Assembly (NCBI GenBank): GCA_964431835.1
Contig: CAYSKO010000009.1
Coordinates: forward strand, 8,330 to 72,329
Direction of reading: 5' to 3'
Source: an uncultured Planctomycetia bacterium
Lineage (GTDB): Bacteria; Omnitrophota; Gorgyraeia; 2-02-FULL-51-18
Length of the DNA stretch: 64,000 nucleotides
Below are positions 1 through 64,000 of the stretch, one piece after another. Within the stretch, counting starts at the first letter, position 1. The number at the start of each line of letters is the position of its first letter. Made by a program: the position numbers and the translations under genes. The notes under the pieces were generated by a model that searched no databases, had not been told where the DNA came from, and saw only the letters and a list, made by a program, of their open reading frames with translations.

Positions 1-1
1 C

Positions 2-3000
2 GATTCCGCGCAGCGCGAGACCCGCCAGTACCGCGGCGGCTCGGCCGGCTCCTCCGTCATCTCCGCAACGATGAAACTGCAGACTTGGACCTATTTCAAG
101 GGCGACGCCGGCGAAGAGCGGACCGACTATCAGCAGAACTACAAGTCCAACGGCACCGACGTGCGGAACACGCAGATCAGCTATTACCAGGATCCCGCAG
201 GCGCCGCCGGCGGGCTCGTACGCGCGGCCGCGGCAGGCCCCGACGCGGCGCTTCGTGAGACGAAACTCTGGCGCGGCGGCACGCCGAATTCGGACACGAT
301 CTCCGCCACGATGAAGCTCCAGACGTGGACCTACTATCTCGGCGAGGTCAATGAAGAGAAGACGGATTATTCGCAGAATTACAAGTCGAACGGCACGGCG
401 GTGCGCAACACGACGCTCTACTACTACGAAAATCCGGCGGGCGCGGGTCTCGTGCGCGCCGTGGGCGCGAACGTCGACTCCGCACAACGCGAGACCAAGC
501 TCTACCGCGGCGGCACCGGCGGCTCGGCCGCCGTCTCGGCCGCGATGAAGCTTCAGACCTGGACTTACTTCCAGGGCCTTTCCGGGGAAGAGAAAACCGA
601 TTACGCGCAGAACTACAAGGCCGACGGCGCGGCCGTCCGTAACACGACGATTTCCTATTATGAGGACCCCGCGGGCGGCGTCGGCCTCGTGCGTGCCGTC
701 GCCGCGACCCCGGACACCGCGCTCCGCCAGACCAAACAGTGGCGCGGCGGCTCGGCCGGTTCCGACGCGATCACCGCCGCGATGAAGCTTCAAACTTGGA
801 TCTACTTCCAGGGCGTCGTCGGCGAGGAAAAGAACGACTTCCTGCAGAACTACAAAGCCAACGGCACCGACGTCCGGAACACGATGTTCTATTATTACGA
901 GGATCCGGCGAACGCCGCCGCCCTCGTGCGGGCGATCGACGCGAACGGCGATTCCGCCCAGCGCGAAACGAAGCTCTTCCGCGGTGGTGCCGCCGGATCG
1001 GACACCATCACCGCCGCGATGAAACTCCAGACGTGGTCGTACTTCAAGGGTCAGGTCAGCGAAGAAAAACTCGACTACGTGCAGAACTACAAGGCGGACG
1101 GCACGACGGTCCGCAGCACCGTGATCACCTATTACGAAGGTCCCACCGGCGGGCTCATCCGCGCCTCGGTCGCCGACGTCGACTCGGCTCAGCGCGAGAC
1201 CAAGAGCTGGCGCGGCGGCGTGGCCGGTGCCGACACGATCTCCGCCACGATGAAACTCCAGACTTGGACGTACTTCCTCGGCGAAGTAAACGAGGAGAAG
1301 ACCGACTACTCACAGAACTACAAGTCCGACGGCACGACGATCCGCAACACGACGCTCCATTACTACGAAGACCCCGCGAACGCCGCGGCTCTCGCGCGCG
1401 CGGCCACTGCCGGAGCGGACTCCGCCCAGAAGGAAACCAAGCTCTACCGCGGCGGCGCCACCGGCTCCGACGACGTCTCGAGCCTCAAGCTCCAGACTTG
1501 GACCTACTTCAAGGGAATGGCCAACGAGGAAAAGACCGATTACCTCCAGAATTACAAACTCGACGGCACCACCGTCCGGAACACCCAGCTTCATTATTAC
1601 GAGGACCCGGCGAACGCGGCGGGTCTCGTGCGCGCGACGGCCGCGGACGTCGATTCCGCCCAGCGCGAGACGAAGCTTTACCGCCGCGGCACCGCGGGCA
1701 CGGACGCGCTCGCCGCCAACATGAAGCTCCAGACCTGGACGTACTTCCAGGGTGTGGCGAACGAAGAAAAGACCGATTACGTTCAGAGCTATCGCACCGA
1801 CGGCGCCACCGTCCGCAACACGACGATCAATTACTACGAAGACCCGGCCAACCCGGCCGGTCTCGTGCGCGCGGTCGCGGCCAGCGTCGATTCCGCCCAG
1901 CGACAGACGAAGGTGTACCGCCTCGGAACGGCTGGCTCGGACAACGTCTCCGCCCTCAAACTTCAGACCTGGACCTACTTCAAGGGCGAGGCGAACGAGG
2001 AGAAGATCGATTACCTGCAGAACTACAAGTCCGACGGCGTCGGCCTCCGCAACACCCAGATCAATTACTACGCCGATCCCGCCGGCGGCACGGGCGTCGT
2101 TCGCGCCACGGCCGCGGACGTCGACTCCGCCCAGCGCGAGACGAAGCTCTGGCGCGGCGGCACGGCGGGCTCGGACGTCATTGGGGCGACGATGAAATTG
2201 CAGAACTGGAGCTACTTCAAAGGCGACGCGAACGAAGAGAAGCTCGATTATCTCCAAAACTACAAGGGCGATGGCACGACGGTCCGCAACACGCAGGTCA
2301 GCTACTATCAGGATCCCGCGAACGCTGCCCCGACGGCTCTCGTGCGCGCCGCCGGCGCCAACTCGGATTCCGCCCAGCGCGAGACGAAGCTCTACCGCCT
2401 GGGCACTGCCGGCTCGGACAACGTCTCCGCCCTCAAGCTGCAGACTTGGACCTATTTCAAAGGCGACGTGAACGAAGAGAAGACCGACTACCTCCAGAAC
2501 TACAAGGTCAACGGCACGACGGTCCGCAACACGACGATCTCGTACTACGAGGGCGCGACCGCCGCCGCCCTAGTCCGCGCCGCCGCCGCCGATCCGGACG
2601 CCGCGCTCCGCGAGACCAAGACGTGGCGCCAGGGCACGGCCGGCTCCGACACGATCGCCGCCACGATGAAGCTCCAGACCTGGACCTACATGAAGGGCTT
2701 CGTCGGTGAAGAGAAGACGGACTTCCTCCAAAACTACAAGTCGAACGGCACCGACGTGCGCAGTACGCAGGTCCACTACTACGAAGACGCGGTGAACGCA
2801 GCAGCCGTCGTTCGCGCCGACGTCGCGGGCCCCGACTCGGCAATGCGTCAGACCAAGCTCTACCGGAAGGGAACTGCCGGATCCGACAATGTCGCGAGCC
2901 TCAAGCTCCAGACCTGGACCTATTTCCTCGGGACTTCGGGCGAGGAGAAGACGGATTACCTTCAGAACTACCGCACCGACGGCGCGACCGTCCGAAACAC

Positions 3001-4700
3001 CCAGCTCCACTATTACGAGGATCCCGCCAATCCAGCCGCGCTCGTGCGTGCGACCGCAACGAACGTGGATTCCGCCCAGCGCGAGACCAAACTCTACCGC
3101 GGCGGCTCGGCGGGCTCCGACGACGTCTCTTCCTTGAAGCTCCAGACTTGGACGTACTTCAAGGGCCTCTCGGGCGAAGAGAAGGTCGACTACACCCAGA
3201 CCTACAAGTCGAACGGAACCGACGTCCGCAACACGACGATTTCCTATTACGAGGATCCCGCCAACGCCGCCGCCCTCGTGCGCGCTTCCACCGCCGACGT
3301 GGATTCGGCGATGCGCGAAACGAAACTCTACCGCCTTGGCACCGCCGGCTCCGACGACGTATCCTCCTTGAAGCTCCAGACTTGGACTTATTTCAAGGGC
3401 GATGTCAGCGAGGAGAAGGTGAACTTCGCGCAAAACTACAAGGCGAATGGTACTGACGTCCGCAACACCACCATTTCCTACTACGAGGACCCCGCCGACC
3501 CGAACGCGCTCGTACGGGCGGCCGCGGCGCAGGCCGACTCCGCGATGCGCGAGACCAAACAGTGGCGCGGAGGCACGGCCGGCTCGGACACGATCTCCGC
3601 CACGATGAAACTCCAGACCTGGACCTACTTCAAGGGCGACGTCTCGGAGGAAAAGACCCACTACATGCAAGCTTACAAGTCCGACGGGAGCGTCCGTTCC
3701 ACGCAGATCTACTATTACGAAGATCCTGCGGGCGGAAACGGTCTGGTGCGCGCCGACGTCGCGGGCGTGGATTCGGCGATGCGCGAGACGAAGATGTTCC
3801 GCCTCGGAACCGCGGGTTCGGACAACGTCTCTTCCTTGAAGCTCCAGACTTGGACATACTTCAAGGGATTCGCGACCGAAGAAAAAACCGACTTCGCGCA
3901 GAACTACAAGTTCGATGGCACGAGCGTTCGCTCGACGACGATCAGCTACTACGAGGACCCCGCGGGCGGGGCGGCTCTCGTGCGCGCGGCGCTGGCGGGC
4001 CCCGACTCGGCGCTTCGCGAGACCAAGATGTACCGTTTCGGTTCGGCGGGTTCCGCGGCGACGGGCGGGCTCAATCTTCAGACCTGGACCTACTTCAAGG
4101 GAATCTCCGGCGAGGAAAAGACCGACTACGCTCAGAACTACAAGCGCGACGGCGTCACGGTACACGGCACCACGATCTCGTTCTACGAGGACCCCGCAGG
4201 TGGCACGGGCGTCGTGCGCGCGGAGACGGCCAACGGCGACTCCGCCCTCCGCGAAACCAAGAGCTACAAGAACGGCACTGGTGGCTCGGACGCGATCGTC
4301 GCCGGTATGGATCTCTTGAGCTGGACCTACTTCAAGGGGCTTTCGAGCGAGGAAAAGAGCGACTTTTCGATCAGCTACAAGAAGAACAACGACGTGCGCA
4401 GCACCCAGATCACCTGGTATGAGGACGTGAACGGCGCCGGTCTTGTGCGCGCGGCCGACGCGGATGTGGATGCGGCGATGCGCGAGACGAAGCTCTACCG
4501 GAAGGGCACGACGGGCTCCGACAACGTCGCGAGCCTCAAGCTCCAGACCTGGACCTACTTCAAGGGCCAGATGAACGAAGAAAAAACCAATTTCTCGCAG
4601 TCTTACTGGACGAACGGAACGACCGTCCAGAACACGACGATTTCCTACTACGAGTCGAACCCCTCGGGCGGCGCGCCCGAGCGCGCGGCCCAGGCGTCCG
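2..4700 (+). repeat. Tandem array of about 20 copies of a 79-aa (237-nt) coding repeat; degenerate copies continue to about nt 5460
   Basis: The motif (M/L)KLQTWTYFKG recurs with its first codon at nt 71, 311, 545, 782, 1019, 1249, 1487, 1721, 1958, 2192, 2435, 2676, 2903, 3135, 3371, 3604, 3838, 4070, 4308 and 4535. Unit consensus: ...SAQRETKLYRGGTAGSDxISAxMKLQTWTYFKGxxxEEKTDYxQNYKxDGTxVRNTxIxYYEDPANAAALVRAxAADVD. Two subtypes alternate: xISATMKLQ with ALRETKxWRGG, versus DNVSALKLQ with SAQRETKLYRLG. The window starts inside a copy, so the array extends upstream. Confidence 0.85.
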
Positions 4701-7700
4701 GCGATCAGGCGCTCGTGCGCAGCGATTCCTTCAAGAAAGGCGCCACCGGCTCCGACAGCACCTCCGGACTCAAGCTTTCTGCCAAGAGCTTCTTCAAGGG
4801 CCTCTCGAGCGAGGAAAAGACCGACTACGCACTCAATTACAACGGTCCCGCGGGTCAGGAAGACGTGGTCTCTGAGACGACGTCCTTCTACGGGGAAGCG
4901 AATCCGAGCCCCGACTACCGCGCTCAGGATGCGTACCTCTACGATCCGATGAAGCGCACTGAAACCCGCATCGGTGGTTCGAATAACGGAACCAACGACG
5001 GCCGTAAACGCACGTTCTCGTACTTCACGGGCAGCTCGGGTGAAGAGAAGGTGCTCTTCACGCAGTCGTACACCTACGACCAGCTCGTGTACGAGACCAC
5101 GAAAAACGCGTACGACCCGAACGACGGCCGCATGACCGAGTCGACGACCTACCGCCGCGGCAGCGAGGGCGTCAGCACCGTGACGGGCCTCCTTAAGAAG
5201 AGCAAGACGGTGTTCGCCGGCGAAGAGAGTTACGAGAAGGTGCACGAGTCGTTCGCGTACCGTCCGAATGGGTCGCTCAAGAACCACACGCTGTCCGAGT
5301 ACGAGGGCGGCTTGCTTGCGACGAACCCGAACATTCCGTTCGAAGCGGCTCTCCGCCGCCAGCAGACCTTCTACGGCCCCGCCTCGGCAGGCCGCCGCGT
5401 GAACGAATCGGTTTATCTCGGGGACTGGAGCGAGGAAAAGATCGACAGGATCACCGATTATAAAGGCGTCGTCACTCAGCACTATTACGACGGGTTCTTC
5501 TTCACTCCGGCCGGCGGCATGATGATGCCGAACGCCGCGCAGCCGAACAAATACGAGCTCGTCACGCGCACGGAGATCATCGGAAACGGCGACGTGAGCT
5601 ACTTCGGCATCAACCAGTTCAAGGAATCGCAGCAGAAATTCCAGACCGACTACAAGGGCACCATCACGACGTACGTTTATGATGCTTCCGACGTGCTCGT
5701 GAAGACGTCGGCCATCCAGACTGTTGCCCGCGCGATCGGCCTCGCCGGCTTCGTGCCGGAGCAGTCGGAGCTCGCGACGTTCTTCGAGCGCGATCTCTAC
5801 CTCGACACACGCGCCGTGTTCTCGACGAACGGCCTCAACAATATCACCTACAACCGCTACGACGGCGGCACCGGCGACCTCTTTTACACCATCGAGGTGA
5901 CGAACGCCTTCGCGGGGGCCGTCGCCGCCGTGAAATCCGCACCGGCCTCGATCGGAGCCTTCATTGGCGGCCTGACCGGCAACCCCGACACGTTCGTCCC
6001 CTCGGGCGGCCTCGGCGTGAACAAGATGACGAAGACTTACATGGAGTACGACCCCGACGACGGCACGACGCGCGCCTCGTTCCAGTTCAGCCCCAGCGGC
6101 AAGCGCATCGCCTTCACCTACGAGAAGATCATCCAGCCGACGTTCCCCGATGCGTCGAAGCGCTACCGCACGCTCGTGACGCGCACCTCGATGGGCATCG
6201 CCTCGACATTCGATTCGATCACGATTCAGAACAAGTACGGCCGCGTGACCGAGACCATCGACGCGGGCGGTATCTTGAGCTACTCGTACTACGTCCCGCC
6301 GCCCGGCCTGTGGGGTGTGCCGCTTAACGAGCAGACCTCGGTGCTCAATACGATCACGAAGTCGGATCTGAACGGCAAGACTCTCCAGACCCTGCAGACC
6401 GAAGTCTGGAACAACCAGGTCCCGATGTCCAACGAGATGGGCGAACAGGCGTTCAACACGCAGATCCTGACGCGCACCGAGTACCGCTATATGGAAGATC
6501 CGAGCACGGGCCTCCTCATCACCGCCGAAGCGGAGACCTATGCGGGCACGATTCGCATCCGCCGCCAAGTGTTCGACCAGTACATGCGCGTCACCGAAAT
6601 CTACGAGTGGCTGCCGACCGAAAACGGCCAGAAGCTGTGGGGCTTGGCGCAGAAATTCACGTACTACACGCCTCCGGGATACGGCCAGTTGAACCTGGGC
6701 GCCGGCGGGATGCTTCCGATGCCGACCAACGCGATCGCCTCGATCGTGAATGGCGGCGCGGTGAACGTCGGCGGCAACCTCGGCGGCGCTTCGCTGACCG
6801 GCGATGCGCTCACCGCGTGGGCCCTCAAGATGATCAACGCCGGCGACGCGTGGAGCAAGTACCAGACGATGGGTACGGGCGTCACGATGGCGATCCTCGA
6901 TTCGGGCTTCAACCTCGATTCCACCGCGGTCTGGAGGAACGCCGCGGAAGCTGCGGGCCTGCCGGGCGTCGACGACGACGGCAACGGCTACATCGATGAC
7001 GTCGACGGCTGGAACTTCGTCGCCGGCAACAACGACGTCTCGGACAAGCTCGGCCACGGCACGAACGTTGCTCGTGCGGCGCTGGCGGCGGCTCCCGGGG
7101 CGAACGTGATGCGTCTCAGCGTTCTCGACGAGTTTGGCCGCGGCACGGTCGAGAAGATCGCCGAGGGCATCGTCTACGCGGCCCGCAACGGCGCGAAGGT
7201 CATCAATCTTTCGATCGGCGGCGGTCTCCTCGACCTCCAAAGCTTCGGCATCGTCCGGACCGCGATCGAGACCGCAATGCAGATGGGCGCGCTCATCGTC
7301 GCGGCCGCCGGCAACCAGGGCAAGGAAGTCGATCCGTACTCGATCGCCGCGATCCAGGGCGTCATCGGCGTCGGCGCCAGCGACCAGGCAGACAAGAAGA
7401 GCGCTTTCTCGAACGTCGGCGGCAACGTCCGGATCGTAGCGCCTTCCGAGAGCGGCACGTCGATGGCGGCTCCGCTCGTCGCCGGCGCGGTCGCGCTCCT
7501 TATGAGCAAATATCCGTACAAGTCCACCGAAGAGATCCGCGGCCTACTCGAAGCGGGCGCGGTCGACCTTGGCGTTCCGGGCTTCGACCGTGAGACCGGC
7601 GCGGGCCGCCTCGATGTTGGCCGCTCTCTCGCCCTCGCGGCGCTTGGCGGTCCGATTTCGCCGCTCGCTCCCCAGGGTCCCGGCCCCGGCGGCTCTCCCG

Positions 7701-10700
7701 TTCCTCCGCCCGCGGGCGGCGAAGACCGCGGCGATCTCCTTTCGGCCCAGGATGGCATTGAGAGTGTCGAGATCACGATGCCCGAAGGCGGCAAGATCCG
7801 TTTCCCCGAAGGCGGCACGGTCGTCAAGAAGGGCGCCACGATCGTTGTGTCGGCCAACGGCGAGATCTCGGTCGAACCCGGCGAGGCCGTCACGCTGATC
7901 GGTGCCGCGAAACTCTTCCTGGTCGGCCCCGCGCTTATCCGCTCGCTGAACAACAACGTCGTTCTCACGTTCCCCAACGGCGGCGCGGTAAACCCGCCCG
8001 CGAAGCAATTTATCCCCGTGAGCGCGGGCAGCAGCGTCGGTCTCGAGGCGGGGGCCAAGCTTTCGTTCAAGAGTGGCGGCACCGTCACCGCGTCGGGCTA
8101 CGCGCGCGTGCGCCTGACCGCCGCCGGCACGCTGACCTTCGCGAACGCGACCCGTGTGATCCACAAGGGCTCTCCGATCATGGTCCCCGCGGGCGGAACA
8201 CTCGCGCTTGACGAGAACGAAGAGGTCATCATGCCGGACGGCGGCAAGGTGACCCTACCGTCGGCCGGAAGCATCCAGGCGGGCGAAACCGCGATCAACG
8301 TGACGCTCAACTCCGCGGCCGAAGTCGCACTCGAGGAGCAAGCGAGCGCCACGATCAAGGACCGCATCTCGAACATGTCTCTCGATGCGGCCAAAACTTC
8401 CGGCGTAATGTACATCGCTGGAAGCGCCCTCACGCTCGACCCGAACACCCGCGTGTACGGCTTGACTGGCCTGCCGACCACGCTTGCGGAGCTCGAGACG
8501 ACGTACCTCGACAACCGTCAGCGTACCTATCTCAAGTTGCTCGTCTCGAAGGACTCGTATGGACAGTGGCGCGCGGACCGCATCGATATGGTCCCGGCCC
8601 CGATCGAAACGACCGCGGGCCAGATCGACAGCCTCTACAACCCGAACGGTCTGAGCGTCCTGCCCGGCGTGCTCGACGGCACGAACGCGGCCGCCGGATT
8701 CGTGCGCTTCAACGACAACGATATCCGCGTGCTCGAGAGCACGATCATCAAGGACGCGAAGGGGAACACGATCACGGGCACGACGGCCGAGAAGATCGCC
8801 GTCCTCGAGCGCATCCGCCTCGAGGCCGAGGCCGACGGCATGATCCCGACCGTGAAGCTCGTCGCCACGAAGTCGGCCGACGGCTGGCAGGCTCTCCAGA
8901 TCCTCGTGACCACGAACCAGCCGACCGATCTCAACCCGACCCGGTTCACCGGCGCGATCACGGCGATCGATATGGCCAAAGGCGAGCTCACCTTCGACGG
9001 TAAGAAGATGACGTTCGACGCGGGCACGTTCATCGACAGCGTCACGGGCGAAGCGATGGAAGCCGCAGCCCTTAAGGCGTTCTTCGACGCGAACGTTTCT
9101 CGCAGCGTCGGTACTTTCGCGAAAGTCAACGCACGCCGCATCAACGGCGAATGGAAACTCGAGCGCATCGGCGTCATCTCCGACAGCGAGGGCGACGCGA
9201 AGCTCTTCGGCACGCTCGAGCTCGTGACCATCGGTGTCGCGCCAGCTCCGACGACAGTCAAGATGAACGGAAAGACGTTCACGCTCGACGCGACGGCTGA
9301 GCTTCTCGACGCCAACGACGCGCCGATCACTGCGCAAACTTTGAGTTCGATCCTCGGCCAGCAGGCGCTGGAAGGCGTCGCGACGAAGATCGATGTGAAG
9401 CTGAAGGCGACCCCGTCCGGCGTGAAGATCACGTCGCTCCGCACGCGCACCCGCCTGCAGTCGACGCTGAATCACACCGCGCAGGTCGTCTCCGTCGTGA
9501 TCGATCCGAACGACCCGACGAAGGGCACGATCGACTTCGGCTCGGGCGTGGTCGCGACCGTGGACGCCGGGACGGTCCTTCGCGACTCGCGCAGCCGCAC
9601 GATCACGCTCGCCGACCTGAAGCCCGAAGATTACGTGCAGATCCGCCTCGTGCAGACTCCCGAGGGCTGGCACGCCGAGCGCGTGACGATCTCCGACGGC
9701 GCCGCGCCGGTCAGCTCCATGACCGGCCCCGTCAACTCCGTGAACGTGAACGCCAACACGCTTTCGATCGCCGGCGTCACCGTGAACGTTTCACAGGACG
9801 CGACCGTCGAGGACGTCGAAGGCCGCATTTTCCCCGGCGGCCTCGCCGATCTGAGCGCCCTTCTTCAGGCCGGCCAGGTCCGCGTTTCCATCAAACTCGC
9901 GCTTCGCAACGGCCAGTGGATCGCGGACCGGATCGTCGTGCAAAGCGTCTCCGCGAAGGCGACCGAATTCGCCAGCTCCTCCATCCAGGCCGCGCACCTG
10001 ACGACGGACGCGCAGGGCAACGTCGTTTCGATGACGGTCAACGGCGAGACGGTGCGGGTCGGAAACGGCGGCACCGACGGCTTCTTCACGCGCGTCGAAC
10101 TGAACTACAAGGATCTCACCGACGTCGCCGGTCTCCAGCGCATCGGCATCCGCACGGACGCCAATTTCCCGGTGAATGACCCGATGTACACGGCCGTCAA
10201 GGGCCTGAACGGTCTTCTGACCGGAGCTTCGCCCACCATCGTCGACCCGACGACGCCCGTCACCGTGAACGTATACGCGGTGAAGGTCGGAAACGAGTGG
10301 CGCGCCTCGAAGGTCGTCGCCCGCACGATCGACGAACTCGCGGGCGGCCCCGGTTCGACGCTGAACGGCCCGCTCGAGGGGGTCGATCTCGACCGGCAGA
10401 TGATCACGATCAACGGCCAGTCGATCGTCGTCTTCAACCCGATGGCCGTCTTCGACGCTAACGGAGAATCCTACTCGCTGGCGGCCCTCAAGGAACTCTT
10501 CGAGGCCAACCGCCTCCGCGGCATCGAGACATACCTGAACGTCAGCTCCGCGCGCGGCTACAACCTGCAGACGAAGGCGATCGGCCACGGCCAGACGGCA
10601 ACGATCAAGAAGACCGTGACGGTGGCTCGTGACTCCAAACTCTCGTTCAACTGGAAGGTTTCCTCGGAAGCCAACGACAAATTCAGCTTCTTTATCGACG

Positions 10701-13700
10701 GCGTTCGGGTGGGCGCCGGCATCGGCGGCGAGATCGACTGGGCGAAGGTGACGACCGACCTCTCGGCCGGCGATCACGTCCTCGAGTGGAAGTACGTGAA
10801 GGACGGCGCCGTTTCGGCTGGTCAGGACGCGGCATGGCTCGACGAAGTGTTCATCAAAGCGAACACCGTCGACGTCGCGCACGGCGAGCCGCTTTCCGCG
10901 TTCGGCCGCATCGCGCTGCCGCCCGACTTCTCCTCGCCGTCCGACAATCCGTTTTACCTCCAGTCCGACACCGCGCGCGATTCCGGCGGCTGGGCCGCGC
11001 AGGCCGGGCGCGTGGAGATCGGCCAGACGAGCACGATGCAGCGTCAGGTCACCGTCGGCGCTCCGACCACGATGAGCTTCTGGTGGAAGGTCGATTCCGA
11101 AAGCGGCAACTCGTTCAATTTCTACGTCGACGACTTCGCGACGCCGGTCCGCACGGTCTCGGGCCGGAACGGCGGCTGGCAGCTCGTGACGGTGGATCTC
11201 TCGGCCGGCGCCCACACGCTTCGCTGGTCTTATAAGAAAACCGCCGCGAACGTCTCTTCGCAGGACACGGGTTGGATCGACGACCTCCGCATCGGCGACG
11301 AGGTCATCGACCGCTCGTTCAACCACCCGCAGGGCGTGCGTGCGCCGCTGCCGTCCGGATGGACGACGGGCGCCGCCGTTTGGACGAACCAAAACATTCT
11401 CGCTTCTGACGCGGCCGGCTTCGCGCTGCAGGCCGGCTCGACCGCGGCCGGAGCTACGTCGTACGCCGAGAAGACGATGACGCTCGCCGCCGCGGGGCTC
11501 CTGCGCTTCAAGGGCCGCCTTTCCTTGCCCGCGACCGACAAGCTCCTCCTTTACGTGGACGGCGCCGCAACGCCGGCGGTTACGATCACCGGAACCGCCG
11601 GCTGGATCGACTCGGGCGACCTTTCGCTTGGCGCGGGCGCGCACACGCTGCGCTGGGTATTTGACCGCTCGGGCACCGTCGGCGACGCGAGCGACGGCGC
11701 CTGGCTCGACGAAGTTTCCGTCCGCTACCCCGTCGCCACCGAAGCCTTCTCGTATCCCGCGGGTACTTCGCTTCCGCTACCCGCCGCCTACACGGTCGCC
11801 GGTGCGGGTTGGGCCAACCAAAACTCCGTTTCGTACGACAACGGCGGTTGGGCCGCGCGCGCGAACGCCACCGCCGCCGCCGCGAAAGCTTCGATGACGC
11901 GCACGCTCGACCTTCCGGACGCGGGGACCTTCAAGTTCCGCTGGAAGATGGAAGACGCACACGCCAACGACAAGATGAACGTCTACATCGACGGCGTTCT
12001 CCGCGCGACGCTCGCCGCCGCCGACGGCACGGCTTGGATCCAGAAGTCTTTCGACCTCGCCAAGGGCGAGCACACAGTGAAATGGGAGTACGACCGGACG
12101 ACTTCCGCCGGAGCCGCCTCGAACGACAAGGTGTTCGTCGACACGATTGAGGTCGGGACCGACCGCACCGAAACCTTCACGTATCCCGCGGGCACGGAAC
12201 TTCCGCTCCCGGCGGCCTTCACCACCACCGGCGGTTGGGTGAACCAGAACGCGGTCACGGTCGACATCAACGATTTCGCCGCGCGCGCGGGCTCGACGGC
12301 GGGCGGCGCGAAGTCTTCGATGACGAAGACCCTCACGCTGGACGACCCCGGTTCGGTCACGTTCAAGGTCCAGATGCAGGACCTGCACGCCAACGACCGG
12401 GTTCGCTTCTACGTGGACGGCGTTCTCAAGACCACGCTCTCGGCTGCCGACGGCGCGGGTTGGCTGCAGCGGACGGTGACCGGTCTTTCGAAGGGTTCCC
12501 ACCAGCTCAAGTGGGAATACGATCGCTCCGGCACCGCGGCGACCGTGCCGGCCAACAACAAGGTCTTCGTCGATCAGGTCGACGTCACACACGACCTCTA
12601 CTCCGAGACCTTCTTCTACCCGCCGGGGACGGAGATCCCGCTGCCGACGGGTTTCGTGACCAACAACTGGGTGAATCAGAACACGACCTCGTTCTCGGCC
12701 GGCGGTTTCGCAGCCCGCTCGGGCGACGTCGAAGCCGGCGCAACCTCCTTCATGACGCGCTCGTTGACGCTGACGAATCCCGCTTCGATCAAGTTCAAAT
12801 GGAAGCTCGAGGACGTTTCGGCGACCGACCGTCTGCATCTGTACGTGGACGGCCAACTTCGTGCGACGCTCGATCCCTCTGAGACCGGCTGGCTCGACCG
12901 CGCGGTTGCAATCGACAAAGGCACCCACGAGGTGAAGTGGATGTTCGACCGCAGCGGCACGGCGGCGGGCGGGTCGAAGAACAAGGCCTTTGTTGATCTC
13001 GTCGACGCAACCTACGATCCATTCACCGAGACCATGGTTTATCCCGCGAATACCGTCCTCGGACTTCCCGCGGGCTACACGACCGTCGGCGGATGGAAGA
13101 GCCAGAACAACGTCGCTTTCGACACGGGCGGCTACGGCGGGTTCGCCGCGCAGGCGGGGTCCACGGCCGCGGGCCAGACGACTTCGATGTCCAAGACCGT
13201 GACGATGCCGCAGGCCGGTAAGATGACCTTCCGCTGGAAGTTGGCGGGCGCCGCCGTGGGCGACAAGTTCAAGGTGCTCGTCGACGGCGTCGAACGTACG
13301 GCGAACACGCTCTCCGCCGACGCGGATTGGGCGCTCGTGACGCTGGACGGCCTTTCCGCCGGTGCGCACGAGATCGTTTGGGCCTATGAGCGGTCCGCTT
13401 CGGCTGGTTCGGCCAACGACCAGGCCTACGTCGACGAGATTGTCGCCACCGTCGAACGGACCGAGACTTTTATCCACCCCGCGAACACGGAGCTCGCTCT
13501 TACCGCCGGTTACGCCGCCACGGGCGCGGGCTGGGTCCTTCAGAATACCGTCGCCGCGGACACCACGCCGTTCGGCGGCTGGGCCGCACGTGTGGGCGCG
13601 ACCGCGGCGGGCGCCTCGTCGGGCCTCAAGAAGACGTTCAATTACGCCGCCGCGACCAAACTTTCTTGGCGCGTGAAGCTCGGCAGCCTCGCCACGGGCG

Positions 13701-16700
13701 ACAAGTTCAAGATCTTCGTGAACGGCGTCGAGAAAACCGCGCTGACGCGCGAGGCCAACACCGACTGGACGCTCGTTTCGCTCGATCTCGTCTCCGGCGC
13801 GAACGAAATCGAATGGCGCTACGAGCGCGCGGCCGGCGCTTCCGCTTCGAACGACCAGGCTTATATCGACGACGTGCTCGTCGCCATCACCAAGACCGAA
13901 GGGTTCTCCTATCCTGCGGGCACCGAGCTGGCCCTGCCGGCTGGTTACACCATGACGGGCGGCTGGAAGAACCAGAACAGCGACGCTTACGACGCGTTCG
14001 GTTTCGCAGCCCGCTCGGGCGCGATCGCCGCGGGTGGCAACTCGACGCTCACCAAGAGCGTGAACCTGGCGGCCGCCGGGAAGGTTTCCTTCCGCTGGAA
14101 GCTCGCCGGCGCGGTCGCGGGCGATACCTTCAAGATCCTCGTCGACGGCGTCGAGCAGACGGCCAAGACGGTGACGGCAGACACGGCGGGCTGGGTGCTC
14201 GCGACGGTGGATCTCGCCGCCGGCGCCCACAACCTCCAGTGGCGCTATGACCGCTCCGCTACGGCCCCGGTCTCCAACGACGGCGCGTACGTCGACGATA
14301 TCCGCGTCTTCACGGTCGGCACGTACGACCAGGGCTTCGTCAATACCACGCTTCCCTCGGACTTCTCGACGTCGACCAACAACTATGCTTCTGTCGACGT
14401 CGATGAGAACCAGGACCACGGCACCAATTCGAACTCGGTCCGCTTGTACGGCGGCTGGGACTATTGGACCCAGGGTGCGGCCTCCATCACGAAAAACGTC
14501 ACGCTCGATCAGGCCGGAGAAGTCAGCTTCTACTGGAAGACGGACATGCAGGGTTCGAGCGACTGGGCCAAATTCTACGTGGACGGCGTGCAGAGCGCGC
14601 AGGTGACGGCGGTGAGCCAAGACTGGACGCTCGTCACGATCAACCTGACGGCGGGCACGCACGCGCTGAAGTGGGAGAACAATAAAGGCATGTGGTCGTC
14701 CACCGGTCAGACGTGGGTGGACGACATCCAGATTACGAGCGCGCAGGTGGCCGGCTTCGAGGACGCGTTCCAGCCCCCGGCGTACGAGCCCTCGTTCGAT
14801 CCGCTCTCCGGCACCTGGTCGATGGCCGCCGCGGGTGCCAACAACACCGCGTACAAGGATTCCGGCACGGGCGAATGGAGCTACCACTCGTCGCAGCTCC
14901 AGGGCCAGACGGCCGAAAACGGCACCGTCGAGGCGCGCATCAAGGTCGACAGCACGAACACGAGCTACAACGATATGGCCTTCCTTAAATTCCGCATGTC
15001 GGCCGACGATTCGACAGGCTACGCGGTAAAGGTCGGACGCGACGATTACGTCTACCTGTACCGCATGGAGTCCGGCTCGTACACTCAGATCGGCAGCGCC
15101 TATCTTGGGGCCTCTTACGACGGGACGCAGTTCAACGACGTGAAGGTCTCGTTCAACGGTTCGGCGATGGAGGTGTTCGTGAACGGCACCTCGCGTATCA
15201 CCACCAGCGATTCGACCTACTCCGGCGCGAACAACAAGTCGGTCGCCGTGGGCACGTTCCACACGGGCGCTCCGATCTGGTTCGACGACGTGAAGGTTGT
15301 CGACGCCAAATTCTTCGATACGTTCACCCAGAAGAAGGACGCTCCGTTCACGCCCGGATCCGGGAACTGGGAATCCGCCGTGGACACCAACGGCAATGTC
15401 GCCTACCGGATCAAGAATATCAACGACGGCAATTACCACCGGTCCGTGTTGAACGGCGCTTCGGTGACGAACGGCGACGTGAGCGCGAAAATCCGCCTCG
15501 CGGGCTCGGCCGGATCGTGGAACTCGGACTACGCCTTCCTTTATTTCCGCACGAACGAGGACGCGTCGAGGGGCTACGCGGCGAAGATCGACGTGGACAA
15601 AAACCTCGTCCTCTACCGCTACGACAACGGCAGCTGGTGGGCGCTTTCGAGCGTGAACCTGGGCGCGTCGTACGACCCCGCGCTGTACCACGAGATCAAG
15701 GCGCGTCTCGACGGCGACTCGATCAAGATCCTCGTCGACGGCGTGGAAAAGACGAGCGCGACCGATTCCAACTTCACCGGCGCGGAATACGACGGGGTGG
15801 CGGTCGGCAACTACTACACGAGCGGCGACGTCTGGTTCGACGACGTGAAAGCGGTCGCCGACGAGGCTGTCGGAACGTTCTCGCAGGTGAAGGCCGCGCC
15901 CTTCAACGTATTGTCCGGCACCTGGGCGACGAAGAACGAGAACGGGAATATCGTCTACCGCGTCACCGACACAAACGTTTGGGACTTCCGCCGGAGCCTA
16001 ATGGAGGACATCGCCGTCAAGACCGGCGTGTACCAGGCGAAGATCCGGATCGACGGCAACAACTTCAATTACAACGAAAACGGCTACCTCTACTTCCGCA
16101 TGTCGGACGACGGTTCCACCGGCTATGCGGTCGAGCTCGACAAGAGCCGCAATTTGATTCTCTACCGCGTGACCAACGGCAGCTACCAGGCGCTCGCGTC
16201 GACGACGCTCGCGGTGCCCTTTAACCCGCAGGCCTTCAACACGCTGAAGGTCGAACTCGGGGACGCGGGGCTCATGAAGGTCTACGTGAACGGCGCGGCG
16301 ACCGCGTCGCTCACCTTCAGCGACGCGACCTACTTCACGGACGCCAACGTGCGCGTCGGCGCGGGCAGTTACCACACCTCGATGGGCGTGACGTTCGACG
16401 ACTTCTACACGGAGAACGCCTCCGTCCTCAAGGAAGCGTTCGACCGCATCAAACCCTTCCCGTTCACCGCCCTATCGGGAACCTGGACCACGCTGGACGC
16501 GGGCGACGGCAACAAAGGCTACGCGCAGACGGGGACGGGGAACAATTACCGCATGGCCCGCATGGACGGCAAGATCCTCACCGACGGCATCCTGCAGGGC
16601 GACGTGAAGCTGAACGGCACGAGCGCGACGGACGAGGCGCACTTCATGTTCCGCATGGACGCGAACTTAAACAACGGTAACGCGGTCGGCCTCGACCGCG

Positions 16701-19700
16701 CAGGCAACCTGCGCCTCTACCGGGTGACCAACAACGGCTGGGGTCCGAGCTACCAGGAGATCAGGAAGGTCGTCCTCGCCGGCTTCAACCCCGCGCTCAA
16801 GCATAACCTTAAGGTCGTGGTCCGCGACGAGACGGTGACCGTGTTCGTGGATGGCGCCACGGCTCCCACCCTCACGTACACGGACGAGACGAGCGACTAC
16901 ATTTATTCGGGCGCCTCGCAGACCGGCGTCGCCCTCTCGACTGTCAACCTGACGGGCGCGGCGATCTTCGACGATTTCGCGGCCACGAAGGACCCTGCGC
17001 GCGATAATCTGAATCCGGTGAAGCCCGTCCAGTTTACGCCGCAGCAGGGCACGTGGGGCATGGCGGACGACGGCAATGGCAACATCGCGTATCGCGAAAA
17101 GAAAATCAACGACTGGAACGCCCACCTCGCGTACATCGAAGATCTCGAGGCCGAGGACGGCGAGATTGAGGCAAAGGTCCGCATCGACGGCCGCGCGGCG
17201 AATTCCACCGACGCCGCCTACGTGTACTTCCGCACCGACCAGTGGCGCGGCAACGGTTACGCGGCCCGCATCGACGTGGACGGCCTCGTGAAGCTCTACC
17301 GCTACAGCGGCAATTCCTACACCGAGATCGGTACCGCTTCGCTGGGTGCCTCGTTCGATCCGGCGCTCTACCACACGCTGAAAGTCGCCTACGACGGCTC
17401 GGACATCCGCGTGTCCGTCGACGGCGTCCAGAAGATCGCCGTCGACGACGACACTTACGCCGGCTCGAGCTACGTGTACGCGGCGATCGGGACCCAGAAC
17501 ACGAGCGGCCCTGTGTGGTTCGACGACGTGCGCGCGAACTTCACGCCCGTGCGCGACAACTTCACGAAGCTGAGTGCGGTGAACTTTACTCCCGTGTCCG
17601 ACGGCGGCCGCTGGAAGCAGACCGACGACGGCGGCGGGCTGTGGCGGTATTCCCAGACGCGACTGGATACCCAGCGCCACCTCACTCAGATGAACGGCGT
17701 TTCGGTGACCGACGGCACGATCCGCGCGTCGGTGCGCATCACGGGCACCGATTCGACCGACGCCGCCTACGTGTACTTCCGCATGAACTCGCAGCTTTCG
17801 AACGGCTACGCGGTCTCGATCTCGCGCGACAAGTCGATCCGCATCCACCGGATGTTGAACGGCGTGTACACGACGCTGAAGACGGTGTCGCTCGGCGCGT
17901 CGTTCGACCCCGCGGCGTTCCATAATCTCCGCATCGAGACCGAGGGTGCGATGATCAAAGTGTTCGTCGACGGCGCCGCGCAGCCGGCCGCTCACATCAC
18001 CGACACGACGTGGTCCGGCGCCTCGCAGGCGACGGTCGCGCTTGGCACGCACGACCTCTCGGGCGCCGTTTCCTTCGACGACGTTTCCGCCACGAAGGCG
18101 CCGCAGGTCGACGACCGCTTCACGCTCACGCCCGCTGTCACCGGCTTCACGCCGCTCGCCGACCAGGGCGACTGGAAGGCGATGGACGACCGCACCAACG
18201 ACTTCAAGTACGTCCAGACGAAGGTCGACGGCCTCGTGCACCGCGCGCAGGTCGACGGGGCTTCGACGCTGAACGGCGACGTCACCGCGAAGGTGCGCCT
18301 GGACGGCAAAGGCGAGGCGATGATCTTCTTCCGGAACGCCGCCGACCTGAAATCCGGTCTCGTCACCTCGCTCGACGCCGACGGTCGCCTGCACGTCTAC
18401 AGTTACACGACGGCCGCCAACGGCACGATGACTTTCACCGACGTGACCGCTCCCGTCCAAATGCCCGCTTCTTTCGACCGCTCCGCCTACCACACGATCC
18501 GCGTCTCGATGGACGGCGGCGTGGTTCGCGTGTTCGTCGATGGCGCGCAGAACCCTTCGTCGACGTACGTCCACTACGATATCCGCAATGAGTCCTCGGC
18601 GTCCACGCAGGTACTGATCGGCACGCGCGGCGCCGAGTCGTTCGTCTGGTTCGACGACGTGAAGGTCGAGAAGAATACGAGCTGGAAACCGGTCTACGCC
18701 GGCCCCGCGACTTCGCCGCACCAGATGTTCCACTTGGAGAAGGCCGCCACGGGCACGCAGATCATGCCCGACGGATTCGAGACGACCGACGCCCTCGTTC
18801 AGAATAAGACGAGCTCCAACTGGGTCGCCAACGGCGTCCTCATCAATCCCGCCGGCCGCCGCGCGGTGGTCAAGAGCGCCCTGTCGGGCGTCGACCAGGG
18901 CGAGCAGACCCTCCGCTTCGGAGACCAGGTCATCTCGATGAAGGATGTCCGTGTGTTCGTGAACGGCCAACTTACCGATCTCTCGACGCTCCAGGGGAGC
19001 TTGAGCGAAGCCGCGGCCAACGACGAAGTTCTCGAACTTTCCTCCGACACCCTCATCAAGCGCGAGCGGAACGGCCGGTGGACGCCGTTCGTCAATTTCG
19101 TGAACCTGAGCCGCCGCTCCCGCACCGCGAAGATCGCCTCCGATTCACCGATCGAGGACGTCGTCGTGGGTACTTCGACGATGCGGATCGGCGACATGGA
19201 CGTGCGTATGCCCGACGGGTGGCGTGTGAACTTCTATCCGTGCGCGATCGGGCAAGGTTGCATGCCGACGCAGATCTCCTCGATCACGGCGCTCCGACAG
19301 AAACTCCTCGAGATTCAGGCGGACCGCGCCCGTGCTGTCCTCGAGGACGCGCAGGACCTGCGCCGCACGTCCTCCGGCGAGTGGACGTTCGGCAATTCCA
19401 CGATTGACCTCCGCATGACCGCGACTCCGGCCACGACGCTGGCGGTAGGCAGCCTGCTCGCCTCGGTCGACGACGGCCCCGGGAAGACGTTCTCCACCAC
19501 GGACGGGACTCCGATCAAGACCGTGGGACGCAAGGCCTGGTGGTACAACAACGGCCAGTACGAGGAAATCAGCCTCACGTCGCTGAAGAACAAGCTCGCC
19601 GCGATCCAGGCGGCCGGAGACCGCATCCGCGTTGACGGCCAGTACGGTAACCAGAACGGGCACCTGCTTCGCGAGAATGCCTCCGGCGATTGGGAGCTCA

Positions 19701-22700
19701 CGCAGGATATCTACTTCCGCATGTCGGAGCCCGTTGCGACGCTCGGCGCCCAGTCGGTCCTCAAGACTGTCACGGTCGAAGGGGCGGACGGAACGCTCAC
19801 ATGGATCGACGGCCAGGCCGTACGGCTCGACGACCGCAAAATCTATTGGAACTACCAGGAAATTTCGATCGCAGCTCTGCGCGACAACCTCCAGGCCGCG
19901 GACCTCGAGAACCTCAAGGTACTTCTCTCGAGCCAGGTGCGCATGCGCAAGAATTCATCCGGAGTATGGTCGTTCGCCGACGACCTCCGCTTCGAAACCG
20001 GAGCGCGGTCCGCGGGCCGGCTGATGGCCGACGCGCTCGTGTCCTCCGTTCAGGACGCCGCCGCCCAGAATACGATCACGATGATCGACGGTCGCGCGAT
20101 CAAACTCGGCTCTTTCCAGATTTACTGGTGGAACGGGGTTATGTACGAGACGCTCAGCCTCACCGCATTCAAGGGCAAAGTCGACGCGGCCCAGATCGCG
20201 GGCGACAAGGTCTTCACGCGCGCCGCGGACTACTGGAACAACTCGTATGAAGTCCGAAAGAACGCCGCCGGCGAATGGGAATTCGCGCAGAACGTGTATT
20301 TCGGCGTTTCTTCCCAGACTGCGGCGATCGCCGTGGACTCGCTCTTGACGGCCGCCTCGGCCAACGCGCCCGCGACGATCACCCTTCTCGACGGACAGTC
20401 GCTCGCGATCGGCTCGAAGAAGATCTACTGGTGGAACGGGACCGCCGACGTCGAGATCAGCGCCGCCGTGCTCGTCGAAAAGATCGGCCTCATCCAGACC
20501 CGCGGCGACAAGGTTTCCTTCCGCGTGCGCGCCGCCATCAAGAAGTCCGGTTCCGACTGGGTGCTCGACGAGGACCTGCGCCTGATGGCGACGGGGTCCG
20601 CTTCCGGCATCGCTCCGGATTCGCTCCTGACGTCGGTCACGACGGGCTCCGGCGGGGCACTCAGCTTCCTCCAGGGTCTCGACGTGAAGATGAACGGCAA
20701 AAAGATTTTCTGGTTCAACGGAACCACCACTCAGGAGATCGACGCGGCGGGCCTCGCGCAAAAGATCGTCGACGCCAACACGTTTGGCGGCCGCGTTCGC
20801 ACCCGCAACCTGAACACGTACCCGGTCTCGATGTTCGGCATCCGCAAGGCCGACACCGGCGAGTGGCAGCTGTCCCAGGACATCACGTTCGAAGCGACCC
20901 AAACGACCGCGAGCCTCCGTCTCGACACTCCGGTCACGGCCGTCAACACTGCGAACGGCGGTTCGTTCCAGCTGTCCGACGGATCGTGGGTCAAGATGAA
21001 CGGCAAGCTCGTTTACTGGGGCCACGCCACGACGCAGACGATCGCGCTCTCCACGCTCGCGAGCTACGTTCAGCAGGCCAACGACGCCGGCACCCGCACC
21101 CACGTGACTTGGGGCAACATGGGATGGTCTCGTAAAGAAACGTTCGCCATGCGCAAGGTCTCCGACACGGAATGGGAGCTCACCGAGGACATCTTCATGA
21201 TGACCGACGTCTGGCCGGGCTCCACCTTCGGGCAGAGCACCCTCGTGAGCGCCGTCGACGCGGGCGCCGTGCCGTCGGTCTCGTTCGGAAGCCAGACAGT
21301 TCTCCTCGGAAGTCAGACGATCACTTGGCACGACGGCGCGACCTCGACCACGATTTCCGCGGCCACGCTCGCGGGATACCTCGACGCCGCCCGCGCGAGC
21401 GGCGACAAGATCTCTCTCAAGCTTGCCAACGGAATGACCAAGAACGCCTCCGGCCAGTGGACGCTGACGGGAACGCTTCAGGTCGAGGCCTTCCCCAAAC
21501 TCGGGACGTTCGCCGCAAGCTCTCTTCTCAAGGCGGTCTCGGCGTCGCCCGCCACCTACACGCTCTACGACGGTCAGCCGGTCAAGCTCGACGGCGCGCA
21601 GATGAACTGGTGGAATGGCACCGCGAGCGTGGCGATTTCGGCCGCGGACCTTGCCATCAAGATCGCCGAAGCCGCCGCGGTCAACGGCCGCGTGGAACTT
21701 AAGAACGCCGCCGGCGTGCGCAAGGCCGGTTCGGATTGGATCGCCACGGGGCCCGTCACCTTCCAGGCCGTCGAGCAGAAGGCGACGCTCGCGCTCGGCG
21801 CGGTCATCACCGCGGCCACCGGCACGGACACGATTTCGCTCCTCGGCGGCGATGCGGTAAAGATCGCCGGACGCAAAATTTACTGGTGGAACGGCACGGG
21901 TTACGACGAGGTGGACGTGCCCACGCTCGCGACGAATCTTGCGCTGACGGCCACCGCCGGTAAGAAAGCGCTCCTGCGCGTCCCCAACGAGACCCGCCGG
22001 AACGTGGCCAACGAGCTTGAATTCACTCAGAACGTCTACCTCGGTGCGTCCGACTCGCTTCTGACGGTCGACCGGAACTCGATGATCCTGTCCGCGAACG
22101 CGGCCGGCACGATCACTCTCCTTAGCGGCCAGGCGATCAAGCTCGGAGCGTTCACGGTCCGTTGGCAGGAAAACGGCACCATCCAGGACCTGACCGCCGC
22201 GCAGTTTGCGGAAAAGGTCGGAACCCAGGCGGGCCTCGGCAACCGTATCGGAGCCCTTGCGAATCTCGCGGCGCGCCGTGCGACCAATGGGGACTGGGAA
22301 TTCACCTCTGCGCCGCTCTTCGGCCCGATCGAGACGCTCAGCGCGATCGACGCGGATGCGCCGGTCGGCGGGATCAACCTTGTGAATGGCACGATCCGCA
22401 TCGGTACCCGCGACATCGTGCTGCCGGCGGGCGGGATCTCGGTCACCTTCACCAACGAGAACGGCGTTTCCGAAACCCTTACCACGCTGGCGGACCTCAA
22501 GAACCGCATCGATCAGGCCCTGCAGAACGGACTCGGCATCCTGACGTACGACCCTGCGACACCGATCACAATCCGGAAAGAAGGCGCCGTCTGGAAGATC
22601 GTGACCGGCAACTTCAAGCTGAAGACCTCGTCCGACCGCGCGACCCTGCGGACCGGTTCGCTCGTCGAGGCCGTGGACGTCACAAACAAGAAGGTCACCA

Positions 22701-25700
22701 TTGGCGGCACCACCTACCAGATGAGCGCCACGGCCACGGTCCGCTGGTGGAATCAGCCGATGAACCGTTACGACGTGATCACGGCGACGACGCTCCAGCA
22801 TTACCTGACCGAATACATCGACAATTGGAACGGCGTCGCGGGCTTCAACCTCGAGAAAGCCGCGTACCTGATCGAGGTGCGGGACGATCTGCAGGCTCGC
22901 CGCGCCAACGACGGCACGTGGCACTTCGCGACCGAGAACCTTTACTTCAAGCCGACGCTGGCCACGGCGACCATCACGAAGGACTCGACCGTTCAGAGCT
23001 ACGACGGCGTGAACATCACCTTCGCCGGTGGCCGCAAGGTGCGCCGCTATCATACCGCCGGTATTAGTTGGCAGACCGCCCAGAATTGCTGGAACTGCTA
23101 CGAAAACATCTCCGACGACGAGTTCGCGCGCCGCATCGCCCTAGCGGCCCAGGAAGGCCGCGTCATCAAGCTCGAGTACGACGAAACCGTTTACGTCGAC
23201 GCCAACGGCGAATACCGCTTCGACACCGTCCCCGTGTTCGTGAACGTGATTCCGACGATCTCGCTCGCGGAAGGCTCGGCGGTCGACGGTGCGAGCGGAA
23301 TCAACAAGAGCGTCAGCATCAGCGGCATGGAGATCGTTGTCCCGACGACGCCGGGCGGATGGAACCAGCCCTACGGCGAATACATCGGCTGGCGCGACAA
23401 TAACTGCGGATCTTCGCTCTGCCCCGAGCAGTCGCTTAGCATTGTCGAGTTCGCCGCGAAGATCGTGGAAGCGCAGAAGACCGGCCGCAAGGTCAAAACT
23501 TATCAGGAGACGAAGTTCAAACAAACCGAGAGCGGCTGGATCTTCGAAGGCCGCCCGGTGTTCGGCTACGCCGAAGCCGTCGCCACCGCGACGATCCAGC
23601 TGAATGCGCTGATCACGGGCCTCACGAAGACCGAAACGCGCAAGAGCATCAACTTCGGCGGCCTCGACGTGAAGGTCCCCGACAACACGATCCTCTACTG
23701 GTTCGACGGCTACTATCAGCAGCTCAATTTCGACCAGTTCAAGGCCCGCGTCGAGCAGACGATCGCCGCAGGCGAGAGGGTCGAGACCTACCTCGGCGAC
23801 CACTATATGAAGCGCACGGGCGAAGGCTGGGAGCTCACCTCGAACCCGCTCTATCTCTTCCGCAAGCCGGCCTCCAGCTCCATGAATCAGAGCGTGCTTC
23901 GCGATTTCAACGGCAACGTCTCGGCCGTCAACGCCTCTGCCAAAAAGCTCACCGTCAACGGCCTTGAGATCGAGACCATCGACGAGACGGTCATCCTGAA
24001 CGGCATCGTGATCCCGCTTTCCGAGCTTGCGACGCACGTGGGCGGCGCGGATTCACTGACGCTTCGCGAAGGCGACATCGTCTACGAAAACGGCGCGTGG
24101 AAGTTCCGTGCGCGCGCCACGATCTTCACCCGCGTCACGACGCTCGCGGATGTGAAGGGCCCGCTCACGGCCGTCGACAAGATCAAGAAGACGGTCACGA
24201 TCGGCGGTATCGTGATGACGGTGCTCGAAGGATCCAACGTAACGGTCGACGGAGTGGGCTATTCGATCGACGCTCTGGCCGAGAAGCTCGAGCAGAGCCG
24301 CTCGGCGAACCTGCCGATCTGGATCGACGATGTGCTGGGCGGCATCAACGACACTCCGACCGGCTGGGTCGTCCGCGGCAACCTCATCATGAAGACGCAG
24401 ACCACGACCCTGGGCTCGTTCGCCGGCAAGCTCGAGCGGATCAACGCGGGCAACCGCACGATCGAGGTGAACGGGATGCGGATGGTGGTCACCGAAGGCG
24501 CCAAATTCACGGTCGACAGCAAGCAGGTCGGTCTCAAGGAGCTCGAGCAAATCCTCCGCGGGAACCAGGATATCGGCGCGGTCACGTGGCTCAAACTGGC
24601 CGAAGTGCGTTACGGCGCCGCGGGCTGGGAGATCGGCGGAGGCACCTTCGAGACGAAGAAGGTCGTGCTCGGCGACGTCACCGGCACGGTCGCGTCGGTG
24701 GACGCGACAACAGGAACGATCCTCGTGAACGGCCGCACGCTGAACATCGGCTCGAAACCGGCCGCCGGATGGACGCTCGACGGAACCACCTACGATTACC
24801 TGACGTTCGTCGCGAAGCTTTCCGAAGCGCGCGGCAAGGGACACGTTGTCCGGCTCAACAATTCACGCGTGATCGACACTCCGAAGGGCCTTTCGATCGA
24901 CGGCCTCGTGAACCTTACGACGACCTCCAAGTTCGTCGAAAAGAACGTGAACATGGAAGTCACCGCACTCGGCACGCTCTCCGACGGCACGAAGACGGTA
25001 ACCGCGGGTGGCCGAGTGATCCGCGTGCCTTCGAACATGTCATGGAAGCTCGACGGCAATTACGTCACGTTCGACGCGGTCTCGGCACGCCTGGCTCAGA
25101 TCATCGCGATGAACGGTTCGTTCCGCCTGAATGGAGTCCAGATGGAAGAAGGCCCGAACGGTTGGTCGCTCGTCCCGATGGCGACGACGACGCAGTGGGG
25201 CTGGGTCACCATGGATTACGACATCAAGTTCCAATCGTTGACCGACACGCAGACCCTGACGAGCGGCACCCTGACGGCGGTCGATCCCGCCGCGGCCCAG
25301 CTCACCGTCGTGGTCTCTGGCCGCACGATCAAGCTCCCGGCGTCGACGAGCATCCAGCTCGACGGCGCGTGGTCCAATCTGGTCACGCTCAAGCAGAAGA
25401 TGCTCGACGCGGCGGCCGCAGGCGGCATCATCGAGATTCAGAACGCGGCGATGCGTTGGGAAGCAACCGGCTGGGTCATCACCTCTGCCTCCTTCGTCAC
25501 GCGACTGGCCTCGCAGTCGCTCTTCTTCGGAACGGTCACCGCCGCAAGCTCCTCGACCACGCCGCCCACACTCAGCGCCAACGGGCGCACGGTCAACATG
25601 ACGAGCGTGAATCTGTACGTCGACAACCAGTACACGACGCTCGCGGCGTTCCGCGACCGTTTGGCGCTGGCCGAATCGAAAGGCGAGAGCTTCGAATTCC

Positions 25701-28700
25701 TGAACTCCTCGCTCCGTTTCACGAAGGACGGCTGGGTGCCGGATACGACCACTTTCTACGTGCGCACGCGCTCGGTCTCCGAAACCTTCGGCGGGGTCAT
25801 GAACTCCGTGAACCCCGGTCTCGGCGAGATCACGGTCAACGGCCGTCCGATCAAGATCACGGGCTCGGTCATGCTGAACGGGCAATGGGCGAATCTTCAG
25901 ATGATTTCGGACCGTATCGCGCAGATGCCGGCCGGTTCGGGCATCGAGCTTCGCGCCGCGCCGCTGGTCTTCCGGAACGGCATCTGGACCAACGACACCG
26001 CGCAGACGCCGCAGTTCTTCACGATCCAGCCTCGCATGACCGCTTTCAGCGGGTCGGTGACCTCGTTCAATGGGACGTCGACCCCCAAGACGATCAGCGT
26101 GAACGGCCGCACTGTGATCCTGCCGGCCAGCATGAACATCTATGTCAATGACGTGTACACGACCCAGGCCAACTTCGAAAATAAGCTCGCCGCCGCCGTC
26201 GCCGCCGGTGGCCTCTTCGAGCTCTCTGGGGCCAACCTCATCGAAACGAACGCGGGCTGGACGCTGGACGGCGTGACGGTCATGTTCCGCGAGAAGACGC
26301 ACCAGCTGGCGACAGTCACCGCTCCGCTCAAGGGGATCGACCTTTCGGGTGTGCAAAAGACTCTGACCCTGACCGGCCGTACGGTGCGCGTGAAGTCGGA
26401 CGCGACGTTCTTGGTCGACGGTCGCTCGATGACACTCGCGGAACTCCAGACCGCGTTCAACGCGGCGGAAGCGGGAGGCTACGTGCTCGACGTGCAGCTG
26501 CCGACGCTGCGCAAAGTCGGAAACGACCTAGAAGCCGTCCCGACGCAGCAACAGGTTTGGCAGCCCAACATCGGCTGGACGTGGATCGACGGGCCGTTCG
26601 TCGTCACCTCCATCACGATGGCCCTGGCGGGACAATCCGCGGCGGCGACCGCGGCGAACGCAACCTCGAATCCGAAGACCGTGCGGGTAAACGGCCGCGA
26701 CGTCCGCGTCCCCGTCAATTACCAGTTCATGCTCGACGGATCGTACGTGCCGTTTGAGACCGTGGCCGCGCGCATCGCTTCCGTCGCCGAATTCGGCGGC
26801 ATGGTGGAGCTCGTGGGCGCCGCGACCAAGATGAACGCCGACGGCTGGGAGTTCAAGCCCTCCGTCCGCACGAACTCGTGGGGCCAGCAGTATTTGGCCA
26901 ACGAACTTCTGTTCTATACGAAGGACCAGATGTACGAATCCGTCGTTGGCGGTCTTACTGGCATCAACGTGGCGTCCACGCCGAAGACCCTCGCCGTTTC
27001 CGGCCGCACGGCGATCATTCCCGACGGCACGACCTTCACGATCGACGGCTCGCCGGCCGTCACGCCCGCCGAGCTCGCGACCCGTTTCGCCCAGCTGCCC
27101 GCCGGCGCCCGAATCGAATTCGCCTCCAACACGTCCATGCGTTTCACGAGTGGCGGCTGGGTGCTGACGCCCACGCGCGATTCGTGGGGCAATATCTACC
27201 CGATGAGCCTGACGACGAAGTCGATGAAGGAACAGTCGGTACGGGGAGCGGTGGGCACGGTCTCGACTTCGCCCCAGAGCATCACCATCGGCGGTCGCAC
27301 GTTCGCCGCCGAGGGCTTCGACGTGGAACTGAACGGCACGATCCTCACATTCGCCGCCGCCACGGCCGCGATCGCGGCACTGGCGGCGTCCGGTGCGAAC
27401 GTCGAGGTCACGAACGCGAACGCGAAGCTCGGGTCGAACGGCTGGGAGCTCGACACGATTATGGCGTCGGTCTGCAACAGCTGGAGCTGCTACAACCAGC
27501 CAACCAAGCGCTTGCAGATCCAGAGCGACTCGGCTTCGATCTCCGATGCCGACGGCCCGGTCACGGCGATCGGCGCGGACCGCAAAGCCACGATCCACGG
27601 CCGTTCGGTTGCGATCCCGGCCACCGCGGTTCTCACTCTGGACGGCCGCACCGTTACGTTCGCCGAGCTGCGCCAGGCGCTTTCGGACTTCCAGTCCATC
27701 GGCGCGGACGTCAATATTGAAAACGCTTCGATGACTTACGGCACGTCGGGCTGGGTCTTCACGCAGGGCTTCATGAACATGAACGGTATCGTGACGCTCG
27801 CGTTTTCTTCCGAGAGCTCGCGCCGCTCGGTCACCGGACGCGTGACGGCCGTGAACGAGGCCGCCGGCACCGTGACGTTCGCGGGCCGCGTCGTGAAAGT
27901 GAATCCGCAGATGAAGCTCAAGATCGAAGGCATCCTCATTCCGTGGACGGCGTTCGTCGAGCGTTTCCGCGCGTCCAACGCGTTCGACGCGCTGAACGCG
28001 ACGATCCAGTGGACGAAGAACGGCTGGGAGTTCGCGCGCCAGGTCACCCGCGACCAGTGGAGCAACGCCACCTACAATTACGACGTGAACTTCGGCGACA
28101 CGACCGCCACCGCCAACGGTTTCGCGGGCTCCGTCTCCGCCATCAACGTCGCCGGCGGTTTCCTGAACGTCAACGGCTCGAAGATCGCGATGCGGCCGGG
28201 TCTCGTCATGACGCTGGACGGCGAGCGCGTCACGCTCGAACAGCTGGCTGCGAAGATGCAGGCAAGCACGGCGCTCGGCAACCTCACTTGGCTTCAGAAT
28301 TCGGGCATCCGTTTCATTTCGGCCGCGGAAGGCTGGACGTTCGATTCCTCGGCGATCTCGTTCGTGACGAAGGCGTCCTCGATGCGCACCTATCCGAAGG
28401 GCGTCGCCACGAAGATCGTTTCGACCGACGCGACCTCCACGGTGGTCGAGATGAGCGGAATCCGCTTCCGCATCGACGCGCGCACGGCGTTCACCGACGG
28501 CTCCTCCGACTACGCAGCGTTCGTCACCGCGCTGCAGGCCCGCCTGGCCTCCGGCGGCCGTCCCGTCCTCGCCGCGACGCTCACGTTCATCGGGGGAGAA
28601 TGGGTGGCCATGCGTTTGGGCTCGGTCGACGTGATTCAAAAGACCGATTCGTTCAACACCTTCGGCAAGAGCTACGCGATCACGCTCGACCCGGCCAATC

Positions 28701-31700
28701 CGGCGCGCGGCACGATGACGTCTTTCGGCGTCACCGGCCGCGTCGACGAGAGCACGGCGATCGTCGACGCGAAAGGCAAGAGCTTCTCGTTCTTCGAGCT
28801 CGTGCGCCTCGCCGAGGTCAATCAGGACCTTTACTTCGACGTCTCCTACGTCGAGATCGGCGGCGTCCGCACCGCCTCCCAGATCCGCATCCTCTCCGAC
28901 CTGTCGTCCTCTCTCAGCATGTCGTCCGAGCTCGAGCTTCTCGACGTGACGAATTCCAAGGTGAAGCTGAACGGCATCGAGTTCAAGGTGGTCGCGAACA
29001 CCGCCGTCACCGACCACGCGGGCAACGTGATCACATGGGCCGAGTTCCAGGCCCGCGTCGCCCGCAATGAGATCGATACCATCACGACGCTCGTCCGGGT
29101 CGCCTCGCTCCGCCTGCCGGACGGCACGTTCCAGGCCACCGCGCTCCAGATCCTCACGAAGCCGGTCGACGCTGAACAGACCCTGACCGAGACCGTCCAA
29201 GCGCTCGACACCGTGAACCGGAAGATCACGCTGAAGGGCGTCGCCCACTCGCTCACGGCCGACTTTAAACTCACCGATCCGGCGGGCGCCGAGAAATCCC
29301 TCTCGGATCTGAAGGCCCTGATGGCCGCCAACGCCCTCCGCGGCATCTCGACGACGATCCGCGCCGAGATGGTGAAGATCGGCGCGGAATGGAAGATCGC
29401 CTCGGCGGTCCTTTATACCGCGATGTCGCGCTCCGTGACCGATCGCGGCAACTCGCCCGATTCGTACGTGAACTCCGAGATCACGATCGTCGGCGAGAAG
29501 ATTCTGGTCCGCGGCGTGGAATTCACCGCGGAGAGCGGGATCGAGATCTTCGACGTCACGGGCGCGCCGGTCTCATGGGCGGAGCTTAAGCGTCTCCAGG
29601 CCCGCGACGCGGGGAACGGCATCCCGACGTACGCCCGCATGACTATCTCCGCCGAAGACCCGTGGAAGGTCATCGACATCCAGCTCTCGAGCGACGCGTT
29701 CGATCAGTTCTCCGGCAAGCTTTCGCAGGTGGATTTGAACGCGAACACGATCAAAGTCCGCGGCGAACCCGTGAGCGTCGTAGGCGTGCCGATCGTGGGT
29801 GGTGATTTCGGAGAAACGGTCTCGCTCGAGGACCTTTCCGACTGGATCGCCAACGATCCGCGCAAGCTGGTCGCGGCGATCGACGTCGGCGTCGACGAGA
29901 AACTGCTCGCCCTCACCGTCGACGGGACCCTCACTCAGGTCGCGACGGGATGCCGCGTCTACATGGCGAGCGGCGAAGAGATCACCACCGCCGACTTCGT
30001 GAATTACCACACCACCAATCAGATCCTCGGCAAGGACGTCTACGTGAAGGTCACGAAGGACGCCCAAGGCCGCGCGATCCGCCTCGACATCCGCGAGATC
30101 CGCCCGGGCCTCTTCGCCGACGTCAAGGCCGAGAAGGCCGCCGGCCAGTGGATCGCCAAGAAGGTCACCCTCCGCCAGGTCGAAGAGTTGCAGGTCGAGC
30201 GCGTGAACTACTTCGCGCTGACCGAAGCGACCGTTTCCGTCGGCGGCGTCCGCGTGACGGTCGACCCGACCACGGCTCTCACCGACAACACGGACCCCAA
30301 CGATCCGAAGGCGATGACGCTCGAACAGCTCGCCCACCGGATCTTAAACGACAGACGTCTCCAGTTCGAGGTGAAGACCGGCGATCCCCTGAAGCCGGCT
30401 CTCTCTGGAAGCCTCGTTTTCGGGGGTGAATTGACCGTCGACAACGTGACCAAGCAAGCCATCATTGACGGCGTCACCGCGTATCTGGCCGCGGAAGTGG
30501 CCGGCGGCCGGAAGACTCAGACCGCGATGGATTCCATCGTGAAATGGCTCCAGAAGCAGGACAGCCACTTCGGCATCAGCGCGTTCAGCGCCATGTCCAT
30601 CTTCACGAACCGCGTGGCCGGCGGCCTGCCGTCCCTGGTCAGTCTCGCGACCGAGACGATCGTCCGCGACATCGCCAAAGGCCTCATCCCCGACACGCCG
30701 AATTCGCGCGAACAGCTCCTTATCTCGTTCGAGGCGCTCAAGGAAGAGATCGCCGAACGCGCGGGCGCCCAGATCCACGCGTACAACATCGGCTTCTCCG
30801 AATTCAAGAATCTCCTCGCGGCCGGCGCCAAGCTCCTCGTTCACATGGGCGACGACCACTACATCACGGTCGACGAATACGACGCCGAAAACGACCAGAT
30901 CTGGTTCTACGAGGACAACCGCCGCGTCAGCGTCAGCGCCCACTATTTCCTCACCCTGTGGGACGGCAACGTCCTTTCCGGCACGCGCCCCCTCACCGGC
31001 GAATCCCTGACGGCCCAGCAGCAGCGTGCGATCCGCGGCGCCGGCCCCGGAATTTGGCAGGGCTACGGCTGGCTCCCGAACTGGGGCGGCGGCTGGCGCA
31101 ACCTGCACTATTGGGGCGCGCTCCCGAACTCGGTCCCGCTCAAGATGCGCGTCACGTCCTACGGCTATACGAAGCGCGACCTTCCTTCCGGTTCGCCTGC
31201 GATCTTCGACCACGTCTGGACCGTGGTCAAAGACTATAAAGAACGCCAGGACCGCCTCTCCGGCGACGAGCAGATCGGCGAGTACGAGCGCCCGCAGGAA
31301 CCCAACGACCGCCAGGAAGACTTCGTCAAGCGTATCTACATGCGTCCCGAAGCCGAATGGCAGGCCGACAACATCGACGACCAGGAATTCGGCCGCATCG
31401 TCGTGTACTGGACGAAGGACACGAACGGCCGCTTCACCGAGCCGGGCGTCGTCATCCATATGGACAGCGCAGGCAACGCGATCAAGGTCATCAAGAACAA
31501 CAACCGCTATCAGTGGGATCCGATGAACGGCTTCATCGACGCGGGCGGCTCCGAGCTCGGTTTCGAGATCGACGCGATCGGTCTCAAACTGGACGAGCGC
31601 GCCGATCCGGCCGGCGGCCCGGACGTCGACACGTACGTTCCGCTCAACCAGAACATCATGAACGACACGTACGACAACCAGCTGCGCCACAACGTCGTCG

Positions 31701-34700
31701 GTTCGCTGACGCTGTACCAAAAGGCCCGGGACGAACACGAGTCCGGCCGCTGGGACGCCTCGTACGCCCTGAAAGACGACTTCATGACGTACCTCGAGAC
31801 GGCCGACGAGTCCAAGAAAGACACGACGGTCCAGTATTGGAACGACGTCAACGCCAAGCTCGAAGCCTTCGGCGACGGGATGGTGAACCCGTGGAACCAG
31901 CTCATGCGCGAGTCCAAGGAATCGGTCGGGCAGTTCGCCACGAACGCGAACGCGCTCATCGAGGAGATGAAGGCCGCCTGGGAAGAACGCTGGCACGTCG
32001 CGCTCTTCCAGCATTTCTACACCGGCGAGCCGGGCGACAACGCCGGCAATATCCTCGCAAATTCCACCGAGATCGCCCCGTTCAAGGCGACCTCCCAACA
32101 GGTCAAGGATTGGATCAAACTGTACAAGATCCTCAAGAAACACGCGTCCTTCGAGTTCGTGAAGCCCTGGGAAGCGCTCAAGACCCACGTCACCGACAAT
32201 ATGGATCTCTCGAAGACCAAAGGCCACTTCGACGCGATGGCGACCGACATCGTGAGCGATCTCACGACGCAGCGCACCGCGCTCCTTTCCCTCATCAACA
32301 CGGATTTCGTTACCGACATCGACACCTACCGCGAGAACGTCCAGAAATCGCTCGACGAGATCGAGAAGATCCTCGGCAACAAGGGCGCCGCCGCCGACAA
32401 AGGCAAGCTCTTCACGAAGAACGCAGACCCCCTGGAATGGGATGTCGATCTACCCGGCGCGCTCAATGCGGACGTCAAGCGGCAGCTCGAAGACACGCGC
32501 ACAGCACTCAACGAAATTCTCGGCGAAAACGCCGGCGGGTACGACATCTTGAAGACGATCAAGACGAAGATGCACGACGACACGATCCAGAAGGCGGCCG
32601 ACATGCTCGGCGAGAGCAAAGGCGCCGGCACGGGTCTCGTGAAGACGGTGAAGGACGCGATCGGGGAGATGAAGACCCGCTACACGAGCTTCCGCGACGA
32701 TCTTCTTTCGAAGATCAACGCGGTCCTCACCGTCGCGAACACGATCAACAACCCGAACTTTGTCCTCATCAAGGTCGCTAACGTGCACTCCGAATGGCCA
32801 CACCCGCGCCCGCCGCGCCTCAACGGCGTGGGCGGCGGCACGATCGCCAACGGCGTATGGGTCCACACGCAGGATTTCGGCCCGGGCTGCGACGATGTTC
32901 ACTGGGAAGAGGAAGTGGTCGCCAAGGGCAGCATCGAGCTCGACTTCGCGGGCCTGAATCAGGTGAAGAATTATTTCGACGCCATCAAGGGTTTCGAGGG
33001 AATCGACACGCAGGATCTGATCCAGGACCTCACCGACAGCTATCAGAAGATCACGACGAAGGCCGCGCAGGAGCTGAAGACGGCCGCGACCATGGAATTC
33101 GAGGCCCGCAAGACCCTCAACAAAGCCGACCGCGACCTGACGAAGCACCTTGGCGAGGCGATCGTGAAGCGGAACGCGGCCTACGACGAGCTCAGCCAGG
33201 AGCTCTTGATCGAAAAAGATCTCGTGAAATTCGCAGACCAGATGATCGACGAGTCGAATTCGGACGAGCGCCAGAATCCGGCCAAGGCCAACGACTTCGA
33301 GCAGTTCGCCACCAAGAGCAAGATGTGGGACGACCGCAAGGCCGAGCTCGAGAAGGCCGAGGCCTCGCTCATCAAGGTCAGGGGCTGGCTCGACGAGGAC
33401 AAGCTTTTCGGGATCAATGCCCGCGGACAGAAGATTCTCGACGACGCGTTCTGGCAGAACAACATCAAGGGCGAAAAGGGCGGCATTTTCACGAGGGCCG
33501 TCGACCCGCTTCACTCGAAAATCGGCGTGATGGGCCGCGAAAAGCTCGGTATCCTTTTCTCCACGAAGGGGATCTTCGAAGGCACAGACGGCGTCATGGG
33601 CGGGACGCAAGCGGACAGCACCGTATCGGTTCTGTGGGATTTCGCGGACCGTCTCGCGTCGACGGCGTACCAGTCACGTAATTTCTTAACGGCGCTCCGC
33701 GGCGCCCGCGGCGAGCATCTGGACGGCTCCCTGAACAAGGTCGATCCGCCGAAGGGCACCTCGCCGATCCAAATTCGCATCCTCAACCACATGCACTCCG
33801 GGCCGCGCGTGCCCACGGAAACGGTCCCCGATCCGTCGGACTCGAAAAAGACCATCACGCGCCCGATCCCGATGTATTGGGAGAAAAAGATCGCCCGGAC
33901 CGCGGACCGCCTCCAGCGCTATTTGGAGGGCACGGTCCCCGAAGGCAGTAGCCTGCCGGTATTCGCTACGATCGTCGATCCCTTCGACGCGAAGAAAGAA
34001 CTGAGGAAACAGCCGACGGCCCGCCAGCGCTACTTCGCGGACGCCCGGAAGGCTTCGTGGAAGTACGTGGGTCTTTATAAGGGCCCGGACACCGAAAACA
34101 AGTATTACGACCCCTATTTCGACACCGGCTTCAGCAACGATTACAAGGACCCGGTGCTGCCGCCGCTCCTCAACGCCGGCACGGACGAGCGCCAGAGCCT
34201 CGTCAATGCGGACCCGTACAAGATTGGCCTCACGGGCAAGCAGGTGGTCCACAAGGCGAAGACCAACGACGCGCGCAACTTCGACAACGACGACTGGTTC
34301 GGCTACTACGGCTGGAACCGCGACGAATCCGTGATCGACGCGTTCAAGACGCGCGACATCGACAGCTTCAAGCGCCTCAAGACGGCGTACCACGTCGATA
34401 CCCGAAAGTATGTGGAAGACACGAAGAAGGCCCAGGAGCAGGGCGCCGATAAGCAGTTCCAGGACAACATGCTTCGGACCGACACCTGGAACAACTTCGT
34501 GGTCCAACAGGCGGTGTTCAACAAGAACAAAGCGCTTCTGCGCCTTCAGTATCAGGAGGCCAACACCAAACGCGGCTTCGTCGTCTCGCTTCAGAGCTCG
34601 GTGAAGACCTTCTATAAAGCGTATGCGGCCATGCGCCAGCAGTTCGACCCGAGCTACACGCTTCCGGCCGCCGTTCAGCTGGCGCTTAACCGCAACGTCG

Positions 34701-37700
34701 CGACGTTCAACACGACGAGCATCGGGATGCTCGATACGTACCTCGCGCAGTACGAGGCGCTCTACAATCAAGGCACTTCGGTCATGGGTACCATCAAGGT
34801 TGGTGGCATGAACATCGGGTCGATCGAGGCGGCCCTCAATCGCGCGGGTCAGGGCATGCAGGAAGGCGCGGGACAGAGCGCCAAGGGCTATGCGAAGTCC
34901 ATGTCGAAGCTCGCCCAGAGCCGCCAGCAGACGTGGCAGGGCTATTACCAGCAGATGGACGAAATCCAGACCAAATACCAGGCTGCGGTGAACCTCGCGA
35001 AGGAAAACAAGACCAACACGTACGCCGACGCGAGGTACGGTTGGATGACGATCACCGACGCGCTCGGTGGCGCCGGCGCCGCTGGCAAGGCGAAGAACGC
35101 CGACGAGTGGGGCATCGTCTCGAAGCTCATGACGAACATCGAGGACGACATGGCCAAAGCTGCCGGCGACGACAAGAAGATCGCTTCGTGGTGGAACCGC
35201 ATGATCAACAACAACCATTCGGACAACACGAAGCAGTTCTGGTTCAGCGGCTTCACGCCGACGGCAGGCACCGGCGGCGACATCCTCGGCGCGGACTCGG
35301 CCACGAAGGCGTACATGGCGGTGACCCGGCAGTTCCAGAAATGGCAGATTGGCGACCTCGAGACGAAGGTAACCGAAGGCGGCGCGGAGAAAAACTACAT
35401 CCGCCACCGCGACGCGTCGCTCGAAAATCTCGAGGCGAACCTCCTGACCGAAGGCTACCAGTGGAAGGAAGTCCAGGACAAGCGCGCGACGGTCCTCCAG
35501 CGTGCGTCGGGCGCCGACTCGATCTTCCTCAACAATTTCTACGGCACGCAGACGCTCGCCGAAGCCGCGCAGGTCGCCAACCGGTTCAATGGCATGATCG
35601 ACGGCCTCACGATGCACCTCATCGGACAGGCGAAGGGGAAGGCGTTCTTGAACGTCCAGGTAGCCGACATCAACGACCAGGCCGCCCAGAACAACAACTT
35701 CGCGAACGGCCCGGCGGCCGTGCGTATGCGCAAGGACCGCCGCGGCGTCCTCTCGTTCAACTACGACCGCGAGAGCGGCACGATCCAGATGTCGCGCATG
35801 TTCAAGGGCCGCATCGCGTGGGATGTCCAGCAGAATGCGATCACGGGCCGCGTGAGCGGGTTCACGAACCACACGTACTCGTGGGAGTTCCGCCAGAACG
35901 CCCGGGGCCGTGAGCAGTGGATGCTCCAGGATTCCGCCCAAAGCCACAACGACGCGGGAGCCGCGCAGGGCGATCCGCGCATCACGATGGGCCGCTTCAC
36001 GCTGGACGGCCAGGGCAACTTCAAATTCATCAACGTGGCCTTCAAGCAGGACGGCCACATCGTGACGAGCTTCACGACCGGGACACAGCAGCGCGCGGAC
36101 GGCGTCAACGTTACGGTCACGAGCTATTTCCGCGGCTGGATCGACGGAAACGGCCGCATCAAGGATGAAAAGATCATCGGTCAGCAGCACGACGACGGGC
36201 TCGGAAACGCCGACTCCATCAGCTTCGCGCGGGCGTCCCACAGCGGCGACAGCTACACGCTCCGCTTCATCAACGGCGCGCGCGCCGGGGACAGCGAACG
36301 CCACATCGTGAGCCACTCGTACTACCTCGTGCGCGACACATTCGGCAATCTCCTTCGCGTGAAGCGCAAGAACGAACGCATCGAGGCTGTGAACACGCAC
36401 TTCGTCGACCCGTCCGACAACCGGAACCGCGTCACCACGCAGGTCACGGTCACTCTCAGCACGACAAACGCGCAAGGCATCTCGATCTCGACGACGTTCG
36501 CAGGCGGCGAGCGGGTGAGCGGCGGGATGGCAAACCGGTTCTTCAACACCGCCGGCCGCCAGCTGATCGCACTCGACGGCTATTACGCAAACGAGCGCTC
36601 TCTCCGCGGCACGTTCCAGAACTTCTCCAATGCCGGCTTCCAGAGCGTGAACATCAGCCTGGGGAGCGTCACTTACGGCTCTCAGCGCGGCTCGAACGCC
36701 ATCCAGGTTTCGACCACGACGCTTTCAGCCGACGGCACCGTTGTGAACGCGAGCTTCGGCGTAGGCCGCGGCCTGAACATGAACACGCTCCTGGGCACCC
36801 TCCAGAACCAGATTGGTGGCACGGACACGGCGAACGCGGCGAACCAACTTGCGTTCATGACGCAGTTCAACAACACGAATCTCTATGCGGGCTTGCAGGC
36901 CACGTTCCGAAACGCCGCCGGCGTCGAGATGTTCCGCCTGGCGCCGACGAACAACCGAGTCGAACACCGAGAGGTCGGACACGACAATGCCGGTCGCAAT
37001 GCCGTAGCCTGGGTGGGTGGAACCGTCGGCGGCAACGACGCGCTCGCAAACGGAGCGAAATTCAGAAACGACATGGCGGCCCTGAATCTCAACGACAATA
37101 CTGCCCGTTTAGCATTCATGAAGACGTTCGAAGCCGGCTCGGAATTCGTTGCTGGCGGAGCCGCGGCCAACGAGCAGCGACGTACAGGCGGGTTCACGCT
37201 TGAAGTGACCTTCTTCGCGAGCCGCCTGGAGGCGCAGATGGCGCCGCAGAACTTCCGTATCGCCGGCACGGAAGCCGAGGTCGAATACCAGCAGTTCGGA
37301 CGCGGCTCCGACGGCACTGTCATGGCCACGTGGGTCGGGCGCGACGAAGCCAACGGCAGAAACGCCCTCCAGAACGGCGCCGCGATGGCCGCCGCCGCCA
37401 GCGTCACCAACCTTTCTACGAGCGCACGCCGAGAGGCTTTCCTGAAGCAGTTCGAGACGCCTGCGATCCGTCTCCGCGATCTTCTGGGCCCGGCGGCGGC
37501 GCTGGCAGCGGCCTTCGGCCTCCCGGTCGACATGCAGATCCGCCGCGGCGGGTTCTCAGTCCAGGCAAGTTTCGAGAAACGCAACAGCGCGGGCTCCGTC
37601 TTGGGCGGCGCCGCCGAACAGATGCGTATCCAGGGCGGCGGCTCGCAGGTCGAAGTCTTCCGCGTTTCGACCAGCCGCGACGGCACCGTCGTGAGCGCGT

Positions 37701-40700
37701 GGCTCGGCCGTACCGAAGGGCCCGCGGGGACCGGCCGCACGGCCGTCGAGAACGGAACGACCTTTACGACCGCTGTCGGCGCGCGCGGTACTGATCTTTC
37801 GACGGCGGCACAGCGTGAGACGTTCCTGCGCACTTTCGAGTCGCGCCTCGTGCCCCCGCCCCCGGGCGCCGGCGTCCAAGCGCGGCAGGGCTTCGGCAAC
37901 AATCAGGCCTTCCGTGTCGGCGGCATGGCGGTGCAGGTTACCTTCGAGCGCGGCTTTAGCAACACCGACGTGATGCGCATCAGTGGCCAGCAGGGACAGG
38001 TCGAGGTGCAGCGCTCAGTCCGCTCGGCGGATGGCACGCAGTCGACGTTCTGGGCGGGCCGCAGCTCCGGGTCCAGCGCCGGGCAGAACGCCTCGCACGC
38101 CGCCGGCGAAGCCCGCCTCGCGACCCTCTCGAGTGGGCCTTTGCGCGAAGCGTTCATCCGCCAGTTCGAAGCGTTCAACTTCTCCCTGAACGCGTCGTTC
38201 GAGAAGAACGGCCAAGCGCAGAATATGCGAATCGCGCAGGCCGGCGCCCGCTTGGAAGTTCAGATCGTCACGGGCGACCAGCACGGCACTATTCTGACCA
38301 CCTGGGTCGCGAGGGGAGACGCGCCCGGTTCGACCGCCCTGGCGAACGCGAGCAGGGTCGCCGCCGACGCGCGCGGCGCCGATCTGCGGACGACCGCAGA
38401 TCGGGAGGCTTTCATCAAAAAGTACGAAGCTCGCGACAACGCGCTTCCTCCGGGGAGCTCGCTGAACGCCCCCGAGCGGGCTCTCTTCCGCACCGGCGGC
38501 TTCGCGGTCCAGGCGACTTTCGAAAGAAACGGTTTCAGCGAACAGATGCGTATCAGCGGGTCCACGGGCCGCCTGGAACTCCTGCGGACGGTCCGCGACC
38601 AATCTGGCACGACCGACGTAAGCGCCTGGATCGGAGAAGGCGGCGGCCGCACGGCGGCCCAGAACGCAAACGATTTCACGACGAAGGCCGCGACCACCGA
38701 TCTTTCCGACTCCACGAAGCGCGAAAATTTCCTCAAAACCTTCGAATCGAAGCTGTCCGGCTTAAATCCCTTGGCACAGGCGTTCCTGGGACTCGTCGGC
38801 GCCGACAACCTTCTATCCGCGCTGGGCGGTTTCTCGATCAACGCGACGTTCGAACGCGAGGGCGTGAGCCAGCAGATGCGCATACAGGGCACCTCGAGCC
38901 AAGTCGAAGTCCAGGTCTTCGTGCGCAGCGGCAACGTCGAGGTCTCGGCGTGGATCGGGCGCAGCGGAGACGCCTCAAGCGCCACCGCGAACGCCAACCT
39001 CTTCGCCAATCGCGCGGCGGCAAGCGACCTCTCCACCCCCGCGCTGCGTGAAACTTTCATGCGCCAGTTCGAATCGACGATGCGTAAGGTCGGTGGGTCC
39101 GCGACCCCCGGGATGCCCGCCGCTCAACAGATGCCGGTCGGCGGATTCTCGGTGATGGCTTCGTTCGAGCAGAACGGTGTGAACCAGCAGATGCGCATCC
39201 AGGGCCAGGGCGCGCAGGTCGAAGTACTCGCCACGGCGCGCGCGCAAGACGGCACGGAGATCTCCGTGTGGGCGGGCCGCTCCGAAGGTCCTGCCGCCGA
39301 GCAGATTTCCGCCGCCGACAAAGCTTCCCGGATTTCGTCTCTCGCCGCGCAGACGGGGCTCACGACCATGGCTTCTCGCGAAGCGTTCATGAAGTCGTTT
39401 GAAGGCGCCCGGTTCTCGGCGAACGCCTCGTTCGAGAAGGACGGCGTCTCCCAATCGATGCGGGTCGGATCTCACGTGGGAGCCGTCGTCGAAGTCCAGG
39501 TCACCGCCAAGAACGCCGCCGGCGTCGTCGTTACCGGCTGGATCCCCCGCACCGCCACCGCTACCGCCACGGAGAACTCCGCCGTGGTCGTCACCGCGGC
39601 GAGCACCGCCAATCTGACCACGACCCGTCAGCGGGTGGCTTTCATGGAGCGCTTCCAGTCCACGCTCCAGCCGATCGGCCCGAACACGCAGGGCCGCGCG
39701 GCGACGGAGCTCGTTCAGACGGGCGGAATTCCGTTCCAAGCCAGCTTCGAGCATCAGGGAATCAGCCAGAACTTCCGCATCACCGGCCCCGGCGCTCGCG
39801 TCGAAATGCAAGTGACCGTCCGTGGCAAAGCCGCAGCCGACGGGACCACCACGGACGTAACCGGCTGGGTCGGCTCGAACCCGGGCGGCGACTTAATCGC
39901 CAATGCCAACGAGCTGGCCAATCGCGCCGCCGCGACCGATCTCAACTCCGTGGCCGCCCGCGTCGCATTCATGCGAACGTTTGAATCGAAGCCGGACCTC
40001 GGCGCGACTCTCGGGGCGGCCATCACCAACCTCCTCACCGGCCAGGGCCTACCGCCGCGCAGCATGGTCCATACGGGCGGCTTCTCTGCGAGCCTCACCT
40101 TCACGATGAACGGCGTCCCGCAGCAGATGCGCGTCATGGGCACGGGCTCCAAGGTCGAAATCTTCACGTCCGTTAAGAACAACGGCGGCACCGTGGTGTC
40201 GGGCTGGATCGGCGGCAACAACACGACGTCTCCCGACCAAGTCGTTTTGAACTTCGCGGCCGCGGCCGAAACCGCCGACCTCTCCACGGGCCCCTTGCGC
40301 GAAACGTTCATGAAGACGTTCGAATCGACCACCGCCGCGGGAACGCGGGCGGAACTCGAAAACCAAGATATGAGCCTCCTGACGCTCGTTCCGCAGGGCG
40401 GTGCGGCTCTGAACGTCACTTTCGAATTGGACGGCGTCACCCAGCAGATGCGCCTCCAGGGCCCCGGCGCGAAAGTCGAAGTTCAGGTGACCGGCCGTTC
40501 CGGCGACGGCACGAATGTCGTCGCGTGGGTCGGTCGCGACAACCGTGGCAACACCGCGGTGGCCAACGCCGACCTCGTTTCGGCCCAGATCGCCGGTTCC
40601 GATCTCGGAAGCGCGCAGACGCGCCTTGCGTTCACGCGCCAGTTCGAAGGTTCGCCGTCGAGCCTCGGCGCCACGAATTCCCTGGGCGTCAGCGAAAACC

Positions 40701-43700
40701 AGCTCTTTGCCAACGGGCGCACCGTGAACATGACGTTCGAAACCAACGGCGTGACCCAGCAGATGCGCATCCAGGGCCCCGGCGCGAAAGCGGAGATCTT
40801 CGTCCAGGCGCGCGGCACCGACGGCACCGAGGTCGGCGCGTGGATCGGCGGTACGACGAGCAACAACGCGTTCGCCATCGGCGGTCCCGACGCGGTCGCC
40901 AACGTCGCCGCGTTTGCCAACGCGGCCGCCGCCACGGACCTCGGCAATTCCGCCAACCGCGAGACGTTCATGCGGACGTTCGAAAGCAAGAATTTCCCGA
41001 TCCAGGCCACCTTCGAAAAGGGCGGTATCACCCAGCAGATGCGCATCCAGGGCCCCGGCTCGCAGGTCGAAGTGCTCGTCCAGACGAAGTCCAAGGACGG
41101 CGTCGTGCTCGGTCTCTGGGTGGGCCGCGGTGCCGGGCAGAGCGCCACTCAGAACGCGGGCACGCTCGCCGCCGAAGCCGCCGACCACGACATGCGGACT
41201 CAGCCCCAGCGCGAAGCGTTCCTCTCACGGTATGTGCGCGAGCCCGCGACGAGCGCCACCGCCCAGGCCCAGGGCTTCAGCCCGAACCAGGTCTTCCCGG
41301 CGGGTTTCTCGGTGAACGCGACGTTCGAACTGAACGGCGTGAGCCAGCAAATGCGCATCCAGGGCCCCGGTTCCAAGGTCGAGATACTCGTTACCGCCAA
41401 GAGCCACGATGGTACCGACACCGCCACGTGGATCGGCGGAGGGAACGGCCTCTCCGCGAGCCAGGTCGGCCGTGCGTTCCAGCTCGCGGTCTCGACGGCC
41501 AATCTCACGACCGCCGCCCAGCGCATCGACTTTATGCGTCCTTACGAGCGCGCCGGCCACGCGGTCAGCGTCACGTTCGAGAAGAACGGCGTGAGCCAGC
41601 AGATGCGCATCACTGGCCCCGGCGCCCAGCTCGAAGTGCAGGTCATGGCCCGCGGCACCGACGGCACGATCGCGACCGCGTGGGTCGGCCGCGGTAATTC
41701 ACGCGACCACGTCGCAAACTTGAACGAATTCGCAAATCTCGCGGCCCGCGCGAACCTCTCCACTCCGGAGCGTCGCGAGGCGTTCCTTCGCCAGTTCGAG
41801 CAGTCGAACGTTCCTCCGCCGTCGGCCGCCGACGTGAACGCCGGCACCGCCAACGGAACGTCGCCGATCACCATCGGGACGGCGGGCACGCGCACGGGCG
41901 CGTCCTACGGCCTCACGGTTACCTTCGAGAAGGACGACATCACCCAGACGATGCGCATCGCGCAGGCGGGCGGGCAGGTCGAAGTCCAGGTGAGCGCCAC
42001 CAGCACGGACGGCACGCGCGTCACCGCGTGGGTCGGTCGCACGAACCGCGAGAGCGCTTCGAGGACGGCCGAGATCGTGGGCGGCTCGATTCAGTCCGCC
42101 GACCTCTCGACCCCCGAGAAACGCCTCGAATTCATGAAAACCTTCGAACGCAACGGCTCCGACCTCACCGGCGATGCCGCGACGACGTTCAACCGCCAGC
42201 GCGGCTTCTCGCTCTCGATGACCTTCGAGAAGGACGGCGTCACCCAGCAGATGCGCATCCAGGGCCACAACCGCGAAGTGCAGGTGTTCGCGCAGTTCCG
42301 CTCGGCGGACGGCGTCCTCTGTGGCGCGTGGGTGGGCGCGGGCCGCGGCGGCGCGAATGCCGTTGCCGCTTCCACGGCGCTCGTTAACGAAGGCACCGCC
42401 GCGAACCTTGCCACGGAAGACCAGCGCGTCTCGTTCCTTCAGGGCTTCGAGGTCGCGCAGGGCGGCGTCGACATCTCGGTCAATTTTGAAGTGGGCGGCG
42501 TGCTTGTGCAGTCGATCCGCATGAACGTCACGCCGCGGGCCGACGCGCAGAACGGCGACCGCAATTTCACGATGACGATCACCGACTACAACCCGAACGG
42601 CACGCCTTCGCGCGAACGCACCACCGAAGGCGTGCTCGTCAACCGGATCCAAGTCACGTACCAGCAGCGCCACGAGGCGTCGGTGAGCCGCGCCATCGGG
42701 GACCAGTTCCGGGCCGCCGGCAGGGGCCTCGCCGGTTTCGTGGCGGGCGGCGGCGTGTCGATCAGCACTGTCGGCCTCGTCACCGGCACTTTCAGGGGCG
42801 GAATGGCTTTCGTCTCCGCCCAACGCGACCCGACAGCCGATTACTACACGACCGAAACGTACATGCAGGACTTGAATCCTCCCGTGTGGGACGCCCGCAC
42901 GACGACGACGCGCGAGTTCACTTACAACCCCGACGGCAGCTCCTCGGTCGACACGACGCGCACAACGCACAACGCAGGCGTTTTCGACCACTACACCGAC
43001 ACCTTCGTTCCCGCGGGCGCCGCCACGACGACGGTCGAACATTCCGAGTACAACGCCGACGGCGACCGCACGCGGATGACCTCGACGACCACGAACCACC
43101 AGAGCGGGCAAGTGACCGAGCAGAACGGGACCGGCGCTCGAGACGCGGCGACCGGCCAGTGGGTCGAGACGATCAATACGACAGTGAGCAACACGCTGGC
43201 CGGCGGCGCCGACGGCACCGCGGCCGATCAGCCGACGAGCCGCACGCGCGACGTGATCCGCTTCGACGCCGACCACCGCGAAGTTTCCCGCACGCACACG
43301 GATGTCAACGCCGCGGGCGTCGAGTCGAACCCCGTGACCACGCAGCGTATCGTGTACAACGACGGCTCGGTCGGCGTGCAGACCACGCGCGGTGCGCTCG
43401 ACGGCCCGCGGACGGTGCACTTCCAGCGCCTCGACGAGAACGGTGCGCTCATCCCAGGTTCGAGCGTCATGCAGGTGTTCGGTGGCGCGGGCAACACGCT
43501 CGCGGCGTACACGATCCAGGTGAACGTGGCCCGTGAAGGACAGCCCCCGCGTTTCGAGGCGCGTTCGACGATCGTGAACCCGAGCGTTACGCTGAACGGG
43601 CAGAACGGGTACATGAGCATCGGCGTCTCGGCGTCGCACCAGCGCGCGATCGACACCTACGGCCTCACTCGGAACGCCAACGGCACCTACAGCAAGGCCG

Positions 43701-46700
43701 GCGACACCGGAGTTTACCGTCTGAACGCCGACGGCACCGTCCACTACTCGGGGGGAATGGTGGGCGGGACGTACAACCGTCCGTCCACCCTGACGCATTA
43801 CACCGCCGAGGGAAGCGGGGTCTGGAGCTTCGAGTTGTCCGCCGCCGGCCCGCCAGCCGCCGGTCAGCTGTACTTCATCGCTGCGGACACGACCACAGGC
43901 CCGACGACGGCCTCGCACCGAACGATCGCCACGCTCTACAACCTTTCGTCCGTGAACGGGAGCAGCAATTTCGCGAACTCCGACACGAATTTCCGTTACA
44001 CGTTCCAAGCCGACGGCACGGTCCTCGCGACGGACGTCCGCACCGGCCGCTCTCAGGTGGGCACGCTGAACGCCGCCGGAAACGGGGTTACGTGGAATGA
44101 GAACGCTTCGCCGCGGGCTCCCGCAGGCGGCGGTCCCATCGCGGTGACGTTGCCGGGCAACGACACCGTCACGCTGACCGGCGGCACGAGCGGCTTCCGC
44201 ATCACCGAGAACGGCACGGCGATGACGACCGAAGACATGATTTTCGCGGGTCCCGGCGGCCAGAGCCAAGTGCTCCGCCGTGGTGCCGAACTCAGCCTTT
44301 CGAACGATACAAACCACAACGTTAGCATCATCTCGGGCGTGATGGAATTCAACGGCGGCGCTTCCGCCAATCTCCCGAACGGCCACCTTCAGACCATCCA
44401 GCCTCCGACCCCGCCCGCCGAAGGGGACACGAGCAACGACCGGAATCAGGCCTCCGGCCCTACGACTAGTTCCCCCGGCCTCAACACGACTATCTCGCGC
44501 GACCCCGGCGGCCGCCTTCGCCTCACGGGCTCCATCGCGATCCAGAACAATCAATTCGTGATCACCGAAGGCCAGCGGATCAATATCAATACCACCGGCG
44601 ACTTCCGCTTCGGCGACCGGGCGATGACCCAGCAGGGCTCGTTCATGTTCGCGCGCCTCACCGAGCCCGATCCGAAGAAGCGCGAAGCGAACCCGAATCG
44701 CAACCAGCGCGCCGAGATCGTGACGCTCGGCGACTGGCAGTCGAACCAGCGCGCGCACCTGAGCCACACGTTCCCCAAGGAAGGCGCGACCGGGCTCCAG
44801 CGCCATTACAAGACTGAGGCCGAAAACGCGATCAACGATGGCAACGCCTCCCGCGCAAGCGCCGCGATGAACATGATCAGCGCCGCGGGCCAGGCCTACG
44901 CCATCCGCGAGCTTTCGGGCAGCGGCGCCCGAGAGCTTAACGACGTCGCGCAGAGCGGCACCTTCAACAACTTCGGGTACAATGACGTTCTCACCGAAAT
45001 GGACGAAGCGCAGCTTGCGCAAATCATCGGCGGCAACCGCCAGTTCGCCGCGTTTGTCGGGACTTATATGACCCTCCGCGGCATCCACCAGCAGCAGGAA
45101 GCTCACAAGGACGACGACGACGTGAAGGCCCAGCGCGCGCAGTTGGCCGCCATCGGCTTCAACCTGAGCAGCGACTACGATTGCGCCCGCTTGGCGCAGG
45201 CTCTCTCGGAGCCAGACTCCATGCTCCGCATCGAAGTGGGAGGCACGAGCCGCTACCTCCGCACCAAGGACGTCGAGGTCGGCGGCAAGAAACTCGAGAA
45301 GTGGGTCAAGGACGCTTCCAGCGACCTGCGCACGTGGTTCGACGAAAAGGCCTACGAAGAGAACGGTGGCAGCGGCAGCAAACTCACGTGGTGGGACCGC
45401 AACAAGTCGTACGTGTACATCGTGGGCGCGATCGCGCTCGCCGCCGCCACCTGCTGGATCCCGGGCGTGAACGTCGTGACGGCCTCCATCGCCGCGGGCG
45501 TCGCGTTCACGGTCGCGGTCGTGGCGCAGGTCGTCGCGAAAGGCCTCGACAATCTCCGCAAAGGCAACGGCTTCTTCACCGGGATGGCGACGGAGTGGAA
45601 TTGGAGCCCGATCGATAAGAACGGCATCCTTTTCAACGCAATCAACGCGGCCGCGCAGAGCTTCGCGCTCGCCAACGGCCTTGCGGCGCTGGGCCAGCTC
45701 GTGAATCACATCAAGTCCGCCGCCGACGTCGCAAAGAACGCGGGCCAAACGCTGACCACCGTGCAGCGCGTGGCGACCTCGGTGCAGGCCATGGGCACCG
45801 TGACCCGCGCGGTCACCTTGGGCCTTACGTTCGCCGCGGCGAACGTGGCGATGACCGTCGGTGCGCAAGCCGTCGAGAACATCCTGAGCGGGAAGGATAT
45901 CGGGCACAAGATCACGGCCGGAATGGTGTGGACCGCCGCCATTCAAGGTTTCGTCGTGGGCGTCACGGCGGGTTACGGCGCGAGAATGTACGGCGCGAAA
46001 GAGGCTTTCGCCAAGGCCACCGCGGGAATGCTCACGCGCGGCGCCATCACCAACGGCGTCATCGCGACCGCTCGCGCGGTTCAGTACGGCGTGATGTTCA
46101 CGGTGCCGTCCATGATCATGTGCGGTCTCGGCTTCCTCCTGGCCGCGGAAGTAGGCGCCGCGGCGGACGGCAAGACTCTGACCACGACCGACCGCGTCAC
46201 CGCGTTCGTCTCCGGCGCGATCGTCGGCATGATCATCAACTACGCGACCTCCCACAAGGCGACCGCGAAACTGAACGATTTCGCCAAGAACACCGGCAAG
46301 CTCGGAAGCGAATCCGGCAAAGGATTCCGGGACGGCGTCAAGTGGACCTACCAGCAGGGCTCCGCGTGGCACGTCACGAAGACATTCGGTCTGGGCGCCC
46401 TGGAGTGGGGCACGATGGTGTCGGTTCCGTTCACGATCGCCAACGGCCTCGTCGACGCGATGAAGAACGGGTTCGCCAACGGCGGTGGCATCGCGGGCGC
46501 CCTCAAGGGCATCATCGGCTGGTTCCACCCGATGACCGGCTTCACGATCCGGGGTCCGAGCGGCAAGCAGGACGATCAGGTCCGCATCGGTTCGCGCCAC
46601 GGCCTCGGCATGCTCTCGAACGCGATGACGCACGGCTTCATGGAAGGCCTCTATCTGAAGCCCATTCTCGGCGCCTTCCAGAAAGTGCACACGGCGCCCC

Positions 46701-49700
46701 CCCTCGGCGCTCCGGTTCAGGGGTGGGGCGGCTGGGCGATCGAGAAGTCGGTCCATCTCACATTCGACCAGGCGCACATGGCGTTCGAAATGGACTTCAT
46801 CAGCCGGGCGCTCGAGCTGGCCTCCCAGAAAGACGAGCACGGACACGACCGCGCCAGCACTGGTTTCAACGCTTTCACGGCGAACCTCATCATGTGGACG
46901 GTGCTCATCACGAAGCCCGAGGCGCTTTCGCGCGGCGGGTTCAAGGAATTCGCCCGCGAGATGAAAACCCACGCCGCGCAGGCCGAAGGCGTCCGCGCGA
47001 CGGGCCAGGGCAAGAACGACGGCGGGCTCAATACGAGCGTCGCGCGTCCCGAGACGATCGCCGAGACCGGCCAGCGCCTTGCCGAAAGCACGGCCGCCGA
47101 ACGCCAGACCGCCGCCGAAGAAGCTCCAAAGCATCAGCAGGCCGCTCATGAGCAGCTGAACCAGGATCTCGCCAACAACGTCCCGAAGGCGGAAGCGGTC
47201 GCCCGTTTCAATATGAACGTCGCTGAGGCGGACGCATCCAATGCCGCACGGACCCACGGCACCGGCTCCACCCAGCACTCCGAGGCGCTCACGCGGCTTT
47301 CGAACGCGCTCGCTGACGGTCAGGGCAAACTGCCGAAGGCCGAATTCGAAGCCGCCAAGCAGAATCTCACGGAACAATTGAACGAGGTCAACGCGTACCT
47401 CGCAGGCGGCACAGCGACGAACGCCGAGCTCGCGGCCGCCGCGCACCTCGCCGTCGCCGCCGCTCCGGTCGCCGGGCAGACGGCGCTCGCCACGACCGTT
47501 CTTCAGCAGATGCGGACGGCCGTCGCCGCGAACCCGGCCGAGGCCAAACAACTGGTCGACGCGTTCCGTGCGATGAATACCGCCTTCCAGACGTCCGTCT
47601 GGGACTCTGTACGCAAGTTGCTGACCGGCGAAGGGAACCCCATGACAGCGCTCCTCGCCGACGCCGCCGCGAACGTGGCCCGCACCGCCCTCGACGCGTG
47701 CAGGCCGGAGAACGTCGTCGACGCCGCTTCGGCGAAAGCCGCTTCCGAGGTGCTCAGCGCGCTGAACGGCGAAAAAGTCTTCCAGAACGCGATGAGCGAC
47801 GGGCAGAAGGCGCAGGTCCAAGCCCGCGCGCTCGAAATCGAAACGAAGGTCGGCGAGCTCATGAAGACGGAAGTCGACGTCACGAATCTCGAGATCTTGA
47901 TCGACACGATCTCCGCTCTCCAGGGCGTGAACGCCGCGGTCGGCACGGCCTCCGCCGCCACGATGCTCGAAGCCACGGGCAAGGCCCGCACGGCGGCTCT
48001 CGACAAGCTCCGCGAATCCAACCCCACGAAGGACGGTTACGACAAGGCCCTTGAAAACACCGAAAAGGCGTTCGAGCTGAGCACGAAAGCCACGGCGATC
48101 GTGACGCGCTCCACGGCGAAGACGCCCGCCGTCAAAGCCGCGCTCCAGACTAACGCCGACAGTCTGCTCAAGGATTCGGCGACGGCCCGCGAGAAGGTCA
48201 CGGCGGACTTGGAAGGCGCCATGGGCCCCTCGAAGGCCGGACTCAAGTTCATCGGCAGCATGATGAAGTTCCTTCAGGCCAACGCGAGCTTCCTGTCGGC
48301 CGCGATGCTCGAGATGAAGAACGCGGGTGTCAAGATCGACGCCGACGGCGTGAAGGCCAATCTCAAAGCGGTCGTGGCGACCGTCGAAAAGGCGCTGACT
48401 TTCGTCGCAGAGAATTTCGCCGATTTCGCGAAGTTGGGCCTGGACGGCCTGAACATGGTCGCCGACGTCATGAAGGCTTCGATGGATCTCCTGCGCCTGG
48501 CGGCCAAGGAAGGCGTCAATATCGAGGCGGCGACCGTGAAGCTCGTCGAATTGGCCGGCAAGTTCATGGCCCACATCGCGGACGCCAACATCGAGAAGCT
48601 CGTGGGCGGCGACTCCGGCAAGCTGCTGAATCTCGCGAACATCATCAACATCAACGCCCAGGCCATTAAGTTCGCCGCCGACGTCCTCGGTCCCGAGCAC
48701 GCGGCCGTTCAGGAAGCGGCGGAACACCTGGCGAACGCGATCACGAAGGTGAACACCTACATCGCCAACAACGTGAACCGCCTCATCGGAACCGACGCCG
48801 CGAAGCTCGCGGACGTGGCGAACGCCCTCACGATGAACGCGCAAAGCCTGCGCGTGGCCGCCGAGATCCTCGGTTTCGAGAACTCCGCGGTCCAGAAGGC
48901 CGCCACGACTCTCGCGGACGCCATCACGAAGGTCACGAATCACGTCACGAAGAACCTCGCGGCGATGGTCGGCGGGGACGCGAACAAGCTCGCGACCGTC
49001 GCTTCGGCCATCCTCGCCAACGCCTCGTCGCTCGGTGTCTCGGCCTCGATCCTCGGACACGGCCACGCGTCGGTCGTCGCGGCGTCCCGCGCGATCACGA
49101 ACGCCGTCCGGGCTATCACCGCACACACGAGCGCCAACTTCAACGCCCTGGTCAAGGACGCGAGGTCGCTCGAGAAAGTCACGACGGCCCTCGCCGACGC
49201 GGTCACCGCCCTCACGCGCGTCGCCACCAGCATGTCGCTCAACGCCAAGGACTACCGCAAGCTGAGCGAGGCCTCCGGCGAAGTGTTCTCGCTCATCGCG
49301 GGCAAGGTGTCCTCGGCGATCTCGACGATGGCGGACAAGGCCTCGACCGCCGCCGAGATGCGCAGCGTCGCCAACGCCCTCACGAAGGCGATCAACGCCG
49401 TGAACGTGATGGCTCAGCGCAACATGGTGGACGGCGTCGACGCCGCGAAGGTGACCGAGCGCCTGAGCAAGACGCTGGTGAAAGTGCTCGAAACGATGTC
49501 GGGCCAGAAGGCCAAGGGCAACACGCTTGCCGAGAAGATGAAGAACGCCCTCGAGAATTCCGTGAAGGGCGAAATCTGGTCGGGCCTCGAGACGGGCGCC
49601 AAAGCCGACATGCTGAAGGCCGCCCGCGCGGCTCTAGGCGGTGAAGCCGCCCGCGTGATGGGTGAAGGCGAGATCGGCGCCGCTGTCAAACAGGTCTCGG

Positions 49701-52700
49701 ATCATTACACGAAGCAGGCCGAGAGGGAGATGGCCAACGGCAAGGTCGGCGAAGCCGCCGAGTCGTACTCCGAGGCGCTCCGCGTCGATCCGATGTCGGC
49801 CACAGCCGTCGCGTCCGCGATCGTCGAAGCGGTGTCCTCGAAGGACGCGCGCGCGGTCGAGCAGCTCACCGAGAAGCTCCAGGACAACCCGACCGCGCAG
49901 AAAAACCTGCACGAAGCGCTTAACAAACTGATGGAACAACAGAACCTGCAGGTCAGCGACGCGCAGGTGGCCGAAATGGTCAAACTCGCCGAGCGCCTCG
50001 CGGTCGCGGAGCGTTCGCAGGAAACCGCCGCCGAAGCCAAGCCCGCCGAAGCGCGTCCCGAGACGGCCGAGGCGCCTCGCGTCGAGGGCGAGAAGAAGGC
50101 CGAAGGCGAGGCCGAGGCGAAGGATCCCACGCAGAAACTGAAGGACCTCGTCGACCAGAGCGGCATGCGGAAGAAGCTGACCGAAGTCCGCGACCGCCTC
50201 CAGGAAGACATCAAGAATAGCGCTGAGCAGGTGGAGCTGGTGAATAAGGCGATGGACGGCGTCATCGCCGAAGACGTCGCGTTCGTCCAAAAAGCCCTCG
50301 ACGGCATGCCGGAAGCCAAGCGCGCCGCCGCCGAGCAGGCGCTTAAGGAACAGTTGAACCTCGAAGTCGGCGAAGCTCTTCTGGGCAAGGACGGGAAACC
50401 GACGGGTGAATTCCGCGGTTCGAACCTGACCGTCCGGACCGCCGACGGCATCCTGACCCGCCTGGGCAACGCCGCGGTCACCCTCAGCGGACAGTCGAAA
50501 GCGCGCCAGGTGCGCGGCGCGGCCGTGGACGCAGCGATGGCCAAGCGAGACAAGGCTACGGCCGAGAAGAAAGCCACCGATCCTTCGACGGGCGCGAAGT
50601 GGACCGCCGAAGCGAAGGATGCTCTCACGGATCCCAAGCAGCTCGGCAAAAAATACGTCCGCATCGGCGGCGAGCTTTTCAACCGCAAGGCGGTCAGCGA
50701 AGCGGTCGCCAAAGCCGATGGACCCGCCGCGAAGAAACACGTCGAATCGCTGAAAGGCGAAAATAACAAGCAGGCCCGCGAAGACCTGAAGAGAGAGTGC
50801 GAAACCGCGACCGAAGTCGATCCGCTCGTCACGATCACCGTGGACGTCGACGGCACGCCCACGAAGGTCCGTCTCCATGCCGACGCATTGCGCGCCGAGG
50901 TCGAGTCCTACGAAAAGGACGCCGCGAAGGTACAGGAAAGCAAGGGCCAGGAAGGCACCATTCTTAATGAAGGCCGCCAGGCAAACGGTGATCCCGCCGT
51001 ACCGACCGGTAAGGGCACAAAGACCGCCGCTCCGGCCGCTCCGCGAACCACGGCCGAGGTTCCCAAGCCGGAAGCTCCGAAAGCCGCCGGAGAAGCGGGT
51101 GGTTCCGCGAAACCCGCCGCCGAGGGATCGCGTCGTCACCGCGCGAGCGCCGACCCGGCGAAGCTCGAAAAAGAAGCCGAAGGCCACCAGAAGAAGGCCG
51201 GAGAGCTCAACGAAAAAGCCGACCGTCTCGACGCGCGCGCCGACGCCCTGCGCGCCGAAGCCGAAGACGTCGCCCGCAAAGCCGAAGGCAAAGAAGGCGA
51301 AGCGGCCGCCGCCCAGAGCCAGGTCCAGCGCCTCTTGGCGAAAGCGGAAGCGCTGAGCAATAAAGCGGAAGGTCTCCGAGCCGAAGCGCGCGCCGCCCAT
51401 AATAAAGCCGAAACGCTCGAGAAAAAGGCGGCCAATCTGACGGCGGAATCCATCAATCTTCGCGCCAAGGCCGCCGAGAAACGCCGCGAGGCCCAAGATG
51501 TCGAGAAGAAACCGAAAGTCCAGGACGTTAACCAGGAGGACGCATTCCAGGACGGCGTCCACTACAACGCGGCGACCGACGGCCAGATGGGGCGCTCCGA
51601 AGTCTGCCGTTACGACCGCCGGACCGATTCCGTTTTCCGCAAGTTCGTCGCCGAAGGCAAGACCGCCTGCGACGCCGAGGCGCGACGCATCCAGCGCAAG
51701 GAAGGCCGCGAGATGACCGCCAAGGAAAAAGTCTTCTTCATGACCGAATTTGTGACCGAACGCATCGATTACGACAAGCCCGCTCTCCAGAAGATCAAGG
51801 CGAGGGCCGACGCAGCCGGCCGCGATTCCGTCGACATCGGCGAGATGATCAAAGAAGGCGTCGGTGTCTGCCGCCAGAAGGCGATGCTTGTCGGCTTCCT
51901 CCTCGCCGAAGTGGGCGTGAAAGCCAAGCTCTCCAACGGCGGCGCTCTGACCCACACGGGCGAACTCGGCGAGACCTACGGCGGCCACGCGTGGCTGACC
52001 GTCGAGGTGAACGGCAAGAAGTTCTACTTCGACCCCACGTGGGCCGAGGGCCAGAGCGCCAAAGACATGCGCCTTCTCTCGATGGATAGCGCGACCGTGC
52101 AGAAGACTTACAAAGAAGACATGACGCCGATGGTTAAGGGCGGCCGCAAACTTTTCGTGAAGGACGGCGGCGCTTCGCGCGCGGAAGCTCTACGAGCCGA
52201 GGCCACGGCCCTCGAGAGACAGGCCGATGCGAAATGGGCCGAAGCGGAAGTCGCCCGCGGGAGCGACGAAAGCTACCGCCGTGAGGCGACAGCCAAGGAA
52301 GCCGATGCCGCGCAACTGACCGGCCAGGAAGCGCCGATCAGGCGCGACGCGCAGTCCGCCTCGCGCCAAGCCAACGACGCCCGCCGGGAGGCGTCGAACC
52401 TCCGCCAGGACGCCGAAACCAAGAGCGAGAGGGCCGAGTCTTACGAAGTTCAGGGCGCCGAAGTCCGTGGCCGCGCGGCCGTCGAAGGGGCCAAGGCCAA
52501 CGAAGTCGGCGAGATGGCGCGTGAAGTCCGGAGCGAACAGGAAGACGCGGCGCGCCTGGCGACCGATCTCAGCGGGAATCTCCGCGGCGAGCGCGAAGCC
52601 GCTCCCGAGGCCGGAGAATCCGCCCGCCTCGCCGAGCCTGCCGGAGAGACCGCTTCCGCCGAAGCCCGCCGCGGCAATCTGCGCGGCCGCCAGGCCAGCG

Positions 52701-55700
52701 ATGTTTTGGGCGAGCTCGTCCGCGAAGGCGAGATCACGCCGGAACAGCGCGACGCGATCCAGACGCGCGTCGAGAAGATGCTCCGCGAAGGCAACGGCGA
52801 GATGCAGCCTTCCGCGTTCCTCGACCTCATGTCCACGATGCAGAACCAGATGAGCGCGAAGTCGTTCCGCCGCTCCTTCGACACGATGGATCAGTTCTGC
52901 GGTTCCTGCTCAATCCTCGCACACAACCAGATTGCGATGCGCGCCGCCGCCGGCGAGAACGTCGCCGCCGAAGTCCAAACGCTGAGCGCGGTCATCGAGA
53001 CGGCCCAGAGGGTCGGCGCGAAGATCGTGGATATCACGCCCGCCGAAATCCGCGACTTCGCCGCCGCCCGCGAAGTGCTCGCTTCGCGCGGCCAGGAAAT
53101 CCTTTCCACCGCGATCGAAAGCCGCATGGACGGTGAAGCCCGACGCTCCGCCGAAGCGGGGATCGCCCCGCCCGCGCTCGGAACCGTCACCGAAGGTCCC
53201 GAGATTTCCGCCGGTGAAAGCACTTCGAGTCCGAAGGTTGAAACCCGCGTCGAATCCGAAGCCAAGACCGAAACCAAGATCGAAACCGAAACGCGCACCG
53301 AGACCGAGACGCGCACTGAAGCCGAAGTTCGGACCGAAGCTGAAGTTCGCACCGAAGCGGAAGTTCGCATGGAAGCCGAAACCCGTACAGAAGCCGAGCC
53401 TACGCGGGCCTCCGCCGCGGCTCCCGAAGCCGAAGCACCCCGCGCCGAGTCCAAACGCGCGGCGACCGCCGAAGAAGCCCAGGTCCTCGAGAAGCGCGCC
53501 GAAGTCGAGGCCGCCCGCGCCGAGAAAACCGAAGCGCAGGCGAAGGTGGCCGAAAACAAGACCGCTCTCGAACAGAAGGCGGCTGAGCTCGACGGCGCCC
53601 GTGCCGCCGCCGAAACCGCCGCCGAAGCGGACAACGCGGCCGCCAAGCGTCTCTCGGAAGTCGACTCCCCCGAGCGCTTGCGGGCGGAAGTGGAACAGGG
53701 CGAGCGCACCGTCACCGAGAAGAAAGCGGAGAAGGAAGCCATCAGCCAAGAGAAGGCCCAGTGGAAAGCCCGCAACGAACTCGAAGCCGACCTCAAAAAG
53801 AGCGACGTCGTCGACAAGACGGAGGCCCGCGACATGGTGCTCGACGAAATCGCGGCGAAAGGCCCCTCGCCGGCGCGCGCCGAAGCCCTCCGGGAGGCGG
53901 AGAGCGCCCTCGAGGCGGCCAAGAATCATCCGCTCGGCGAACCGGCCGCACGCGCCGCGGCGGAAGCTTCCGCGAAGGCTTTCGACACCGCGAACATGAA
54001 GTGGCCGTCGCCCGTCAATTCCGCCACGCAGCGCGCCCGCGGGATCGCGCGGCTCGAAAAGGCCGAAACGGCCAAAGAAACGGAAATCCGGACGGCGGAA
54101 TCTGAAACACAGGCCAAGCGCGACCTTCTGGCCAGCGTCGAGGCTTCGAACGCCGGCAGCGCCCCGACCGCCGAAACGGCCAAACGCGAAACCGCGGCCC
54201 GCCGCGCCGAAACGGAAAGCGAAGTGCGGCGCCTCGAAGCGGAAGTCCAAACTTTAAGCGAACGGCAGACCGTCCTCGAGACGGAAGCCGCGCGCACCGG
54301 GGAAAACGCGGCCGCCCGTGAAGCCGAGCTGACCGTGCTGACGGTCGCCGACGCCCTCGTCGTCGAAAATCGCGCGAAAGTCGAAGCCGCCAAGACCGAA
54401 CACGCCTCCGCGAAAGAGAAGCTCGCCGAAAATAAGGCCGCGCAGGAAAAGAAATCGTCCGAGATCGAGACCGCCAAAGCGGAAGCGAAAGCCGCGCAGG
54501 AAACGCACGCCGACGCGTCTGTCCGTGCGAGCATCGCAATCAAAGAATTCCTCCGTATCCACAGCGAGCCGGCTCCCGCCGAGGGCCGCGAGACCGAGGT
54601 GCGTCGCGAGGAAATCGCCCGCATCGAAACGGAGCATACCGCCGCAAAAACCGCCAAGGAACAAGCGAACGTCCGCATGTACGAAGCGGGAGACAAAGTT
54701 TACCTTCTCGAAGCGGAGGGAACCGCCCTTAAGAAACAACAGTCCCTTCTCGAAGCGGAAGTCACGCGGACCGGCGAAACGGTGGTAGTCCACGAAGCCG
54801 CACTCGCCGAAAGCCTCCGCACGGTTGAAGCCCGCACGGCGCAGGCCGAAGCGAAGGCCGTAGAGGTCGAAGCGAAGGCCGAACAGGCAGAGGCCGTGCT
54901 CGATCTCACTGCGAAGACATCCGAAGCCCAAGCCGCCCGAGCCGAAGCGGATCAGGCCAAACAAGATCTCCGGAAGAACGGGGAAGACATCCGGAAGGCC
55001 GCGACCGTCAAGACTCAGGCCGAGTCAGCCCGGGACGCGGCCTTCTCCCGCGCCTCCAAAACGCGCCTGGCTTTCGACGCGGCTACCGCTCAGGTAGAAG
55101 CCCGCCGCACGTCGCTCGCCGAAGCTGAAAGCCAGCTCGCCGTCGAGACGACTCGTGCCGAAGGGGATTCCCGGACGCGCGCCGACATTCAACAAAGTAA
55201 AGCGGGGAACGCGGCCGAAACCACCAAGGCCGAGGGCCAGCTGGCTACCGCGAAGGAAAGTGCCACCGCGACCCACGCTCCCGAGGCGGAAGCCGGCAAG
55301 CGGTTCGAAGAAGCGTCGCGCGTCGCGGAAATCAAGAGCGCCGAACTTTCGACCGCCGAAACCACCGCCTCGCAGAAAAAGAGTGAACTCGCCACTCTGG
55401 TCGAGAAATGGAACGAGCTCGCCAAGCGCGCCACCGAGGGAGATCTCGCCGCGAAGGACGCCGAGTCGATTGGCCTGGACGTCCAGATCGCGGAAAAGCG
55501 AGCCGAAGTTCAGCACGCGGAGACGATCGCGCAGACCGCCCGTGAAGCGTCCGTCGTCGCCGAGACGGCCAAGACGGCCGCCGCCGAAGCGCTCAACGAC
55601 GCGATGATCGAGCGGGGCAACGCCGATCTCGAAGTGGCCGAGCTTAGCGCGCGCGTCGACTTCCTGCGCCGCGAAGGTGAGTATCTCAAGATACAGGAAA

Positions 55701-58700
55701 GCATCCTCAACGCCGACATGGACGGGGCCCGAACGAAGGTGGAAGCCGAGAAGTCCGAGCTCGCCCGAGCCGAAGGGGAAGAGGCGAAGGCCAAGGCGGA
55801 AGCGGATCGCGCGGGCCAGGACGCCGCCACTGCGGAGGCCGAGTATATCAGCGCGTCCTCCGAAGCGTCCCGCGCCGAAGCGATCCGTACGGGTCTTGAG
55901 GAAAACACCAGCCGCACCCAAACCCGCGTCGAAGAGACGACCGCCGCCGTCGAAGAAGCCCGCACGCGCGTGGCCGAAGCCGACGCCCGTCTGGGCGAAG
56001 TCGAATCCAAGGGCACCGCCGCTCCCGAAGCGTCCGCAAAGCCCACCGCAGAGGCCGCGCAAGATGCCGCCCGCGCGTACGAAAGCGCCCGAGCGGAAGT
56101 CGAGCGCGTCTTTAAGATCGTGGAACGCGCCCAAGGCGAACACGCCGCCCTTCTGGGATCCAAGAGCCTGGTCAAGGGCATGCTCGAGAAGCTGAACGCC
56201 GAGGTCGAAACCCTCGAGACGAAGAAACAGCAGCTCGAGACGATTCTCGAAGCCTTGAACGTCAAACTCCAGAGTGCCGAAACCCGCGCCGCCGACGGCC
56301 AGCGCCGCGTGGCGGAAGCGGAAGGACGTCTCGAGCAGGCCCGCACGAACCGCGACGCCCAGGCGCCGCGCCTTGAGGCGACCCGCCGCGAAGCGCGTCA
56401 GGAACGCCAGCGTGCGACGGTCGAGCGCGAAGCTGCCGAAACGACGGCGGGCGAAGCGCGCTCCACGGCCGAAACGGCCCGCGCCACCGCCGCCGAATCG
56501 CGCCGCGCGGAAGAGCCTCTCCGCCAGAAAGCCGCCGAAACCCAGGCCAAGCTCGCCGAAAAACGCGCCGAGCGCGACCGGGCCGCCGAGGCCACGAAGC
56601 CCGAAGATGTCACTCGCCTCGAGTCCGAGATCCGCGAAGCGGAAGCCCAGGCCGAAACCGCCGCCCGCGAGCTGGCCGAGGCCGAAGGCAAAACCGGCGA
56701 AGCCGAAGCCGCCGCTCGCTCCGCGGCCGCCGCCGAAACCGCCGCCGAAACCGAAGTTTCGCGGACGCGCGTCGAAGAAAAACGCCTCGGCGAAGAAGCC
56801 GAAACGCAGGAACGCGTCGCCGCCGAAGCGGAATCCCAGAGCCGCGACCTTGACCGCCACGTCGCGGAGGCCGAGCGCCAGGTTTCGGAGGCCCGCGCCG
56901 ACGTGAGCCAGACCCGCGCCGAAGCCGCCGACACCGGCCGTGAGATGAACGAGACGCGTCGCGAGATCGAGGAGATCGAAGACCGCATCAACGTCCTCAA
57001 ACTCCAGATCGTGGGCCTCCTCACCCAGCTTTCCCAGCTCGACGACGACATCGAGAAGGCCGCGCAGCGCGTCGCCGAAGCCAAGCTCGATCTCTCCAAG
57101 GCCCGTGCCGCGGAAGAGAAGGCCCAGGATGCCGTCGCTGAGACCCTGCCCCAGCCGACCATTCACGACGCCGTCAGCTTCGCCGAAGCGCTCCCGTCGA
57201 TGGAAGCGCGCCTCGTCGGCCAAAAGATGCCGCCGTCCGAACGCCGCGCCCGCATGGCGGATCTCGCCGGGAAAGCTCTCGAGCTTGCGCGCGTCGAATA
57301 CGAACGTCGGACCATCGAAAAGAAACTCGGCGTGGGAGAAGGCAGCACGATGACCGTGGGCGAGATCGCGGCGCGGTACCACCAGGCGCTCGAAGGCGTG
57401 AAGAAATTCCTCGAAGCCTCACCGAAGCCCGCGAACGCGGCCTCCGCCGCCGCCCGTGCGCGACTGGTCGAACGTCTGGCCAAGACGCTCGCCGCCCAAG
57501 AAACGCCGGTCGTGAAGGGCCTCGAAGTGAAAGGGGAGAGCGTCGTCGAGATCGTGGGCGCGGGCAAGAAGGTCGGCTTCGATTCGCCCGACGTCATGAG
57601 CCTCGCGGATCTTTCGAAAGCGCACGCCGACTCCTTCCGTACGCGCACTGTCGCCGAGCTCGCCGATCATCTTTCGAACAACGCCGCCGAGCTCCGGCGC
57701 GTGGAAGCGCACCTCGAGAACCCGACGCGCCCGACGCTTCAGTTCGAGCCATTCGGCGAAGCGAAGGTCGAAATCGACGGCCGCAAAACCGCCGCGCGCA
57801 TGGAAATCACGAACGAAACGCTCAAGAAGGCCGTCGCGGAAGTCGAGAAACGCCAGGTGAAGGCGCTGGCGGAATTCTTCGAGAAGAACCCGGAGAAGGC
57901 CGCCGCCTACCGCGAGGCGCTCGAGGCCCAGGCGAAGAAACAGTCCGAGAACGCGCAGGACGTCTCGCAAGCCAAAGACACGATCGACGGCTTGGCTCGC
58001 ACGGCGCTCGTCGAAGCGCTCGAAGCTCTGCCTCCGGCCGCCCACGGCGTCCGCGTCGAAATGCTCCGCCTCGCGCTCGGCCTCAACGGCAACGTTCCGG
58101 CCGCGATCCTGGCTCTCCAAAACGCCGGTCTCGCTCCAAAGACCGGCGAAACCGCCGCGGCGAAGCCTGCCGAGCGCGACACGCTGATCCGCCTCCTTCT
58201 CGACCTGCCGCCCGCCGCGCGGAACGCGGCGCTCTCATCTCTCCGCGCCGCCGAGCGCACGCACCGCGCCGGGGAAGCGCGCCAGACGATCGAACGCATG
58301 GAGAAGCTCACCCTCGAAGAGCGCGAGACGCTGAACCGCGCCGCCGAGACGGGCGACCTGGACACGCTGACGGGCAAGCTCGAGCCGCTCAAGGCGTTCG
58401 GCCGCGACGCCCTCTACGAAGCCACCGAGCTCCGCGGCCAGCGCGTGGCGGAGGCGTCCTCCGCCGCCCGCGTCGGCACCGCGATCGACGCGCTCATGCG
58501 CCTCAACGTGGACGCCGCCGGCGCCGCGAAAATACGCACCCAGCTTGAGTCCGACATCGCCAACCGCGGCAAGGAAGGCTACGTCGACAACCGCACTCTC
58601 TTCGATTCGAAGCTCGCGGAGCCGATCAAGTCGTTCGCGAGCGAAACGCTCGTCGAGGCCGCTCGCCGCATCGAAGCGGGCGAGGGCGCGAAGGGCCGCG

Positions 58701-61700
58701 TGACCGCCGCCCAGCTCGAGACGCTCCGCACGAACCTCGCCGAAGGCGCCGCTCCGAAGGCCCCCGAGGCGCTTCGCCGCTTCGACGCGGAAATCCTCGC
58801 CGAAGCGCTCGAAGTCGGCAAACTGGAAACTCTGAAGGCGGCCGAGATCGTCCGCACGCTGACTCTGGCCGAGCGGAACGCGATCCGCGAGCTCGGCGCC
58901 GTCGACGGAACGCTCGCCCGCTTCGACGCCGAAACACTCGCGACCGCGCTCGGCATGAACAAAGCCGAGCTCGCCGCGGCCCGCAAGCTTCTGGACGGCG
59001 TGCAGGAGACGGTGCTTCGCGGAATCCTTTCCGCGCTGCCCGACGGCGCGCGTTCCCTGACTGTTCGCGACATCCTCGACGCCGCCCGTCCCGCCGACGG
59101 CATCCTGAGGGACAAAGTGGAACTCGCCAAGGCGGAGTTCGACGCCTTGAAGCTCCACGCCGAGGAGCGCGAGGCGATCGCGGCCGACGCGGCCGCCGGC
59201 CGTATCGACGCGGCGCGCGAGAAACTCACCCGCGCCGCCGAACGCGCGGCCGTGGCGCTCGAAACCGAGCTCACCGAATCGGTCACCGCCAAGCGGATCA
59301 CGCCCGAAGTGAAGGCCGAACGCCTCGAGGCCTTCCGTAAAGGTCTCGCCGAGACGATCGCGGCCGTGGAAGCTCCCGCCCTCGGCGAAGCGATGCACCG
59401 CCTCACCAACTCGGCGGAGGTCCTGAAGGCGCGCAGAGCCTTCAAGGCGTTCGAACAATTCCTCGTGTTCCAGGTCAAGGCGGGCCGTATGACCGAGGGC
59501 CAGCGCCGTACCGCGCTCCTCGAGATGCGGAACGAGCTCCTGCACGGCCGGTCGGACGCGGTCAAGGAAAATGCGGTCAAGGCGCGCTTCGACGGCTTCA
59601 AGGCGTTCTCCCTCGAAGTGCTTCGCGAGGCGGCCGGCGTGAGCGCTGACGTCGCCTCCCGCGCGCACCAGGCGGCCCAGCAGACGATCTTCGAATTCTC
59701 TCGCTCTATCCAGCGTGATCTTCTGGCCAAGGTCGAAAAGCTCACTCTTCTGGCCAAGGTCGAAGCCGGGGATCTCGCGGTTCTTCCGGAAGGCCTCCGC
59801 GGAAAATCGCTCGAGGTGCTGCGTCAGGCCCTCGGGGCGACCTCCGAGCAAGTGGTTTTCGCCCGCGAAGCGGTCGGCGCCCTTGCGATTCCGGAGCTCC
59901 GCCGCCTGGGCGTCGAAGTGGCCCGCGATCTTCTGCGCCGCGCCGAAGCCGCCGAGCGCGACGGCCGCGCCGCCGAAGCCGCCGAGCTGCGCGACGCCTT
60001 CGCGATGGTCGGCGCCCGCGTCGCCGTGGAGCTCGAAGCCCACGCCGAACGGGCCGAAAAGAACGGCAACAAGGCCAAAGCCGCGGAGTTCCGCGACGCC
60101 GCCCGGTCGCTCGTCGAGGAAATCCGGAGCGAAGCGCTGGCCGCGGAAGAGGTCGCCCGCCTCTCGTCCGCCGAACTCGCGAGCGTGAAAGAAGCCCTCG
60201 TCCGCGGCGAAGTGAAGGGAGAGCTGGCCCTCTTCGGCGAACGGGCCGTCCGCAAGGCCGTCCTCGCCCGCGAAGCCGCGGAAGGCAAGTTCCGCGGTGA
60301 CGGCACGACGCGCGGCGAGCTTCCCGAGAAGGTCCGCGCGTTCTCGATCGAAACCCTCAAAGCGGCGCTCGGCGTCCGCGCCGAGCTCGTGCGTCCCGTG
60401 ACGAAGGTCACGGTCGAAGGACGCGAGCTCTCGAGCGCGGTGGTCCGCGACGCGCTCGCCCGCAACGTGGACGCGCAAGCCGACGCGCTCCTGGCCCGCT
60501 TCAAGGTCGCGCCCGCTCCGCGTTTCTCCGCCGCCGACTGGGTCTCTTCAAAAGTCGGCCGCGAGACGCGTGACGCGCGGGCGCAGCGCAAGCTCACCGA
60601 GACCCTTCTGGGCATGGGCGAAGCGAAGACGCACAAATTCGGCTACGAAGCGCCTCCCGCGCCGGCTCCTCGCCGGACCCGCAGCGGCGCGCCCGCGCGT
60701 GAAGGCAAGCTGGATTTGGGAGTGTTCTTCGACGCCTACCAAGTCCTTACCCAGGGCCGCGCCCAGGTCTTCAGCCGTGAAGCGATCAACCGCGCGCTCC
60801 AGAAACTCGAACAGAAGACGATGGGCGTCGACGCCGCCGCGAAATTCGTGCTCGAATGCCTCACCGTGGGCAACACGATGGAGCAGTACAACAAGCTGAA
60901 GACGCAGAAGCTCGACAAAGAAAGCGAAAGGGAGAACCTGGCCGCGCTGGAGGTCATTGCCAATCCGATGGAAGTTGCACGCCGCCTCGGCGAGTCCGTC
61001 GTCGAGAAGATCCAGGCGAAGGGCGAGGCGTACCTCCTTGCCAAAGAAGCGGTCGCCCAGCTGGAAAACGCGACTACCCGCAGAGCGCTCGAAGTCGCTC
61101 AGAGCGAACTCATGACGGCCTTCCGCGAAGCGCGCGGCGGCGCGAAGAACCAGTCGTTCCTCGATCTGGCCGTCAAGACGGGCATGGTCGAGAAGGCCGA
61201 ATTCGGGGACGTGTTCAACGCCTACAAGGCGCTCCGCGTCGGGGAAACCTCCGGTGGCTACGCCGAGTTCAACACGAAGAACCGTGCGTCGATCGAGCGC
61301 GTGATGTCCGAGTACAAGCTCGAGTTCGACGCGTACGAGAAGAGGCTTTCCGGCGACCCGATGACCCGGATCAAGCAGCTCAACGAGATCATGCGCCAGG
61401 AACAGGCGGCCGCGCCGGGCGAACGCGTCGGCGTGATCAAGGCGACGGCGATCACGGATCTCATCTTCCGCAATTCGTACGTGTCGGAAGGCACGAAGAT
61501 GCACCTGAAGGACGCCGGCTGGCGCCCGGGACAGCGCCTCATGATCATGCATCTCATGGGGAACAACAGCGTCTCGCTCGGAACCGCCGGCGGCAAAACG
61601 TACACCCTCATGGGCTACCACATCATGCGGCGCCTCACCGACGGCGAGACCTACCGCGGCAAGCAGGTCGTGGAAAGCCCCGACGCCGTGAACCAGATCA

Positions 61701-64000
61701 TCTCCGCCATGGAGCTCAAACTCCGCGTGGAAGGCAAGAAGACGGACGCGGAGATCTTCAGCGAGCTCGAATCGCGCCGTTCGGAGCTCAACTCCGAGCA
61801 TATCGTCATTAAAAACATGATGAAGGCCTCGGGCCTGCGCCTCTTCAACGCGACCGCCTACCAGGGCGGCGAGCTGCGTAACCACTCGGAACGGAGCGCG
61901 CGCGTGATCGACGCTCATACCGACAAGAACACGATCGTCGTCATCGATACCGTCAACAACGTCCACTTGAGGAACGAAGCGAAGTCGGCTGCCGAGAAGG
62001 GCGACACCAAGCTCTTCGAAGCGCTCCTCAAGTCGCGCTTCATCACGCTCGACGAATTCCACAAGTTCCTTTCGAACAAGAACTCGGGCATCATCGCGGA
62101 AAACCAGCGCATGCCGGAGCCTCGCGAAATCGAGTCGCTCATGGAAAACGTGATTTCGAAAATCGCGGACTCAAACTTCAAGCTCCATTGGGAGCCGGTG
62201 CGTTATTCCACGGAGACCGAATTTGAGGCGGCCGTCGCGAAGTACACGAACGGCGAAGGCGCGAACGAAATGAAGATCCTCATCAATTCCGAGACCGGAC
62301 AGATCAACCTGAGCAAGGCTCTCAACGACAGCCTGCGCACGGCGCTCGGCCCCGAGTTCGGTAAGGTGCGCTCGGTCATCTCGGCGCTGGACGCGAACGA
62401 ATTCCATTACAAGATCCATACCGACAAGGAAGGCAAGACGAAGGTCATCCCGGTCAACGGCCGCGAAGGCACGCCGAGCCCCGATTCGAGCTTCCAGGAC
62501 ATCGAGTACTCGATGACGCTGGCCCTGAAGCACACGAAGGGCAACACGGCGACCGCCCGAGAGATGGTCAGCCGCAGCGATACCTCGATGTCGAGCGCGA
62601 TCGCCGAGAGCGTGCACATCCCCGGCGCGGTCGTCACCGGCGTCTCGGGCACGCTCGGCGGCCTCGAGGCTCTCCAGAAATTCCAGATTGGCGAGAGGGT
62701 CGTGAACATCTCGGGTTCCGTGCTCGACGCGGTCCGCGTGGGCGGCACGAGGGGCCAGATCTTCGACATGTCGACCGGCGAGCAGGAATGGCTCGACGGC
62801 ATCAATTCGTCGCTCCGCGAGAACGTCACGGTACTCCTGGTCGTGAGCGCGAAGGAGCGCGACGCGATCGAGAAGTTCCAGAAAGGCGACTTATTCAAGT
62901 CCGCCGACGGCAAGCCGGTCGAAGTCGCGAAGATCGACTCCAACACGAGCGGCGAATCGAAGAACGGCCAGGCTTCGGAGATGGATCAGCTCGTCAAGTC
63001 GCCGTGGGGCAAGGACGGCCGCGCCCGCGTCATCCTCATCACCGAGCGCGGCTGGACGGGCCGTGACTACGCCCAGAACGCGGAGCTCGCGAAGTTCGTC
63101 GACGGCAAGCTCATGCACCAGTCGGTGCACATGGCCTTCTACAAGGCGCACACGATCGGCGCCTCCGACTTCGTGCAGGCCCTCGGCCGCGCCGGCCGCA
63201 GCGAAACCGAGGCCACGGTTCGCCGCTACTTCCTCGTGGACAAAACCGAGATCCGCCAGCGCCTTTCGGATCTGAACGACGGCCGCGTCCGTTCGGATTT
63301 CCGCCAGAAACTGAACGAGCGCCTCCGCGACAACCCCGCGGCGGTCGGCGAGACGCTGCGTCTCCTCAACAATTACGAGCGCCGCCTCAACATCGAAGAC
63401 TTGAGTCCCTCCGAACAGCTGCGCTTGAACGCTCAGTTCCTCGAGCTTTCCAACGCGATCGCCGACGGCGCGCGTCACACGGTCCGCGAGAACTGGCGCA
63501 GCTCGATCGAAATCGACCCGTTCCATCAGGCCATCAAGGCCGCCGCTCTCGCCGGCGGCAAGGGGAGCGCCCACTACCGCCGTCTGGACAAGGCTTACAA
63601 GGATCTCCTCGGCAAGCAGAGCGAAGGCGGCGATCTGACGCTGAAGGACGCCGGCGTGGGCAGCGGCGTCGACTTCGTGATGGACACGGCGCGCCAGAGC
63701 GTGAAGAACGCCAAGGAAGCGTGGAAGAACGTCGTCGACAGCATGGACGCGTCGAGCTTCGGCGCGGGCCGCCTTCTGGGCCGCGTGCCCTTCTCGATCC
63801 GCTTCTGGAAAGGCATCGTGCCGATTCCGTCGACTTCCGCGCCCGCGTACGAAGCGCGCCAGACGCTCGCCAAGCTCGAAGCGCTCGAGAAGGCTTTCCT
63901 GACCGGTAACATCGAAGCGACGCGCCTGCAGGTCGAGCGCGTCCAGCTCGGCCTCGACTCCGGCAAGGTCCGTGTCGAAACGCGCGGCATCGGCCGCCTC
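2..64000 (+). CDS. Internal fragment of a giant multidomain protein gene (21,333 codons in window; 5' and 3' ends lie outside the window)
   Basis: Continuous translation in the phase beginning at nt 2 gives protein-like sequence end to end. Hand translation at more than 10 checkpoints stayed in the same phase (atg 71, atg 545, GVTMAILD at 6881, GHGT at 7052, RWSYKK at 11222, atg 30527, atg 45986, Cys 51869, atg 52886, Lys 61595, GKVRVETRGIGRL at 63962..64000). The ORF track contains no + ORF in this phase, whereas an in-phase stop would have produced a reported Met-to-stop ORF, so there is no stop in 64 kb. Third codon positions are strongly G/C-biased in this phase only. Recognisable catalytic motifs (S8 triad, TGase triad, Walker A) all fall in this phase. 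Confidence 0.9.
6790..7650 (+). other. Subtilisin-like serine peptidase (MEROPS S8) domain embedded in the giant ORF; catalytic Asp/His/Ser all present
   Basis: Asp motif GVTMAILDSGFN (Asp codon 6899..6901). Calcium-loop-like DDDGNGYIDDVDGWNF. His motif DKLGHGTNVARAAL (His codon 7055..7057). NGAKVINLSIGGG, then AAAGNQG (oxyanion Asn region). Ser motif SESGTSMAAPLVAGAVALLMSKYP (Ser codon 7460..7462). Order and spacing D...H...N...S match subtilases. Confidence 0.85.
7750..10450 (+). other. Beta-rich region with several DUF5666-like short modules (tentative family assignment)
   Basis: Recurrent pattern G(T/S)V..VD....(T/S)I.V.G..V.V....(T/S)..........L..L..G..V.V. Examples: GTVLRDSRSRTITLADLKPEDYVQIRLVQTPEGWHAERV near 9570 and DATVEDVEGRIFPGGLADLSALLQAGQVRVSIKL near 9800. 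Family name is from memory of the DUF5666 consensus and is not verified. Confidence 0.35.
10570..14740 (+). repeat. About 10 tandem 140-aa beta-sandwich repeats (MAM/CUB-like jelly-roll; family tentative)
   Basis: Each unit shows ...G.W..Q.....(S/A)..S..I...........(S/T)F.WK(V/L)....(A/S).D.(F/L).(F/V)Y(V/I)DGV.......(G/D).W......L..G.H.L.W.Y(D/K)(R/K).(S/G)......D.A(W/Y)(I/V)D(E/D)(V/I). Units begin near 10570, 11000, 11330, 11740, 12170, 12610, 13030, 13470, 13900 and 14320 with X(T/G)F.YP.GT.LPLP.G(Y/F)T..G.W.NQN. Confidence 0.6.
14790..18670 (+). repeat. 7 tandem 185-aa repeats resembling Laminin_G_3 / concanavalin-A-like lectin domains
   Basis: Each unit contains ...Y(V/L)YFR(M/T)......GYA..(I/V)......(L/I)YR.......(I/L)......GAS(Y/F)DP(A/T).YH.LK(V/A)..DG..I.V.VDG........D..Y.G........(G/I)......P(V/I)WFDDV(K/R)(V/A). 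The WFDDV-type terminal motif recurs near 15285, 15840, 16400 (TFDDF), 16970 (IFDDF), 17525, 18085 (SFDDV) and 18655. Confidence 0.6.
18700..30450 (+). repeat. About 36 tandem 95-115-aa repeats (DUF5666-like beta modules; novel-looking array), some with Cys-pair inserts
   Basis: Period is about 300-340 nt. Recurring unit: G(E/D)W.(F/L)......(F/L)..........(S/T)LL..V......I.L.DG..I.(L/I)G...I(Y/F)WWNG.......(A/S).L...I......G..V. Examples start at 19378, 19687, 19960, 20270 and 20570, continuing to about 30450. Variant units carry Cys pairs: CAIGQGC (19241..19261), NCWNCY (23087..23098), NNCGSSLCP (23403..23425), CNSWSCY (27472..27489). Confidence 0.6.
30450..36450 (+). other. About 2,000-aa non-repetitive region of unknown function (mixed alpha/beta, many W/Y/D/N)
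   Basis: No internal periodicity seen by eye and no catalytic motif recognised with confidence. Contains the segment GISAFSAMSIF...AGAKLLVHMGDDHYITVDEYDAENDQIWFYED (30560..30930), which loosely resembles a papain/C39-like fold without the Cys. Confidence 0.4.
36450..42600 (+). repeat. About 21 tandem 85-115-aa repeats of a QQMRIQGPG family (unassigned)
   Basis: Unit: (F/V)...G(F/G)(S/A)(V/L).(A/V)(T/S)FE(K/L)(N/D)GV(S/T)QQMRIQGPG(A/S).VEV.V.(A/T)...DGT....AW(V/I)G(R/G).........NA...A..AA..DLST...REAF(M/L)..FE. The QQMRI motif occurs at roughly 38870, 39190, 39450, 39760, 40120, 40450, 40760, 41030, 41350, 41600, 41950 (TQTMRIAQAGG) and 42250; earlier copies are more divergent. Confidence 0.8.
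42900..44350 (+). other. Thr/Gly/Asn-rich beta region with YD/RHS-repeat-like motifs (tentative)
   Basis: Motifs of the Y.YD..G.. type: REFTYNPDGSS, EHSEYNADGDRTRMT, QRIVYNDGSVGVQTTRG, GVYRLNADGTVHYSGG, FRYTFQADGTVLATDVRTGR, TLNAAGNGVTWNENAS. No canonical RHS C-terminal DPxGL pair was recognised. Confidence 0.35.
45400..46540 (+). other. Polytopic membrane block: 8-9 predicted transmembrane helices (Gly/Ala-rich)
   Basis: Hydrophobic stretches of about 20-25 aa: SYVYIVGAIALAAATCWIPGV; VVTASIAAGVAFTVAVVAQVVA; ILFNAINAAAQSFALANGLAALGQLV; VTRAVTLGLTFAAANVAMTVGAQAV; ITAGMVWTAAIQGFVVGVTAGYGA; AITNGVIATARAVQYGVMFTVPSMIMCGLGFLLAAEVGAAA (probably two helices); VTAFVSGAIVGMIINYATS; TFGLGALEWGTMVSVPFTIANGLV; GGIAGALKGIIGWFHP. 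Short polar loops lie between them. The block is flanked upstream by beta repeats and downstream by alpha-helical/charged sequence. Confidence 0.6.
48590..49320 (+). repeat. About 4 tandem 60-aa alpha-helical repeats
   Basis: 180-nt period: N..(K/R)L.G.D..KL..(V/L)A.A...NA..L..AA.(I/V)LG.(E/G)(H/N).(A/S)V..AA..LA(N/D)AITKV......N, starting near 48595, 48775, 48955 and 49135. Confidence 0.5.
51780..52070 (+). other. Transglutaminase-like (papain-fold) domain core with Cys-His-Asp
   Basis: GEMIKEGVGVCRQKAMLVGFLLAEVGVKAKL (Cys codon 51869..51871). GETYGGHAWLTVEVNGKKFYFDPTWAEG (His codon 51986..51988, Asp codon 52031..52033). This reproduces the G.C...A.L...LLR..G(I/V).AR ... HAW.EV...G.W...DPT signature of transglutaminase-like cysteine-protease domains. 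Confidence 0.65.
53263..53400 (+). repeat. In-frame 18-nt (hexapeptide) short tandem repeat, about 8 units
   Basis: ETKIETETRTETETRTEAEVRTEAEVRTEAEVRMEAETRTEAE; nucleotide units such as actgaagccgaagttcgg / accgaagctgaagttcgc / accgaagcggaagttcgc at 53315..53368. Confidence 0.8.
57400..60550 (+). other. Alpha-helical region with recurring F..E.L..ALG-type motifs (unassigned)
   Basis: RRFDAEILAEALEVGK, ARFDAETLATALGMNK, FKAFSLEVLREAAGVSAD, RGKSLEVLRQALGATSEQ, VRAFSIETLKAALGVRAE each precede Ala/Leu/Arg/Glu-rich helices. Confidence 0.4.
61380..63260 (+). other. SecA-like SF2 (DEAD-like) ATPase motor domain: NBD1, PPXD-like insert, NBD2
   Basis: Q-to-Walker-A spacing identical to SecA: PGQRLMIMHLMGNNSVSLGTAGGKTYT (Lys codon 61595..61597; compare SecA [27 protein letters not shown]). 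Walker-B position is IVVIDTVNNVHLRNEA (compare ALVDEVDSILIDEA), so the catalytic Glu appears replaced. An insert of about 230 aa ends ...SMTLALKHTKGNTATAREMVSRSDTSMSSAIAESVHIPGAVVTGVSGTLGGLEA, paralleling the SecA PPXD C-terminal part and the KLAGMTGTADTEA motif. Motif V-like ARVILITERGWTGRDY (compare IATNMAGRGTDI). Motif VI-like FVQALGRAGRSETEATVRRYFLVD (compare [24 protein letters not shown]), codons 63184..63198 for GRAGR. Confidence 0.6.

Follow-up and report, generated by a model that had tools for sequence, protein, structure and literature searches.

Does a stretch of 64,000 nt that lacks a stop codon in one frame belong to a single genuine gene, and if so, what kind of protein does that gene encode and is the kind new? 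The whole stretch, here called the window, consists of the letters A, C, G and T only and has a GC content of 64.6%. A preliminary description had read it as one uninterrupted ORF that is protein-like throughout, and both statements hold up. Computed translation of bases 2 to 64,000 in steps of three gave 21,333 codons (63,999 nt, + strand) with zero TAA, TAG or TGA, where base composition predicts ~536 stops (per-codon stop chance 0.0251; probability of no stops ~1e-236). Stops are present in every remaining frame, at 165 and 570 on the + strand and 42, 494 and 872 on the - strand. Across 42 of 42 consecutive 1.5-kb blocks, GC is highest at codon position 3 (73-88%) and at most 55% at position 2, with whole-frame values of 61/47/85% at positions 1/2/3; this coding signal is unbroken across all blocks, and the openness of the frame is not accidental. 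The window is thus an inner segment of a single genuine gene of more than 21,333 codons, and its 63,999 nt without a stop exceed the >30,000 bp (at least 10,000 aa) by which West-Roberts et al. (2023; bioRxiv 10.1101/2023.11.21.568195) define large genes; their giant class begins above 90,000 bp (at least 30,000 aa). Long antisense ORFs were considered as genes and rejected: the in-register antisense frame has 42 stops, exactly matching the combined number of TTA, CTA and TCA codons on the sense side. Scans with Rfam models and for tRNAs found no RNA or tRNA genes in the window.

Both gene ends lie outside the window, again as first proposed: the window starts inside a 78-aa repeat unit and ends ~250 aa past an ATPase module. 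Since homologues run 2,500-3,400 aa past this ATPase, the gene probably continues beyond base 64,000. The homologues point to at least 2,500 additional aa, on the 3' side only, and the full gene probably comprises ~24,000 codons or more. Within the window, we distinguish the following features:

2..64000, + strand, open frame of 21,333 codons running past both window ends, with 0 stops and a GC3 bias
2..5521 (aa 1-1840), + strand, array A, ~23 tandem units of ~78 aa (234 nt), running off the window start
6812..7621 (aa ~2271-2540), + strand, S8 subtilisin-like serine protease domain (PF00082)
10199..14731 (aa ~3400-4910), + strand, array B, units of ~143 aa
14669..18661 (aa ~4890-6220), + strand, array C, ~7 units of ~185 aa with a concanavalin-A-like lectin fold
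18899..28501, + strand, arrays D (aa ~6300-7970) and E (aa ~8130-9500), units of ~93-104 aa
28499..36601 (aa ~9500-12200), + strand, non-repetitive stretch of ~2,700 aa
36599..42511 (aa ~12200-14170), + strand, array F, ~18 units of ~105 aa
45413..46921 (aa 15138-15640), + strand, sole hydrophobic cluster of the window, ~6-8 candidate transmembrane (TM) segments, Gly/Ala-rich
46922..61441 (aa 15641-20480), + strand, Ala/Glu/Arg/Lys/Gln/Leu-rich region of ~4,840 aa
51704..52021, + strand, transglutaminase-like (papain-fold) core within the helical region (C17290, H17329, D17344)
61442..63271 (aa ~20481-21090), + strand, two-RecA superfamily-2 DExH ATPase module
63272..63919 (aa 21091-21306), + strand, post-ATPase helical region, conserved with homologues in alignments

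The N-terminal zone of ~15,100 aa is rich in Ser/Thr/Asn/Gly and carries six diverged tandem-repeat arrays (A-F). Array A has the consensus KLQTWTYFKG..EEKTDY.QNYK.DGT.VRNT.I.YYEDPA..LVRA.A..DSAQRETKLYR.GTAGSD, with a period of 234/468 at 69-70% matches (TRF) and self-BLAST offsets of 77-80 aa at a median identity of 62%; its 78-aa repeats have no homologues at E <= 1e-3 in the protein database and none in metagenome contigs. By eye only, their Y/D/G-rich hairpin pattern resembles RHS repeats. An RHS/YD-repeat identity was not supported, with no match to PF05593 (RHS_repeat) at E <= 0.01 in aa 1-5000. The S8 domain that follows is a strong match (PF00082, E 8.8e-35, 120.8 bits vs a cutoff of 21.8; PDB subtilisins, E 3e-21; the NCBIfam mycosin-like model, E 5.5e-27, below that model's cutoff), and with catalytic residues D2300, H2352 and S2487 in order and oxyanion residue N2438, the subtilase is apparently active. 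Units of array B (offsets 141-146 aa, 36-53% identity by self-BLAST) give weak beta-sandwich signals of the CBM35, CE2_N and Big_7 types; PF18099 and PF17996 reach 3.6e-7 and 3.8e-8 as whole-protein values, and none of the individual stretches passes by itself. Array C (self-BLAST offsets 183-190 aa) matches DUF1080/3-keto-disaccharide hydrolase in two stretches (PF06439, E 6.1e-27, best at aa 5706-5844), Laminin_G_3 at aa 5901-6023 (PF13385, E 9e-10) and a levanase CBM in the PDB (E 8e-4).

The remainder of this zone is without family assignments. Arrays D and E, whose units are 26-34% identical by self-BLAST, yielded only sub-threshold Pfam matches and contain closely spaced Cys pairs (6414/6420, 7696/7699, 7802/7807, 9158/9163), and the stretch at aa ~9500-12200 has neither self-similarity nor a Pfam or NCBIfam match. 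Array F, also without a Pfam match, has units at 35-42% identity around a conserved core ..TFE..GV.QQMRIQGPG..VEV.., and the DNA repeat families D6-D8 in its region are spaced by ~252-350 nt. Summing the lengths of matched domains leaves ~93% of the protein without a recognisable family.

The hydrophobic cluster, whose segments were called by a Kyte-Doolittle hydropathy scan only (values of at least 1.9 at aa 15138, 15161 and 15364; 1.45-1.54 at 15270, 15304 and 15399), divides two compositionally distinct parts. At the cluster the composition switches sharply from 30-37% S/T/N/G on the N side to 59% A/E/R/K/Q/L on the C side, and closely paired cysteines occur on the N side only, except for C17633/C17636. 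Its first two helices form a hairpin with Lys/Arg on both flanks, and it has no homologues at E <= 1e-3 in the protein database. Beyond it, the C-terminal zone of at least 5,700 aa is rich in Ala/Glu/Arg/Lys; aa 15641-20480 are presumably alpha-helical or coiled-coil and cytoplasmic, with a weak SMC-type match (TIGR02168, 1.3e-4) and a 36-nt tandem repeat at 53294-53397 (TRF). Between 50 and 58 kb the AT skew lies at 0.38-0.44. The transglutaminase-like core within this zone is a marginal match (PF01841, E 4.1e-5, 24.2 bits vs a cutoff of 23), with further matches to PDB 9crn (E 0.0065) and NCBIfam NF045980 (0.0075).

All nucleotide-binding motifs are present in the ATPase module, namely Walker A GTAGGKT (20527-20533), DEFH (20684-20687), motif III SGT (20882-20884), motif V TERGWTGRD (21014-21022) and motif VI QALGRAGR (21059-21066). 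It is the only module of the window with relatives, of which there are 11 among 1.84 billion cluster representatives, all of them multi-thousand-residue or truncated proteins and mostly from Omnitrophota MAGs, with one from a 'Planctomycetia' MAG; the ATPase region searched directly had no protein-database match at E <= 1e-3. Together with the following helical region, the module is 29-39% identical over ~600-850 aa to MCG3176814.1 (P0003; 6,331 aa, complete, Omnitrophota Bin_62), MBI4432771.1 (P0001; 5,937 aa, partial) and L004, an ORF in CAZSGP010000004.1 ('uncultured Planctomycetia'), and outside the module these three have no detectable similarity to the window. Four homologues have a conserved block after the ATPase, and alignments to P0001, P0003, P0004 and L004 reach aa 21244-21306 (BLASTP/tblastn/phmmer). 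As in the window, the L004 ORF contains a Gly/Ala-rich TM cluster upstream of its ATPase. The similarity of the window cluster to those of L004 and P0001 is not significant, so the parallel is one of position only. Upstream of the ATPase, P0003 has several separate large ORFs, whereas the window has one fused giant ORF. No match to the window was found in plasmids (megablast) or phages (tblastn), and neither the window nor a close relative of it turned up in the genome contigs (single-protein search) or metagenome contigs searched. Codon usage correlates with that of a high-GC Omnitrophota homologue gene at r = 0.81, mostly a GC effect.

Several other explanations bear on whether these parts make up one gene and one protein. 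The 64-kb frame might have arisen by chimeric joining or repeat collapse of several shorter genes, given the six repeat arrays within the protein and the error-proneness of repeats in short-read metagenome assemblies. However, the longest DNA repeats are at most ~83% identical, and with copies at 60-83% they are too diverged for collapse; codon bias is even over all 42 blocks, each random junction would have to preserve frame and escape stops, and ~40% of the ORF is unique, non-repetitive sequence. Moreover, the order of TM cluster then ATPase recurs in the independent homologue L004, and complete genomes assembled from long reads establish that genes of this kind exist (Nielsen and Lui 2026; bioRxiv 10.64898/2026.06.07.730766). 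No inverted repeats were found in the window, the sequence itself gives no apparent sign of a collapsed or chimeric assembly, and we regard an artefact as highly improbable. A genuine giant gene could still encode a polyprotein, a precursor cut into many independent proteins by its own S8 and transglutaminase-like proteases, as West-Roberts et al. (2023) raise for the C39/S8 domains of giant proteins. Two protease-type domains with complete triads do flank the membrane cluster, one N-terminal and the other C-terminal of it, yet neither cleavage sites nor linker motifs could be recognised, the S8 domains of surface proteins as a rule cleave other substrates, and the transglutaminase-like match clears its cutoff only marginally. 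We judge a polyprotein unlikely as an account of the whole, and such processing is compatible with our preferred reading, a membrane-anchored giant with an outer scaffold and an inner motor, as one step of it.

Two further alternatives concern the side of the membrane that each part occupies and the nature of the ATPase. The whole polypeptide might instead be cytoplasmic and membrane-tethered, serving as an intracellular scaffold or multi-enzyme platform rather than a surface structure. Nielsen and Lui (2026) recognise such a class, 'TM-only, membrane-anchored cytoplasmic', and 46% of the long Omnitrophota proteins in the catalogue fall under TM-only by prediction. Basic residues flank the first hairpin on both sides, and the number of passes may be even, hence both large parts would be on one side of the membrane. 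With the N-terminus outside the window, no signal peptide can be seen. This arrangement seems quite improbable to us, as the S8 subtilase and the LamG/DUF1080 and CBM-like beta-sandwich arrays are of typically extracytoplasmic kinds and all lie N-terminal of the cluster, on a side that is S/T/N/G-rich, beta-repetitive and furnished with short-range Cys pairs, while the coiled-coil-like C side carries an ATP-dependent motor. As to the ATPase, a nucleic-acid helicase or translocase (DinG/XPD-, SNF2- or DEAD-box-like), with a DNA or RNA role for the cytoplasmic part, would fit its DExH motif, as opposed to the DEVD of SecA. Pfam and NCBIfam returned no SecA or helicase family for it at E up to 10, with PF07517 (SecA) unmatched even at E 10; the family profile against the PDB gave a generic RecA2 match to Mfd (E 0.015) and no SecA, profile searching yielding only Mfd, DDX25 and NS3 fragments; and the family alignment against E. 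coli SecA (sequence verified against PDB 6s0k) reached a probability of 2.6% in hhalign. The SecA scaffold and wing domains were also undetected, the post-ATPase region being only partly inside the window. Against a helicase stand the results of structure comparison with an alignment-based ATPase model (a single-sequence AF2 model, at pLDDT 36.9, was unusable), in which SecA was the best match, narrowly, and came first in two independent methods. The 196 aa between Walker B and motif III form a large insertion at the place of the SecA preprotein-binding domain, as a candidate counterpart of it, 'SGIIAEN' after Walker B parallels SecA 'TPLIISG', and 'SDTSMSSAI...GVSGT' before motif III parallels SecA 'LASITFQNYF...GMTGT'. 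The module also shares its polypeptide with a membrane anchor, and divergent SecA-like domains have been described as characteristic of giant proteins (West-Roberts et al. 2023). On this balance a helicase is a minority view that we consider doubtful, and because SecA is the best fold-level match but gives no profile match, the resemblance appears to be structural only.

The layout, with extracellular-type modules N-terminal and the ATPase C-terminal of a single TM cluster, is consistent with a protein of the cell envelope. The 'envelope-spanning machine' of the preliminary description is plausible as a candidate reading, the inner-membrane anchor being the only envelope element visible in the window. 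The ATPase requires cytoplasmic ATP. In the model that we favor, the N-terminal part would lie outside the cytoplasmic membrane as a scaffold for adhesion and degradation, binding glycans and cleaving proteins on another cell or substrate, and the C-terminal part would remain cytoplasmic. There the SecA-like motor could use ATP to help thread the huge extracytoplasmic part through the membrane or hold it there, or could act on other substrates. Such a motor role for the SecA-like domains of giant proteins has been proposed by West-Roberts et al. (2023). The polypeptide may also be cleaved into fragments by its two protease-type domains. Taken jointly, the outside scaffold, cytoplasmic C-terminal part, motor role and self-cutting are put forward tentatively, with the balance leaning somewhat against all of them being right. 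A bolder version builds on the order of TM cluster, helical stalk of ~4,800 aa and SecA-like DExH motor: everything from the cluster onward, with the conserved C-terminal block, would define a Pfam-unrecognised family of 'self-exporting' giant surface proteins in which a tethered SecA-like ATPase translocates its own N-terminal region of >15,000 aa, and the hypervariable outer part with the orphan 78-aa array would be a new type of cell-contact filament. We think this version rather unlikely; if true, it would amount to a one-polypeptide secretion system.

Giant bacterial genes push transcription, translation, folding and export to their limits, and they are still without a proven function. 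The window alone reveals no new principle, and what it adds is a high-GC giant of nearly all-orphan sequence and unusually simple layout, together with a very small ATPase family missed by current domain libraries. Compared with Omnitrophota giants that have 50-300 TM helices, so simple a protein would be a cleaner model for asking whether a fused SecA-like motor exports its own polypeptide.

Finally, comparison with known giants places the locus. The window had been proposed as a candidate undescribed system with only a few established parallels, and neither statement is supported by the recent literature. In Omnitrophota, other PVC phyla and Actinobacteriota, West-Roberts et al. (2023) described genes reaching 85,804 codons, whose products have many TM regions along with divergent SecA DEAD domains and S8/C39 peptidases. 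Nielsen and Lui (2026) reported 3,650 proteins that are 10,000 aa or longer from 18 samples (maximum 147,155 aa), ~94% of them with a TM helix or signal peptide. We consider it likely that the window belongs to a real giant gene of this known kind, with the layout described here.

Very long ORFs with long tandem arrays are shared with the adhesin-like giants of Chlorobium chlorochromatii (36,805 and ~25,000 aa) and with repeat-only giants such as the Oscillospiraceae RCC1 type and SwmB, all with a presumed role in cell-cell contact. Haemagglutinin, fibronectin, RTX or RCC1 families make up most of those proteins, and none of these families has a Pfam match in the window; as described, those giants also lack a TM cluster with a large cytoplasmic ATPase part after it. 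Archaeovorin-type giants carry sugar- and methyl-transfer enzymes, whereas the 21,333 aa of the window have no Pfam match to the corresponding markers (glycosyltransferases, methyltransferases, glycoside hydrolases, NUDIX) and hold only the DUF1080/3-keto-disaccharide-hydrolase-like lectin fold. SecA itself is a soluble partner of SecYEG with a DEVD motif and helical scaffold, wing and C-terminal zinc-binding domains; the window ATPase is embedded in a giant membrane protein, has a DExH motif without significant sequence or profile similarity to SecA, and none of these domains was detected in the window, where the post-ATPase part is incomplete.

The Omnitrophota and PVC giants are closest. 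Published SecA-bearing giants are defined by PF07517 (SecA_DEAD), unmatched in the window and in homologues P0004, P0006-P0009 and L004, and where published proteins of at least 10,000 aa average ~22 helices each, the 21,333 aa of the window contain a single TM cluster. The S8 peptidase is present, a C39 peptidase was not found in the window, nor were the dockerin (PF00404) or TSP3 (PF18884) repeats of which dockerin-type giants have many, and the CBM35_2-like signals in array B are weak. In common with these giants, the window has a single ORF of tens of kb with TM helices and, in its N-terminal part, an S8 peptidase. It also shares a divergent SecA-like DEAD/DExH motor in which neither scaffold nor wing domains were detected, repeats of CBM35-like and lectin-like type, long arrays with decayed nucleotide tandems, and mostly family-less, unique sequence (80% of the published catalogue being singletons). 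The nearest relatives of its ATPase are Omnitrophota proteins. We regard the window as a sequence-novel example of the published class of giant membrane-anchored proteins rather than a new kind of system.

Translated from base 2 of the plus strand, the window contains no TAA, TAG or TGA over 63,999 nt (21,333 codons), whereas its base composition gives a stop probability of 0.025 per random codon, ~536 expected stops and a probability of finding none of ~1e-236; the remaining five frames hold 165, 570, 42, 494 and 872 stops. GC content at codon positions 1/2/3 of this frame is 61/47/85%, and the third position is the GC maximum (73–88%) in 42 of 42 consecutive 1.5-kb blocks. The frame is thus coding over its full length, with neither start nor end inside the 64 kb, and the preliminary description's uninterrupted ORF, its proposed computational check for stops and its placing of both gene ends beyond the window were all borne out. 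tRNA and Rfam scans of the 64-kb window returned no tRNA genes and no Rfam families. The antisense frame in register with the sense codons (1–64000, minus strand) has only 42 stops and a longest open stretch of 7,932 nt. Because these stops match the 8 TTA, 13 CTA and 21 TCA sense codons exactly, we attribute this openness to C/G-ending codon bias and reject the long antisense "ORFs" as genes.

An assembly artefact behind the open frame is a small residual doubt, prompted by the six repeat arrays in the protein, but the DNA copies of these arrays are just 60–83% identical, no long near-identical or inverted repeats were found in the window DNA, unique sequence makes up ~40% of the ORF, and codon bias is constant along its whole length. 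Genes of this size and much larger are also seen in long-read complete genomes (Nielsen & Lui 2026, bioRxiv 10.64898/2026.06.07.730766).

Features of the window protein (plus strand; residue n begins at nt 2 + 3(n − 1))
aa 1–1840 (nt 2–5521), +, array A: ~23 units of 78 aa at ~62% identity, cut by the window start
aa 2271–2540, +, S8 subtilase: Pfam E 8.8e-35, PDB subtilisins E 3e-21
aa ~3400–4910, +, array B: 143-aa units with weak CBM35/CE2_N-type signals
aa ~4890–6220, +, array C: 185-aa units with a concanavalin-like lectin fold (DUF1080 E 6e-27, Laminin_G_3 E 9e-10)
aa 6300–7970 and 8130–9500, +, arrays D and E: units of ~93–104 aa
aa ~9500–12200, +, unique stretch: ~2,700 aa, no family
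aa 12200–14170, +, array F: units of ~105 aa
aa 15138–15640, +, hydrophobic cluster, the sole one in the window: ~6–8 candidate helices
aa 15641–20480, +, charged helical sequence, from composition: ~4,840 aa
aa 17235–17340, +, transglutaminase-like core: PF01841, 24.2 bits (cutoff 23); C17290, H17329, D17344
aa ~20481–21090, +, ATPase module, from motifs seen by eye

Domain order and intact catalytic motifs are established from the window sequence, with the subtilase residues D2300, H2352, S2487 and N2438 all in place, and only ~7% of residues fall in any recognisable family (summed over matched domain lengths). In the 78-aa unit of array A, hairpin-like segments rich in Y/T/W take turns with a helix-like, Ala-rich one (LVRAxAAxVDSAQRE); by its sequence the unit may resemble the tubule that has been predicted for giant Omnitrophota proteins, an "antiparallel beta-helix with external alpha-helices". 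The composition changes exactly at the hydrophobic cluster, from 30–37% S/T/N/G on its N-terminal side to 59% A/E/R/K/Q/L on its C-terminal side. AT skew reaches 0.38–0.44 at 50000–58000, compared with 0.05–0.25 elsewhere, coinciding with the Ala/Glu/Lys/Arg-rich helical region, and a small tandem repeat (36 nt × 2.9 copies) lies at 53294–53397.

Cysteine is scarce, with 22 residues in 21,333 aa. Four close pairs occur on the N-terminal side in arrays D and E (6414/6420, 7696/7699, 7802/7807 and 9158/9163; nt ~19241–27490), and short-range pairs are confined to that side of the cluster except for C17633/C17636. The pairs in arrays D and E could close short disulfide loops or bind metal, and would in that case hint that this part lies outside the cytoplasm.

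The ATPase module went unrecognised by Pfam and NCBIfam even at E 10. By eye it carries a Walker A motif (GTAGGKT), DEFH, SGT, TERGWTGRD and QALGRAGR, with D-E-x-H near-invariant throughout the family. When an AF2 model built from a 10-sequence alignment (pLDDT 71.7, pTM 0.64) was compared with the PDB by Foldseek, SecA structures took ranks 1–5 and 7–10 (E 1.4e-9 to 2.4e-7), followed by DinG, XPD and SNF2. The spacing from Walker B to motif III, the site of SecA's preprotein-binding domain, is 196 aa compared with 180 aa in E. coli SecA, and the flanking segments parallel those of SecA. SecA membership is nevertheless not supported by sequence, as the family profile matched only Mfd RecA2 (E 0.015) and no SecA in the PDB, and hhalign of the family alignment against the verified E. 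coli SecA sequence gave a probability of 2.6%. We conclude that the module is an SF2 DExH motor which comes closest to SecA in its working or its looks, and a putative member of that family at most.

Such a layout would have the S/T/N/G-rich arrays, with their protease and lectin modules, displayed beyond the cytoplasmic membrane as a scaffold for adhesion and degradation. The ATPase, the papain-fold domain and the helical region would remain cytoplasmic, and the SecA-like motor might assist export or holding of the outer part, a model already proposed for giant Omnitrophota proteins (West-Roberts et al. 2023, bioRxiv 10.1101/2023.11.21.568195). The topology of the hydrophobic cluster also leaves room for an all-cytoplasmic tethered scaffold; alternatively, the giant product could be a self-processing polyprotein, or the ATPase could have a nucleic-acid helicase role.

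The family to which window positions 61442–63919 belong has few members. A full HMMER search with the last 1,200 aa against 1.84 billion cluster representatives recovered only 11 proteins at E ≤ 1e-3, five of them from Omnitrophota MAGs (P0001, MBI4432771.1; P0003, MCG3176814.1; P0008; P0009) or a "Deltaproteobacteria" MAG (P0006), with further matches from an unclassified bacterium, a GOS marine scaffold, JGI/IMG, NCBI/Logan and ENA. Scanning GTDB species genomes added the closest relative (39% identity), locus L004 of a "Planctomycetia" MAG. No scanned member among the 11 has a Pfam domain; the family is extremely small and missed by current domain libraries. Judged by its nearest relatives, the window would come from Omnitrophota or the PVC group, and an Omnitrophota MAG with 63% GC exists. 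No match to the window itself turned up in the searched collections of genomes, metagenomes, plasmids and phages. No relatives were detected for the TM module in the protein database, nor for the 78-aa repeat there or in metagenome contigs.

Similarity to relatives is limited to the ATPase module and ~200 aa after it (aa ~20,330–21,306). L004 and P0001 are colinear across ~3,000 aa, and these two, P0003 and P0005 share an extra conserved block 1,000–2,100 aa downstream of the ATPase. As relatives' ORFs stop 2,500–3,400 aa past the ATPase, the window's gene probably runs on for at least about 2,500 codons beyond base 64,000. The L004 ORF (CAZSGP010000004.1, 2–19207, GC 47%) runs off its locus upstream (>6,402 aa), has zero Pfam matches and carries an HExxH-like motif (IAHEGLHAT) in its C-terminal part. 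Its Gly/Ala-rich TM cluster, ~2,300 aa upstream of the ATPase, has no significant similarity to the window's hydrophobic cluster. In Omnitrophota Bin_62 (GCA_022072175.1, JAJVIE010000003.1), P0003 (6,331 aa) is preceded by three ORFs on its strand, of 3,709 aa (truncated at the locus edge), 928 aa and 1,732 aa, and is followed by an MBOAT/Asn-synthase/PP-binding/AMP-binding cluster and then a 12,700-aa ORF; several separate genes there may together correspond to the N-terminal part of the window protein.

The preliminary description was right to see a genuine giant-gene fragment, but its undescribed system is of an already described kind, with almost entirely orphan sequence. West-Roberts et al. 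(2023) describe, mainly in Omnitrophota and also in other PVC phyla and Actinobacteriota, genes reaching 85,804 codons whose products have many TM regions, S8/C39 peptidases, CBM35-like repeats, beta-helix tubules and divergent SecA DEAD domains without the scaffold and wing. A later catalogue lists 3,650 proteins of ≥10,000 aa and 348 of ≥30,000 aa (maximum 147,155 aa), 94% carrying a TM helix or a signal peptide, 80% of sequence clusters being singletons and repeats being decayed at the nucleotide level (Nielsen & Lui 2026). The window matches these descriptions, but unlike published giants it lacks the Archaeovorin and dockerin marker domains of those types, its SecA-like module is invisible to PF07517, and it has high GC and a single TM cluster. 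Size alone would not surprise a 2026 specialist, but with so simple a layout the self-export hypothesis can be put to the test.

Follow-up and report, generated by a model that had tools for sequence, protein, structure and literature searches.

The 64-kb window that we analysed (a stretch of 64,000 nucleotides with a GC content of 64%) is the internal part of a single gene for a giant, membrane-associated protein of more than 21,333 aa. Its host is probably an uncultured bacterium of Omnitrophota/PVC type. The plus-strand frame from nt 2 onwards runs through 21,333 codons free of stops, where composition would predict ~536, and its GC3 is 0.80-0.88 in each 6-kb block, which bears out the original prediction that one polypeptide spans the window. 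The same prediction let this polypeptide end in a motor ATPase. This end is only apparent and is produced by the limit of the window: the frame stays open up to nt 64000, and in relatives the protein continues for another ~2,290-3,400 aa after the ATPase. The full protein is probably ~24,000 aa long or more. Apart from the motor being its end, the predicted linear order stands, with an N-terminal arm, then the polytopic hydrophobic block, and after it helical sequence and a SecA-like ATPase (Table 1).

Repeat-rich metagenome sequence is prone to misassembly, and peptide-pattern scans with the window protein in genome, metagenome and viral collections did not retrieve the source contig, but a chimeric assembly of repeats or a decaying pseudogene is exceedingly improbable here. 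The frame is free of stops and uniform in GC3, the repeats are diverged rather than identical (~70% nucleotide and 20-70% amino acid identity), the catalytic motifs of three enzymes are intact, and the order of modules is common to independent MAGs. Long minus-strand ORFs were rejected as genes, their GC1 of 0.86 and GC3 of 0.56 identifying them as shadows of the plus frame, and no tRNA or Rfam matches are found within the 64-kb window. We also rejected a phage origin or a mobile-element 'polyvalent protein', as a phage tblastn search returned nothing and the relatives lie in chromosomal contigs of MAGs.

Table 1. Features of the giant reading frame in their order along the window.
Feature	Residues (aa)	Position (nt)	Strand	Evidence
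Internal piece of one giant ORF		2..64000	+	21,333 codons, open at both window edges
At least 23 diverged 78-aa repeats	1-1794	2..5383	+	TRF, self-BLAST, HMM iteration, alignment
Peptidase S8 (subtilisin)	2291-2535	6872..7606	+	Pfam PF00082, E 8.8e-35
DUF5666, just upstream of the ~145-aa repeats	3241-3311		+	Pfam, 39.1 bits (cut-off 27)
~10 repeats of ~145 aa	~3511-4970	10532..14911	+	Self-BLAST; weak Pfam CBM35_2 / CE2_N / Big_7
~7 repeats of ~187 aa, DUF1080 + Laminin_G_3 type	~4880-6222	14639..18667	+	Pfam, self-BLAST
12 copies of a ~70-100-aa repeat	6444-7585	19331..22756	+	Self-BLAST, HMM iteration
17 copies of a ~80-100-aa repeat	7960-9536	23879..28609	+	Self-BLAST, HMM iteration
Non-repetitive, mostly helical, Lys/Asp/Gln-rich stretch	~10150-12000	30449..36001	+	Periodicity, sequence
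19 copies of a ~80-110-aa repeat	12227-14152	36680..42457	+	Self-BLAST, HMM iteration
Polytopic hydrophobic block		45407..46915	+	Kyte-Doolittle, TopPred-like scans
Amphipathic helical repeats right after the block	16150-16492	48449..49477	+	Self-BLAST, periodicity
Ala/Glu/Arg/Lys-rich helical, coiled-coil-like region	~16600-19050	49799..57151	+	Composition, periodicity
Transglutaminase-like (papain-fold) cysteine peptidase core	17235-17340	51704..52021	+	Pfam PF01841
Divergent SecA-type SF2 ATPase module (candidate)	20456-21305	61367..63916	+	Motif order and spacing

The N-terminal 15,000 aa are a chain of diverged tandem-repeat arrays together with a subtilisin and carbohydrate-binding / glycan-processing modules. 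The first array shows a TRF period of 234/468 nt at ~70% identity, and its 78-aa unit has the consensus ..KLQTWTYFKG..EEKTDY.QNYK.DGT.VRNT.I.YYEDPA... By eye these units are YD-like; Pfam and PDB profile comparisons gave no match in the window to RHS_repeat (PF05593) or YD models or to solved Rhs, Tc and teneurin shells, and no significant PDB (profile) or Pfam relative of the 78-aa unit was found. Picornavirus VP4 matches to this repeat (E 0.004; Pfam Pico_P1A, E 5e-4) were dismissed as compositional chance. In the ~187-aa repeats, Pfam recognizes DUF1080 / 3keto-disac_hyd (PF06439, E 6.1e-27) and Laminin_G_3, a concanavalin-like lectin (PF13385, E 9e-10). DUF1080 and LamG repeats are typical of secreted PVC proteins. 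The array closest to the block (aa 12227-14152) follows the consensus ..TFE.NG..QQMRI.G.G..VEV......DGT.V..W.GR.... Profiles of this family and of those at aa 1-1794, 6444-7585 and 7960-9536 returned nothing significant against PDB sequences, and the four arrays are, as judged from sequence, without known relatives. The region upstream of the block had been described as beta-rich adhesion-type modules throughout, plus a subtilisin. Not all of it is beta-rich, as aa ~10,150-12,000 are helical and unannotated; a GspA_C39-like match therein (aa 10279-10325, Pfam E 0.18) is sub-threshold and not significant. Cysteines are nearly absent from the arm.

The subtilisin with a calcium loop, predicted upstream of the block, is recovered by Pfam at E 9e-35 (PF00082, 120.8 bits compared with a cut-off of 21.8). 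All catalytic residues are present (D2300, H2352, and S2487, with N2402 for the oxyanion), embedded in the motifs DSG (2300), HGT (2352), NLSIG (2402), and GTSMAAP (2485), and the domain bears an Asp-rich Ca-type loop, 'DDDGNGYIDD'. An NCBIfam mycosin-like match (E 6.5e-29) lies below that model's own cut-off. The S8 peptidase appears intact and looks active.

Hydropathy scans place the main hydrophobic block at aa 15136-15516 (nt 45407-46549), where a block at nt 45400-46540 had been proposed, and add a segment at aa 15618-15638. Six strong segments start at aa 15136, 15158, 15270, 15304, 15362, and 15398, three weaker ones at aa 15461, 15496, and 15618, and two putative ones at aa 15215 and 15561, giving 6-11 candidate membrane helices. 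The segments are Gly/Ala/Ser-rich and not classic Leu/Ile-rich. The composition of the protein shifts from Thr/Ser/Asn/Gly-rich before the block to Ala/Glu/Arg/Lys-rich after it, and because this shift is sharp, two compartments are suggested.

Between the block and the ATPase lie ~4,800 aa of helical sequence. The predicted alpha-helical, charged, coiled-coil-like character of this downstream part agrees with its Ala/Glu/Arg/Lys-rich composition and 3.5-residue periodicity. The periodicity is strongest in the repeats right after the block, which are weakly conserved in an ORF (L007) from a Planctomycetia MAG (BLAST E 2e-4), and the region from aa ~16600 to 19050 shows weak SMC/Rad50 coiled-coil matches and low-complexity self-similarity. 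A transglutaminase-like domain, also foreseen downstream, is found as a marginal Transglut_core match (PF01841, E 4.1e-5, 24.2 bits compared with a cut-off of 23) with its triad present: Cys in 'GVGVCRQKA', His in 'GGHAW', and Asp in 'YFDPT'.

The module at the downstream edge of the window is predicted to be a very divergent, SecA-type SF2 motor whose catalytic motifs I, II, V, and VI appear intact. Motif I reads LGTAGGKT (aa 20526), its T, G, K, and T being invariant among the four closest sequences, and motif II reads DEFH (20684, in 'LDEFH' 20683-20687), its D, E, and H being invariant in 8/8 aligned sequences. Between motifs II and III, at the place of the 180-aa preprotein cross-linking domain (PPXD) of E. 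coli SecA, lies an insert of ~196 aa. Behind it come 'TSMSSAIAE..GVSGT' (20880), then 'ERGWTGRD' (21013-21022) as motif V, 'QALGRAGR' (21059) as motif VI, and conserved helices. Motifs I, II, III, V, and VI agree with those of SecA in order and chemistry: 'DTSMSSAIAE...VTGVSGT' parallels 'NQTLASITFQ...LAGMTGT' in SecA, with 'GxSGT' in place of 'GMTGT' as motif III, and 'ITERGWTGRDY' and 'QALGRAGRS' correspond to 'ATNMAGRGTDI' and 'QLRGRSGRQ' (motifs V and VI). The module differs from SecA in that its motif II is DExH and not DEVD, sequence identity is ~11-13% without HMM-level similarity, and the ATPase, unlike SecA, is part of a giant polypeptide whose membrane block precedes it. The best structural matches of a medium-confidence AlphaFold model from an 8-sequence alignment are SecA, with low model confidence for the conserved helices after ATPase domain 2; the single-sequence model (pLDDT 40.5) is not usable. 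The proposal of a SecA-like motor is thus supported by motif order, spacing, and structural matches, but Pfam and NCBIfam do not recognize the module as SecA: SecA_DEAD (PF07517), SecA_PP_bind (PF01043), and the NCBIfam SecA models gave no match even at E <= 10. Comparison of the ATPase profile with PDB sequences returned just non-significant NS3/Mfd fragments, and hhalign against the single E. coli SecA sequence was uninformative.

A search of 1.84 billion representative proteins yielded just 12 relatives of the ATPase, the majority from Omnitrophota MAGs, and a genome scan added one closer relative, L007; besides Omnitrophota MAGs, the sources comprise a single 'Planctomycetia' MAG and 'Deltaproteobacteria' MAGs. 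The order of hydrophobic block, helical region, ATPase, and a tail of ~2,300 aa recurs in L007 and in P0001 (from an Omnitrophota MAG), and the tail past the ATPase carries HExxH motifs in the relatives, whose genes neighbour other giant genes. Pfam found no informative domain in P0004-P0011, L004, L002, and L007. Word-indexed searches with the ATPase region or with the 8-sequence family alignment were empty, which reflects the index and not absence, because the alignment query missed P0001, itself in the alignment. The same index, which had missed this known relative, returned none for the membrane block. The blocks of the window, L007, and P0001 are not alignable, so that helix parity is not transferable between homologues. 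The N-terminus of P0005 looks like a signal peptide, and no further hydrophobic segment precedes its ATPase. P0003 starts 'MATLSPEQL', without signal-peptide features, and combines repeat arrays, YD-like, with an ATPase and no strongly hydrophobic segment (KD > 1.5) between them. The MAG that encodes P0003 has comparable material divided among separate genes in a row, with products of 3,709, 928, 1,732, 6,331, and 12,700 aa.

On balance, we lean towards a giant protein that combines an exported arm, a membrane tether, and a cytoplasmic helical region with a SecA-type motor. The repeat/protease/lectin arm would be exported, presumably by an N-terminal signal beyond the window, and shown on the cell surface, where it may attach to and digest another cell's envelope or polymers. 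The hydrophobic block would tether the arm to the producer's cytoplasmic membrane, and the helical region and motor would remain cytoplasmic. If it works like SecA, the motor may use ATP to push unfolded polypeptide through SecYEG or through the protein's own helices. Because translation reaches the motor last, at ordinary elongation rates more than 20 minutes later than the N-terminus, it would more likely act in trans, for additional copies or for neighbouring giant proteins, than for the chain of which it is part.

The arm-out / motor-in topology that we infer, which the original prediction had also proposed, matches the published reading of such proteins, but the charge bias mildly favours a cytoplasmic N-flank. 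In a positive-inside enumeration, a crude method, topologies with a cytoplasmic N-flank score best (K+R bias 12-16) and N-out/C-in solutions reach at most 10, which speaks against the exported-arm reading, as do P0005 and P0003. Since the number of helices is ambiguous (6-11 candidates), the sidedness of the flanks is not fixed. With an even helix number, the 15,000-aa arm and the motor could both lie on the cytoplasmic face of a mostly cytoplasmic, membrane-tethered giant, a reading to which we assign a low probability. It agrees with the best charge scores, the 6-, 8-, and 10-helix solutions placing both flanks on one side, with the near absence of cysteine from the arm, with the repeat-bearing P0003, and with a 'TM-only' class predicted for 46% of long Omnitrophota proteins (Nielsen & Lui 2026). 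The 7- and 9-helix solutions score almost equally, however, and the sharp composition switch at the block suggests two compartments. Moreover, a cytoplasmic arm is hard to reconcile with its domain types, since DUF1080, LamG, CBM-like modules, and subtilisins bearing a Ca-type loop occur overwhelmingly outside the cytoplasm.

P0005, with its signal-peptide-like N-terminus and no further hydrophobic segment before the ATPase, bears on another reading, as it suggests that within the family an ATPase does not uniformly mean the producer's own cytoplasm. The whole protein might be secreted as a delivered, toxin-like polyprotein, with the arm binding a target cell, the block inserting into the target membrane (compare MARTX, large clostridial toxins, and Rhs effectors), and the C-terminal enzymes, namely the transglutaminase-like peptidase, the ATPase, and the HExxH tail, acting in the target cytoplasm after autoproteolysis. 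MARTX, large clostridial, and Rhs/YD toxins are likewise very large proteins with receptor-binding repeats, an autoprocessing peptidase, a hydrophobic membrane-insertion region, and enzymatic cargo. Several observations fit such delivery: the hydrophobic segments are Gly/Ala/Ser-rich, two peptidases could autoprocess the protein, inspection by eye shows YD-like repeats in both the window and P0001, Pfam has a faint RHS_repeat record for P0003, and the charge bias disfavours N-out/C-in in the producer membrane. We nevertheless regard it as improbable: a SecA-type translocation motor is no known toxin cargo, Pfam finds neither RHS_repeat in the window nor known toxin domains throughout the 21,333 aa, and a cargo of 6,000-8,000 aa far exceeds any known translocated effector. 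Neither sequence nor Pfam comparison detected a link between these toxins and the window protein, which is 4-10 times larger and would carry a protein-translocation-type ATPase as cargo. No dedicated secretion system is seen in the window, which holds no flanking genes and shows no T1SS, T6SS, or Tc partner.

The two peptidases raise a further question, namely whether the S8 and transglutaminase-like domains cut the ORF product into many independent proteins. The coupling of motor and appendage would then never exist in the mature molecule, and such a polyprotein precursor is compatible with any of the proposed topologies. Two intact-looking peptidase domains in cis and the consecutive separate genes in the MAG of P0003 point in this direction, and the cutting of giant precursors by S8/C39 domains has been raised before (West-Roberts 2023). 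The peptidases could equally target prey or host substrates, and we consider wholesale processing rather unlikely, though a serious candidate. In the exported-arm reading that we prefer, the two peptidases may likewise cut the precursor into pieces.

Giant adhesins of the RTX/Bap type (SiiE, LapA, MpIBP, and the 36,805-aa protein of Chlorobium chlorochromatii) serve cell-cell or cell-surface attachment. They resemble the arm in their long chains of diverged beta-type repeats and lectin-like modules, but they are exported by T1SS via a C-terminal signal and have no internal polytopic membrane block, multi-thousand-residue helical region, or ATPase.

The window protein had been said to have no described counterpart. 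This is not so, as its architecture class has been known since 2022-2023 from giants of Omnitrophota and related bacteria. S8/C39 peptidases, DUF1080/LamG modules, C-terminal membrane anchors, and divergent SecA-like domains are reported for giant Omnitrophota proteins (West-Roberts 2023; Seymour 2023, PMC10066038; Nielsen & Lui 2026), which comprise the 'Dockerin-type' and 'Archaeovorin' giants (West-Roberts 2023), giant ORFs in class Omnitrophia (Seymour 2023, PMC10066038), and a 'tandem-repeat scaffold' class (Nielsen & Lui 2026); Velamenicoccus archaeovorus has a protein of 39,678 aa. Genes for such giants often lie close to those for type II secretion or pili. Like these giants, the window has one ORF that spans tens of thousands of codons, and its long N-terminal part is TM-free, built from repeats, and equipped with S8 peptidase, DUF1080, and Laminin_G_3 modules. 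In both, TM anchors lie near the C-terminal third and precede a divergent SecA-like DEAD domain that has an insert of the preprotein-binding type; in the window, this domain is 5,000 aa downstream of the block. The closest relatives of its ATPase also come from Omnitrophota MAGs. Pfam finds no dockerin, TSP3, or discoidin (traits of the Dockerin-type) and no glycosyltransferase, methyltransferase, or NUDIX domain (Archaeovorin traits) in the 21,333 aa. By domain content, the protein appears to fit neither type, but rather the looser 'tandem-repeat scaffold' class.

The published sets of giants are defined by Pfam SecA_DEAD, which does not recognize the ATPase of the window, and their SecA-like domains are said to be without scaffold and wing domains (West-Roberts 2023). 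The find overturns nothing: its architecture class has been published, and uniqueness in sequence is normal for giants, as 80% of the clusters that proteins of at least 10 kaa form at 30% identity are singletons (Nielsen & Lui 2026). What is new is a very divergent example, with four repeat families without known relatives and a SecA-like motor missed by Pfam.

Giants of Omnitrophota and related uncultured bacteria are thought to be attachment and cell-wall-degrading machines of ultra-small predators or episymbionts. The recurring C-terminal module, common to ~12 proteins from Omnitrophota, Planctomycetia, and 'Deltaproteobacteria' MAGs, offers a concrete handle on whether giants carry their own export motor. 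Its Gly/Ala-rich membrane block, helical spacer, SecA-type motor, and ~2,300-aa HExxH tail ending '..SA' might form a dedicated, self-contained translocon for the export or retraction of giant surface polypeptides, working without the housekeeping Sec system. We consider this improbable; if true, it would mean a new machine for protein export that is part of the very substrate it moves. In addition to its four repeat families, the window protein is set apart from published Omnitrophota giants by its transglutaminase-like peptidase and by its GC content; one Omnitrophota MAG locus has a similar GC content, 63%.

The + frame starting at nt 2 of the window runs through 21,333 codons with 0 stop codons (∼536 are expected from base composition), and the remaining five frames contain 42–872 stops each. 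GC3 of this frame is 0.80–0.88 in each 6-kb block and GC2 is 0.39–0.52, a contrast that holds in all blocks and indicates that the entire window is coding in one frame. The window is an internal fragment of a single gene with both ends open; the original prediction of one polypeptide holds in essentials, given the unbroken frame and uniformly high GC3. Copies in the most regular repeat array have diverged to ∼70% nucleotide identity, which argues against a collapsed or chimeric assembly, and we consider it extremely unlikely that the frame is an artefact rather than a real gene. Twelve minus-strand ORFs of 661–2,644 codons (window 2573–60547) all lie in one antisense frame, the one in which codon position 1 is paired with position 3 of the sense codons; we rejected them as genes, their GC1 of ∼0.86 and GC3 of ∼0.56 marking them as shadow ORFs of the GC3-rich + gene. 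Neither tRNA genes nor Rfam families were found in the window.

The features mapped along the protein show that the gene had been dissected into its parts correctly overall.

Features of the window protein (residues numbered from nt 2, nt = 2 + 3(aa − 1); window nt where reported)
Feature	Residues (aa)	Window (nt)	Strand	Remarks
78-aa repeat, at least 23 copies	1–1794	2–5383	+	
S8 subtilase	2291–2535		+	Pfam E 8.8e-35; DSG, HGT, NLSIG, GTSMAAP motifs
DUF5666	3241–3311		+	
∼145-aa repeats, ∼10 copies	∼3511–4970		+	weak CBM35_2 / CE2_N / Big_7 similarity
∼187-aa repeats, ∼7 copies	∼4880–6222		+	DUF1080/3keto-disac_hyd E 6e-27; Laminin_G_3 E 9e-10
12-copy repeat array	6444–7585		+	without Pfam or PDB sequence relative
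17-copy repeat array	7960–9536		+	without Pfam or PDB sequence relative
Lys/Asp/Gln-rich non-repetitive island	∼10,150–12,000		+	alpha-type periodicity, unannotated
19-copy repeat array	12227–14152		+	without Pfam or PDB sequence relative
Hydrophobic block	15136–15516	45407–46549	+	the protein's sole dense hydrophobic cluster
Amphipathic helical repeats	16150–16492		+	
Coiled-coil-like sequence	∼16600–19050		+	Ala/Glu/Arg/Lys-rich
Transglut_core	17235–17340		+	24.2 bits (cut-off 23); Cys, His, Asp present
Divergent SF2 ATPase	∼20456–21305		+	

The ∼15,000-aa arm that precedes the hydrophobic block had been described as beta-rich throughout. This stands for the repeat arrays and fails for the helical island, ∼1,500 aa of which (aa ∼10500–12000, window 31499–36001) interrupt the otherwise beta-type arm. 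Database searches with the island gave nothing beyond faint background from apolipoprotein and dynamin-type helices. The GspA peptidase C39-like domain is matched below threshold (E 0.18) at aa 10279–10325 (window 30836–30976), around GDDHYITVDEYD, and the cysteine expected upstream is missing; published giant Omnitrophota proteins are reported to have C39-like domains. The S8 domain carries an Asp-rich loop (DDDGNGYIDD). Pfam RHS_repeat was not detected in the 78-aa repeats, despite their YD/RHS-like look by eye. Weak matches of their consensus to VP4, a capsid protein of picornaviruses (E 5e-4 with Pfam Pico_P1A, E 0.004 with the PDB profile), we judged to be compositional chance.

Past the membrane block, composition, periodicity and the Pfam Transglut_core match bear out the expected charged helical region and transglutaminase-like domain. 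A short tandem repeat of 18/36 nt (CGCACCGAAGCCGAAGTT) lies at window 53294–53397, within Ala/Glu/Arg-rich helical sequence. The ATPase that follows matches no Pfam or NCBIfam model even at E ≤ 10 and no PDB sequence, and an hhalign comparison with one single E. coli SecA sequence was uninformative. When 1.84 billion representative proteins were searched exhaustively with HMMER, only 12 relatives emerged. A word-indexed homologue search gave no hits and missed even P0001, a relative from an Omnitrophota MAG that is present in the searched collection, though the query alignment included the P0001 ATPase region, and its negatives do not amount to absence. Alignments of eight family members and of the four closest sequences define motifs I (LGTAGGKT), II (LDEFH), V (ERGWTGRD) and VI (QALGRAGR). 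Between motifs II and III, a 196-aa insert is followed by DTSMSSAIAE...VTGVSGT; E. coli SecA has 180 aa at the matching place, its preprotein cross-linking domain, followed by NQTLASITFQ...LAGMTGT. On the strength of motif order and SecA-like spacing we conclude that the module, though Pfam and NCBIfam are silent, is a very divergent SF2 motor of the SecA type, and it is probably active.

The relatives include hypothetical proteins from Candidatus Omnitrophota MAGs (MBI4432771.1, MCG3176814.1, MFH1857727.1, MCA9396008.1), two ‘Deltaproteobacteria’ MAG fragments and unnamed metagenome proteins. The closest (38% identity, E 3e-149) lies within a giant ORF (L007) from a MAG labelled ‘uncultured Planctomycetia’, found by a pattern scan of GTDB genomes based on the four-sequence alignment. 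The window, L007 and P0001 share the order Gly/Ala-rich hydrophobic block, helical region, ATPase, and the helical region of L007 is weakly alignable to window aa 16183–16556 (E 2e-4). Counterparts of the hydrophobic block lie in MBI4432771.1 and the CAZSGP010000004.1 ORF. Homology to the window ends ∼30 aa before nt 64000 and the relatives' ORFs continue; the gene is therefore cut by the window edge, and the true C-terminus of the protein lies outside the window. That the protein ends in a motor ATPase was thus an edge effect. In L007 and P0001 the ATPase is followed by ∼2,290–2,360 aa more, with HExxH motifs. The complete gene of the window would likewise be expected to run on for ∼2,300 aa, bearing HExxH motifs and terminating in ..SA. 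The tails of P0001, the L007 ORF and two further ATPase relatives, P0003 and P0005, have a conserved putative metallopeptidase motif in common (e.g. LLIHEMLHAVSKDFANHDIREG), and their extreme C-termini are alike, ending in ...SA; the window stops short of this region.

The hydrophobic block was found at nt 45407–46549, in agreement with the predicted 45400–46540. It and its surroundings provide six strong, three weaker (one at aa 15618–15638) and two putative hydrophobic segments; nine segments rate as ‘certain’ and two as ‘putative’ in a TopPred-like scan, and six pass a stricter hydrophobicity cut. Composition changes at the block from Thr/Ser/Asn/Gly-rich to Ala/Glu/Arg/Lys-rich. Calcium-loop subtilisins, DUF1080, LamG and CBM-like modules are domain types taken as exported, and their presence and the compositional switch suggest that the arm is exported. 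We scored topology by K+R bias over enumerated helix subsets. The top solutions (bias 12–16, 7–10 helices) all assign the residues leading into the first helix to the cytoplasmic side, rich in K/R, and the originally proposed N-out/C-in topology tops out at 10. The charge evidence runs mildly against a simple picture of arm outside and motor inside; because this crude method scores odd and even helix sets nearly alike, helix parity and thus sidedness are not fixed by it. A mostly cytoplasmic, tethered giant, with the charge bias in its favor and the exported domain types against it, appears improbable to us. In P0005 (L002/L003 10001–24637), a classic signal-peptide-like N-terminus (MKPFFRKPENRSRNGWMRALLRPLALLLCLGVAGQDTAWA) is followed by no further hydrophobic segment ahead of the SecA-like ATPase; a working signal would thus place the ATPase outside the cytoplasm. 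Between the repeats and the ATPase of P0003, strongly hydrophobic segments (KD > 1.5) are absent.

We lean slightly toward a surface arm tethered by the hydrophobic block, with motor and helical region cytoplasmic and the motor driving translocation. The giant surface-displayed arm would serve attachment and degradation, and the block would hold it in the producer's membrane; helical region, transglutaminase-like peptidase and SecA-type motor would lie on the cytoplasmic side, the motor driving polypeptide translocation. Because the motor is made last, >20 min after the N-terminus at ∼15 aa/s, it would act in trans on later copies or neighboring giants, not on its own nascent chain. The same block could instead insert in a target membrane, the protein being a delivered toxin-like polyprotein, which we regard as rather unlikely. 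The S8 and transglutaminase-like peptidases plausibly process the protein; a processed polyprotein, compatible with the other readings, is a possible if doubtful interpretation.

The view that such a protein had never been reported is wrong (West-Roberts et al. 2023; Seymour et al. 2023; Nielsen & Lui 2026). Giants with N-terminal S8 or C39 peptidases are known, and ‘Dockerin-type’ giants have a long TM-free N-terminal part containing DUF1080 and then, close to the C-terminus, TM anchors together with domains related to SecA (West-Roberts et al. 2023, bioRxiv 10.1101/2023.11.21.568195). Laminin_G_3 is among the large extracellular adhesion domains that giant ORFs of the class Omnitrophia encode alongside TM helices (Seymour et al. 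2023, PMC10066038). A catalogue of 5,761 proteins of ≥10 kaa, in which 80% of clusters at 30% identity are singletons, contains a ‘tandem-repeat scaffold’ class including high-copy PF13385 and a SecA_DEAD architecture cluster (Nielsen & Lui 2026). The window protein matches this kind but neither named subtype: it lacks dockerin or TSP3 and the glycosyltransferase/methyltransferase/NUDIX set, and its SecA-like module is beyond Pfam reach. The gene is real and remarkable, a very divergent new example of a published class, and its proposed topology is unproven. Self-export has already been proposed (West-Roberts et al. 2023, bioRxiv 10.1101/2023.11.21.568195); we think it quite improbable that the conserved C-terminal module forms a translocon of its own, self-contained and serving giant polypeptides.

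The relatives' giant-gene loci show no resemblance to the window beyond the ATPase module. GC of one Omnitrophota relative locus is 63%, compared with 64% for the window. Very large genes adjoin the relatives (3,709, 1,732, 12,700, 5,152 and 10,307 aa). The P0003 locus (L001 1–38996) is a cluster of 3,709, 928, 1,732, 6,331 and then 12,700 aa, and that of P0005 (L002/L003 1–34637) encodes 4,955/5,152, 4,878 and then 10,307 aa; a membrane protein of the Dpy19 family (C-mannosyltransferase-like) and a TPR protein lie in between. At L004 17912–22387, the P0001 giant gene fragment is followed by small toxin-antitoxin-type genes (DUF4258/DUF2283, ParE_toxin), and the locus also carries an AAA_14/DUF4143 ATPase after the fragment.

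Follow-up and report, generated by a model that had tools for sequence, protein, structure and literature searches.

A trimmed subtilisin-like S8 domain with a complete set of catalytic residues within a giant bacterial protein of 21,333 or more residues

Does a giant bacterial protein carry an intact protease within its own chain, and if so, what would such an enzyme cut? Giant bacterial proteins might function as a single chain or as cut pieces, and an intact-looking internal protease is an obvious candidate for the cutter. The question is raised by the locus studied here, a subtilase (S8) domain encoded in a window of 64,000 nucleotides, the whole stretch of DNA that was analysed. The window has a GC content of 64.6%, and one forward frame runs through it with no stop codons, as compared with 42–872 in the other five frames; the chance probability of a stop-free run of 21,333 codons is about 1e-236. 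GC3 in this frame is about 0.72–0.88 across the whole window, mostly about 0.86, with its minimum in a coiled-coil-like tract near nt 54000, and the S8 region (0.861) is the same as its flanks. Long antisense open reading frames over the region (e.g. 2570–7240, minus strand) are shadow frames of a high-GC3 gene. The S8 domain is native to a single protein that measures at least 21,333 amino acids, and the giant protein proposed in an earlier note on this DNA is borne out. The host frame and the surroundings of the domain are laid out as follows:

2–64000, plus strand: host open reading frame of the S8 domain, 21,333 codons, both ends open
2–4951, plus strand: repeat array 1, at least 21 units of 76–80 aa, up to 76% identical
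6698–6802, plus strand: Gly-rich disordered linker, aa 2233–2267, AF2 pLDDT below 50
6815–7657, plus strand: S8A subtilisin-like catalytic domain, aa 2272–2552, from Pfam PF00082, AF2 and Foldseek
7670–7759, plus strand: Pro/Gly-rich disordered linker, aa 2557–2586, AF2 pLDDT below 50
10349–14701, plus strand: repeat array 2, period of about 150 aa, weak CBM35-like and CE2_N-like matches

Array 1 has a period of 78 aa and extends past the 5′ end of the window. Its clear repeats reach about aa 1650, and degenerate copies, recognized as self-matches, reach about aa 1800. In an AF2 model of five units, taken for secondary structure only since its pLDDT is only 51, the array is all-beta with four strands per unit. 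By eye only, the repeats look YD/Rhs-like; Pfam RHS_repeat was not matched. Downstream of the S8 domain the next array is array 2, from about aa 3450. The domain was originally described as embedded between repeat arrays, which is roughly right: it lies in 1,650 aa of non-repetitive sequence, and the closest clear repeat unit is 1.9 kb away. Beyond the Pro/Gly-rich linker, AF2 predicts a beta-rich segment (aa ~2579–2650, pLDDT ~78–83) of eight strands of four or five residues. Elsewhere in the 21,333 residues, Pfam finds 3keto-disac_hyd, Laminin_G_3, Transglut_core and weak CBM-like matches. A crude hydropathy scan of the window gives only two membrane-like hydrophobic segments, at aa 15156–15382, about 12,600 aa downstream of the S8 domain, and the N-terminal arm is almost free of cysteine.

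The assignment to family S8 is robust. PF00082 matches aa 2291–2535 (nt 6872–7606, plus strand) over profile positions 1–288 of 288 (E-value 1.9e-36; 126 bits, cut-off 21.8), and aa 2271–2546 score 279 bits with a profile made from 251 related domains. The same profile detects no second S8 copy in the 21,333 residues. Four residues make up the catalytic apparatus:

6899–6901 (GAT), plus strand: catalytic Asp D2300, equivalent to BPN′ D32, DSG motif in AILDSGF, invariant column
7055–7057 (CAC), plus strand: catalytic His H2352, equivalent to BPN′ H64, HGTN motif in LGHGTNVA
7313–7315 (AAC), plus strand: oxyanion-hole Asn N2438, equivalent to BPN′ N155, motif AAAGNQG
7460–7462 (TCG), plus strand: catalytic Ser S2487, equivalent to BPN′ S221, GTSMAAP motif in SGTSMAAP

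When 21 sequences, subtilisin BPN′ among them, are aligned, all four fall in invariant columns, and the D/H/N/S set is present in 247 of 253 aligned domains. The earlier note had placed an S8 subtilase at 6790–7650, with its triad at 6899, 7055 and 7460 and an oxyanion-region Asn; the domain is indeed there, the three codons are correct, and both the Peptidase_S8 HMM search and the alignment to the BPN′ triad columns agree with it. Both substrate-binding strands are kept, GRG matching BPN′ G100-S101-G102 and SIG matching S125-L126-G127. Two deviations stand out: HGTN replaces the usual HGTH, and the HPDL that normally follows the Asp is absent. AF2 models the core at pLDDT 95–98, and Foldseek matches the model to subtilisins at a TM-score of 0.80–0.85 (target-normalised) and an E-value of 1e-20, the best structures being the calcium-free BPN′ variants 1SUC and 1SUA; a subtilisin alpha/beta fold is predicted with high confidence. 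Judged from its sequence, nt 6815–7657 is a genuine single-copy S8A serine endopeptidase domain with its catalytic residues complete.

The domain is nevertheless a trimmed subtilisin, with neither a detectable propeptide nor the calcium-A loop or the beta-hairpin that precedes the catalytic Ser. Three sites between the Asp and the Ser set it apart:

6971–7000, plus strand: DDDGNGYIDD insertion between Asp and His, aa 2324–2333, a probable calcium-binding loop
7088–7093, plus strand: calcium-A loop deletion at junction A2363|A2364, nine residues (BPN′ 75–83) missing in the alignments
7442–7453, plus strand: PSES junction, pre-Ser beta-hairpin deleted, 14 residues (about BPN′ 203–216) missing

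No I9 or Fervidolysin_NPro domain is found by Pfam, and hhalign of aa 1950–2277 against a pro-region profile of 103 relatives returns a probability of 0.1%, as compared with 95–98% for five held-out controls. The region upstream of the domain is modelled by AF2 at low confidence and does not form the beta-alpha-beta-beta-alpha-beta fold of a propeptide. Counting back 31 residues from D2300 leads to about aa 2269, the equivalent of the mature N-terminus of BPN′, and the end of the Gly-rich linker would thus occupy the canonical position of the propeptide/mature junction.

The calcium-A loop is also absent from 14 of the 251 closest relatives. Loss of the pre-Ser hairpin is seen in this S8 domain only and in none of the 251: seven residues span BPN′ 200–220 here, whereas the relatives have at least 16, with a median of 30. 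Among 272 proteins checked, this domain has the shortest spacing between His and Ser, at 135. In the BPN′ structure the missing hairpin adjoins the S1′/S2′ side of the cleft, and its loss could have impaired or re-tuned catalysis; AF2 stays confident (pLDDT above 95) at the shortened connection. The DDDGNGYIDD insertion, correctly picked out in the earlier note, is conserved in relatives, whose consensus at this place is GVDDDGNGYIDD, and it aligns with Plasmodium SUB1 (4LVN, 4TR2, 8POL) and deseasin MCP-01 (3VV3). SUB1 binds calcium at its Asp–His insertion, and from the SUB1 and MCP-01 structures we take DDDGNGYIDD to be a probable calcium-binding loop.

Because the triad and the oxyanion Asn are homologous to those of subtilisins, the fold is confidently predicted and DDDGNGYIDD is conserved, the domain is not a decayed relic. 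A live protease is well supported by the sequence, with the caveat of the three departures, which had escaped the earlier claim of a live enzyme.

Relatives of the S8 domain are distant. The nearest share only about 50% identity and are ordinary or multidomain proteins of 300–3,400 aa, with one of 6,948 aa; those with a named organism belong to Chloroflexota, Bdellovibrionota, Actinomycetota and Cyanobacteriota, with no Omnitrophota among them. An exact 63-mer of the S8 region is found in neither the GTDB species genomes nor the JGI metagenome contigs. A word-indexed search with aa 1800–3400 matched the S8 part only (two matches) and gave no homologue of the flanks. Array 1 (aa 1–900) has no homologue among 5.8 billion proteins, and a degenerate pattern of two successive array 1 units has 0 matches in genomes; one metagenome match to the pattern (L002) is a chance hit, with 47.6% GC and no blastn or tblastn similarity. 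Named subtilase families were rejected on score: the type VII secretion mycosin (TIGR03921; 98 bits, cut-off 278.75), the QhpE leader peptidase family (NCBIfam NF049966; 78 bits, cut-off 165), the NCBIfam SGO_0316 family (21 bits, cut-off 1400), the NCBIfam family of dentilisin PrtP (56 bits, cut-off 300) and PatA/G.

What, then, would the domain do? The reading that we favour, with about as much doubt as confidence, is that of an active, tethered S8 endopeptidase, native to the giant protein, that cuts mostly in trans on a bound surface or matrix. Since deletion of the calcium-A loop is known to greatly speed subtilisin folding (PMC4865297), the domain may fold without a propeptide, and calcium at the DDDGNGYIDD loop would probably stabilise it. 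Flexible tethers would hold the protease on a long all-beta N-terminal arm, which is presumably outside the cell, given that it has almost no cysteine and carries carbohydrate-binding-like modules; its context is one of CBM-like, LamG and 3-keto-disaccharide-hydrolase-like arrays. The true N-terminus, with any signal sequence, and the export route fall beyond the window. The most likely job would be trans cleavage of proteins on the surface or matrix that the arm binds, in the manner of cell-envelope-anchored subtilases, and the domain may also clip its own linkers.

Tentatively, the S8 domain might instead be a built-in maturase, acting mainly on its own polypeptide, in cis and possibly once, at the Gly-rich linker, the Pro-rich linker or both. 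The outcome would be separation of the N-terminal repeat arm, over 2,200 aa long, from a membrane-anchored rest, or a polyprotein cut into working pieces. The position of the Gly-rich linker fits such a role, as it ends at what would be the propeptide/mature junction, the universal site of cis-autocleavage in subtilisins, and so does the presence of a single S8 domain per polypeptide of 21,333 aa. The compact, propeptide-free domain is colinear with the 219-position profile of QhpE, but that match falls far under its cut-off, at 78 against 165 bits. West-Roberts et al. (2023) proposed self-processing as a role of the S8 and C39 domains in giant proteins. Against it, there is no propeptide-like fold to set the upstream strand into the cleft, the nearest sequence relatives are unlike dedicated processing enzymes and the nearest solved structures are degradative subtilisins. 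As for the cleavage-prone linkers that the earlier note suggested looking for, disordered Gly-rich and Pro-rich linkers do flank the domain, and neither carries a recognisable cleavage-site motif.

A more elaborate version of cis action strikes us as quite unlikely. It would have a naturally minimised, propeptide-free subtilisin with an opened S′ side serve as a cis-acting, possibly single-turnover maturase at the Gly-rich junction, freeing or rearranging the YD-like arm of more than 2,200 aa, within an orphan membrane-anchored giant of a high-GC lineage outside Omnitrophota.

We strongly doubt that deletion of the hairpin and the calcium loop has cost the module efficient proteolysis, leaving it with its triad as a binding or structural part of a fibre. 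Such a loss would suit a pre-Ser hairpin that is missing here alone as compared with 251 relatives, the HGTN motif and the absent HPDL, and no orthologues were found that could demonstrate constraint on the triad. However, pseudo-enzymes have usually lost at least one catalytic residue, whereas all four are retained here together with both substrate-binding strands; the shortened connection is modelled with high confidence, and engineered Δ75–83 subtilisins are active and have been crystallised.

It is barely credible that the S8 domain belongs to an ordinary gene of its own and that mis-assembly or chance produced the 64-kb frame: repeat arrays can mislead assemblers and the window sequence has no match in the public genome and metagenome collections searched, but a separate gene would need an upstream stop codon where the frame has none, GC3 is high throughout and equal in the S8 domain and its flanks, and the domain lies in non-repetitive sequence well away from the clear repeats.

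The favoured tethered endopeptidase is open to experiment: being small (about 280 aa), propeptide-free and flanked by linkers, the domain should be readily expressible and testable for self-cleavage versus activity in trans.

Giant Omnitrophota proteins are already reported to carry S8 and C39 domains, with speculation that these act in autoproteolysis or cleave other proteins (West-Roberts et al. 2023, bioRxiv 10.1101/2023.11.21.568195), and attack on the envelopes of other cells has likewise been put forward as a speculative role in giant proteins (West-Roberts et al. 2023). The present domain is therefore one more example of a described kind and not a new principle. The Omnitrophota giants fall into classes, of the Archaeovorin or Dockerin type, defined by sets of glycosyltransferases, methyltransferases, NUDIX domains and glycoside hydrolases or by dockerin/TSP3, and they have many transmembrane regions together with a SecA DEAD helicase domain of divergent sequence (West-Roberts et al. 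2023). Like the protein studied here, they run to tens of thousands of residues and combine a subtilisin-family domain with repeat arrays and carbohydrate-binding-like modules (West-Roberts et al. 2023). Their S8 domains are described as N-terminal, whereas at least 2,290 aa precede this one. In contrast to those giants, the window's 21,333 residues hold only the two membrane-like segments and no SecA_DEAD match at E ≤ 0.01, and no dockerin/TSP3, glycosyltransferase, C39, methyltransferase, NUDIX or class-defining glycoside hydrolase domain was detected in them. The Omnitrophota origin implied in the earlier note finds no backing in this domain content or in the named S8 relatives, and the window contains no marker gene.

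A metagenomic protein of 6,948 aa (P0230, JGI 3300017613; 39% identity) also has S8 deep in a long chain with Laminin_G_3. It differs in carrying three S8 copies with hairpins of normal length, and it is encoded beside T2SS-F-type genes, with a neighbouring S8 protein that has a Fervidolysin-type propeptide; the window shows no neighbouring genes.

The envelope-anchored subtilases (lactocepin PrtP, C5a peptidase ScpA and the SGO_0316-type LPXTG peptidases) and the subtilase autotransporters SphB1 and NalP present one S8 head on a long beta-rich surface stalk, as the protein studied here would. These enzymes cut proteins in trans or mature other surface proteins, and their S8 domain sits near the N-terminus, behind a propeptide.

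Plasmodium SUB1 and deseasin MCP-01, compared over the Asp-to-His segment alone, share the GVDDDxNGxxDDV insertion with our domain; they are stand-alone secreted enzymes with propeptides and normal hairpins, which our domain is not. QhpE has a similarly compact core from the His to beyond the Ser, with 180 residues of the S8 domain against 181 profile positions. It is a subtilisin-like, single-turnover leader peptidase, a processing and not a degradative enzyme (PMC7876137), and unlike our giant-protein module it acts as a separate enzyme in the cytoplasm, in an unrelated pathway.

With the subtilisins BPN′, Savinase and Carlsberg (MEROPS S8A), the domain has in common the alpha/beta fold, the D/H/N/S order and motifs, and the substrate-binding strands. 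Identity to this group is about 30%; its members are secreted pre-pro-enzymes, whereas the domain sits within a chain of at least 21,333 aa, lacks both a propeptide and the hairpin at about BPN′ 203–216, and carries the extra DDDGNGYIDD. Its best PDB sequence matches are the engineered, calcium-free Δ75–83 variants of BPN′ (1SUC, 1SUA, 1GNV, 1DUI), in which exactly the same nine-residue calcium-A loop is gone. The domain is a natural counterpart of the calcium-loop deletion by which engineers let subtilisin fold alone, and it adds to that loss a further hairpin deletion absent from its closest relatives.

Sequence comparison and structure prediction together indicate that the giant ORF carries a complete S8A catalytic apparatus with a subtilisin fold predicted at high confidence, and that disordered linkers tether it on both sides. 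The ORF occupies the + strand frame starting at nt 2 (its codons give the amino acid numbers used here): 21,333 codons without a stop, open at both window ends (nt 2-64000), so that the gene exceeds 64 kb. The five other frames hold 42-872 stops each, and base composition gives a stop-free frame a chance probability of ~1e-236. The window has a GC content of 64.6%; GC3 of the giant frame is ~0.72-0.88 end to end and mostly ~0.86, with its minimum in a coiled-coil-like tract near nt 54000, and over the S8 region it is 0.861, the same as in the flanks. Long antisense ORFs across the S8 region were dismissed as shadow frames of a high-GC3 gene. The landmarks of the subtilisin-like (S8) domain and its linkers are:

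aa 2233-2267, + strand: Gly-rich segment upstream of the S8 core, pLDDT <50
nt 6899, + strand: catalytic Asp D2300, motif AILDSGF, equivalent to D32 of the reference subtilisin BPN'
aa 2324-2333, + strand: DDDGNGYIDD insertion between Asp and His
nt 7055, + strand: catalytic His H2352, motif LGHGTNVA, BPN' H64
nt 7313, + strand: Asn N2438, motif AAAGNQG, BPN' N155
nt 7460, + strand: catalytic Ser S2487, motif SGTSMAAP, BPN' S221
aa 2557-2586, + strand: Pro/Gly-rich segment downstream of the S8 core, pLDDT <50

The Pfam Peptidase_S8 profile is covered in full at aa 2291-2535 (nt 6872-7606, E 1.9e-36), scoring 126 bits against a curated cut-off of 21.8, and a custom profile of 251 related domains scores aa 2271-2546 at 279 bits and, run without any filter, detects no further S8 domain in the 21,333 aa. 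An earlier note had read this region as an intact S8 subtilase. Its codon positions for D, H and S are exact, the DDDGNGYIDD loop that it named is present, the HMM search bears out the family, and alignment places the triad at the true catalytic positions: with 19 database relatives and BPN' (MAFFT), D2300, H2352, N2438 and S2487 share invariant columns with D32, H64, N155 and S221. The same four residues occupy these columns in 247 of 253 sequences of a larger domain-level alignment, and HMMER alignments to solved BPN' variants reproduce the H, N and S pairing. GRG and SIG correspond to BPN' G100-S101-G102 and S125-L126-G127, the strands that hold substrate residues P1-P4. By its motifs (DSG, HGT, GTSMAAP) the domain belongs to subfamily S8A, not the kexin type. 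An AlphaFold2 model of aa 2133-2700, based on an alignment of 79 sequences, reaches pLDDT 95-98 over aa ~2272-2552, and Foldseek matches it to subtilisins in the PDB at E ~1e-20 and TM 0.80-0.85 (target-normalised), the top scores being 1SUC and 1SUA, entries described as 'calcium-independent subtilisin by design'.

The domain departs from ordinary subtilisins in several respects. Between 'VAPS' and 'ESGTS', 14 residues are gone, equivalent to the two-stranded hairpin (BPN' ~203-216) that leads into the catalytic Ser and flanks the cleft on its S1'/S2' side. Across BPN' 200-220 the domain has 7 residues, where the 251 relatives have at least 16 (median 30), and its His-to-Ser spacing of 135 is the shortest among 272 proteins examined. 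AlphaFold2 models a direct strand-turn-helix connection here at pLDDT >95; without the hairpin, the primed side of the cleft may be more open or otherwise changed. The usual 'HPDL' after Asp is replaced by a four-residue gap, and HGTH has become HGTN. The DDDGNGYIDD insertion is the consensus among relatives and aligns with the same Asp-His insertion in the solved structures of Plasmodium SUB1 and deseasin MCP-01; its SUB1 counterpart presumably binds calcium.

At the A2363/A2364 junction, just past the His helix, exactly the nine residues of the BPN' calcium-A loop (75-83) are gone, which is why engineered delta75-83 BPN' variants are the best PDB sequence matches. BPN' from which 75-83 has been removed no longer has its high-affinity calcium site and both folds and unfolds much faster; mature subtilisin without its prosegment normally folds extremely slowly (PMC4865297). 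As 14 of the 251 closest domain instances share the short form, loss of calcium-A is a natural but minority state.

The S8 domain also lacks a recognisable propeptide. No Pfam I9 or Fervidolysin_NPro domain is present, the upstream region is modelled at low confidence with a topology unlike a propeptide, and when hhalign compares aa 1950-2277 with a profile built from the N-terminal pro-regions of 103 relatives, the probability is 0.1%, against 95-98% for five relatives held out of the profile. In BPN' the mature chain begins 31 residues before the catalytic Asp; the equivalent position here is ~aa 2269, where the Gly-rich segment ends, so that this linker would occupy the canonical propeptide/mature junction. 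After the Pro/Gly-rich segment the model shows a run of short beta strands. The latter linker contains an RGD tripeptide (nt 7727-7735, + strand, aa 2576-2578), probably by chance.

Self-comparison of the giant protein, with domain and hydropathy searches, gives the following layout:

nt 2-4951, + strand: array 1, at least 21 clear units of 76-80 aa, from the first codon to ~aa 1650
aa ~1800-3450, + strand: non-repeat stretch housing the S8 domain
aa ~3450-4900, + strand: array 2, period near 150 aa, weak CBM35/CE2_N-like matches
aa ~4900-6220 (nt 14699-18661), + strand: array 3, about seven units of ~190 aa
aa 15156-15179 and 15364-15382 (nt 45467-45538 and 46091-46147), + strand: two membrane-helix-like segments (simple hydropathy scan)
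aa 17235-17340 (nt 51704-52021), + strand: transglutaminase-core domain (PF01841), 24 bits, just above cut-off
aa ~18000-19050 (nt ~54000-57150), + strand: coiled-coil-like tract of ~1,000 aa, rich in E, A, K, R and T

The earlier note's placing of the domain between repeat arrays is roughly right, with array 1 before and array 2 after. Array 1 continues beyond the 5' edge of the window, and degenerate copies give self-hits to ~aa 1800; its units are up to 76% identical, alternate ones forming a super-repeat of ~156 aa. A low-confidence model predicts only beta structure: each unit has four strands, and every strand ends in a Y/W-x-x-(D/G)-G turn that recalls YD/Rhs repeats; Pfam RHS_repeat does not match array 1, and no homologues of it were found among 5.8 billion proteins. 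Array 3 is matched by 3-keto-disaccharide hydrolase (PF06439, E 6e-27) as well as by Laminin_G_3, faintly resembles levanase CBM66, and consists of lectin-like modules in tandem. Further arrays follow.

Only 22 cysteines occur in 21,333 aa, the first of them at residue 6,414. Four close pairs (C-x2-6-C) in the middle arrays, at aa 6414/6420, 7696/7699, 7802/7807 and 9158/9163, could be disulfide or metal sites. The two membrane-like segments, the only strongly hydrophobic ones in the 21,333 aa, separate the beta-rich, near-Cys-free N-terminal part from a C-terminal part of different character. Beyond them, opposite the S8 domain, the transglutaminase-core domain retains its triad (C17290 in 'GVGVCRQKA', His in 'GGHAW', Asp in 'FDPTW') and is possibly a second protease or a cross-linking module in the same polypeptide. 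The coiled-coil-like tract has codon-position GC of ~0.72/0.50/0.75, unlike the rest of the ORF. The S8 domain sits on a long N-terminal arm that is all-beta, near-Cys-free and rich in carbohydrate-module-like repeats, for which extracytoplasmic display is the natural reading of the sequence.

Apart from a few generic domains, no homologue of the giant ORF was detected in the protein collections searched. Among 1.84 billion representative proteins, scanned exhaustively with HMMER, there are 93,674 S8 relatives, the best only ~50% identical; the few named ones come from scattered phyla and none from Omnitrophota. Neither the S8 flanks (aa 1800-3400) nor array 1, used as queries, gave any match beyond the S8 domain itself, and GTDB species genomes and JGI metagenomes, scanned at the DNA level for exact and repeat-pattern matches, yielded no genuine one. 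Most relatives are 400-1,700 aa long. The longest among the best 150 (6,948 aa; JGI 3300017613, Ga0186781_1423033; L001 3001-23847) combines Laminin_G_3 with three S8 domains, a precedent for S8 domains that lie inside very long proteins with lectin modules. Its architecture is comparable to that of the giant protein, but there the gene context is visible: two T2SS-F-type genes precede it, and a protein of >2,085 aa with S8 and propeptide follows.

We suggest that the domain would fold without a propeptide, aided by the missing calcium-A loop, that the DDDGNG loop would stabilise it, and that it would act as a tethered endopeptidase. The leading reading, to which we give about an even chance, is that the active domain cuts in trans the proteins of a surface bound by the arm. 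It leads because the relatives are unlike dedicated processing enzymes, the nearest solved structures being degradative subtilisins; because the neighbouring modules look like binding modules; and because surface-anchored subtilases cut proteins in trans on surfaces. Self-processing of the giant protein in cis is the main rival and somewhat unlikely; it draws on the linker position, the single S8 copy and a compaction like that of QhpE, a single-turnover leader peptidase. It is compatible with action in trans. A catalytically impaired module, as the hairpin deletion might suggest, is improbable, and an assembly artefact that placed S8 in the giant frame very unlikely indeed.

S8 and C39 peptidase domains have already been reported in giant bacterial proteins, with both self-cleavage and cleavage of other substrates proposed (West-Roberts et al. 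2023, bioRxiv 10.1101/2023.11.21.568195); the earlier note's suggestion of self-processing or attack on other cells restates that speculation. Proteins of >10,000 aa are on record in Planctomycetota, Verrucomicrobiota, Actinobacteriota, Myxococcota and other phyla. In contrast to the published Omnitrophota classes, characterised by SecA_DEAD, dockerin/TSP3, C39 and glycosyltransferase domains (West-Roberts et al. 2023), the 64-kb window contains none of these. A specialist may be mildly surprised by a host protein whose repeats and flanks lack detectable relatives among billions of sequences, by an S8 domain without a propeptide, by a hairpin loss seen in no close relative, and by a natural counterpart of the calcium-loop deletion that in delta75-83 BPN' was engineered.

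Follow-up and report, generated by a model that had tools for sequence, protein, structure and literature searches.

The 64 kb window (the whole stretch of DNA analysed here) encodes a tandem array of a repeat unit of about 85 residues, with 18 clear and 1-3 degenerate copies (aa 12231-14153, nt 36692-42460), for which the best explanation is a structural repeat, restricted to one lineage, within a giant membrane protein. Few bacterial gene products are as poorly understood as giant proteins of 20,000-150,000 residues, and most of the length of such proteins is unannotated. On the evidence of structure models, we somewhat favor reading the array as a rigid membrane-proximal beta-ribbon, probably the tubule element of West-Roberts et al. 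(bioRxiv 10.1101/2023.11.21.568195). The original prediction had placed about 21 copies at nt 36450-42600; these coordinates are correct if slightly generous, and the count is fair when decayed ends are included, 18 copies being solid.

The window is a single open reading frame in frame +2, open at both ends:

2..64000, forward strand: giant ORF, with no stop in 21,333 codons, enclosing all other parts (GC at codon positions 1/2/3 of 0.61/0.47/0.85)

Because frame +2 is free of stops over this length and has a third-position GC content (GC3) of 85%, the array region can be placed inside one giant ORF. The approximately 12,000 residues upstream of the array contain protease-, lectin-, and carbohydrate-binding-like modules (Peptidase_S8, CBM35-like, CE2_N-like, ConA-like, and 3-keto-disaccharide-hydrolase-like domains). 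The window protein has no Walker A motifs, and no signal peptide is visible within the window, the true N-terminus lying outside it.

A self-built profile finds 18 full copies, each with an E-value of 1e-25 to 1e-40 and 72-124 bits, together with one degenerate copy, and has no significant matches elsewhere in the 21,333 residues; among 20 shuffles of the array sequence the maximum score was 0.2 bits. The repeat family put forward in the original prediction thus exists as one array, composed as follows:

36692..36880, forward strand: degenerate first copy (aa 12231-12293; profile E 2e-5 to 7e-6; strands from about aa 12205)
36893..42460, forward strand: the 18 clear copies (aa 12298-14153; profile search; linkers of 0-34 aa)
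nt 36893, 37223, 37553, 37925, 38180, 38498, 38828, 39143, 39413, forward strand: core starts of copies 1-9
nt 39728, 40079, 40406, 40721, 40994, 41303, 41558, 41912, 42203, forward strand: core starts of copies 10-18
42461..42751, forward strand: half-unit cap (GGVDISVNFEVGGVLVQSIRMNV...), unit-like at its start and then departing from the pattern

By eye, the half-unit resemblance of the cap spans aa 14154-14200, and one more decayed copy can be made out at about aa 12150-12230. The consensus, xFxxxATFExxGVxQQMRIxGxGxxVEVQVxxRxxDGTxVxAWVGR...NA...A..AA..DLxT...REAFMxxFE, agrees with the conserved core quoted in the original prediction; its invariant residues are R, W, R, and F, and matches to a regular expression for the MRI...VEV core are confined to aa 12418-13984. 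The array is old and conserved at the protein level because the mean pairwise identity between copies is only about 40% and Tandem Repeats Finder detects no repeat in the DNA. No super-repeat, super-period, or periodicity of linker length was found. The inter-unit linkers are Gly/Ala/Pro-rich and mostly long (12-34 residues in 13 of 17). A linker of 0-3 residues is found at 5 of the 18 junctions, of which four connect full units and the fifth leads into the C-terminal cap.

The repeat is rare. The array region (searched as aa 10001-15000) has no Pfam family, a single unit matches nothing in Pfam even at E<=10, and a six-unit piece gives only scattered one-off matches at that threshold (for example, DnaB_bind with 21.1 bits on 22 residues); NCBIfam, PHROGs, PADLOC, and PDB sequences likewise yielded no match. 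The claim that the repeat matches no known family therefore held, and no confident match to a Pfam repeat family appeared. A search for other proteins with the repeat among 1.84 billion protein cluster representatives returned only two true relatives, P0001 and P0003, both truncated giant-protein fragments from Candidatus Omnitrophota metagenome-assembled genomes (MAGs), with genomic GC contents of 43% and 56% compared with 65% for the window. P0001 carries at least 7 copies, followed by a hairpin-rich segment and a multi-transmembrane (multi-TM) block, with a transglutaminase-like ORF next downstream, and it has the same kind of array-to-cap transition. P0003 carries 2 clear copies, located after 18 other units of about 100 residues and separated by a spacer of about 600 residues from a Gly-zipper TM block; Pfam finds only a sub-threshold Gly-zipper match in its flanks. 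A glycine-rich multi-TM block thus follows the repeat in both relatives. A profile-profile comparison by hhalign does not establish that the repeat unit is homologous to the array of 18 units in P0003 (probability 16.5%).

Other candidate relatives were rejected. P0002 is spurious: it is a ChW protein (397 bits) that reaches at most 13 bits per stretch over about 50 residues of the unit profile, and ChW (PF07538) has no match in the window units. A word-indexed search of 5.8 billion proteins, using the unit alignment, the same alignment with the P0001 and P0003 units added, or the N-terminal part of P0001, gave no match, which reflects a limit of the index rather than of the family since P0001 itself was also missed. 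Genome-contig scans with the window units and with the P0001 units, and a first metagenome-contig scan, were also negative. The degenerate DNA motif W-V...[DN]xxT...RE[AT][FL]...FE matches two window units where zero are expected by chance; two metagenome loci carrying this motif both failed the profile test and are chance matches.

We modelled the unit with AlphaFold2 singly and as a six-unit block, the latter from a three-row alignment of non-overlapping blocks:

41303..41554, forward strand: reference unit, modelled singly (aa 13768-13851; pLDDT 91.2, pTM 0.75)
40718..42457, forward strand: six consecutive units, modelled jointly (aa 13573-14152; pLDDT 74.5, pTM 0.57)

The single unit is predicted to fold as a four-strand beta-meander (strands at residues 4-10, 13-20, 25-33, and 39-45) backed by two helices (52-65 and 71-82), in the order beta1-beta2-beta3-beta4-alpha1-alpha2, and the six-unit model has four strands and two helices in each unit. 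Disordered linkers make up about 15% of the residues of the block, the long ones having pLDDT below 50. Independent 85-residue domains in six copies would be expected to give a much lower pTM, so the value of 0.57 suggests fixed packing between units. Residues alternate between hydrophobic and polar along the strands, and the sheet face that is free of helices carries E9, R19, E29, and W50, all invariant or nearly so. Such a pattern would be expected of a face under structural constraint, such as one that lines a lumen or makes contacts between turns. Foldseek, a check proposed with the original prediction, found no resembling structure in PDB or in the viral BFVD.

Downstream of the array, three further parts can be distinguished:

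42752..45391, forward strand: beta-hairpin-rich segment (aa 14251-15130), with recurrent [YF]xxxDG motifs
45410..46258, forward strand: membrane block (aa 15137-15419), with about six hydrophobic Gly/Ala-rich segments
51155..52348, forward strand: transglutaminase-like cysteine-protease domain and flanks (Pfam core aa 17235-17340; 24-26 bits, cutoff 23)

The hairpin-rich segment had been labelled YD-like, which is not borne out by Pfam: at E<=10, RHS_repeat (PF05593) matches neither the units nor aa 14153-15130, nor the corresponding region of P0001. Part of this segment (aa 14299-14364) weakly matches its P0001 counterpart (E 4e-4). The transglutaminase-like domain resembles the ORF just downstream of P0001 (phmmer 1e-17; BLASTP 4e-22, with Cys, His, and Asp aligned) and is collinear with it in the Omnitrophota contig. 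The order of array, hairpin-rich segment, glycine-rich membrane block, and transglutaminase-like domain is common to the window and the P0001 locus. The array ends about 980 residues before the membrane block, which, with the placement in both relatives and the six-unit pTM, supports the idea of a membrane-proximal structural module. The further suggestion that it spans the periplasm did not fare as well: a crude positive-inside count (K+R of 3/0/7/2/5/2/6 in a six-segment model) favors a cytoplasmic location for both flanks of the TM block, against the extracytoplasmic look of the N-terminal domains (Peptidase_S8, CBM35-like, ConA-like), which suggests an exported part. The TM segments are crude hydropathy-based assignments, and the predicted sidedness would flip if their number were odd or if another TM segment lay further upstream.

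These features can be combined into a model of the array as a rigid ribbon. Each unit of about 85 residues would form a four-stranded antiparallel beta-meander with an antiparallel helix pair packed on one face, and, because the numbers of strands and helices are both even, the chain should leave the unit on the side where the first strand of the next unit begins. Because the exit would adjoin that strand, the sheets of successive units could connect at their edges, giving one antiparallel ribbon of about 76 strands in which every four strands carry a helix pair on one face. The junctions of only 0-3 residues would fix the end of helix 2 beside strand 1 of the next unit, and the best reading of the longer linkers is for this reason that loops have been inserted at a junction that is itself constant. 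Taking the geometry from the published description, we infer that such a ribbon may curl into a rigid superhelix or hollow tubule, and the array may serve as a fixed-length membrane-proximal spacer linking the membrane block to the approximately 12,000 upstream residues.

Several other readings of the array have to be weighed against a rigid ribbon. The region is GC-rich (65% over the window) and overlapped by long stop-free antisense stretches, as might be expected of a compositional artefact or non-coding repeat, whether from GC-rich low complexity or from a real gene on the other strand. The chance of this is negligible: the per-copy E-values against the shuffles, the independent homologues in genomes of 43% and 56% GC, the sense GC3, and the confident fold prediction refute it, and the antisense ORFs, which have no family matches and a GC peak at position 1, were rejected as genes because they are mirror images of the GC3 bias. 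A second alternative is a flexible extender, a beads-on-a-string tether of independent alpha/beta domains with Gly/Ala/Pro-rich hinges, and both the 13 long linkers, modelled at pLDDT below 50, and the confident folding of a single unit alone point in this direction. We nevertheless think it unlikely, as the pTM for 580 residues in six units is far above expectation for independent domains, the five shortest junctions leave no hinge, the conserved polar and aromatic residues on the helix-free face argue against simple solvent exposure, and a matching continuous structure has been predicted for related proteins (bioRxiv 10.1101/2023.11.21.568195). The same face, with its invariant Trp and charged residues open on the sheet, might instead be a ligand site, its target being, for example, a partner protein or a glycan in the cell wall of prey or host, with about 19 copies providing avidity and a secondary structural role. 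The lectin- and CBM-like domains upstream, and the adhesion and cell-wall degradation proposed in the literature for such giant proteins, would suit a binding array; the lack of a known binding module that resembles the unit in sequence or fold, a position beside the membrane block instead of distally, odd for a target-binding surface, and the fact that salt bridges across strands and packing between turns would explain the R-E-E ladder and Trp equally well make it rather improbable.

The loop K+R counts raise a question of location, since they favor an N-in/C-in topology in which the array and the whole N-terminal part of more than 15,000 residues would be cytoplasmic, tethered to the inner face of the membrane by helical hairpins, and would organise the enzyme-like modules there. 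Nielsen and Lui report that 46% of Omnitrophota long proteins are 'TM-only', with most of the chain predicted to lie in the cytoplasm, and the window, its N-terminus cut off, displays no signal peptide. A cytoplasmic scaffold seems to us a long shot all the same: the upstream domains, from Peptidase_S8 to the 3-keto-disaccharide-hydrolase-like module, are ones that exported proteins typically carry, West-Roberts et al. (bioRxiv 10.1101/2023.11.21.568195) report that most identifiable domains are extracellular and that signal peptides lie near the N-termini of full-length giants, and the topology hangs on the crude TM assignment. This alternative concerns location only and is compatible with a ribbon or tubule structure. 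In a still more speculative reading, to which we give very little credence, the array is a conduit and more than a spacer: the 19 or so units would coil into a tube with a lumen lined by the conserved face of Glu, Arg, Glu, and Trp, continuous with a hairpin-rich chamber and the glycine-zipper membrane segments, and these parts would make up a self-contained channel through which the protein threads its own distal part or exchanges material with an attached cell, whether prey or host; if true, one polypeptide would by itself amount to a device for secretion or injection.

For the rigid ribbon that we prefer, the closest published counterpart is a prediction for Omnitrophota giant proteins of tubule-like antiparallel beta-helices of about 1500 residues that bear paired alpha-helices on the outside at regular intervals (West-Roberts et al., 2023, bioRxiv 10.1101/2023.11.21.568195, section 10, Fig. 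5A). The window protein is giant and multi-TM, like the Omnitrophota proteins that carry this Archaeovorin-type element (the ORF exceeds 21,333 aa and includes the TM block), and the only sequence relatives of the array come from Omnitrophota MAGs. At the level of secondary structure, the array also has well over 1,000 aa of antiparallel strands alternating with regularly spaced helix pairs (18-19 units, about 1,950 aa, compared with about 1,500 aa published), and neither element belongs to a known domain family. The comparison is by figure and description of the published example, which comes from genome SR-VP_..._416_C, and the window differs from the relatives of the array in GC content. 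The kind of structure is thus already predicted in the preprint, in silico only, which, with a function that we infer, limits the value of the present result; the repeat unit itself is in no domain catalogue. The array provides a sequence-defined, confidently foldable unit for one large 'dark' region of giant proteins, and its profile could seed a new domain family and mark the membrane-proximal core when fragmentary giant genes are annotated. A fragment of 85-600 residues would be tractable for experiments on the tubule predicted in silico.

Better-known architectures share some of these features. The T-fold of GTP cyclohydrolase IB, QueF, and PTPS likewise packs two antiparallel helices on one face of a four-stranded antiparallel sheet, and its sheets meet at their edges to build a barrel or tunnel whose outer side carries the helices. 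However, T-fold connectivity is beta-beta-alpha-alpha-beta-beta rather than the beta4-alpha2 of the unit, and T-folds are separate enzyme subunits with interface active sites rather than tandem repeats; the connectivity of the model and noise-level Foldseek scores (E 0.2-0.9, TM about 0.2) led us to reject this identity. Leucine-rich-repeat and other alpha/beta solenoids place a continuous sheet on one face and helices on the other, producing curvature and a superhelix, whereas leucine-rich-repeat strands are parallel, with one per repeat of about 24 residues, and show no sequence or fold match with the array. The extenders of giant adhesins (Ig-like/BIg domains of RTX adhesins, SasG E-G5) resemble it in setting many small tandem domains between an anchor and distal modules, plausibly to determine reach, but they are all-beta and Ig-like, usually near-identical in DNA, and anchored at the outer membrane or cell wall rather than by an internal multi-TM block. 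In the Rhs/YD shells of TcB/TcC toxins, teneurins, and T6SS Rhs effectors, an antiparallel beta-hairpin ribbon closes into a hollow shell; the array units lack the YD motif and the shells lack helix pairs. An Rhs/YD identity was rejected in the absence of an RHS_repeat match or fold similarity to solved YD shells, the sole Foldseek match of this kind, a teneurin, being noise (TM 0.11). West-Roberts et al. (bioRxiv 10.1101/2023.11.21.568195) themselves liken their element to such shells, and the array runs directly into the [YF]xxxDG hairpin segment.

The motif quoted in the original prediction recurs many times in the translation of the flagged region, and a profile built from its copies confirms the proposed repeat family at 36450-42600, matching 18 full copies of the unit (each at 72-124 bits, E 1e-25 to 1e-40) and one degenerate copy. 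By eye, one further decayed copy stands upstream of the array and a half-unit cap downstream; the predicted figure of about 21 copies holds only when decayed ends are counted, the full copies numbering 18. The unit profile has no significant match in the rest of the window protein, matches to a regular expression for the MRI...VEV core are confined to aa 12418-13984, and no shuffled array scores above 0.2 bits; an artefact is excluded. Unit cores of ~85 residues are separated by linkers of 0-34 residues and are ~40% identical whatever their separation, so there is no super-repeat. Tandem Repeats Finder reports no repeat at the DNA level across the array, which, judging by its sequence, is old and maintained by protein-level selection. 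The features in and downstream of the array are listed here (aa position i = nt 2+3(i-1) in the window):

aa 12231-12293, plus strand: degenerate copy, matched by the profile
36893-42460 (aa 12298-14153), plus strand: 18 full copies of the unit
45410-46258 (aa 15137-15419), plus strand: membrane block of about six Gly/Ala-rich hydrophobic segments with alternating K+R content in the loops
51155-52348 (aa 17052-17449), plus strand: cysteine-protease core of the transglutaminase-like type, its Cys (GVCR), His, and Asp conserved

The array lies within a single giant reading frame. In a direct scan of the whole 64-kb window, frame +2 has no stop from nt 2 to nt 64000 (21,333 codons); the ORF list lacks this plus-strand frame, since it overruns both window ends. 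GC by codon position in frame +2 is 0.61/0.47/0.85, in a window of 60-70% GC. The antisense stop-free stretches (41702-49633 and others on the minus strand) reach at most 2,644 codons. Their GC is highest at codon position 1 and a Pfam search of them gives no match, so they are not genes but a side effect of the sense frame's 85% GC3. The stop-free frame and its codon-position GC, mirrored on the antisense strand, therefore identify the window as an interior part of one giant gene, and because the frame is open at both window ends, the complete gene is larger still.

The original prediction held that the core matches no known family, and this is borne out: Pfam gives nothing significant on aa 10001-15000 or on single-unit and six-unit pieces, even with relaxed thresholds on the pieces, nor do NCBIfam, PHROGs, or PADLOC, and the best profile match among PDB sequences is not significant (E 0.098). 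Three proteins were retrieved when 1.84 billion cluster representatives were searched exhaustively with a HMMER profile. One of them, P0002, is rejected as a relative, being a ChW-repeat protein with a weak match over only ~50 residues. The other two, P0001 (MDD5488947.1) and P0003 (MFH1798694.1), come from Candidatus Omnitrophota MAGs and are giant-protein fragments cut by contig ends, with reading frames open to the contig edge. Further searches added no relatives, returning either nothing or chance matches. A word-indexed protein search did not return P0001 for its own sequence, though P0001 is present in that collection, so negatives from this search are unreliable for such repeats. In public data, members of this family are very rare.

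Both relatives carry the repeat upstream of a transmembrane (TM) block. P0001 has six full copies and a partial one, which is the tail of another unit in the residues upstream of P0001. After the copies come a half-unit, then a hairpin-rich segment with [YF]xxxDG motifs, and then a dense, glycine-rich TM block. Immediately downstream of P0001, an ORF encoding a coiled coil together with a transglutaminase-like core matches window aa 17052-17449 (phmmer 1e-17; BLASTP 4e-22 at 30% identity), and the Cys/His/Asp positions align. The order of array, hairpin-rich segment, TM block, and transglutaminase-like domain is thus collinear between the window and this Omnitrophota locus. The hairpin-rich segment of the window had been called YD-like, a label that can only be descriptive because Pfam RHS_repeat has no match there. 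In P0003, two clear copies are followed by a spacer and then by a TM block of the Gly-zipper kind, and directly upstream of the copies lies another array:

L003 (Omnitrophota contig JBDRBY010000055.1) 4844-10486, P0003 aa 1579-3459: 18 tandem ~100-residue units

The last, transitional unit of this array has a tail like that of the QQMRI-type units (DLST...FMSQFES), a hint that a broader and very divergent repeat superfamily may exist; homology between the window unit and the 18-unit array is not established by hhalign (probability 16.5%). On the same contig, an RHH antitoxin and PIN toxin gene pair (23261-23923) sits between giant ORFs of 7,655+ aa and 7,557+ aa. With a TM block downstream in the window, P0001, and P0003, the expectation of a membrane-proximal array stands, and the array has a conserved place beside the membrane anchor of Omnitrophota-type giant proteins.

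AlphaFold2 models one unit, given an 18-row unit alignment, at pLDDT 91.2 and pTM 0.75; four antiparallel strands come one after another, then two helices. Six consecutive units, with a three-row alignment only, are modeled at pLDDT 74.5 and pTM 0.57; each unit again has the four strands and two helices, and pLDDT falls below 50 in long linkers only. We take a pTM of 0.57 for six small domains to predict fixed packing between units. The confident unit fold and the six-unit pTM support the earlier reading of the repeat as a structural module. Hydrophobic and polar residues alternate in the strands, and the invariant or near-invariant E9, R19, E29, and W50 lie on the sheet face without helix cover. 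A unit has even numbers of strands and of helices and therefore finishes on the side from which the first strand of the next unit starts. At five junctions, four of them joining full units and the fifth leading into the C-terminal cap, the linker has only 0-3 residues. The alternation, the placement of the conserved residues, the even counts, and the short junctions together fit a continuous antiparallel ribbon of ~76 strands with a helix pair per four strands.

The best-supported reading is that the array forms a rigid ribbon or tubule near the membrane, where it may serve as a structural spacer separating the membrane block from the ~12,000 residues upstream. Those residues include Peptidase_S8, CBM35/CE2_N-like, ConA-like, and 3-keto-disaccharide-hydrolase-like modules, along with several further repeat arrays. 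Going by general beta-sheet dimensions, 76 strands at 4.8 Å would span ~36 nm, and coiling at 4-6 units per turn would give a tube of roughly 9-12 nm. The array might alternatively be a flexible tether, a multivalent binding surface, or a cytoplasmic scaffold. A crude K+R count over the six hydrophobic segments (3/0/7/2/5/2/6) would place both flanks in the cytoplasm, whereas the upstream domain content and the N-terminal signal peptides found in giant proteins (West-Roberts et al., bioRxiv 10.1101/2023.11.21.568195) point outside. The loop K+R pattern of the membrane block is itself at odds with the exported-looking upstream domains.

A rigid ribbon or tubule has a predicted precedent. AlphaFold predictions for Omnitrophota giant proteins include antiparallel beta-helical tubules with exterior helices, paired in the Archaeovorin type, and have been compared with Rhs shells (West-Roberts et al., bioRxiv 10.1101/2023.11.21.568195). 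Compared by description only, these tubules and the window array are alike in elements, scale, and kind of host protein; as its homologues are also from Omnitrophota only, we file the array under this kind. It is likely a sequence-defined example, matched by description, with the tube geometry predicted. Domain architectures and topology of such giant proteins have been catalogued, and the portion of that catalogue available to us contains no mention of this repeat element (Nielsen and Lui, 2026, 10.64898/2026.06.07.730766). The repeat is real and rare, absent from domain catalogues, and its unit fold is confidently predicted; its likely superstructure has a prior in silico description.

Other parts of the window protein carry further modules and repeats:

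74-3990 (aa ~25-1330): a distinct and far younger tandem repeat (period 234/468 nt, ~16.6 copies, ~70% DNA identity)
6872-7606 (aa 2291-2535): complete Peptidase_S8 (subtilase) domain, E 9e-35
~10200-28500 (aa ~3400-9500): four further internal repeat arrays, namely
aa 3400-4940: CBM_35_2/CE2_N-like
aa 4900-6230: 3keto-disac_hyd (E 6e-27) and Laminin_G_3
aa 6400-7460 and aa 7900-9500: no family

At the protein level the young repeat extends to aa ~1840, and its tiles match at an E of about 1e-90; its Pfam matches to Lipocalin_3 and SEP are weak and spurious. West-Roberts et al. (bioRxiv 10.1101/2023.11.21.568195) note S8 domains close to the N-terminal ends of giant proteins in Omnitrophota, so the window start may be near the true N-terminus. 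The window protein contains 13% Ala and only 0.1% Cys, and AT skew (A over T, coding strand) is very strong, 0.38-0.44, at window 50000-58000 versus 0.05-0.25 elsewhere in the ORF.

Follow-up and report, generated by a model that had tools for sequence, protein, structure and literature searches.

It is an open question how bacteria make, export and retain polypeptides that run to such lengths as tens of thousands of residues. The closest described systems are the giant proteins of the Omnitrophota. In their 'Dockerin-type' giants the N-terminal majority of the chain is TM-free and carries DUF1080, some giant proteins have N-terminal S8-like domains, and the TM anchors of the Omnitrophota giants lie near the C-terminus and are followed by intracellular SecA-related domains (West-Roberts et al. 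2023, bioRxiv 10.1101/2023.11.21.568195). TM helices or a signal peptide are present in 94% of the long Omnitrophota proteins (bioRxiv 10.64898/2026.06.07.730766), and for the giants of at least 10 kaa a mean of 22 helices per protein has been reported.

The protein analysed here resembles the Omnitrophota giants in running to tens of thousands of residues, in having a long N-terminal part that is TM-free and bears modules for adhesion and glycan processing, DUF1080 among them, in the cluster of predicted TM helices that comes toward the C-terminal part and leads into sequence predicted to be intracellular, and in the high divergence of its known domains. It differs from them in having one TM cluster in 21,333 aa, compared to the mean of 22 helices, and in showing no database relationship beyond a generic S8 domain. 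Moreover, neither dockerin nor EF-hand nor TSP3 repeats could be found, profiles fail to reveal the SecA_DEAD domain that characterises the Omnitrophota giants, and no homology was found between aa 14181-16700 and any described Omnitrophota-type giant protein. Since the general arrangement, an exported-type arm leading through a TM cluster to a cytoplasmic-type part, has been described before, on the basis of predictions, in other bacterial giants, our finding adds an example and not a principle. What makes this case noteworthy is the uniformly marginal hydrophobicity of the cluster, together with the complete absence of relatives.

A further giant, the Gram-positive surface protein Ebh of Staphylococcus aureus (~1.1 MDa), has a repeat-built extracellular N-terminal part, one strongly hydrophobic span and a short charged tail. 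Both proteins would have in common a huge, repeat-containing N-terminal part, a segment that spans the membrane toward the C-terminal part and, after it, a cytoplasmic tail that is charged. However, the single span of Ebh is replaced here by six to nine marginal helices, enzyme-like domains occur in a C-terminal part that is at least 5,800 residues long, and Pfam scans revealed no sequence similarity to the Ebh-related giant surface proteins.

The reading frame and its N-terminal part

Frame 2 of the plus strand is stop-free over the entire window, by which we mean the whole 64,000-nt stretch of DNA that was analysed (2..64000, 21,333 codons in a stop-to-stop scan). The ORF is open at both ends and runs past the window edges, with neither a protein terminus nor a signal peptide inside the window. 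The GC content is 65%, and the GC3 of this frame is ~0.86 overall, 0.75-0.89 in every 3-kb block and 0.89 in the helix cluster; the cluster is confirmed to be encoded in a genuine coding frame. Note that a minus-strand ORF (41699..49126, 2,475 aa) was rejected as the giant protein in view of its Arg/Gly/Val-rich antisense composition and of the plus frame, which is open for 64 kb; it is an antisense artefact caused by the high GC.

The Pfam domains recognised in the N-terminal part are Peptidase_S8, CBM_35_2, CE2_N, three copies of 3keto-disac_hyd and Laminin_G_3. The subtilase (S8) domain (6872..7606, plus strand; Peptidase_S8, 8.8e-35) has the DSG, HGT and GTSMAAP motifs. S8 protease, CBM-like, DUF1080 and laminin-G-like domains are types normally found outside the cytoplasm. 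The cysteines of this part come in close pairs, and its composition is rich in T, N, G, S and Y, as is typical of exported proteins. These sequence features support the description of the N-terminal part as exported-type. A search with the S8 region recovered generic S8 peptidases from scattered phyla only, and no related giant protein. The upstream 100-aa repeat gave a confident fold model with no PDB match at E<1.

The hydrophobic helix cluster

The sole membrane-like region in the 21,333 residues extends, from the first to the last candidate helix, over aa 15137-15514 (nt 45410-46543). A sequence-only reading of this DNA had placed a Gly/Ala-rich bundle of 8-9 hydrophobic helices at 45400-46540 (aa 15134-15513), in agreement with these limits, and the richness in small residues that it described is borne out, G+A making up 30.5% of the region (99.6th percentile of the protein). 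Hydrophobic residues reach 32.4% (99th percentile), and D+E+K+R drops to 11.3%, the minimum of the protein, with a further drop to 9.6% in the core. The whole protein has six Kyte-Doolittle-19 peaks at or above 1.6, three of which are located in the cluster, and its 500-aa bin contains 86 windows above 1.0, compared to 20 or fewer in every other bin.

The insertion dG scan was calibrated on LacY and SecY, where it recovered 12 of 12 and 10 of 10 helices, respectively. The soluble controls SecA, LacZ and LacA gave zero segments below 3 kcal/mol, and SecA homologues gave one segment below 1.5 kcal/mol in 8,694 aa. In the giant protein, the scan found 12 segments with dG<1.5 kcal/mol in all 21,333 aa, half of them inside 280 aa (binomial estimate for this clustering, ~5e-9). 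These six segments show the generic mark of an alpha-helical polytopic protein, closely spaced stretches 17-29 aa long whose dG is near or below 0. The proposal of a multi-helix cluster rather than a lone anchor helix is supported. The calibrated scan also argues against reading the hydrophobic stretches as buried beta or globular core, and the data support the cluster as the only credible membrane-embedded region of the protein. Since the chain can meet a membrane nowhere else in more than 21,000 residues, the cluster determines what can lie on the outside and what on the inside.

All of the helices are marginal. The six segments range from -0.21 to +1.28 kcal/mol and none is strongly negative, the best value being -0.2 kcal/mol compared to several at -2 to -5 in LacY and in SecY. 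Three more candidates, Ha, Hc and Hd (3.1, 2.4 and 4.2 kcal/mol), qualify on the Eisenberg <H>/muH plot only. The count of 8-9 helices first proposed is thus supported only in part: six are TM-grade by the dG scan, and the other three pass on the Eisenberg scale alone. On that plot the cluster helices have <H> of 0.41-0.71, within the membrane zone, and low muH (0.03-0.25). Several of them carry Arg, Glu, Lys, Asn or Gln.

The individual segments, all read from the plus strand, are as follows. A charged, helix-favouring juxtamembrane segment (44669..45409, aa ~14890-15136), delimited by Chou-Fasman and composition profiles, precedes T1 (45410..45469, aa 15137-15156, YVYIVGAIALAAATCWIPGV; dG -0.21, KD-19 peak 1.90, <H> 0.71, muH 0.13). 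T1 ends in a Pro-Gly turn and is, with T5, one of the only two segments with dG<0 in the whole protein. T2 (45473..45538, aa 15158-15179, VVTASIAAGVAFTVAVVAQVVA; dG 0.39) has the highest KD-19 peak of the protein, 2.09, and is followed by KGLDNLRK. Because the single residue N15157 is all that separates them, T1 and T2 make up either a tight helical hairpin or one hydrophobic stretch of 43 residues, which is uncharged and has a KD of ~2.0. Ha (45623..45703, aa 15208-15234, GILFNAINAAAQSFALANGLAALGQLV; dG 3.09, <H> 0.51, muH 0.10) is a weak helix with Asn and Gln. T3 (45797..45865, aa 15266-15288; dG 0.82), which contains R15269 and N15281, and T4 (45911..45991, aa 15304-15330; dG 0.74, muH 0.03) are marginal TM candidates joined by a 15-aa loop. 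T5 (46079..46165, aa 15360-15388, VQYGVMFTVPSMIMCGLGFLLAAEVGAAA; dG -0.20, KD-19 peak 1.99) is connected by a 9-aa loop to T6, another marginal candidate (46193..46249, aa 15398-15416; dG 1.28). The weak, Gly-rich Hc (aa 15461-15484) and Hd (aa 15494-15514), which together occupy 46382..46543 (dG 2.36 and 4.23, <H> 0.54 and 0.56), possibly form a fourth hairpin. Beyond the cluster lies one outlying weak hydrophobic segment, He (46850..46912, aa 15617-15637; dG 1.81).

An AlphaFold2 single-sequence model of aa 15101-15640, the structure prediction suggested with the sequence-only reading, came out all-helical, with a pLDDT of 38 that makes it unusable. The helical state of the cluster, for which there are this model and the logic of hydrophobicity, is only partly confirmed. 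The tight packing through small residues that had been proposed is not supported: small-xxx-small motifs (38 versus 32 +/- 3.8 in shuffles) and GxxxG motifs are not enriched in the cluster. The helices have no significant aromatic belt at their ends (p=0.52), a duplication among the four hairpins (z at or below 3.6) was not convincing, and no internal paralogue of the cluster was found elsewhere in the giant protein.

Topology and competing readings

Lys and Arg are distributed asymmetrically, with 0, 2, 1 and 1 K/R in the short loops versus 4-8 in the alternate loops and flanks, an asymmetry typical of real inner-membrane proteins. Alternate loops obey the positive-inside rule in both the 8-TM model (K+R 24 versus 4) and the 6-TM model (17 versus 3). 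The bias peaks when Hc and Hd are counted; at 20 it is then the highest of the enumerated topologies, and both giant flanks are on the K/R-rich side. These counts suggest three to four hairpins. An N-out orientation requires an odd number of crossings, and the N-out/C-in models have a bias of 14 with seven crossings (T1-T2 crossing once) and of 7 with nine (the weak Ha counted). Thus, the plain positive-inside count favours an even number of helices with same-sided flanks over N-out/C-in, and the membrane status of Ha decides the parity. The C-terminal flank is on the positive side in every enumerated topology.

The cluster had also been proposed to sit exactly at a switch from beta-repeat to alpha-helical architecture and to mark the point where the membrane is crossed. 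A change does occur nearby. However, by Chou-Fasman and composition the T/N/G/S/Y-rich sequence gives way to helix-favouring sequence in the segment ahead of T1, at ~aa 14,880, ~250 aa upstream of T1 and not at T1 itself. The N-side flank is hence charged and helix-favouring for ~250 aa and resembles the C-side. With an even number of helices scoring best in the K/R counts, a crossing of the membrane by the chain at the cluster is not established.

Most likely, the cluster ties the giant protein to a membrane. Our best reading, along the lines of what is predicted for the Omnitrophota giants, is that of a module that anchors the protein in a membrane and separates an N-terminal part of exported type from a C-terminal part of cytoplasmic type; membrane insertion, an N-out orientation and an anchoring function are inferred. 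In this scheme, six to nine closely spaced, Gly/Ala-rich, marginally hydrophobic helices would form three or four short-looped hairpins that lodge in the cytoplasmic membrane of the producer and tether the polypeptide. An exported arm directed to the surface would be formed by the 15,000 or more N-terminal residues, with their tandem repeat arrays and the S8 protease, CBM-like, DUF1080 and laminin-G-like modules. At least 5,800 residues on the C-terminal side would be kept in the cytoplasm, with helical rods rich in Ala, Glu, Lys and Arg, a transglutaminase-like domain of the cysteine-protease fold and possibly an SF2/SecA-like NTPase. We favour this tethering in the producer's membrane, with the N-terminal arm exported and the C-terminal part cytoplasmic, as a tentative explanation.

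The K/R counts fit better with another arrangement, in which six or eight spans, N-in/C-in, anchor the protein through hairpins with no net crossing, leaving both flanks in the cytoplasm and the protein a membrane-tethered cytoplasmic giant. It has the top K+R bias, and the one-residue T1/T2 loop after the Pro-Gly turn, the K/R clusters at both outer ends and the charged, helix-favouring segment before T1, so similar to the C-terminal side, all speak for it, as does the 'TM-only' class predicted for 46% of the long Omnitrophota proteins (bioRxiv 10.64898/2026.06.07.730766). However, it would put in the cytoplasm 15,000 N-terminal residues with S8 protease, CBM-like, DUF1080 and laminin-G-like modules, paired cysteines and an exported-like composition, an unusual placement, and we regard it as rather unlikely. 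Still more doubtful is that the cluster stays out of the membrane altogether, as a soluble helical bundle rich in Ala and Gly that has an exceptionally apolar core and runs on into the Ala-rich helices downstream. That none of the helices has strong hydrophobicity (best dG -0.2), that several contain Arg, Glu, Lys, Asn or Gln, that the aromatic-belt test gave p=0.52 and that the downstream 6,000 residues are likewise helical (17-22% Ala) would suit such a bundle. Soluble bundle helices are normally amphipathic, which those of the cluster are not (muH 0.03-0.25). Moreover, six segments below 1.3 kcal/mol in 280 aa, compared to none below 3 in SecA, LacZ and LacA, the protein-wide minimum of charged residues in the core and the uncharged 43-residue stretch argue against it.

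The marginal hydrophobicity itself brings to mind a secreted protein whose weak hairpins enter the membrane of a prey or host from the outside, in the manner of the hairpin helices found in colicins, diphtheria toxin and the large clostridial toxins, to form a pore or deliver a C-terminal enzyme. The conduit or pore first proposed from the sequence would correspond to this reading. Secreted membrane-inserting proteins need marginal hydrophobicity to avoid capture in the producer's membrane. Six helices around the insertion threshold (-0.2 to +1.3), far weaker than those of LacY and SecY, short K/R-poor hairpin loops, charged flanks that share one (cis) side, and the order of binding and degrading modules, hydrophobic module and papain-fold enzyme are compatible with such a delivery device. 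But Lys, Asp and Glu occur in the hairpin-tip loops, the low muH leaves no amphipathic pore-lining helices, no toxin translocation or pore family was found in Pfam (E≤10), the PDB or the phage and plasmid collections, and the possible downstream NTPase motif set would make sense in the producer's cytoplasm only. The cargo would, in addition, exceed 5,800 residues, which to our knowledge is far beyond any known translocated toxin domain. We therefore consider a toxin-type insertion improbable. Improbable too, in our view, is a broader proposal, that the cluster is an autonomous, sub-threshold insertion or translocation device of an orphan protein of more than 2 MDa, acting in a prey or host membrane to deliver part of the polypeptide, or else teaming up with a cryptic SecA-like motor of the same chain to export the 15,000-residue N-terminal arm through a conduit of its own. 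In our preferred reading, the membrane-anchoring module, the same weak helices would stay in the membrane of the producer.

Searches for relatives and the C-terminal part

No relatives of the cluster were found. The region aa 15081-15680 matched zero families in Pfam-A at E≤10 and zero in NCBIfam and PHROGs at E≤0.1, and the cluster matched no PDB chain at E≤1. An exhaustive phmmer search of the cluster region against 1.84 billion representative proteins gave no homologue, and word-index searches with aa 15101-15660 and aa 14181-16700 were empty. Scans of genome, viral and metagenome contigs with peptide patterns from the cluster and its flanks were empty as well, as were tblastn searches of phages and plasmids and a megablast search of plasmids, and no genome, metagenome or viral collection contained an exact 46-mer. 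The remote homology search against transporter and channel families that had been suggested matched nothing, and the idea of a transporter core, channel, holin or conduit thus found no counterpart in Pfam, NCBIfam, PHROGs or the PDB even at permissive thresholds. An oligomeric pore is likewise not favoured, because a muH of 0.03-0.25 leaves no evident amphipathic pore-lining face.

Among the toxin models in Pfam-A, the colicin pore-forming domain, the diphtheria toxin T domain and the TcdA/TcdB pore-forming region gave no match at E≤10. The cluster has in common with these domains the Ala/Gly-rich marginal hairpins, the short tip loops and the location in a large multidomain protein that also holds binding and enzymatic modules, and it differs in having no surrounding amphipathic helices and flanking domains that are orders of magnitude larger. 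Judged by the sequence features tested, membership in these families is not indicated.

The C-terminal part is charged, Ala/Glu-rich and helical. It includes a transglutaminase-like (papain-fold) domain (51704..52036, plus strand), which scores above the Transglut_core gathering threshold (6.6e-5, 23.6 bits versus a cut-off of 23) and has the complete triad, Cys17290, His17329 and Asp17344; the match is weak (E ~1e-4). In support of the assignment, PDB 9crn_A aligns at E=8.3e-5 with the C/H/D triad in register. Proteins of the TgpA type combine an N-terminal multi-TM domain with Transglut_core, and our protein resembles them in combining, within one polypeptide, a polytopic TM cluster with a Transglut_core whose Cys-His-Asp triad is intact. 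Here, however, the two elements are ~1,800 residues apart, and neither the TgpA N-terminal TM domain nor any other Pfam TM family is matched.

Further downstream, close to where the window ends on the C-terminal side, we noted a candidate SF2-type NTPase motif set (61574..63211, plus strand), defined at the motif level only, with no profile support: GGKT at 20531, DEFH at 20684, SGT at 20882, TERGWTGRD at 21014 and QALGRAGR at 21059. No SecA-like module downstream of the cluster was recognised by Pfam, NCBIfam or PADLOC, a purpose-built HMM of 13 SecA sequences scored no better on the C-terminal part than on shuffles, hhalign with SecA aligned motif I alone (1.4% probability), and BLASTP against E. 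coli SecA was not significant. The spacing from motif II to motif VI resembles that of SecA, and the colinear motif triple occurred in 0 of 5,000 shuffles, so that a putative SF2/SecA-like NTPase is kept here as a lead only. Both the transglutaminase-like core and the SF2-type motif set would fit a cytoplasmic location.

A cluster of hydrophobic helices within the giant protein

Frame 2 of the plus strand contains 0 stop codons between nt 2 and 64000 (21,333 codons, both ends open in a stop-to-stop scan), and its GC3 is 0.75-0.89 in each 3-kb block and 0.89 within the cluster region. Thus, this frame is a genuine coding sequence, and the giant protein that it encodes exceeds 21,333 residues (numbered so that residue i corresponds to nt 2+3(i-1)). 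Note that the window is 65% GC; long minus-strand ORFs, such as 41699..49126, were rejected as antisense artefacts of such DNA.

The sequence-only reading had placed a Gly/Ala-rich bundle of hydrophobic helices at nt 45400-46540 (aa 15134-15513). Kyte-Doolittle values, composition and insertion energy all confirmed that this interval is the hydrophobic outlier of the giant protein. Only six Kyte-Doolittle peaks of at least 1.6 (19-residue window) occur protein-wide, three of them in the cluster (1.90, 2.09 and 1.99), and the 500-residue bin starting at aa 15,000 holds 86 windows above 1.0, compared to 20 or fewer in every other bin. Moreover, Gly plus Ala account for 30.5% of the interval (99.6th percentile of equal-sized windows), its hydrophobic residue content lies at the 99th percentile and its Asp, Glu, Lys and Arg content, 11.3%, is the lowest in the whole giant protein.

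Insertion energies were obtained with our own implementation of the Hessa/von Heijne apparent free-energy scan, which was tested in two ways. Poly-Leu, poly-Ala and the glycophorin A span behaved as expected; E. coli LacY gave exactly 12 segments (dG -3.7 to +1.9) and SecY exactly 10 (-4.9 to +1.1), while SecA, LacZ and LacA from the same species gave 0 segments below 3 kcal/mol. SecA homologues totalling 8,694 residues yielded one segment below 1.5 kcal/mol. The giant protein has twelve, half of them inside aa 15137-15416: T1 (aa 15137-15156, -0.21 kcal/mol), T2 (15158-15179, 0.39 kcal/mol), T3 (15266-15288, 0.82 kcal/mol), T4 (15304-15330, 0.74 kcal/mol), T5 (15360-15388, -0.20 kcal/mol) and T6 (15398-15416, 1.28 kcal/mol). 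Only T1 and T5 fall below zero in the whole giant protein. The cluster is real, far beyond chance, and a polytopic reading is reasonable. Four weaker helices accompany them, Ha (aa 15208-15234, dG 3.09), Hc (15461-15484, 2.36), Hd (15494-15514, 4.23) and He (15617-15637, 1.81). Of the 8-9 helices originally counted, six are secure; up to three more are doubtful, and the higher number is reached only by counting weak helices.

All cluster helices are only marginally hydrophobic next to those of LacY and SecY. T1, T2, Ha, T4, T5, T6, Hc and Hd have an Eisenberg <H> of 0.46-0.71, and the hydrophobic moments of all eleven helices reach only 0.03-0.25. These values are of membrane type and not surface-amphipathic. 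A single-sequence AlphaFold model of the cluster was all-helical, with a pLDDT of 38, and was set aside.

As far as the searches reach, the cluster and the 2,520 residues around it appear to have no relatives. Neither matched anything in a word-indexed collection of 5.8 billion clusters, in an exhaustive scan of 1.84 billion representatives, in PDB sequences, in phage and plasmid records, or in genome, metagenome and viral contigs, where an exact 46-mer was also absent. Pfam (E<=10), NCBIfam and PHROGs likewise gave no match. Within the giant protein no second copy of the cluster was found, nor any convincing duplication among its hairpins. Collections of billions of proteins contain no relatives of the giant protein as a whole outside generic domains, and this whole orphan gene is more remarkable than the cluster segment.

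Domains and repeats upstream of the cluster

A Pfam search of the first 15,000 residues revealed CBM35-like, CE2_N-like and laminin-G-like modules, three matches to the 3-keto-disaccharide hydrolase domain (DUF1080) and, amid the repeat-rich sequence, a subtilase (S8) domain at nt 6872-7606 of the plus strand (aa 2291-2535; 8.8e-35), in which the catalytic motifs DSG, HGT and GTSMAAP are present. Searches with the S8 region returned only ordinary S8 peptidases, about 37% identical and from scattered phyla. By analogy with what has been suggested for Omnitrophota giant proteins, this domain could process the giant polypeptide itself.

Self-comparison showed that repeat arrays form most of the N-terminal part (aa 1-1850, 3510-4920, 4900-6230, 6300-9500 and 12230-14177). 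A tandem array of Tyr/Thr-rich 234-nt (78-aa) units occupies nt 74-3990 of the plus strand (aa about 25-1330; at the protein level the array reaches about aa 1850), in 16.6 copies with about 70% DNA identity and a super-period of 468 nt. Its units share 65-70% protein identity, and no repeat of the window has expanded more recently. The array nearest to the cluster on its upstream side (nt 36827-42472, plus strand; aa 12276-14157) repeats a unit of about 100 aa some 19 times in tandem; the copies are 35-47% identical and keep invariant R, F, F, R, W and G residues. Modelled with its internal copies as the alignment (pLDDT 78.5), this repeat is confidently predicted to form two short helices and a six-stranded sheet. 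Since this fold had no PDB match with E<1, the repeat may represent an undescribed domain.

Cysteines are very rare in the giant protein, only 22 among its 21,333 residues. Those of the N-terminal part occur as close pairs (aa 6414/6420, 7696/7699, 7802/7807 and 9158/9163), possibly disulfides or metal sites; those on the C-terminal side are single, save one CGSC motif (nt 52898-52909, plus strand; aa 17633-17636).

The switch from beta-repeat to charged helical architecture had been proposed to lie exactly at the cluster. The composition changes from T/N/G/S/Y-rich to charged and helix-favouring at about aa 14,880, some 250 residues before T1 and not exactly at it. Two isolated Gly/Ala-rich hydrophobic segments were also seen in the beta-rich part, at nt 27338-27397 (aa 9113-9132, dG 0.41) and nt 42728-42814 (aa 14243-14271, dG 0.99).

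Topology and role of the cluster

To assign topology, every combination of candidate helices was enumerated and Lys plus Arg were counted in alternate loops. The short connecting loops contain few of these residues: the T1-T2 loop (one residue after a Pro-Gly turn), the T3-T4 loop (15 aa), the T5-T6 loop (9 aa) and the Hc-Hd loop (9 aa) carry 0, 2, 1 and 1 Lys/Arg, respectively. There are 4 in each flank and in each of the T2-T3 and T4-T5 loops, and 8 in the T6-Hc loop. Three or four helical hairpins would give this pattern. The top-scoring topology has 8 (or 6) TM helices and both flanks on the Lys/Arg-rich side (24 versus 4). In every good model the C flank lies on the positive, normally cytoplasmic, side, which agrees with the Cys-protease-fold domain and the possible NTPase downstream.

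The N-terminal side is contested: the charge count argues for N-in, whereas the N-terminal domain content argues for N-out. An N-out/C-in arrangement requires either a single crossing by the T1-T2 stretch of 43 residues (7 spans, bias 14) or a weak helix Ha that spans the membrane (9 spans, bias 7). A genuine membrane span at aa 14243-14271 would reconcile an exported N-terminal arm with the charge-favoured N-in at T1.

Staphylococcus Ebh, a characterised giant surface protein, spans the membrane in its C-terminal region and has a charged tail in the cytoplasm. Two preprints describe, from predictions, giant proteins with the same general layout (bioRxiv 10.1101/2023.11.21.568195; 10.64898/2026.06.07.730766). 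Most of each 'Dockerin-type' protein, on the N-terminal side, is free of TM helices and bears DUF1080, while intracellular SecA-related sequence comes after TM anchors located near the C-terminus; some giant proteins have N-terminal S8-like domains (bioRxiv 10.1101/2023.11.21.568195). Among long Omnitrophota proteins, 94% are predicted to have TM helices or signal peptides, and 46% are 'TM-only' (bioRxiv 10.64898/2026.06.07.730766). The cluster would work like the TM anchors of these proteins and of Ebh. It is not demonstrably a member of any family, every sequence-defined test of membership being negative, and is a new example, orphan by sequence, of a known type of feature.

A membrane crossing point at the cluster, as the sequence-only reading suggested, is plausible. 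We favour, with a chance somewhat short of even, a membrane anchor whose N-terminal arm is exported and whose C-terminal part is cytoplasmic. The best-scoring charge model depicts a hairpin anchor that leaves both flanks on the same side, but the N-terminal domain content speaks against two cytoplasmic flanks, and we consider this unlikely. Uniformly marginal hydrophobicity is the single feature that would also fit the insertion module of a secreted, membrane-inserting toxin; this reading is improbable. A soluble apolar bundle seems about equally improbable, and a small share of the probability goes to none of these readings. The proposed conduit or pore is unsupported: no channel, transporter or holin family matched, the helices are not amphipathic, and small-xxx-small and GxxxG motifs show no enrichment compared to shuffles. 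An aromatic-belt test was uninformative.

The C-terminal part

Beyond aa 15,650, Ala makes up 17-22% of the residues, and Glu, Lys and Arg are abundant. A transglutaminase-like (papain-fold) core at nt 51704-52036 of the plus strand (aa 17235-17345) gave weak yet consistent matches to Pfam Transglut_core (6.6e-5) and PDB 9crn_A (8.3e-5), with Cys17290, His17329 and Asp17344 intact and long Ala/Glu/Arg-rich helical stretches on either side. A short-period Glu/Thr/Arg repeat (ETRTEAEVRT...; nt 53282-53400, plus strand, aa about 17761-17800) precedes a stretch of over 1,000 residues in which Ala accounts for 17-22% and Glu for 11-17%; these possibly form single-alpha-helix or coiled-coil rods.

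Finally, reading of aa 20,480-21,100 revealed a colinear set of SF2-type NTPase motifs, a candidate on motifs only (nt 61574-63211, plus strand; aa 20525-21070): LGTAGGKT (aa 20531), ITLDEFH (20684), GVSGT (20882), TERGWTGRDY (21014) and QALGRAGR (21059). The candidate Walker A loop is one residue under canonical length. Motifs II and VI, between which the preprotein-binding domain of SecA is inserted, are 375 residues apart, compared to 361 in E. coli SecA, and the colinear triple GK[ST] / DE.[DH] / Q..GR.GR occurred in 0 of 5,000 shuffles of the giant protein. The region had no match in Pfam, NCBIfam or PADLOC at E<=10 or among PDB sequences, and gained no support from BLASTP against E. coli SecA, from Smith-Waterman alignment with shuffles (z about 1.5) or from a home-built HMM of 13 SecA and SecA2 sequences from annotated records; hhalign aligned motif I alone (1.4% probability). 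An SF2/SecA-like module remains a lead, which matters because in the published giant proteins the TM anchors precede SecA-related domains.

A divergent SecA-like region, 25% identical to E. coli SecA, was also seen in a 3,473-aa hypothetical protein of Mycolicibacterium arabiense plasmid pJCM18538 (NZ_AP022592.1, 186000-201000). Its neighbours are a type VII secretion target gene and a 'toxin glutamine deamidase domain' protein of 9,434 aa. BLASTP detected no relation between the hypothetical protein and the giant protein of the window.

Follow-up and report, generated by a model that had tools for sequence, protein, structure and literature searches.

The whole stretch of DNA analysed here (64,000 nucleotides, the window) is spanned by a single giant open reading frame in frame +2, and the features discussed below are collected in Table 1. 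No stop codon was observed in this frame across the window against about 536 expected by chance, and the giant ORF is therefore a real coding sequence, within which the detected Pfam domains fall. The encoded protein is longer than 21,000 residues and both ends of its gene lie beyond the window. Its N-terminal part carries S8, CBM35_2, four 3keto-disac_hyd (DUF1080) and Laminin_G_3 domains. Dockerin, EF-hand and thrombospondin type 3 repeats gave no Pfam match over all 21,333 residues; the gene ends outside the window could carry them. Cysteine is very rare throughout (22 of 21,333 residues). Neither homology searches nor scans of genome and metagenome contig collections, the latter queried with the transglutaminase-like domain described below and with an alignment of the ATPase-like region, recovered a close homologue of the entire giant protein. 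The GC content of the window is 64% compared with 56% for a related contig (L002, see below). Long antisense ORFs overlap the domain region, and one of them (49,634-51,988) was considered as a real gene and discarded as a side effect of the giant frame with its high GC content.

Table 1. Coordinates of features in the window (nucleotide positions count from its first letter; aa, residue of the giant ORF).
Feature	Position	Strand	Basis
Giant ORF, 21,333 codons, uninterrupted and open at both window ends	2..64000	+	Stop-to-stop scan, frame +2
Cluster of hydrophobic TM-like segments, aa 15,138-15,650	45413..46951	+	Kyte-Doolittle scan
Upstream coiled-coil-like flank, aa 17,053-17,173	51158..51520	+	Crude heptad heuristic
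Transglutaminase-like (papain-fold) domain, aa 17,175-17,372	51524..52117	+	Pfam, subfamily profile, AlphaFold2 model, Foldseek
Cys17290 (TGC codon), predicted nucleophile, motif GVGVCRQKA	51869..51871	+	Homologue columns, model, 9crn_A alignment
His17329 (CAC codon), motif GGHAW	51986..51988	+	Homologue columns, model strand 139-152
Asp17344 (GAC codon), motif FDPTW	52031..52033	+	Homologue columns, after model strand 155-159
Downstream coiled-coil-like flank, aa 17,390-17,495	52169..52486	+	Crude heptad heuristic
Main coiled-coil-like zone, aa 17,830-19,053	53489..57160	+	Heptad heuristic
Ordered SF2 helicase/SecA-like ATPase motif set	61580..63199	+	Motif scan

A cluster of TM-like segments divides the N-terminal 15,000 residues, which are rich in repeats and bear enzyme domains, from a helical C-terminal part. 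Ahead of this cluster, the sole strong hydrophobic segment in the Kyte-Doolittle scan is an Ala-rich stretch, whereas within it hydropathy peaks at 1.9-2.1 (aa 15,138-15,181 and 15,363-15,382) and other segments reach 1.45-1.54. How many spans these make up is ambiguous, and a positive-inside reading of the cluster was dropped for this reason and because the N-terminus lies outside the window. In the helical part, the heptad heuristic marks 65% of aa 17,390-19,050 compared with about 0% of the first 15,000 residues. The main coiled-coil-like zone also gave a weak SMC coiled-coil match and shows an AT skew of about 0.4, which reflects its Ala/Glu/Lys/Arg codons. The transglutaminase-like domain forms a non-coiled island between two shorter flanks of about 120 (upstream) and 106 residues (downstream). 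These flanks align to each other without gaps (z=6.3 vs shuffles), which reflects periodic similarity. With such segments marked on either side, the coiled-coil setting proposed in a preliminary description of this DNA was approximately right.

The domain follows the TM cluster by about 1,650 residues and precedes a set of helicase/SecA-like ATPase motifs by about 3,200. Here, motifs I, II, III, V and VI occur in order (GTAGGKT at aa 20,527, LDEFH at 20,683, GVSGT at 20,880, TERGWTGRD at 21,014 and QALGRAGR at 21,059), with a long spacing between II and III as in SecA. The sole homologue of this region was a 484-aa marine GOS fragment with 37% identity. Searches of Pfam (also with short segments to E<=10), NCBIfam, and PDB sequences and profiles returned no match to it, and AlphaFold2 modeling from the two sequences gave an unusable model (pLDDT 36.9). 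An hhalign comparison with an E. coli SecA sequence yielded a probability of 0.58% and aligned motif VI alone. Motif-level similarity may indicate a relation to SecA. The transglutaminase-like domain probably lies on the cytoplasmic side of the membrane, since there is no strongly hydrophobic segment between it and the downstream P-loop/DExH motif set and since relatives of the same subfamily adjoin FHA, GNAT and GT2 domains.

The preliminary description had placed a transglutaminase-like core at nt 51,780-52,070. HMM score, homologue alignment, structural model and fold search all confirm that this segment belongs to a genuine transglutaminase-like domain (papain-fold, clan CA) with a complete Cys-His-Asp triad. 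The Pfam search proposed as a check was significant, with the isolated domain matching Transglut_core (PF01841) at 28.3 bits (gathering score 23, E=2.3e-6). The same model stayed above its gathering score within longer segments of 3,501 and 4,334 residues (23.7 and 24.2 bits). DUF553 also matched (22.9 bits, gathering score 20.5). While the core and its peptide were correctly recognized, the frame +2 reading begins at nt 51,782, a trivial two-nucleotide difference, and the domain is larger than first described, extending over about nt 51,524-52,117 with a helical N-terminal part upstream of 51,780. It is about 195 residues long, and the helical part bears the motif R-x-E-V...D-x-R-x-D...F..F seen across its subfamily. 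Only one copy is present in the 21,333 residues, a search for further transglutaminase-like copies in the giant protein having found none. PADLOC and PHROGs returned no match, which leaves an origin from a defence system or a phage unsupported. As the standard Pfam model recognizes the domain and NCBI labels one relative a "transglutaminase domain-containing protein", assigning the fold is routine in itself. The domain adds a new member to a superfamily that is already known.

The catalytic codons named in the preliminary description proved exact. Searching 1.84 billion representative proteins with phmmer identified 148 relatives at E<=1e-3 (best 9.3e-14), and the conservation check proposed there likewise had a positive outcome, with Cys, His and Asp occurring jointly on the aligned columns in 144 homologue stretches (147 for C, 153 for H and 157 for D when each column is counted singly). 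In an alignment of the subfamily (A1) the Cys17290 and His17329 columns are invariant and the Asp17344 column is nearly so. The triad further aligns with the Cys, His and Asp of 9crn_A, a PDB sequence match at E=8.8e-5, and the flanking G-x-C, H-x-W and D-P-x-W motifs are retained in the window domain and its close relatives. That triad and motifs persist in a protein in which cysteine is so rare argues for selection on the chemistry.

The AlphaFold2 model of the domain (pTM 0.77, pLDDT 83-98 for blocks 21-130) places the cysteine (model residue 106) as the first residue of helix 106-119, His145 inside its strand and Asp160 directly after the next. A cysteine at a helix N-terminus, with histidine and an acidic residue contributed by successive strands, is the geometry of active TGL domains (PMC3495828), and the window domain is predicted to adopt this papain-like arrangement. 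In Foldseek searches the top matches were of transglutaminase fold, led by 9crn (7.5e-6) with 4xz7 ('TGase') second. Further matches included the pseudomurein endoisopeptidases PeiP and PeiW (8z4f at 5.2e-4, 8jx4 at 5.3e-3), a putative protease, NATs, vasohibins and geldanamycin amide synthase. Identity to solved relatives was about 21%. Using a viral fold library, NAT, Pei and TGase matches were again obtained. The subfamily profile, when compared with the PDB, matched 9crn, 6g49 (E=1.9e-5) and 3isr. We found no paper on PDB 9crn/TglA.

By sequence comparison, the window domain is a member of a distinct, extended subfamily whose helical N-terminal part is conserved. A profile built from nine relatives with the query left out scored 139.8 bits on aa 17,175-17,368, the N-terminal extension included, and the subfamily motifs read G-x-G-V-C-R-[HQ]-[KR]-A, G-[GR]-H-x-W and D-P-x-W. 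These relatives were recovered by exhaustive HMMER searching, whereas word-indexed homology searching returned nothing, both for the domain and for the alignment of the subfamily. Of ten aligned members, eight match PF01841 and seven match PF14381, the EDR1/CTR1/ARMC3 peptidase-like family (best E=3.1e-11). Two of them (P0002 and P0003) pass the PF14381 gathering score of 27 bits, and the match of P0001 extends also upstream of the Cys helix. The window domain itself has no PF14381 match at E<=1. The subfamily bridges Transglut_core and the EDR1/CTR1/ARMC3 family.

The closest members (P0001, P0002 and P0003) come from Omnitrophota MAGs as incomplete sequences and are pieces of very large, partly coiled-coil Omnitrophota proteins. 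One 9.5-kb contig from an Omnitrophota MAG (L002) shows the same order as the window, with repeats homologous to window aa 12,298-14,169 followed by a TM cluster and then coiled coil and transglutaminase-like domain. The coding sequence on L002 is divided into two ORFs at its nt 6,275-6,308, which may mark either a true gene boundary or a frameshift. In P0009 and P0150 the domain lies downstream of TM segments and adjoins FHA, and P0150 carries GNAT domains as well. This arrangement therefore recurs in very large membrane-anchored proteins instead of being a one-off insertion, the conserved position resting on this one contig and on the architectures of more distant relatives. The earlier view that such a domain within a coiled coil is unusual has to be tempered accordingly.

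We consider the best explanation as a whole to be a single-copy transglutaminase-like domain that sits on the giant protein's stalk and acts as a cysteine peptidase or isopeptidase, with a probability of about 0.5. The Cys17290 thiolate, activated by His17329 and oriented by Asp17344, would attack a peptide or isopeptide carbonyl, and the resulting thioester on Cys17290 would be resolved by water. The target may be the giant polypeptide itself, in which case the reaction would amount to processing, or a bound partner. With an amine in place of water at this last step, the site would become a cross-linker of proteins, and the two activities cannot be told apart by sequence alone. We favour hydrolysis because EDR1-type domains are highly similar to C71 peptidases (the PeiW/PeiP isopeptidases) and C93 peptidases (PMC10318531) and because peptidase domains (C39, S8) have been proposed to process giant proteins (West-Roberts et al., bioRxiv 10.1101/2023.11.21.568195). 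The nearest solved relatives are a mixed group of a putative protease, isopeptidases, an annotated glutamyltransferase (6g49) and acetyltransferases, and the presence of the latter two makes transfer chemistry equally compatible with the data.

A true transglutaminase, in which a lysine amine resolves the Cys17290 thioester and Gln-Lys bonds cross-link the stalk to itself or to partners in a lattice or anchor, is the strongest competitor, although we regard it as rather unlikely. The intact triad would serve this reaction too, but it is common to peptidases, glycanases and deamidases of the superfamily (PMC3495828). Through core similarity, 6g49, which carries the annotation protein-glutamine gamma-glutamyltransferase, is matched by the subfamily profile at E=1.9e-5, and 4xz7 is the second Foldseek match, yet in Pfam the subfamily has a peptidase-like family as its nearest neighbour. 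Substrates would be at hand in the surrounding helical zone (7% Lys and 3.9% Gln), but we identified nothing in the domain that is peculiar to cross-linking enzymes. We judge it improbable that the domain instead binds peptides or has a structural role, turning over substrate little or not at all as in Rad4, Cyk3 or protein 4.2, and forms a docking knob on the coiled coil. Inactive peptide-binding TGL domains are well known (PMC3495828), the ARMC3 version is without catalytic residues (PMC10318531) and a place between coiled coils suits a docking site; here, however, all three catalytic residues and their flanking motifs are retained in the window domain and in close relatives despite the rarity of cysteine. 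More doubtful still is another acyl-transfer or amidase activity (deamidase, N-acetyltransferase-like or depalmitoylase-like) directed at a small molecule or a modified side chain. It would fit the NATs and geldanamycin amide synthase among the Foldseek matches, the GNAT domains of P0150 and the Acetyltransf_2 match of the window domain (17.7 bits); this NAT score is below the cut-off of 22.8 and covers the shared core only, and the best matches are transglutaminase-type proteins. Finally, a chance resemblance or non-coding artefact, with an overlapping antisense ORF as the real gene, is already refuted by a plus-strand frame open for 64 kb, by Pfam matches above threshold, by the many homologues and by the confident fold.

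A broader role of the domain can be sketched that we put forward as speculative and on balance unlikely. The domain could be a maturation enzyme for a class of membrane-anchored giants, sitting on the cytoplasmic stalk between the anchor and the SecA-like motor. There it might cut the stalk, so that export motor and exported part come apart or the giant is divided into functional pieces, or might covalently staple neighbouring stalks into a cross-linked intracellular anchor lattice. If true, either version would be the first concrete and testable way into the question of whether giant bacterial proteins undergo processing once made, and how. Giant bacterial genes (> 20,000 codons) were discovered recently and are still poorly understood, and a central question is whether their products work as a single chain or are cleaved or put together after translation. 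An intact cysteine-enzyme domain recurring after a membrane anchor and beside coiled coils, at a similar place in this protein and in Omnitrophota relatives, is a candidate for such a step and can be tested as a 200-residue construct instead of the whole giant. In addition, the subfamily connects proteins of bacteria with a eukaryotic domain that is uncharacterised, the EDR1/CTR1/ARMC3 peptidase-like domain.

Compared with known systems, the window domain shares its Cys-His-Asp core, with G-x-C at the helix start and the H-x-W and D-x-x-W motifs, with Transglut_core proteins such as S. pyogenes TglA (9crn), the TgpA-type glutamyltransferase of P. aeruginosa (6g49) and a putative cysteine protease of Cytophaga (3isr). 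It differs in its conserved helical N-terminal extension of about 110 residues, which 9crn shares only in part, and in lying inside a giant coiled-coil-rich polypeptide whereas these examples are proteins of 300-700 residues. The described EDR1/CTR1/ARMC3 members, to which most of the subfamily but not the window domain itself can be matched via PF14381, are eukaryotic and often kinase-fused (PMC10318531). PeiW and PeiP (family C71) have the transglutaminase-type papain fold and triad in common with the window domain, but they are small, phage-derived, extracellular wall-lytic enzymes without a detectable sequence-level match to it, and their context is entirely different. In the muscle KY peptidase and erythrocyte protein 4.2 (EPB42), both listed in PMC10318531, a transglutaminase-fold module is likewise associated with long scaffolds of filamentous or coiled-coil type. 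The likeness is no more than an analogy. Both are separate polypeptides instead of embedded domains, and EPB42 is inactive. We found no paper on transglutaminase-like domains in giant bacterial proteins, and neither West-Roberts et al. (bioRxiv 10.1101/2023.11.21.568195) nor a 2026 Omnitrophota preprint (bioRxiv 10.64898/2026.06.07.730766) mentions such a domain or coiled coils. The 'Dockerin-type' giants of Omnitrophota described in the former have dockerin, EF-hand and TSP3 repeats, which were not detected in the window. They offer a parallel in overall architecture, being likewise enormous, with a TM-free N-terminal part bearing domains of carbohydrate and attachment type such as DUF1080, as well as S8-type domains, and with TM anchors towards the C-terminus followed by a SecA-like region, which the window resembles by motifs only. 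The closest relatives of the window's transglutaminase-like domain are themselves Omnitrophota proteins.

The + strand of the window in frame 2 (nt 2-64,000) is a single ORF of 21,333 codons with zero stops, compared with ca. 536 expected from base composition. The frame is thus genuinely coding and belongs to a giant gene and, since it is open at both window ends, the actual protein is longer still. Residues are numbered so that residue i spans nt 3i-1..3i+1. On the antisense strand the region also holds long ORFs, which were dismissed as the usual by-product of a coding frame at 64% GC. The first ca. 15,000 residues are highly repetitive and rich in Gly, Ser, Thr, Asn and Asp; past the transmembrane (TM) cluster, composition shifts to Ala, Glu, Arg, Leu and Lys. 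The subtilase of the N-terminal part would be another candidate processing enzyme, presumably on the opposite membrane side from the transglutaminase (TGase)-like domain.

Features of the giant protein and of two large relatives carrying the same TGase-like subfamily domain
Feature	Position (nt)	Residues (aa)	Strand	Basis
Large internal repeat arrays, N-terminal part		1-1,881; 3,511-9,514; 12,188-14,177		
Subtilase (Peptidase_S8), full-length	6872-7606	2,291-2,535	+	Pfam, 120.8 bits
CBM35_2/CE2_N-like matches (CBM35-like modules)		~3,830-4,030	+	Pfam
Four 3-keto-disaccharide hydrolase (DUF1080) domains and Laminin_G_3	~17100-18060	~5,700-6,020	+	Pfam
Hydrophobic, TM-like cluster, roughly 6-9 segments (span number ambiguous)	45413-46951	15,138-15,650	+	
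Short helical repeat, C-terminal to TM cluster		16,191-16,384		
Coiled-coil-like flanks, either side of TGase island		17,053-17,173 and 17,390-17,495		heptad heuristic
Coiled-coil-like zone		most of 17,830-19,053		heptad heuristic
Ordered SF2 helicase motifs GTAGGKT, LDEFH, GVSGT, TERGWTGRD, QALGRAGR	61580-63199	20,527-21,066	+	motif scan
P0009: FHA upstream of subfamily domain; GT2 domains	L003 (its contig) 3048-18650			
P0150: FHA upstream of subfamily domain; GNAT domains; second TGase-like domain				

A transglutaminase-like core had been proposed in the preliminary description, and Pfam, homologue columns, an AlphaFold2 model and Foldseek agree on this identity. The peptide quoted there lies in frame +2 and the three codons named are exact: Cys17290 (TGC, 51,869-51,871), His17329 (CAC, 51,986-51,988) and Asp17344 (GAC, 52,031-52,033). 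Pfam scans returned Transglut_core at 28.3 bits (E=2.3e-6; gathering 23), still above threshold when scored within segments of 3,500-4,300 residues, and DUF553 at 22.9 bits (gathering 20.5). The domain is present as a single copy in the 21,333 residues. Exhaustive HMMER searching of 1.84 billion representative proteins yielded 148 relatives at E<=1e-3 (best 9.3e-14). The triad falls on the catalytic alignment columns, with C in 147, H in 153, D in 157 and all three jointly in 144 matched stretches. Among PDB sequences the top match was 9crn_A (E=8.8e-5), which is TglA from S. pyogenes, recorded as a "transglutaminase-like domain-containing protein"; the catalytic Cys, His and Asp line up in this alignment. 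The subfamily profile also matched 6g49, a protein-glutamine gamma-glutamyltransferase, and 3isr, a putative cysteine protease. AlphaFold2 modeling of the domain from a 10-sequence alignment (pTM 0.77; pLDDT 83-98 across most of the core) placed Cys at the start of a helix, His in the next long strand and Asp immediately after the following strand, the arrangement of active TGL domains (PMC3495828). The Foldseek matches in the PDB, namely 9crn (7.5e-6), 4xz7 (a "TGase"), PeiP and PeiW (both pseudomurein endoisopeptidases), a putative protease, arylamine N-acetyltransferases and vasohibins, all have the TGase/papain-like fold.

The interval originally flagged, 51780-52070, contains the core, but the true domain is larger. 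A query-free profile built from nine relatives matches the window domain with 139.8 bits over aa 17,175-17,368, which sets its extent at ca. nt 51,524-52,117. Both the core and the N-terminal helical part (consensus DG-x-AY...W-x-x-REV-x-x-FD-x-R-x-DP-x-F-x-x-FL, then G-x-x-LT-x-x-EK) are conserved in the five or six closest relatives. Among aligned subfamily members, 8/10 match Transglut_core and 7/10 match PF14381 (EDR1/CTR1/ARMC3 peptidase-like; best E=3.1e-11); judged by these profile matches, the subfamily bridges the two Pfam families. The window's own domain does not reach PF14381 in Pfam scans and is therefore filed in the TGase-like superfamily, not as an EDR1-family member.

The surrounding coiled coil had been put at about 2,500 aa, a size that a simple heptad heuristic found roughly right, although the region is made up of successive coiled-coil stretches interspersed with globular islands. 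Almost no coiled coil was marked before aa 15,000. Just downstream of the TGase domain, a non-coiled island (52679-53221, + strand; aa ~17,560-17,740), for which a family match was not found, carries a CxxC motif, CGSC, at aa 17,633-17,636 (nt 52,898-52,909). Further, a short tandem DNA repeat at 53256-53397 (+ strand), with a period of 18/36 nt, gives the stalk a peptide repeat of the ETR/TEAEVR type.

Neither a near-identical nor a full-length homologue was found among the 1.84 billion representative proteins or in genome and metagenome contig scans. The three closest relatives of the TGase domain share 35-38% identity with it; all three come from Candidatus Omnitrophota MAGs and are labelled "partial". 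One of these, P0001, is encoded on the 9.5-kb Omnitrophota contig L002, where translated comparison matched nt 15-1,982 to the repeats at window aa 12,298-14,169 (E=4e-36) and nt 6,662-7,546 to aa 17,088-17,415 (E=3e-20). Since a polytopic TM cluster in the first L002 gene lies between these stretches, the order of repeats, TM cluster, coiled coil and TGase domain is shared with the window, split over two overlapping ORFs in L002 whereas the window has one. The TM-cluster and TGase-bearing genes share 34 nt, read in different frames (L002 6275-6308), which represents either a genuine two-gene split of the window's single ORF or an assembly frameshift. Coiled-coil-like flanks were also seen in P0001 and two other relatives (P0003, P0005), and P0001 matches an intermediate-filament rod model. 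In P0009 (5,200 aa) and P0150 (3,096 aa), the domain adjoins FHA several hundred to ca. 1,400 residues past TM segments. Together, these cases indicate that the TGase-on-stalk arrangement, initially considered unusual, is not peculiar to the window gene and recurs in Omnitrophota and more distant relatives.

The TGase domain is likely cytoplasmic, as read from a sequence whose span count is ambiguous and whose protein N-terminus lies outside the window. A hydropathy scan found no strongly hydrophobic segment between the TM cluster and the window end, which puts the domain and the P-loop motif set, which would need ATP, on one side of the membrane. The FHA, GNAT or GT2 domains near the same subfamily domain in large relatives are typical of the cytoplasm and point the same way. 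Giant proteins of this kind have been described as having TM anchors, then SecA-related domains (West-Roberts et al., bioRxiv 10.1101/2023.11.21.568195). The SF2-motif region gave no match in Pfam, NCBIfam or PDB searches, an unusable AF2 model and an insignificant profile comparison with an approximate E. coli SecA sequence; its only relative is a marine GOS fragment (484 residues, 37% identity). The long motif II-III spacing in this set is, we presume, reminiscent of SecA, and the SecA assignment counts as a lead and not as a finding.

The domain belongs to a known fold and family: standard Pfam scanning picks it up, and P0001 is named transglutaminase domain-containing protein by NCBI. What appears to be undescribed is this extended subfamily, together with its position between coiled coils in the post-membrane part of giant proteins and its recurrence in Omnitrophota relatives; the giant-gene literature examined mentions neither transglutaminase-like domains nor coiled coils.

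The nucleophile-base-acid triad is complete and conserved in a confidently modelled papain-like fold. We infer that the domain is catalytically active because Cys is kept at the nucleophile position though nearly absent elsewhere in the protein (only 22 of 21,333 residues). Catalysis would start with a thioester on Cys17290; with water as acceptor the domain would then act as a peptidase or isopeptidase, and with a lysine amine it would cross-link. Active superfamily members include peptidases, N-glycanases, transglutaminases and deamidases (PMC3495828). Hydrolysis is tentatively favoured (probability roughly 0.45-0.5), since the subfamily's nearest family is peptidase-like, resembling isopeptidases, and the giant-gene preprint independently proposes that embedded peptidases process giant proteins. 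Cross-linking would fit the glutamyltransferase match and seems rather unlikely next to these peptidase-like affinities. A non-catalytic docking role, against which the intact triad speaks, is improbable, and so is other acyl-transfer chemistry, as in the N-acetyltransferase matches. The domain's chief value is that it offers a tractable candidate for how giant proteins might be processed or cross-linked after translation. As to the favoured hydrolytic reading, PF14381 proteins closely resemble the peptidase families C71 (PeiW/PeiP) and C93 (PMC10318531), and the structural matches of the window domain to PeiW/PeiP agree with this likening.
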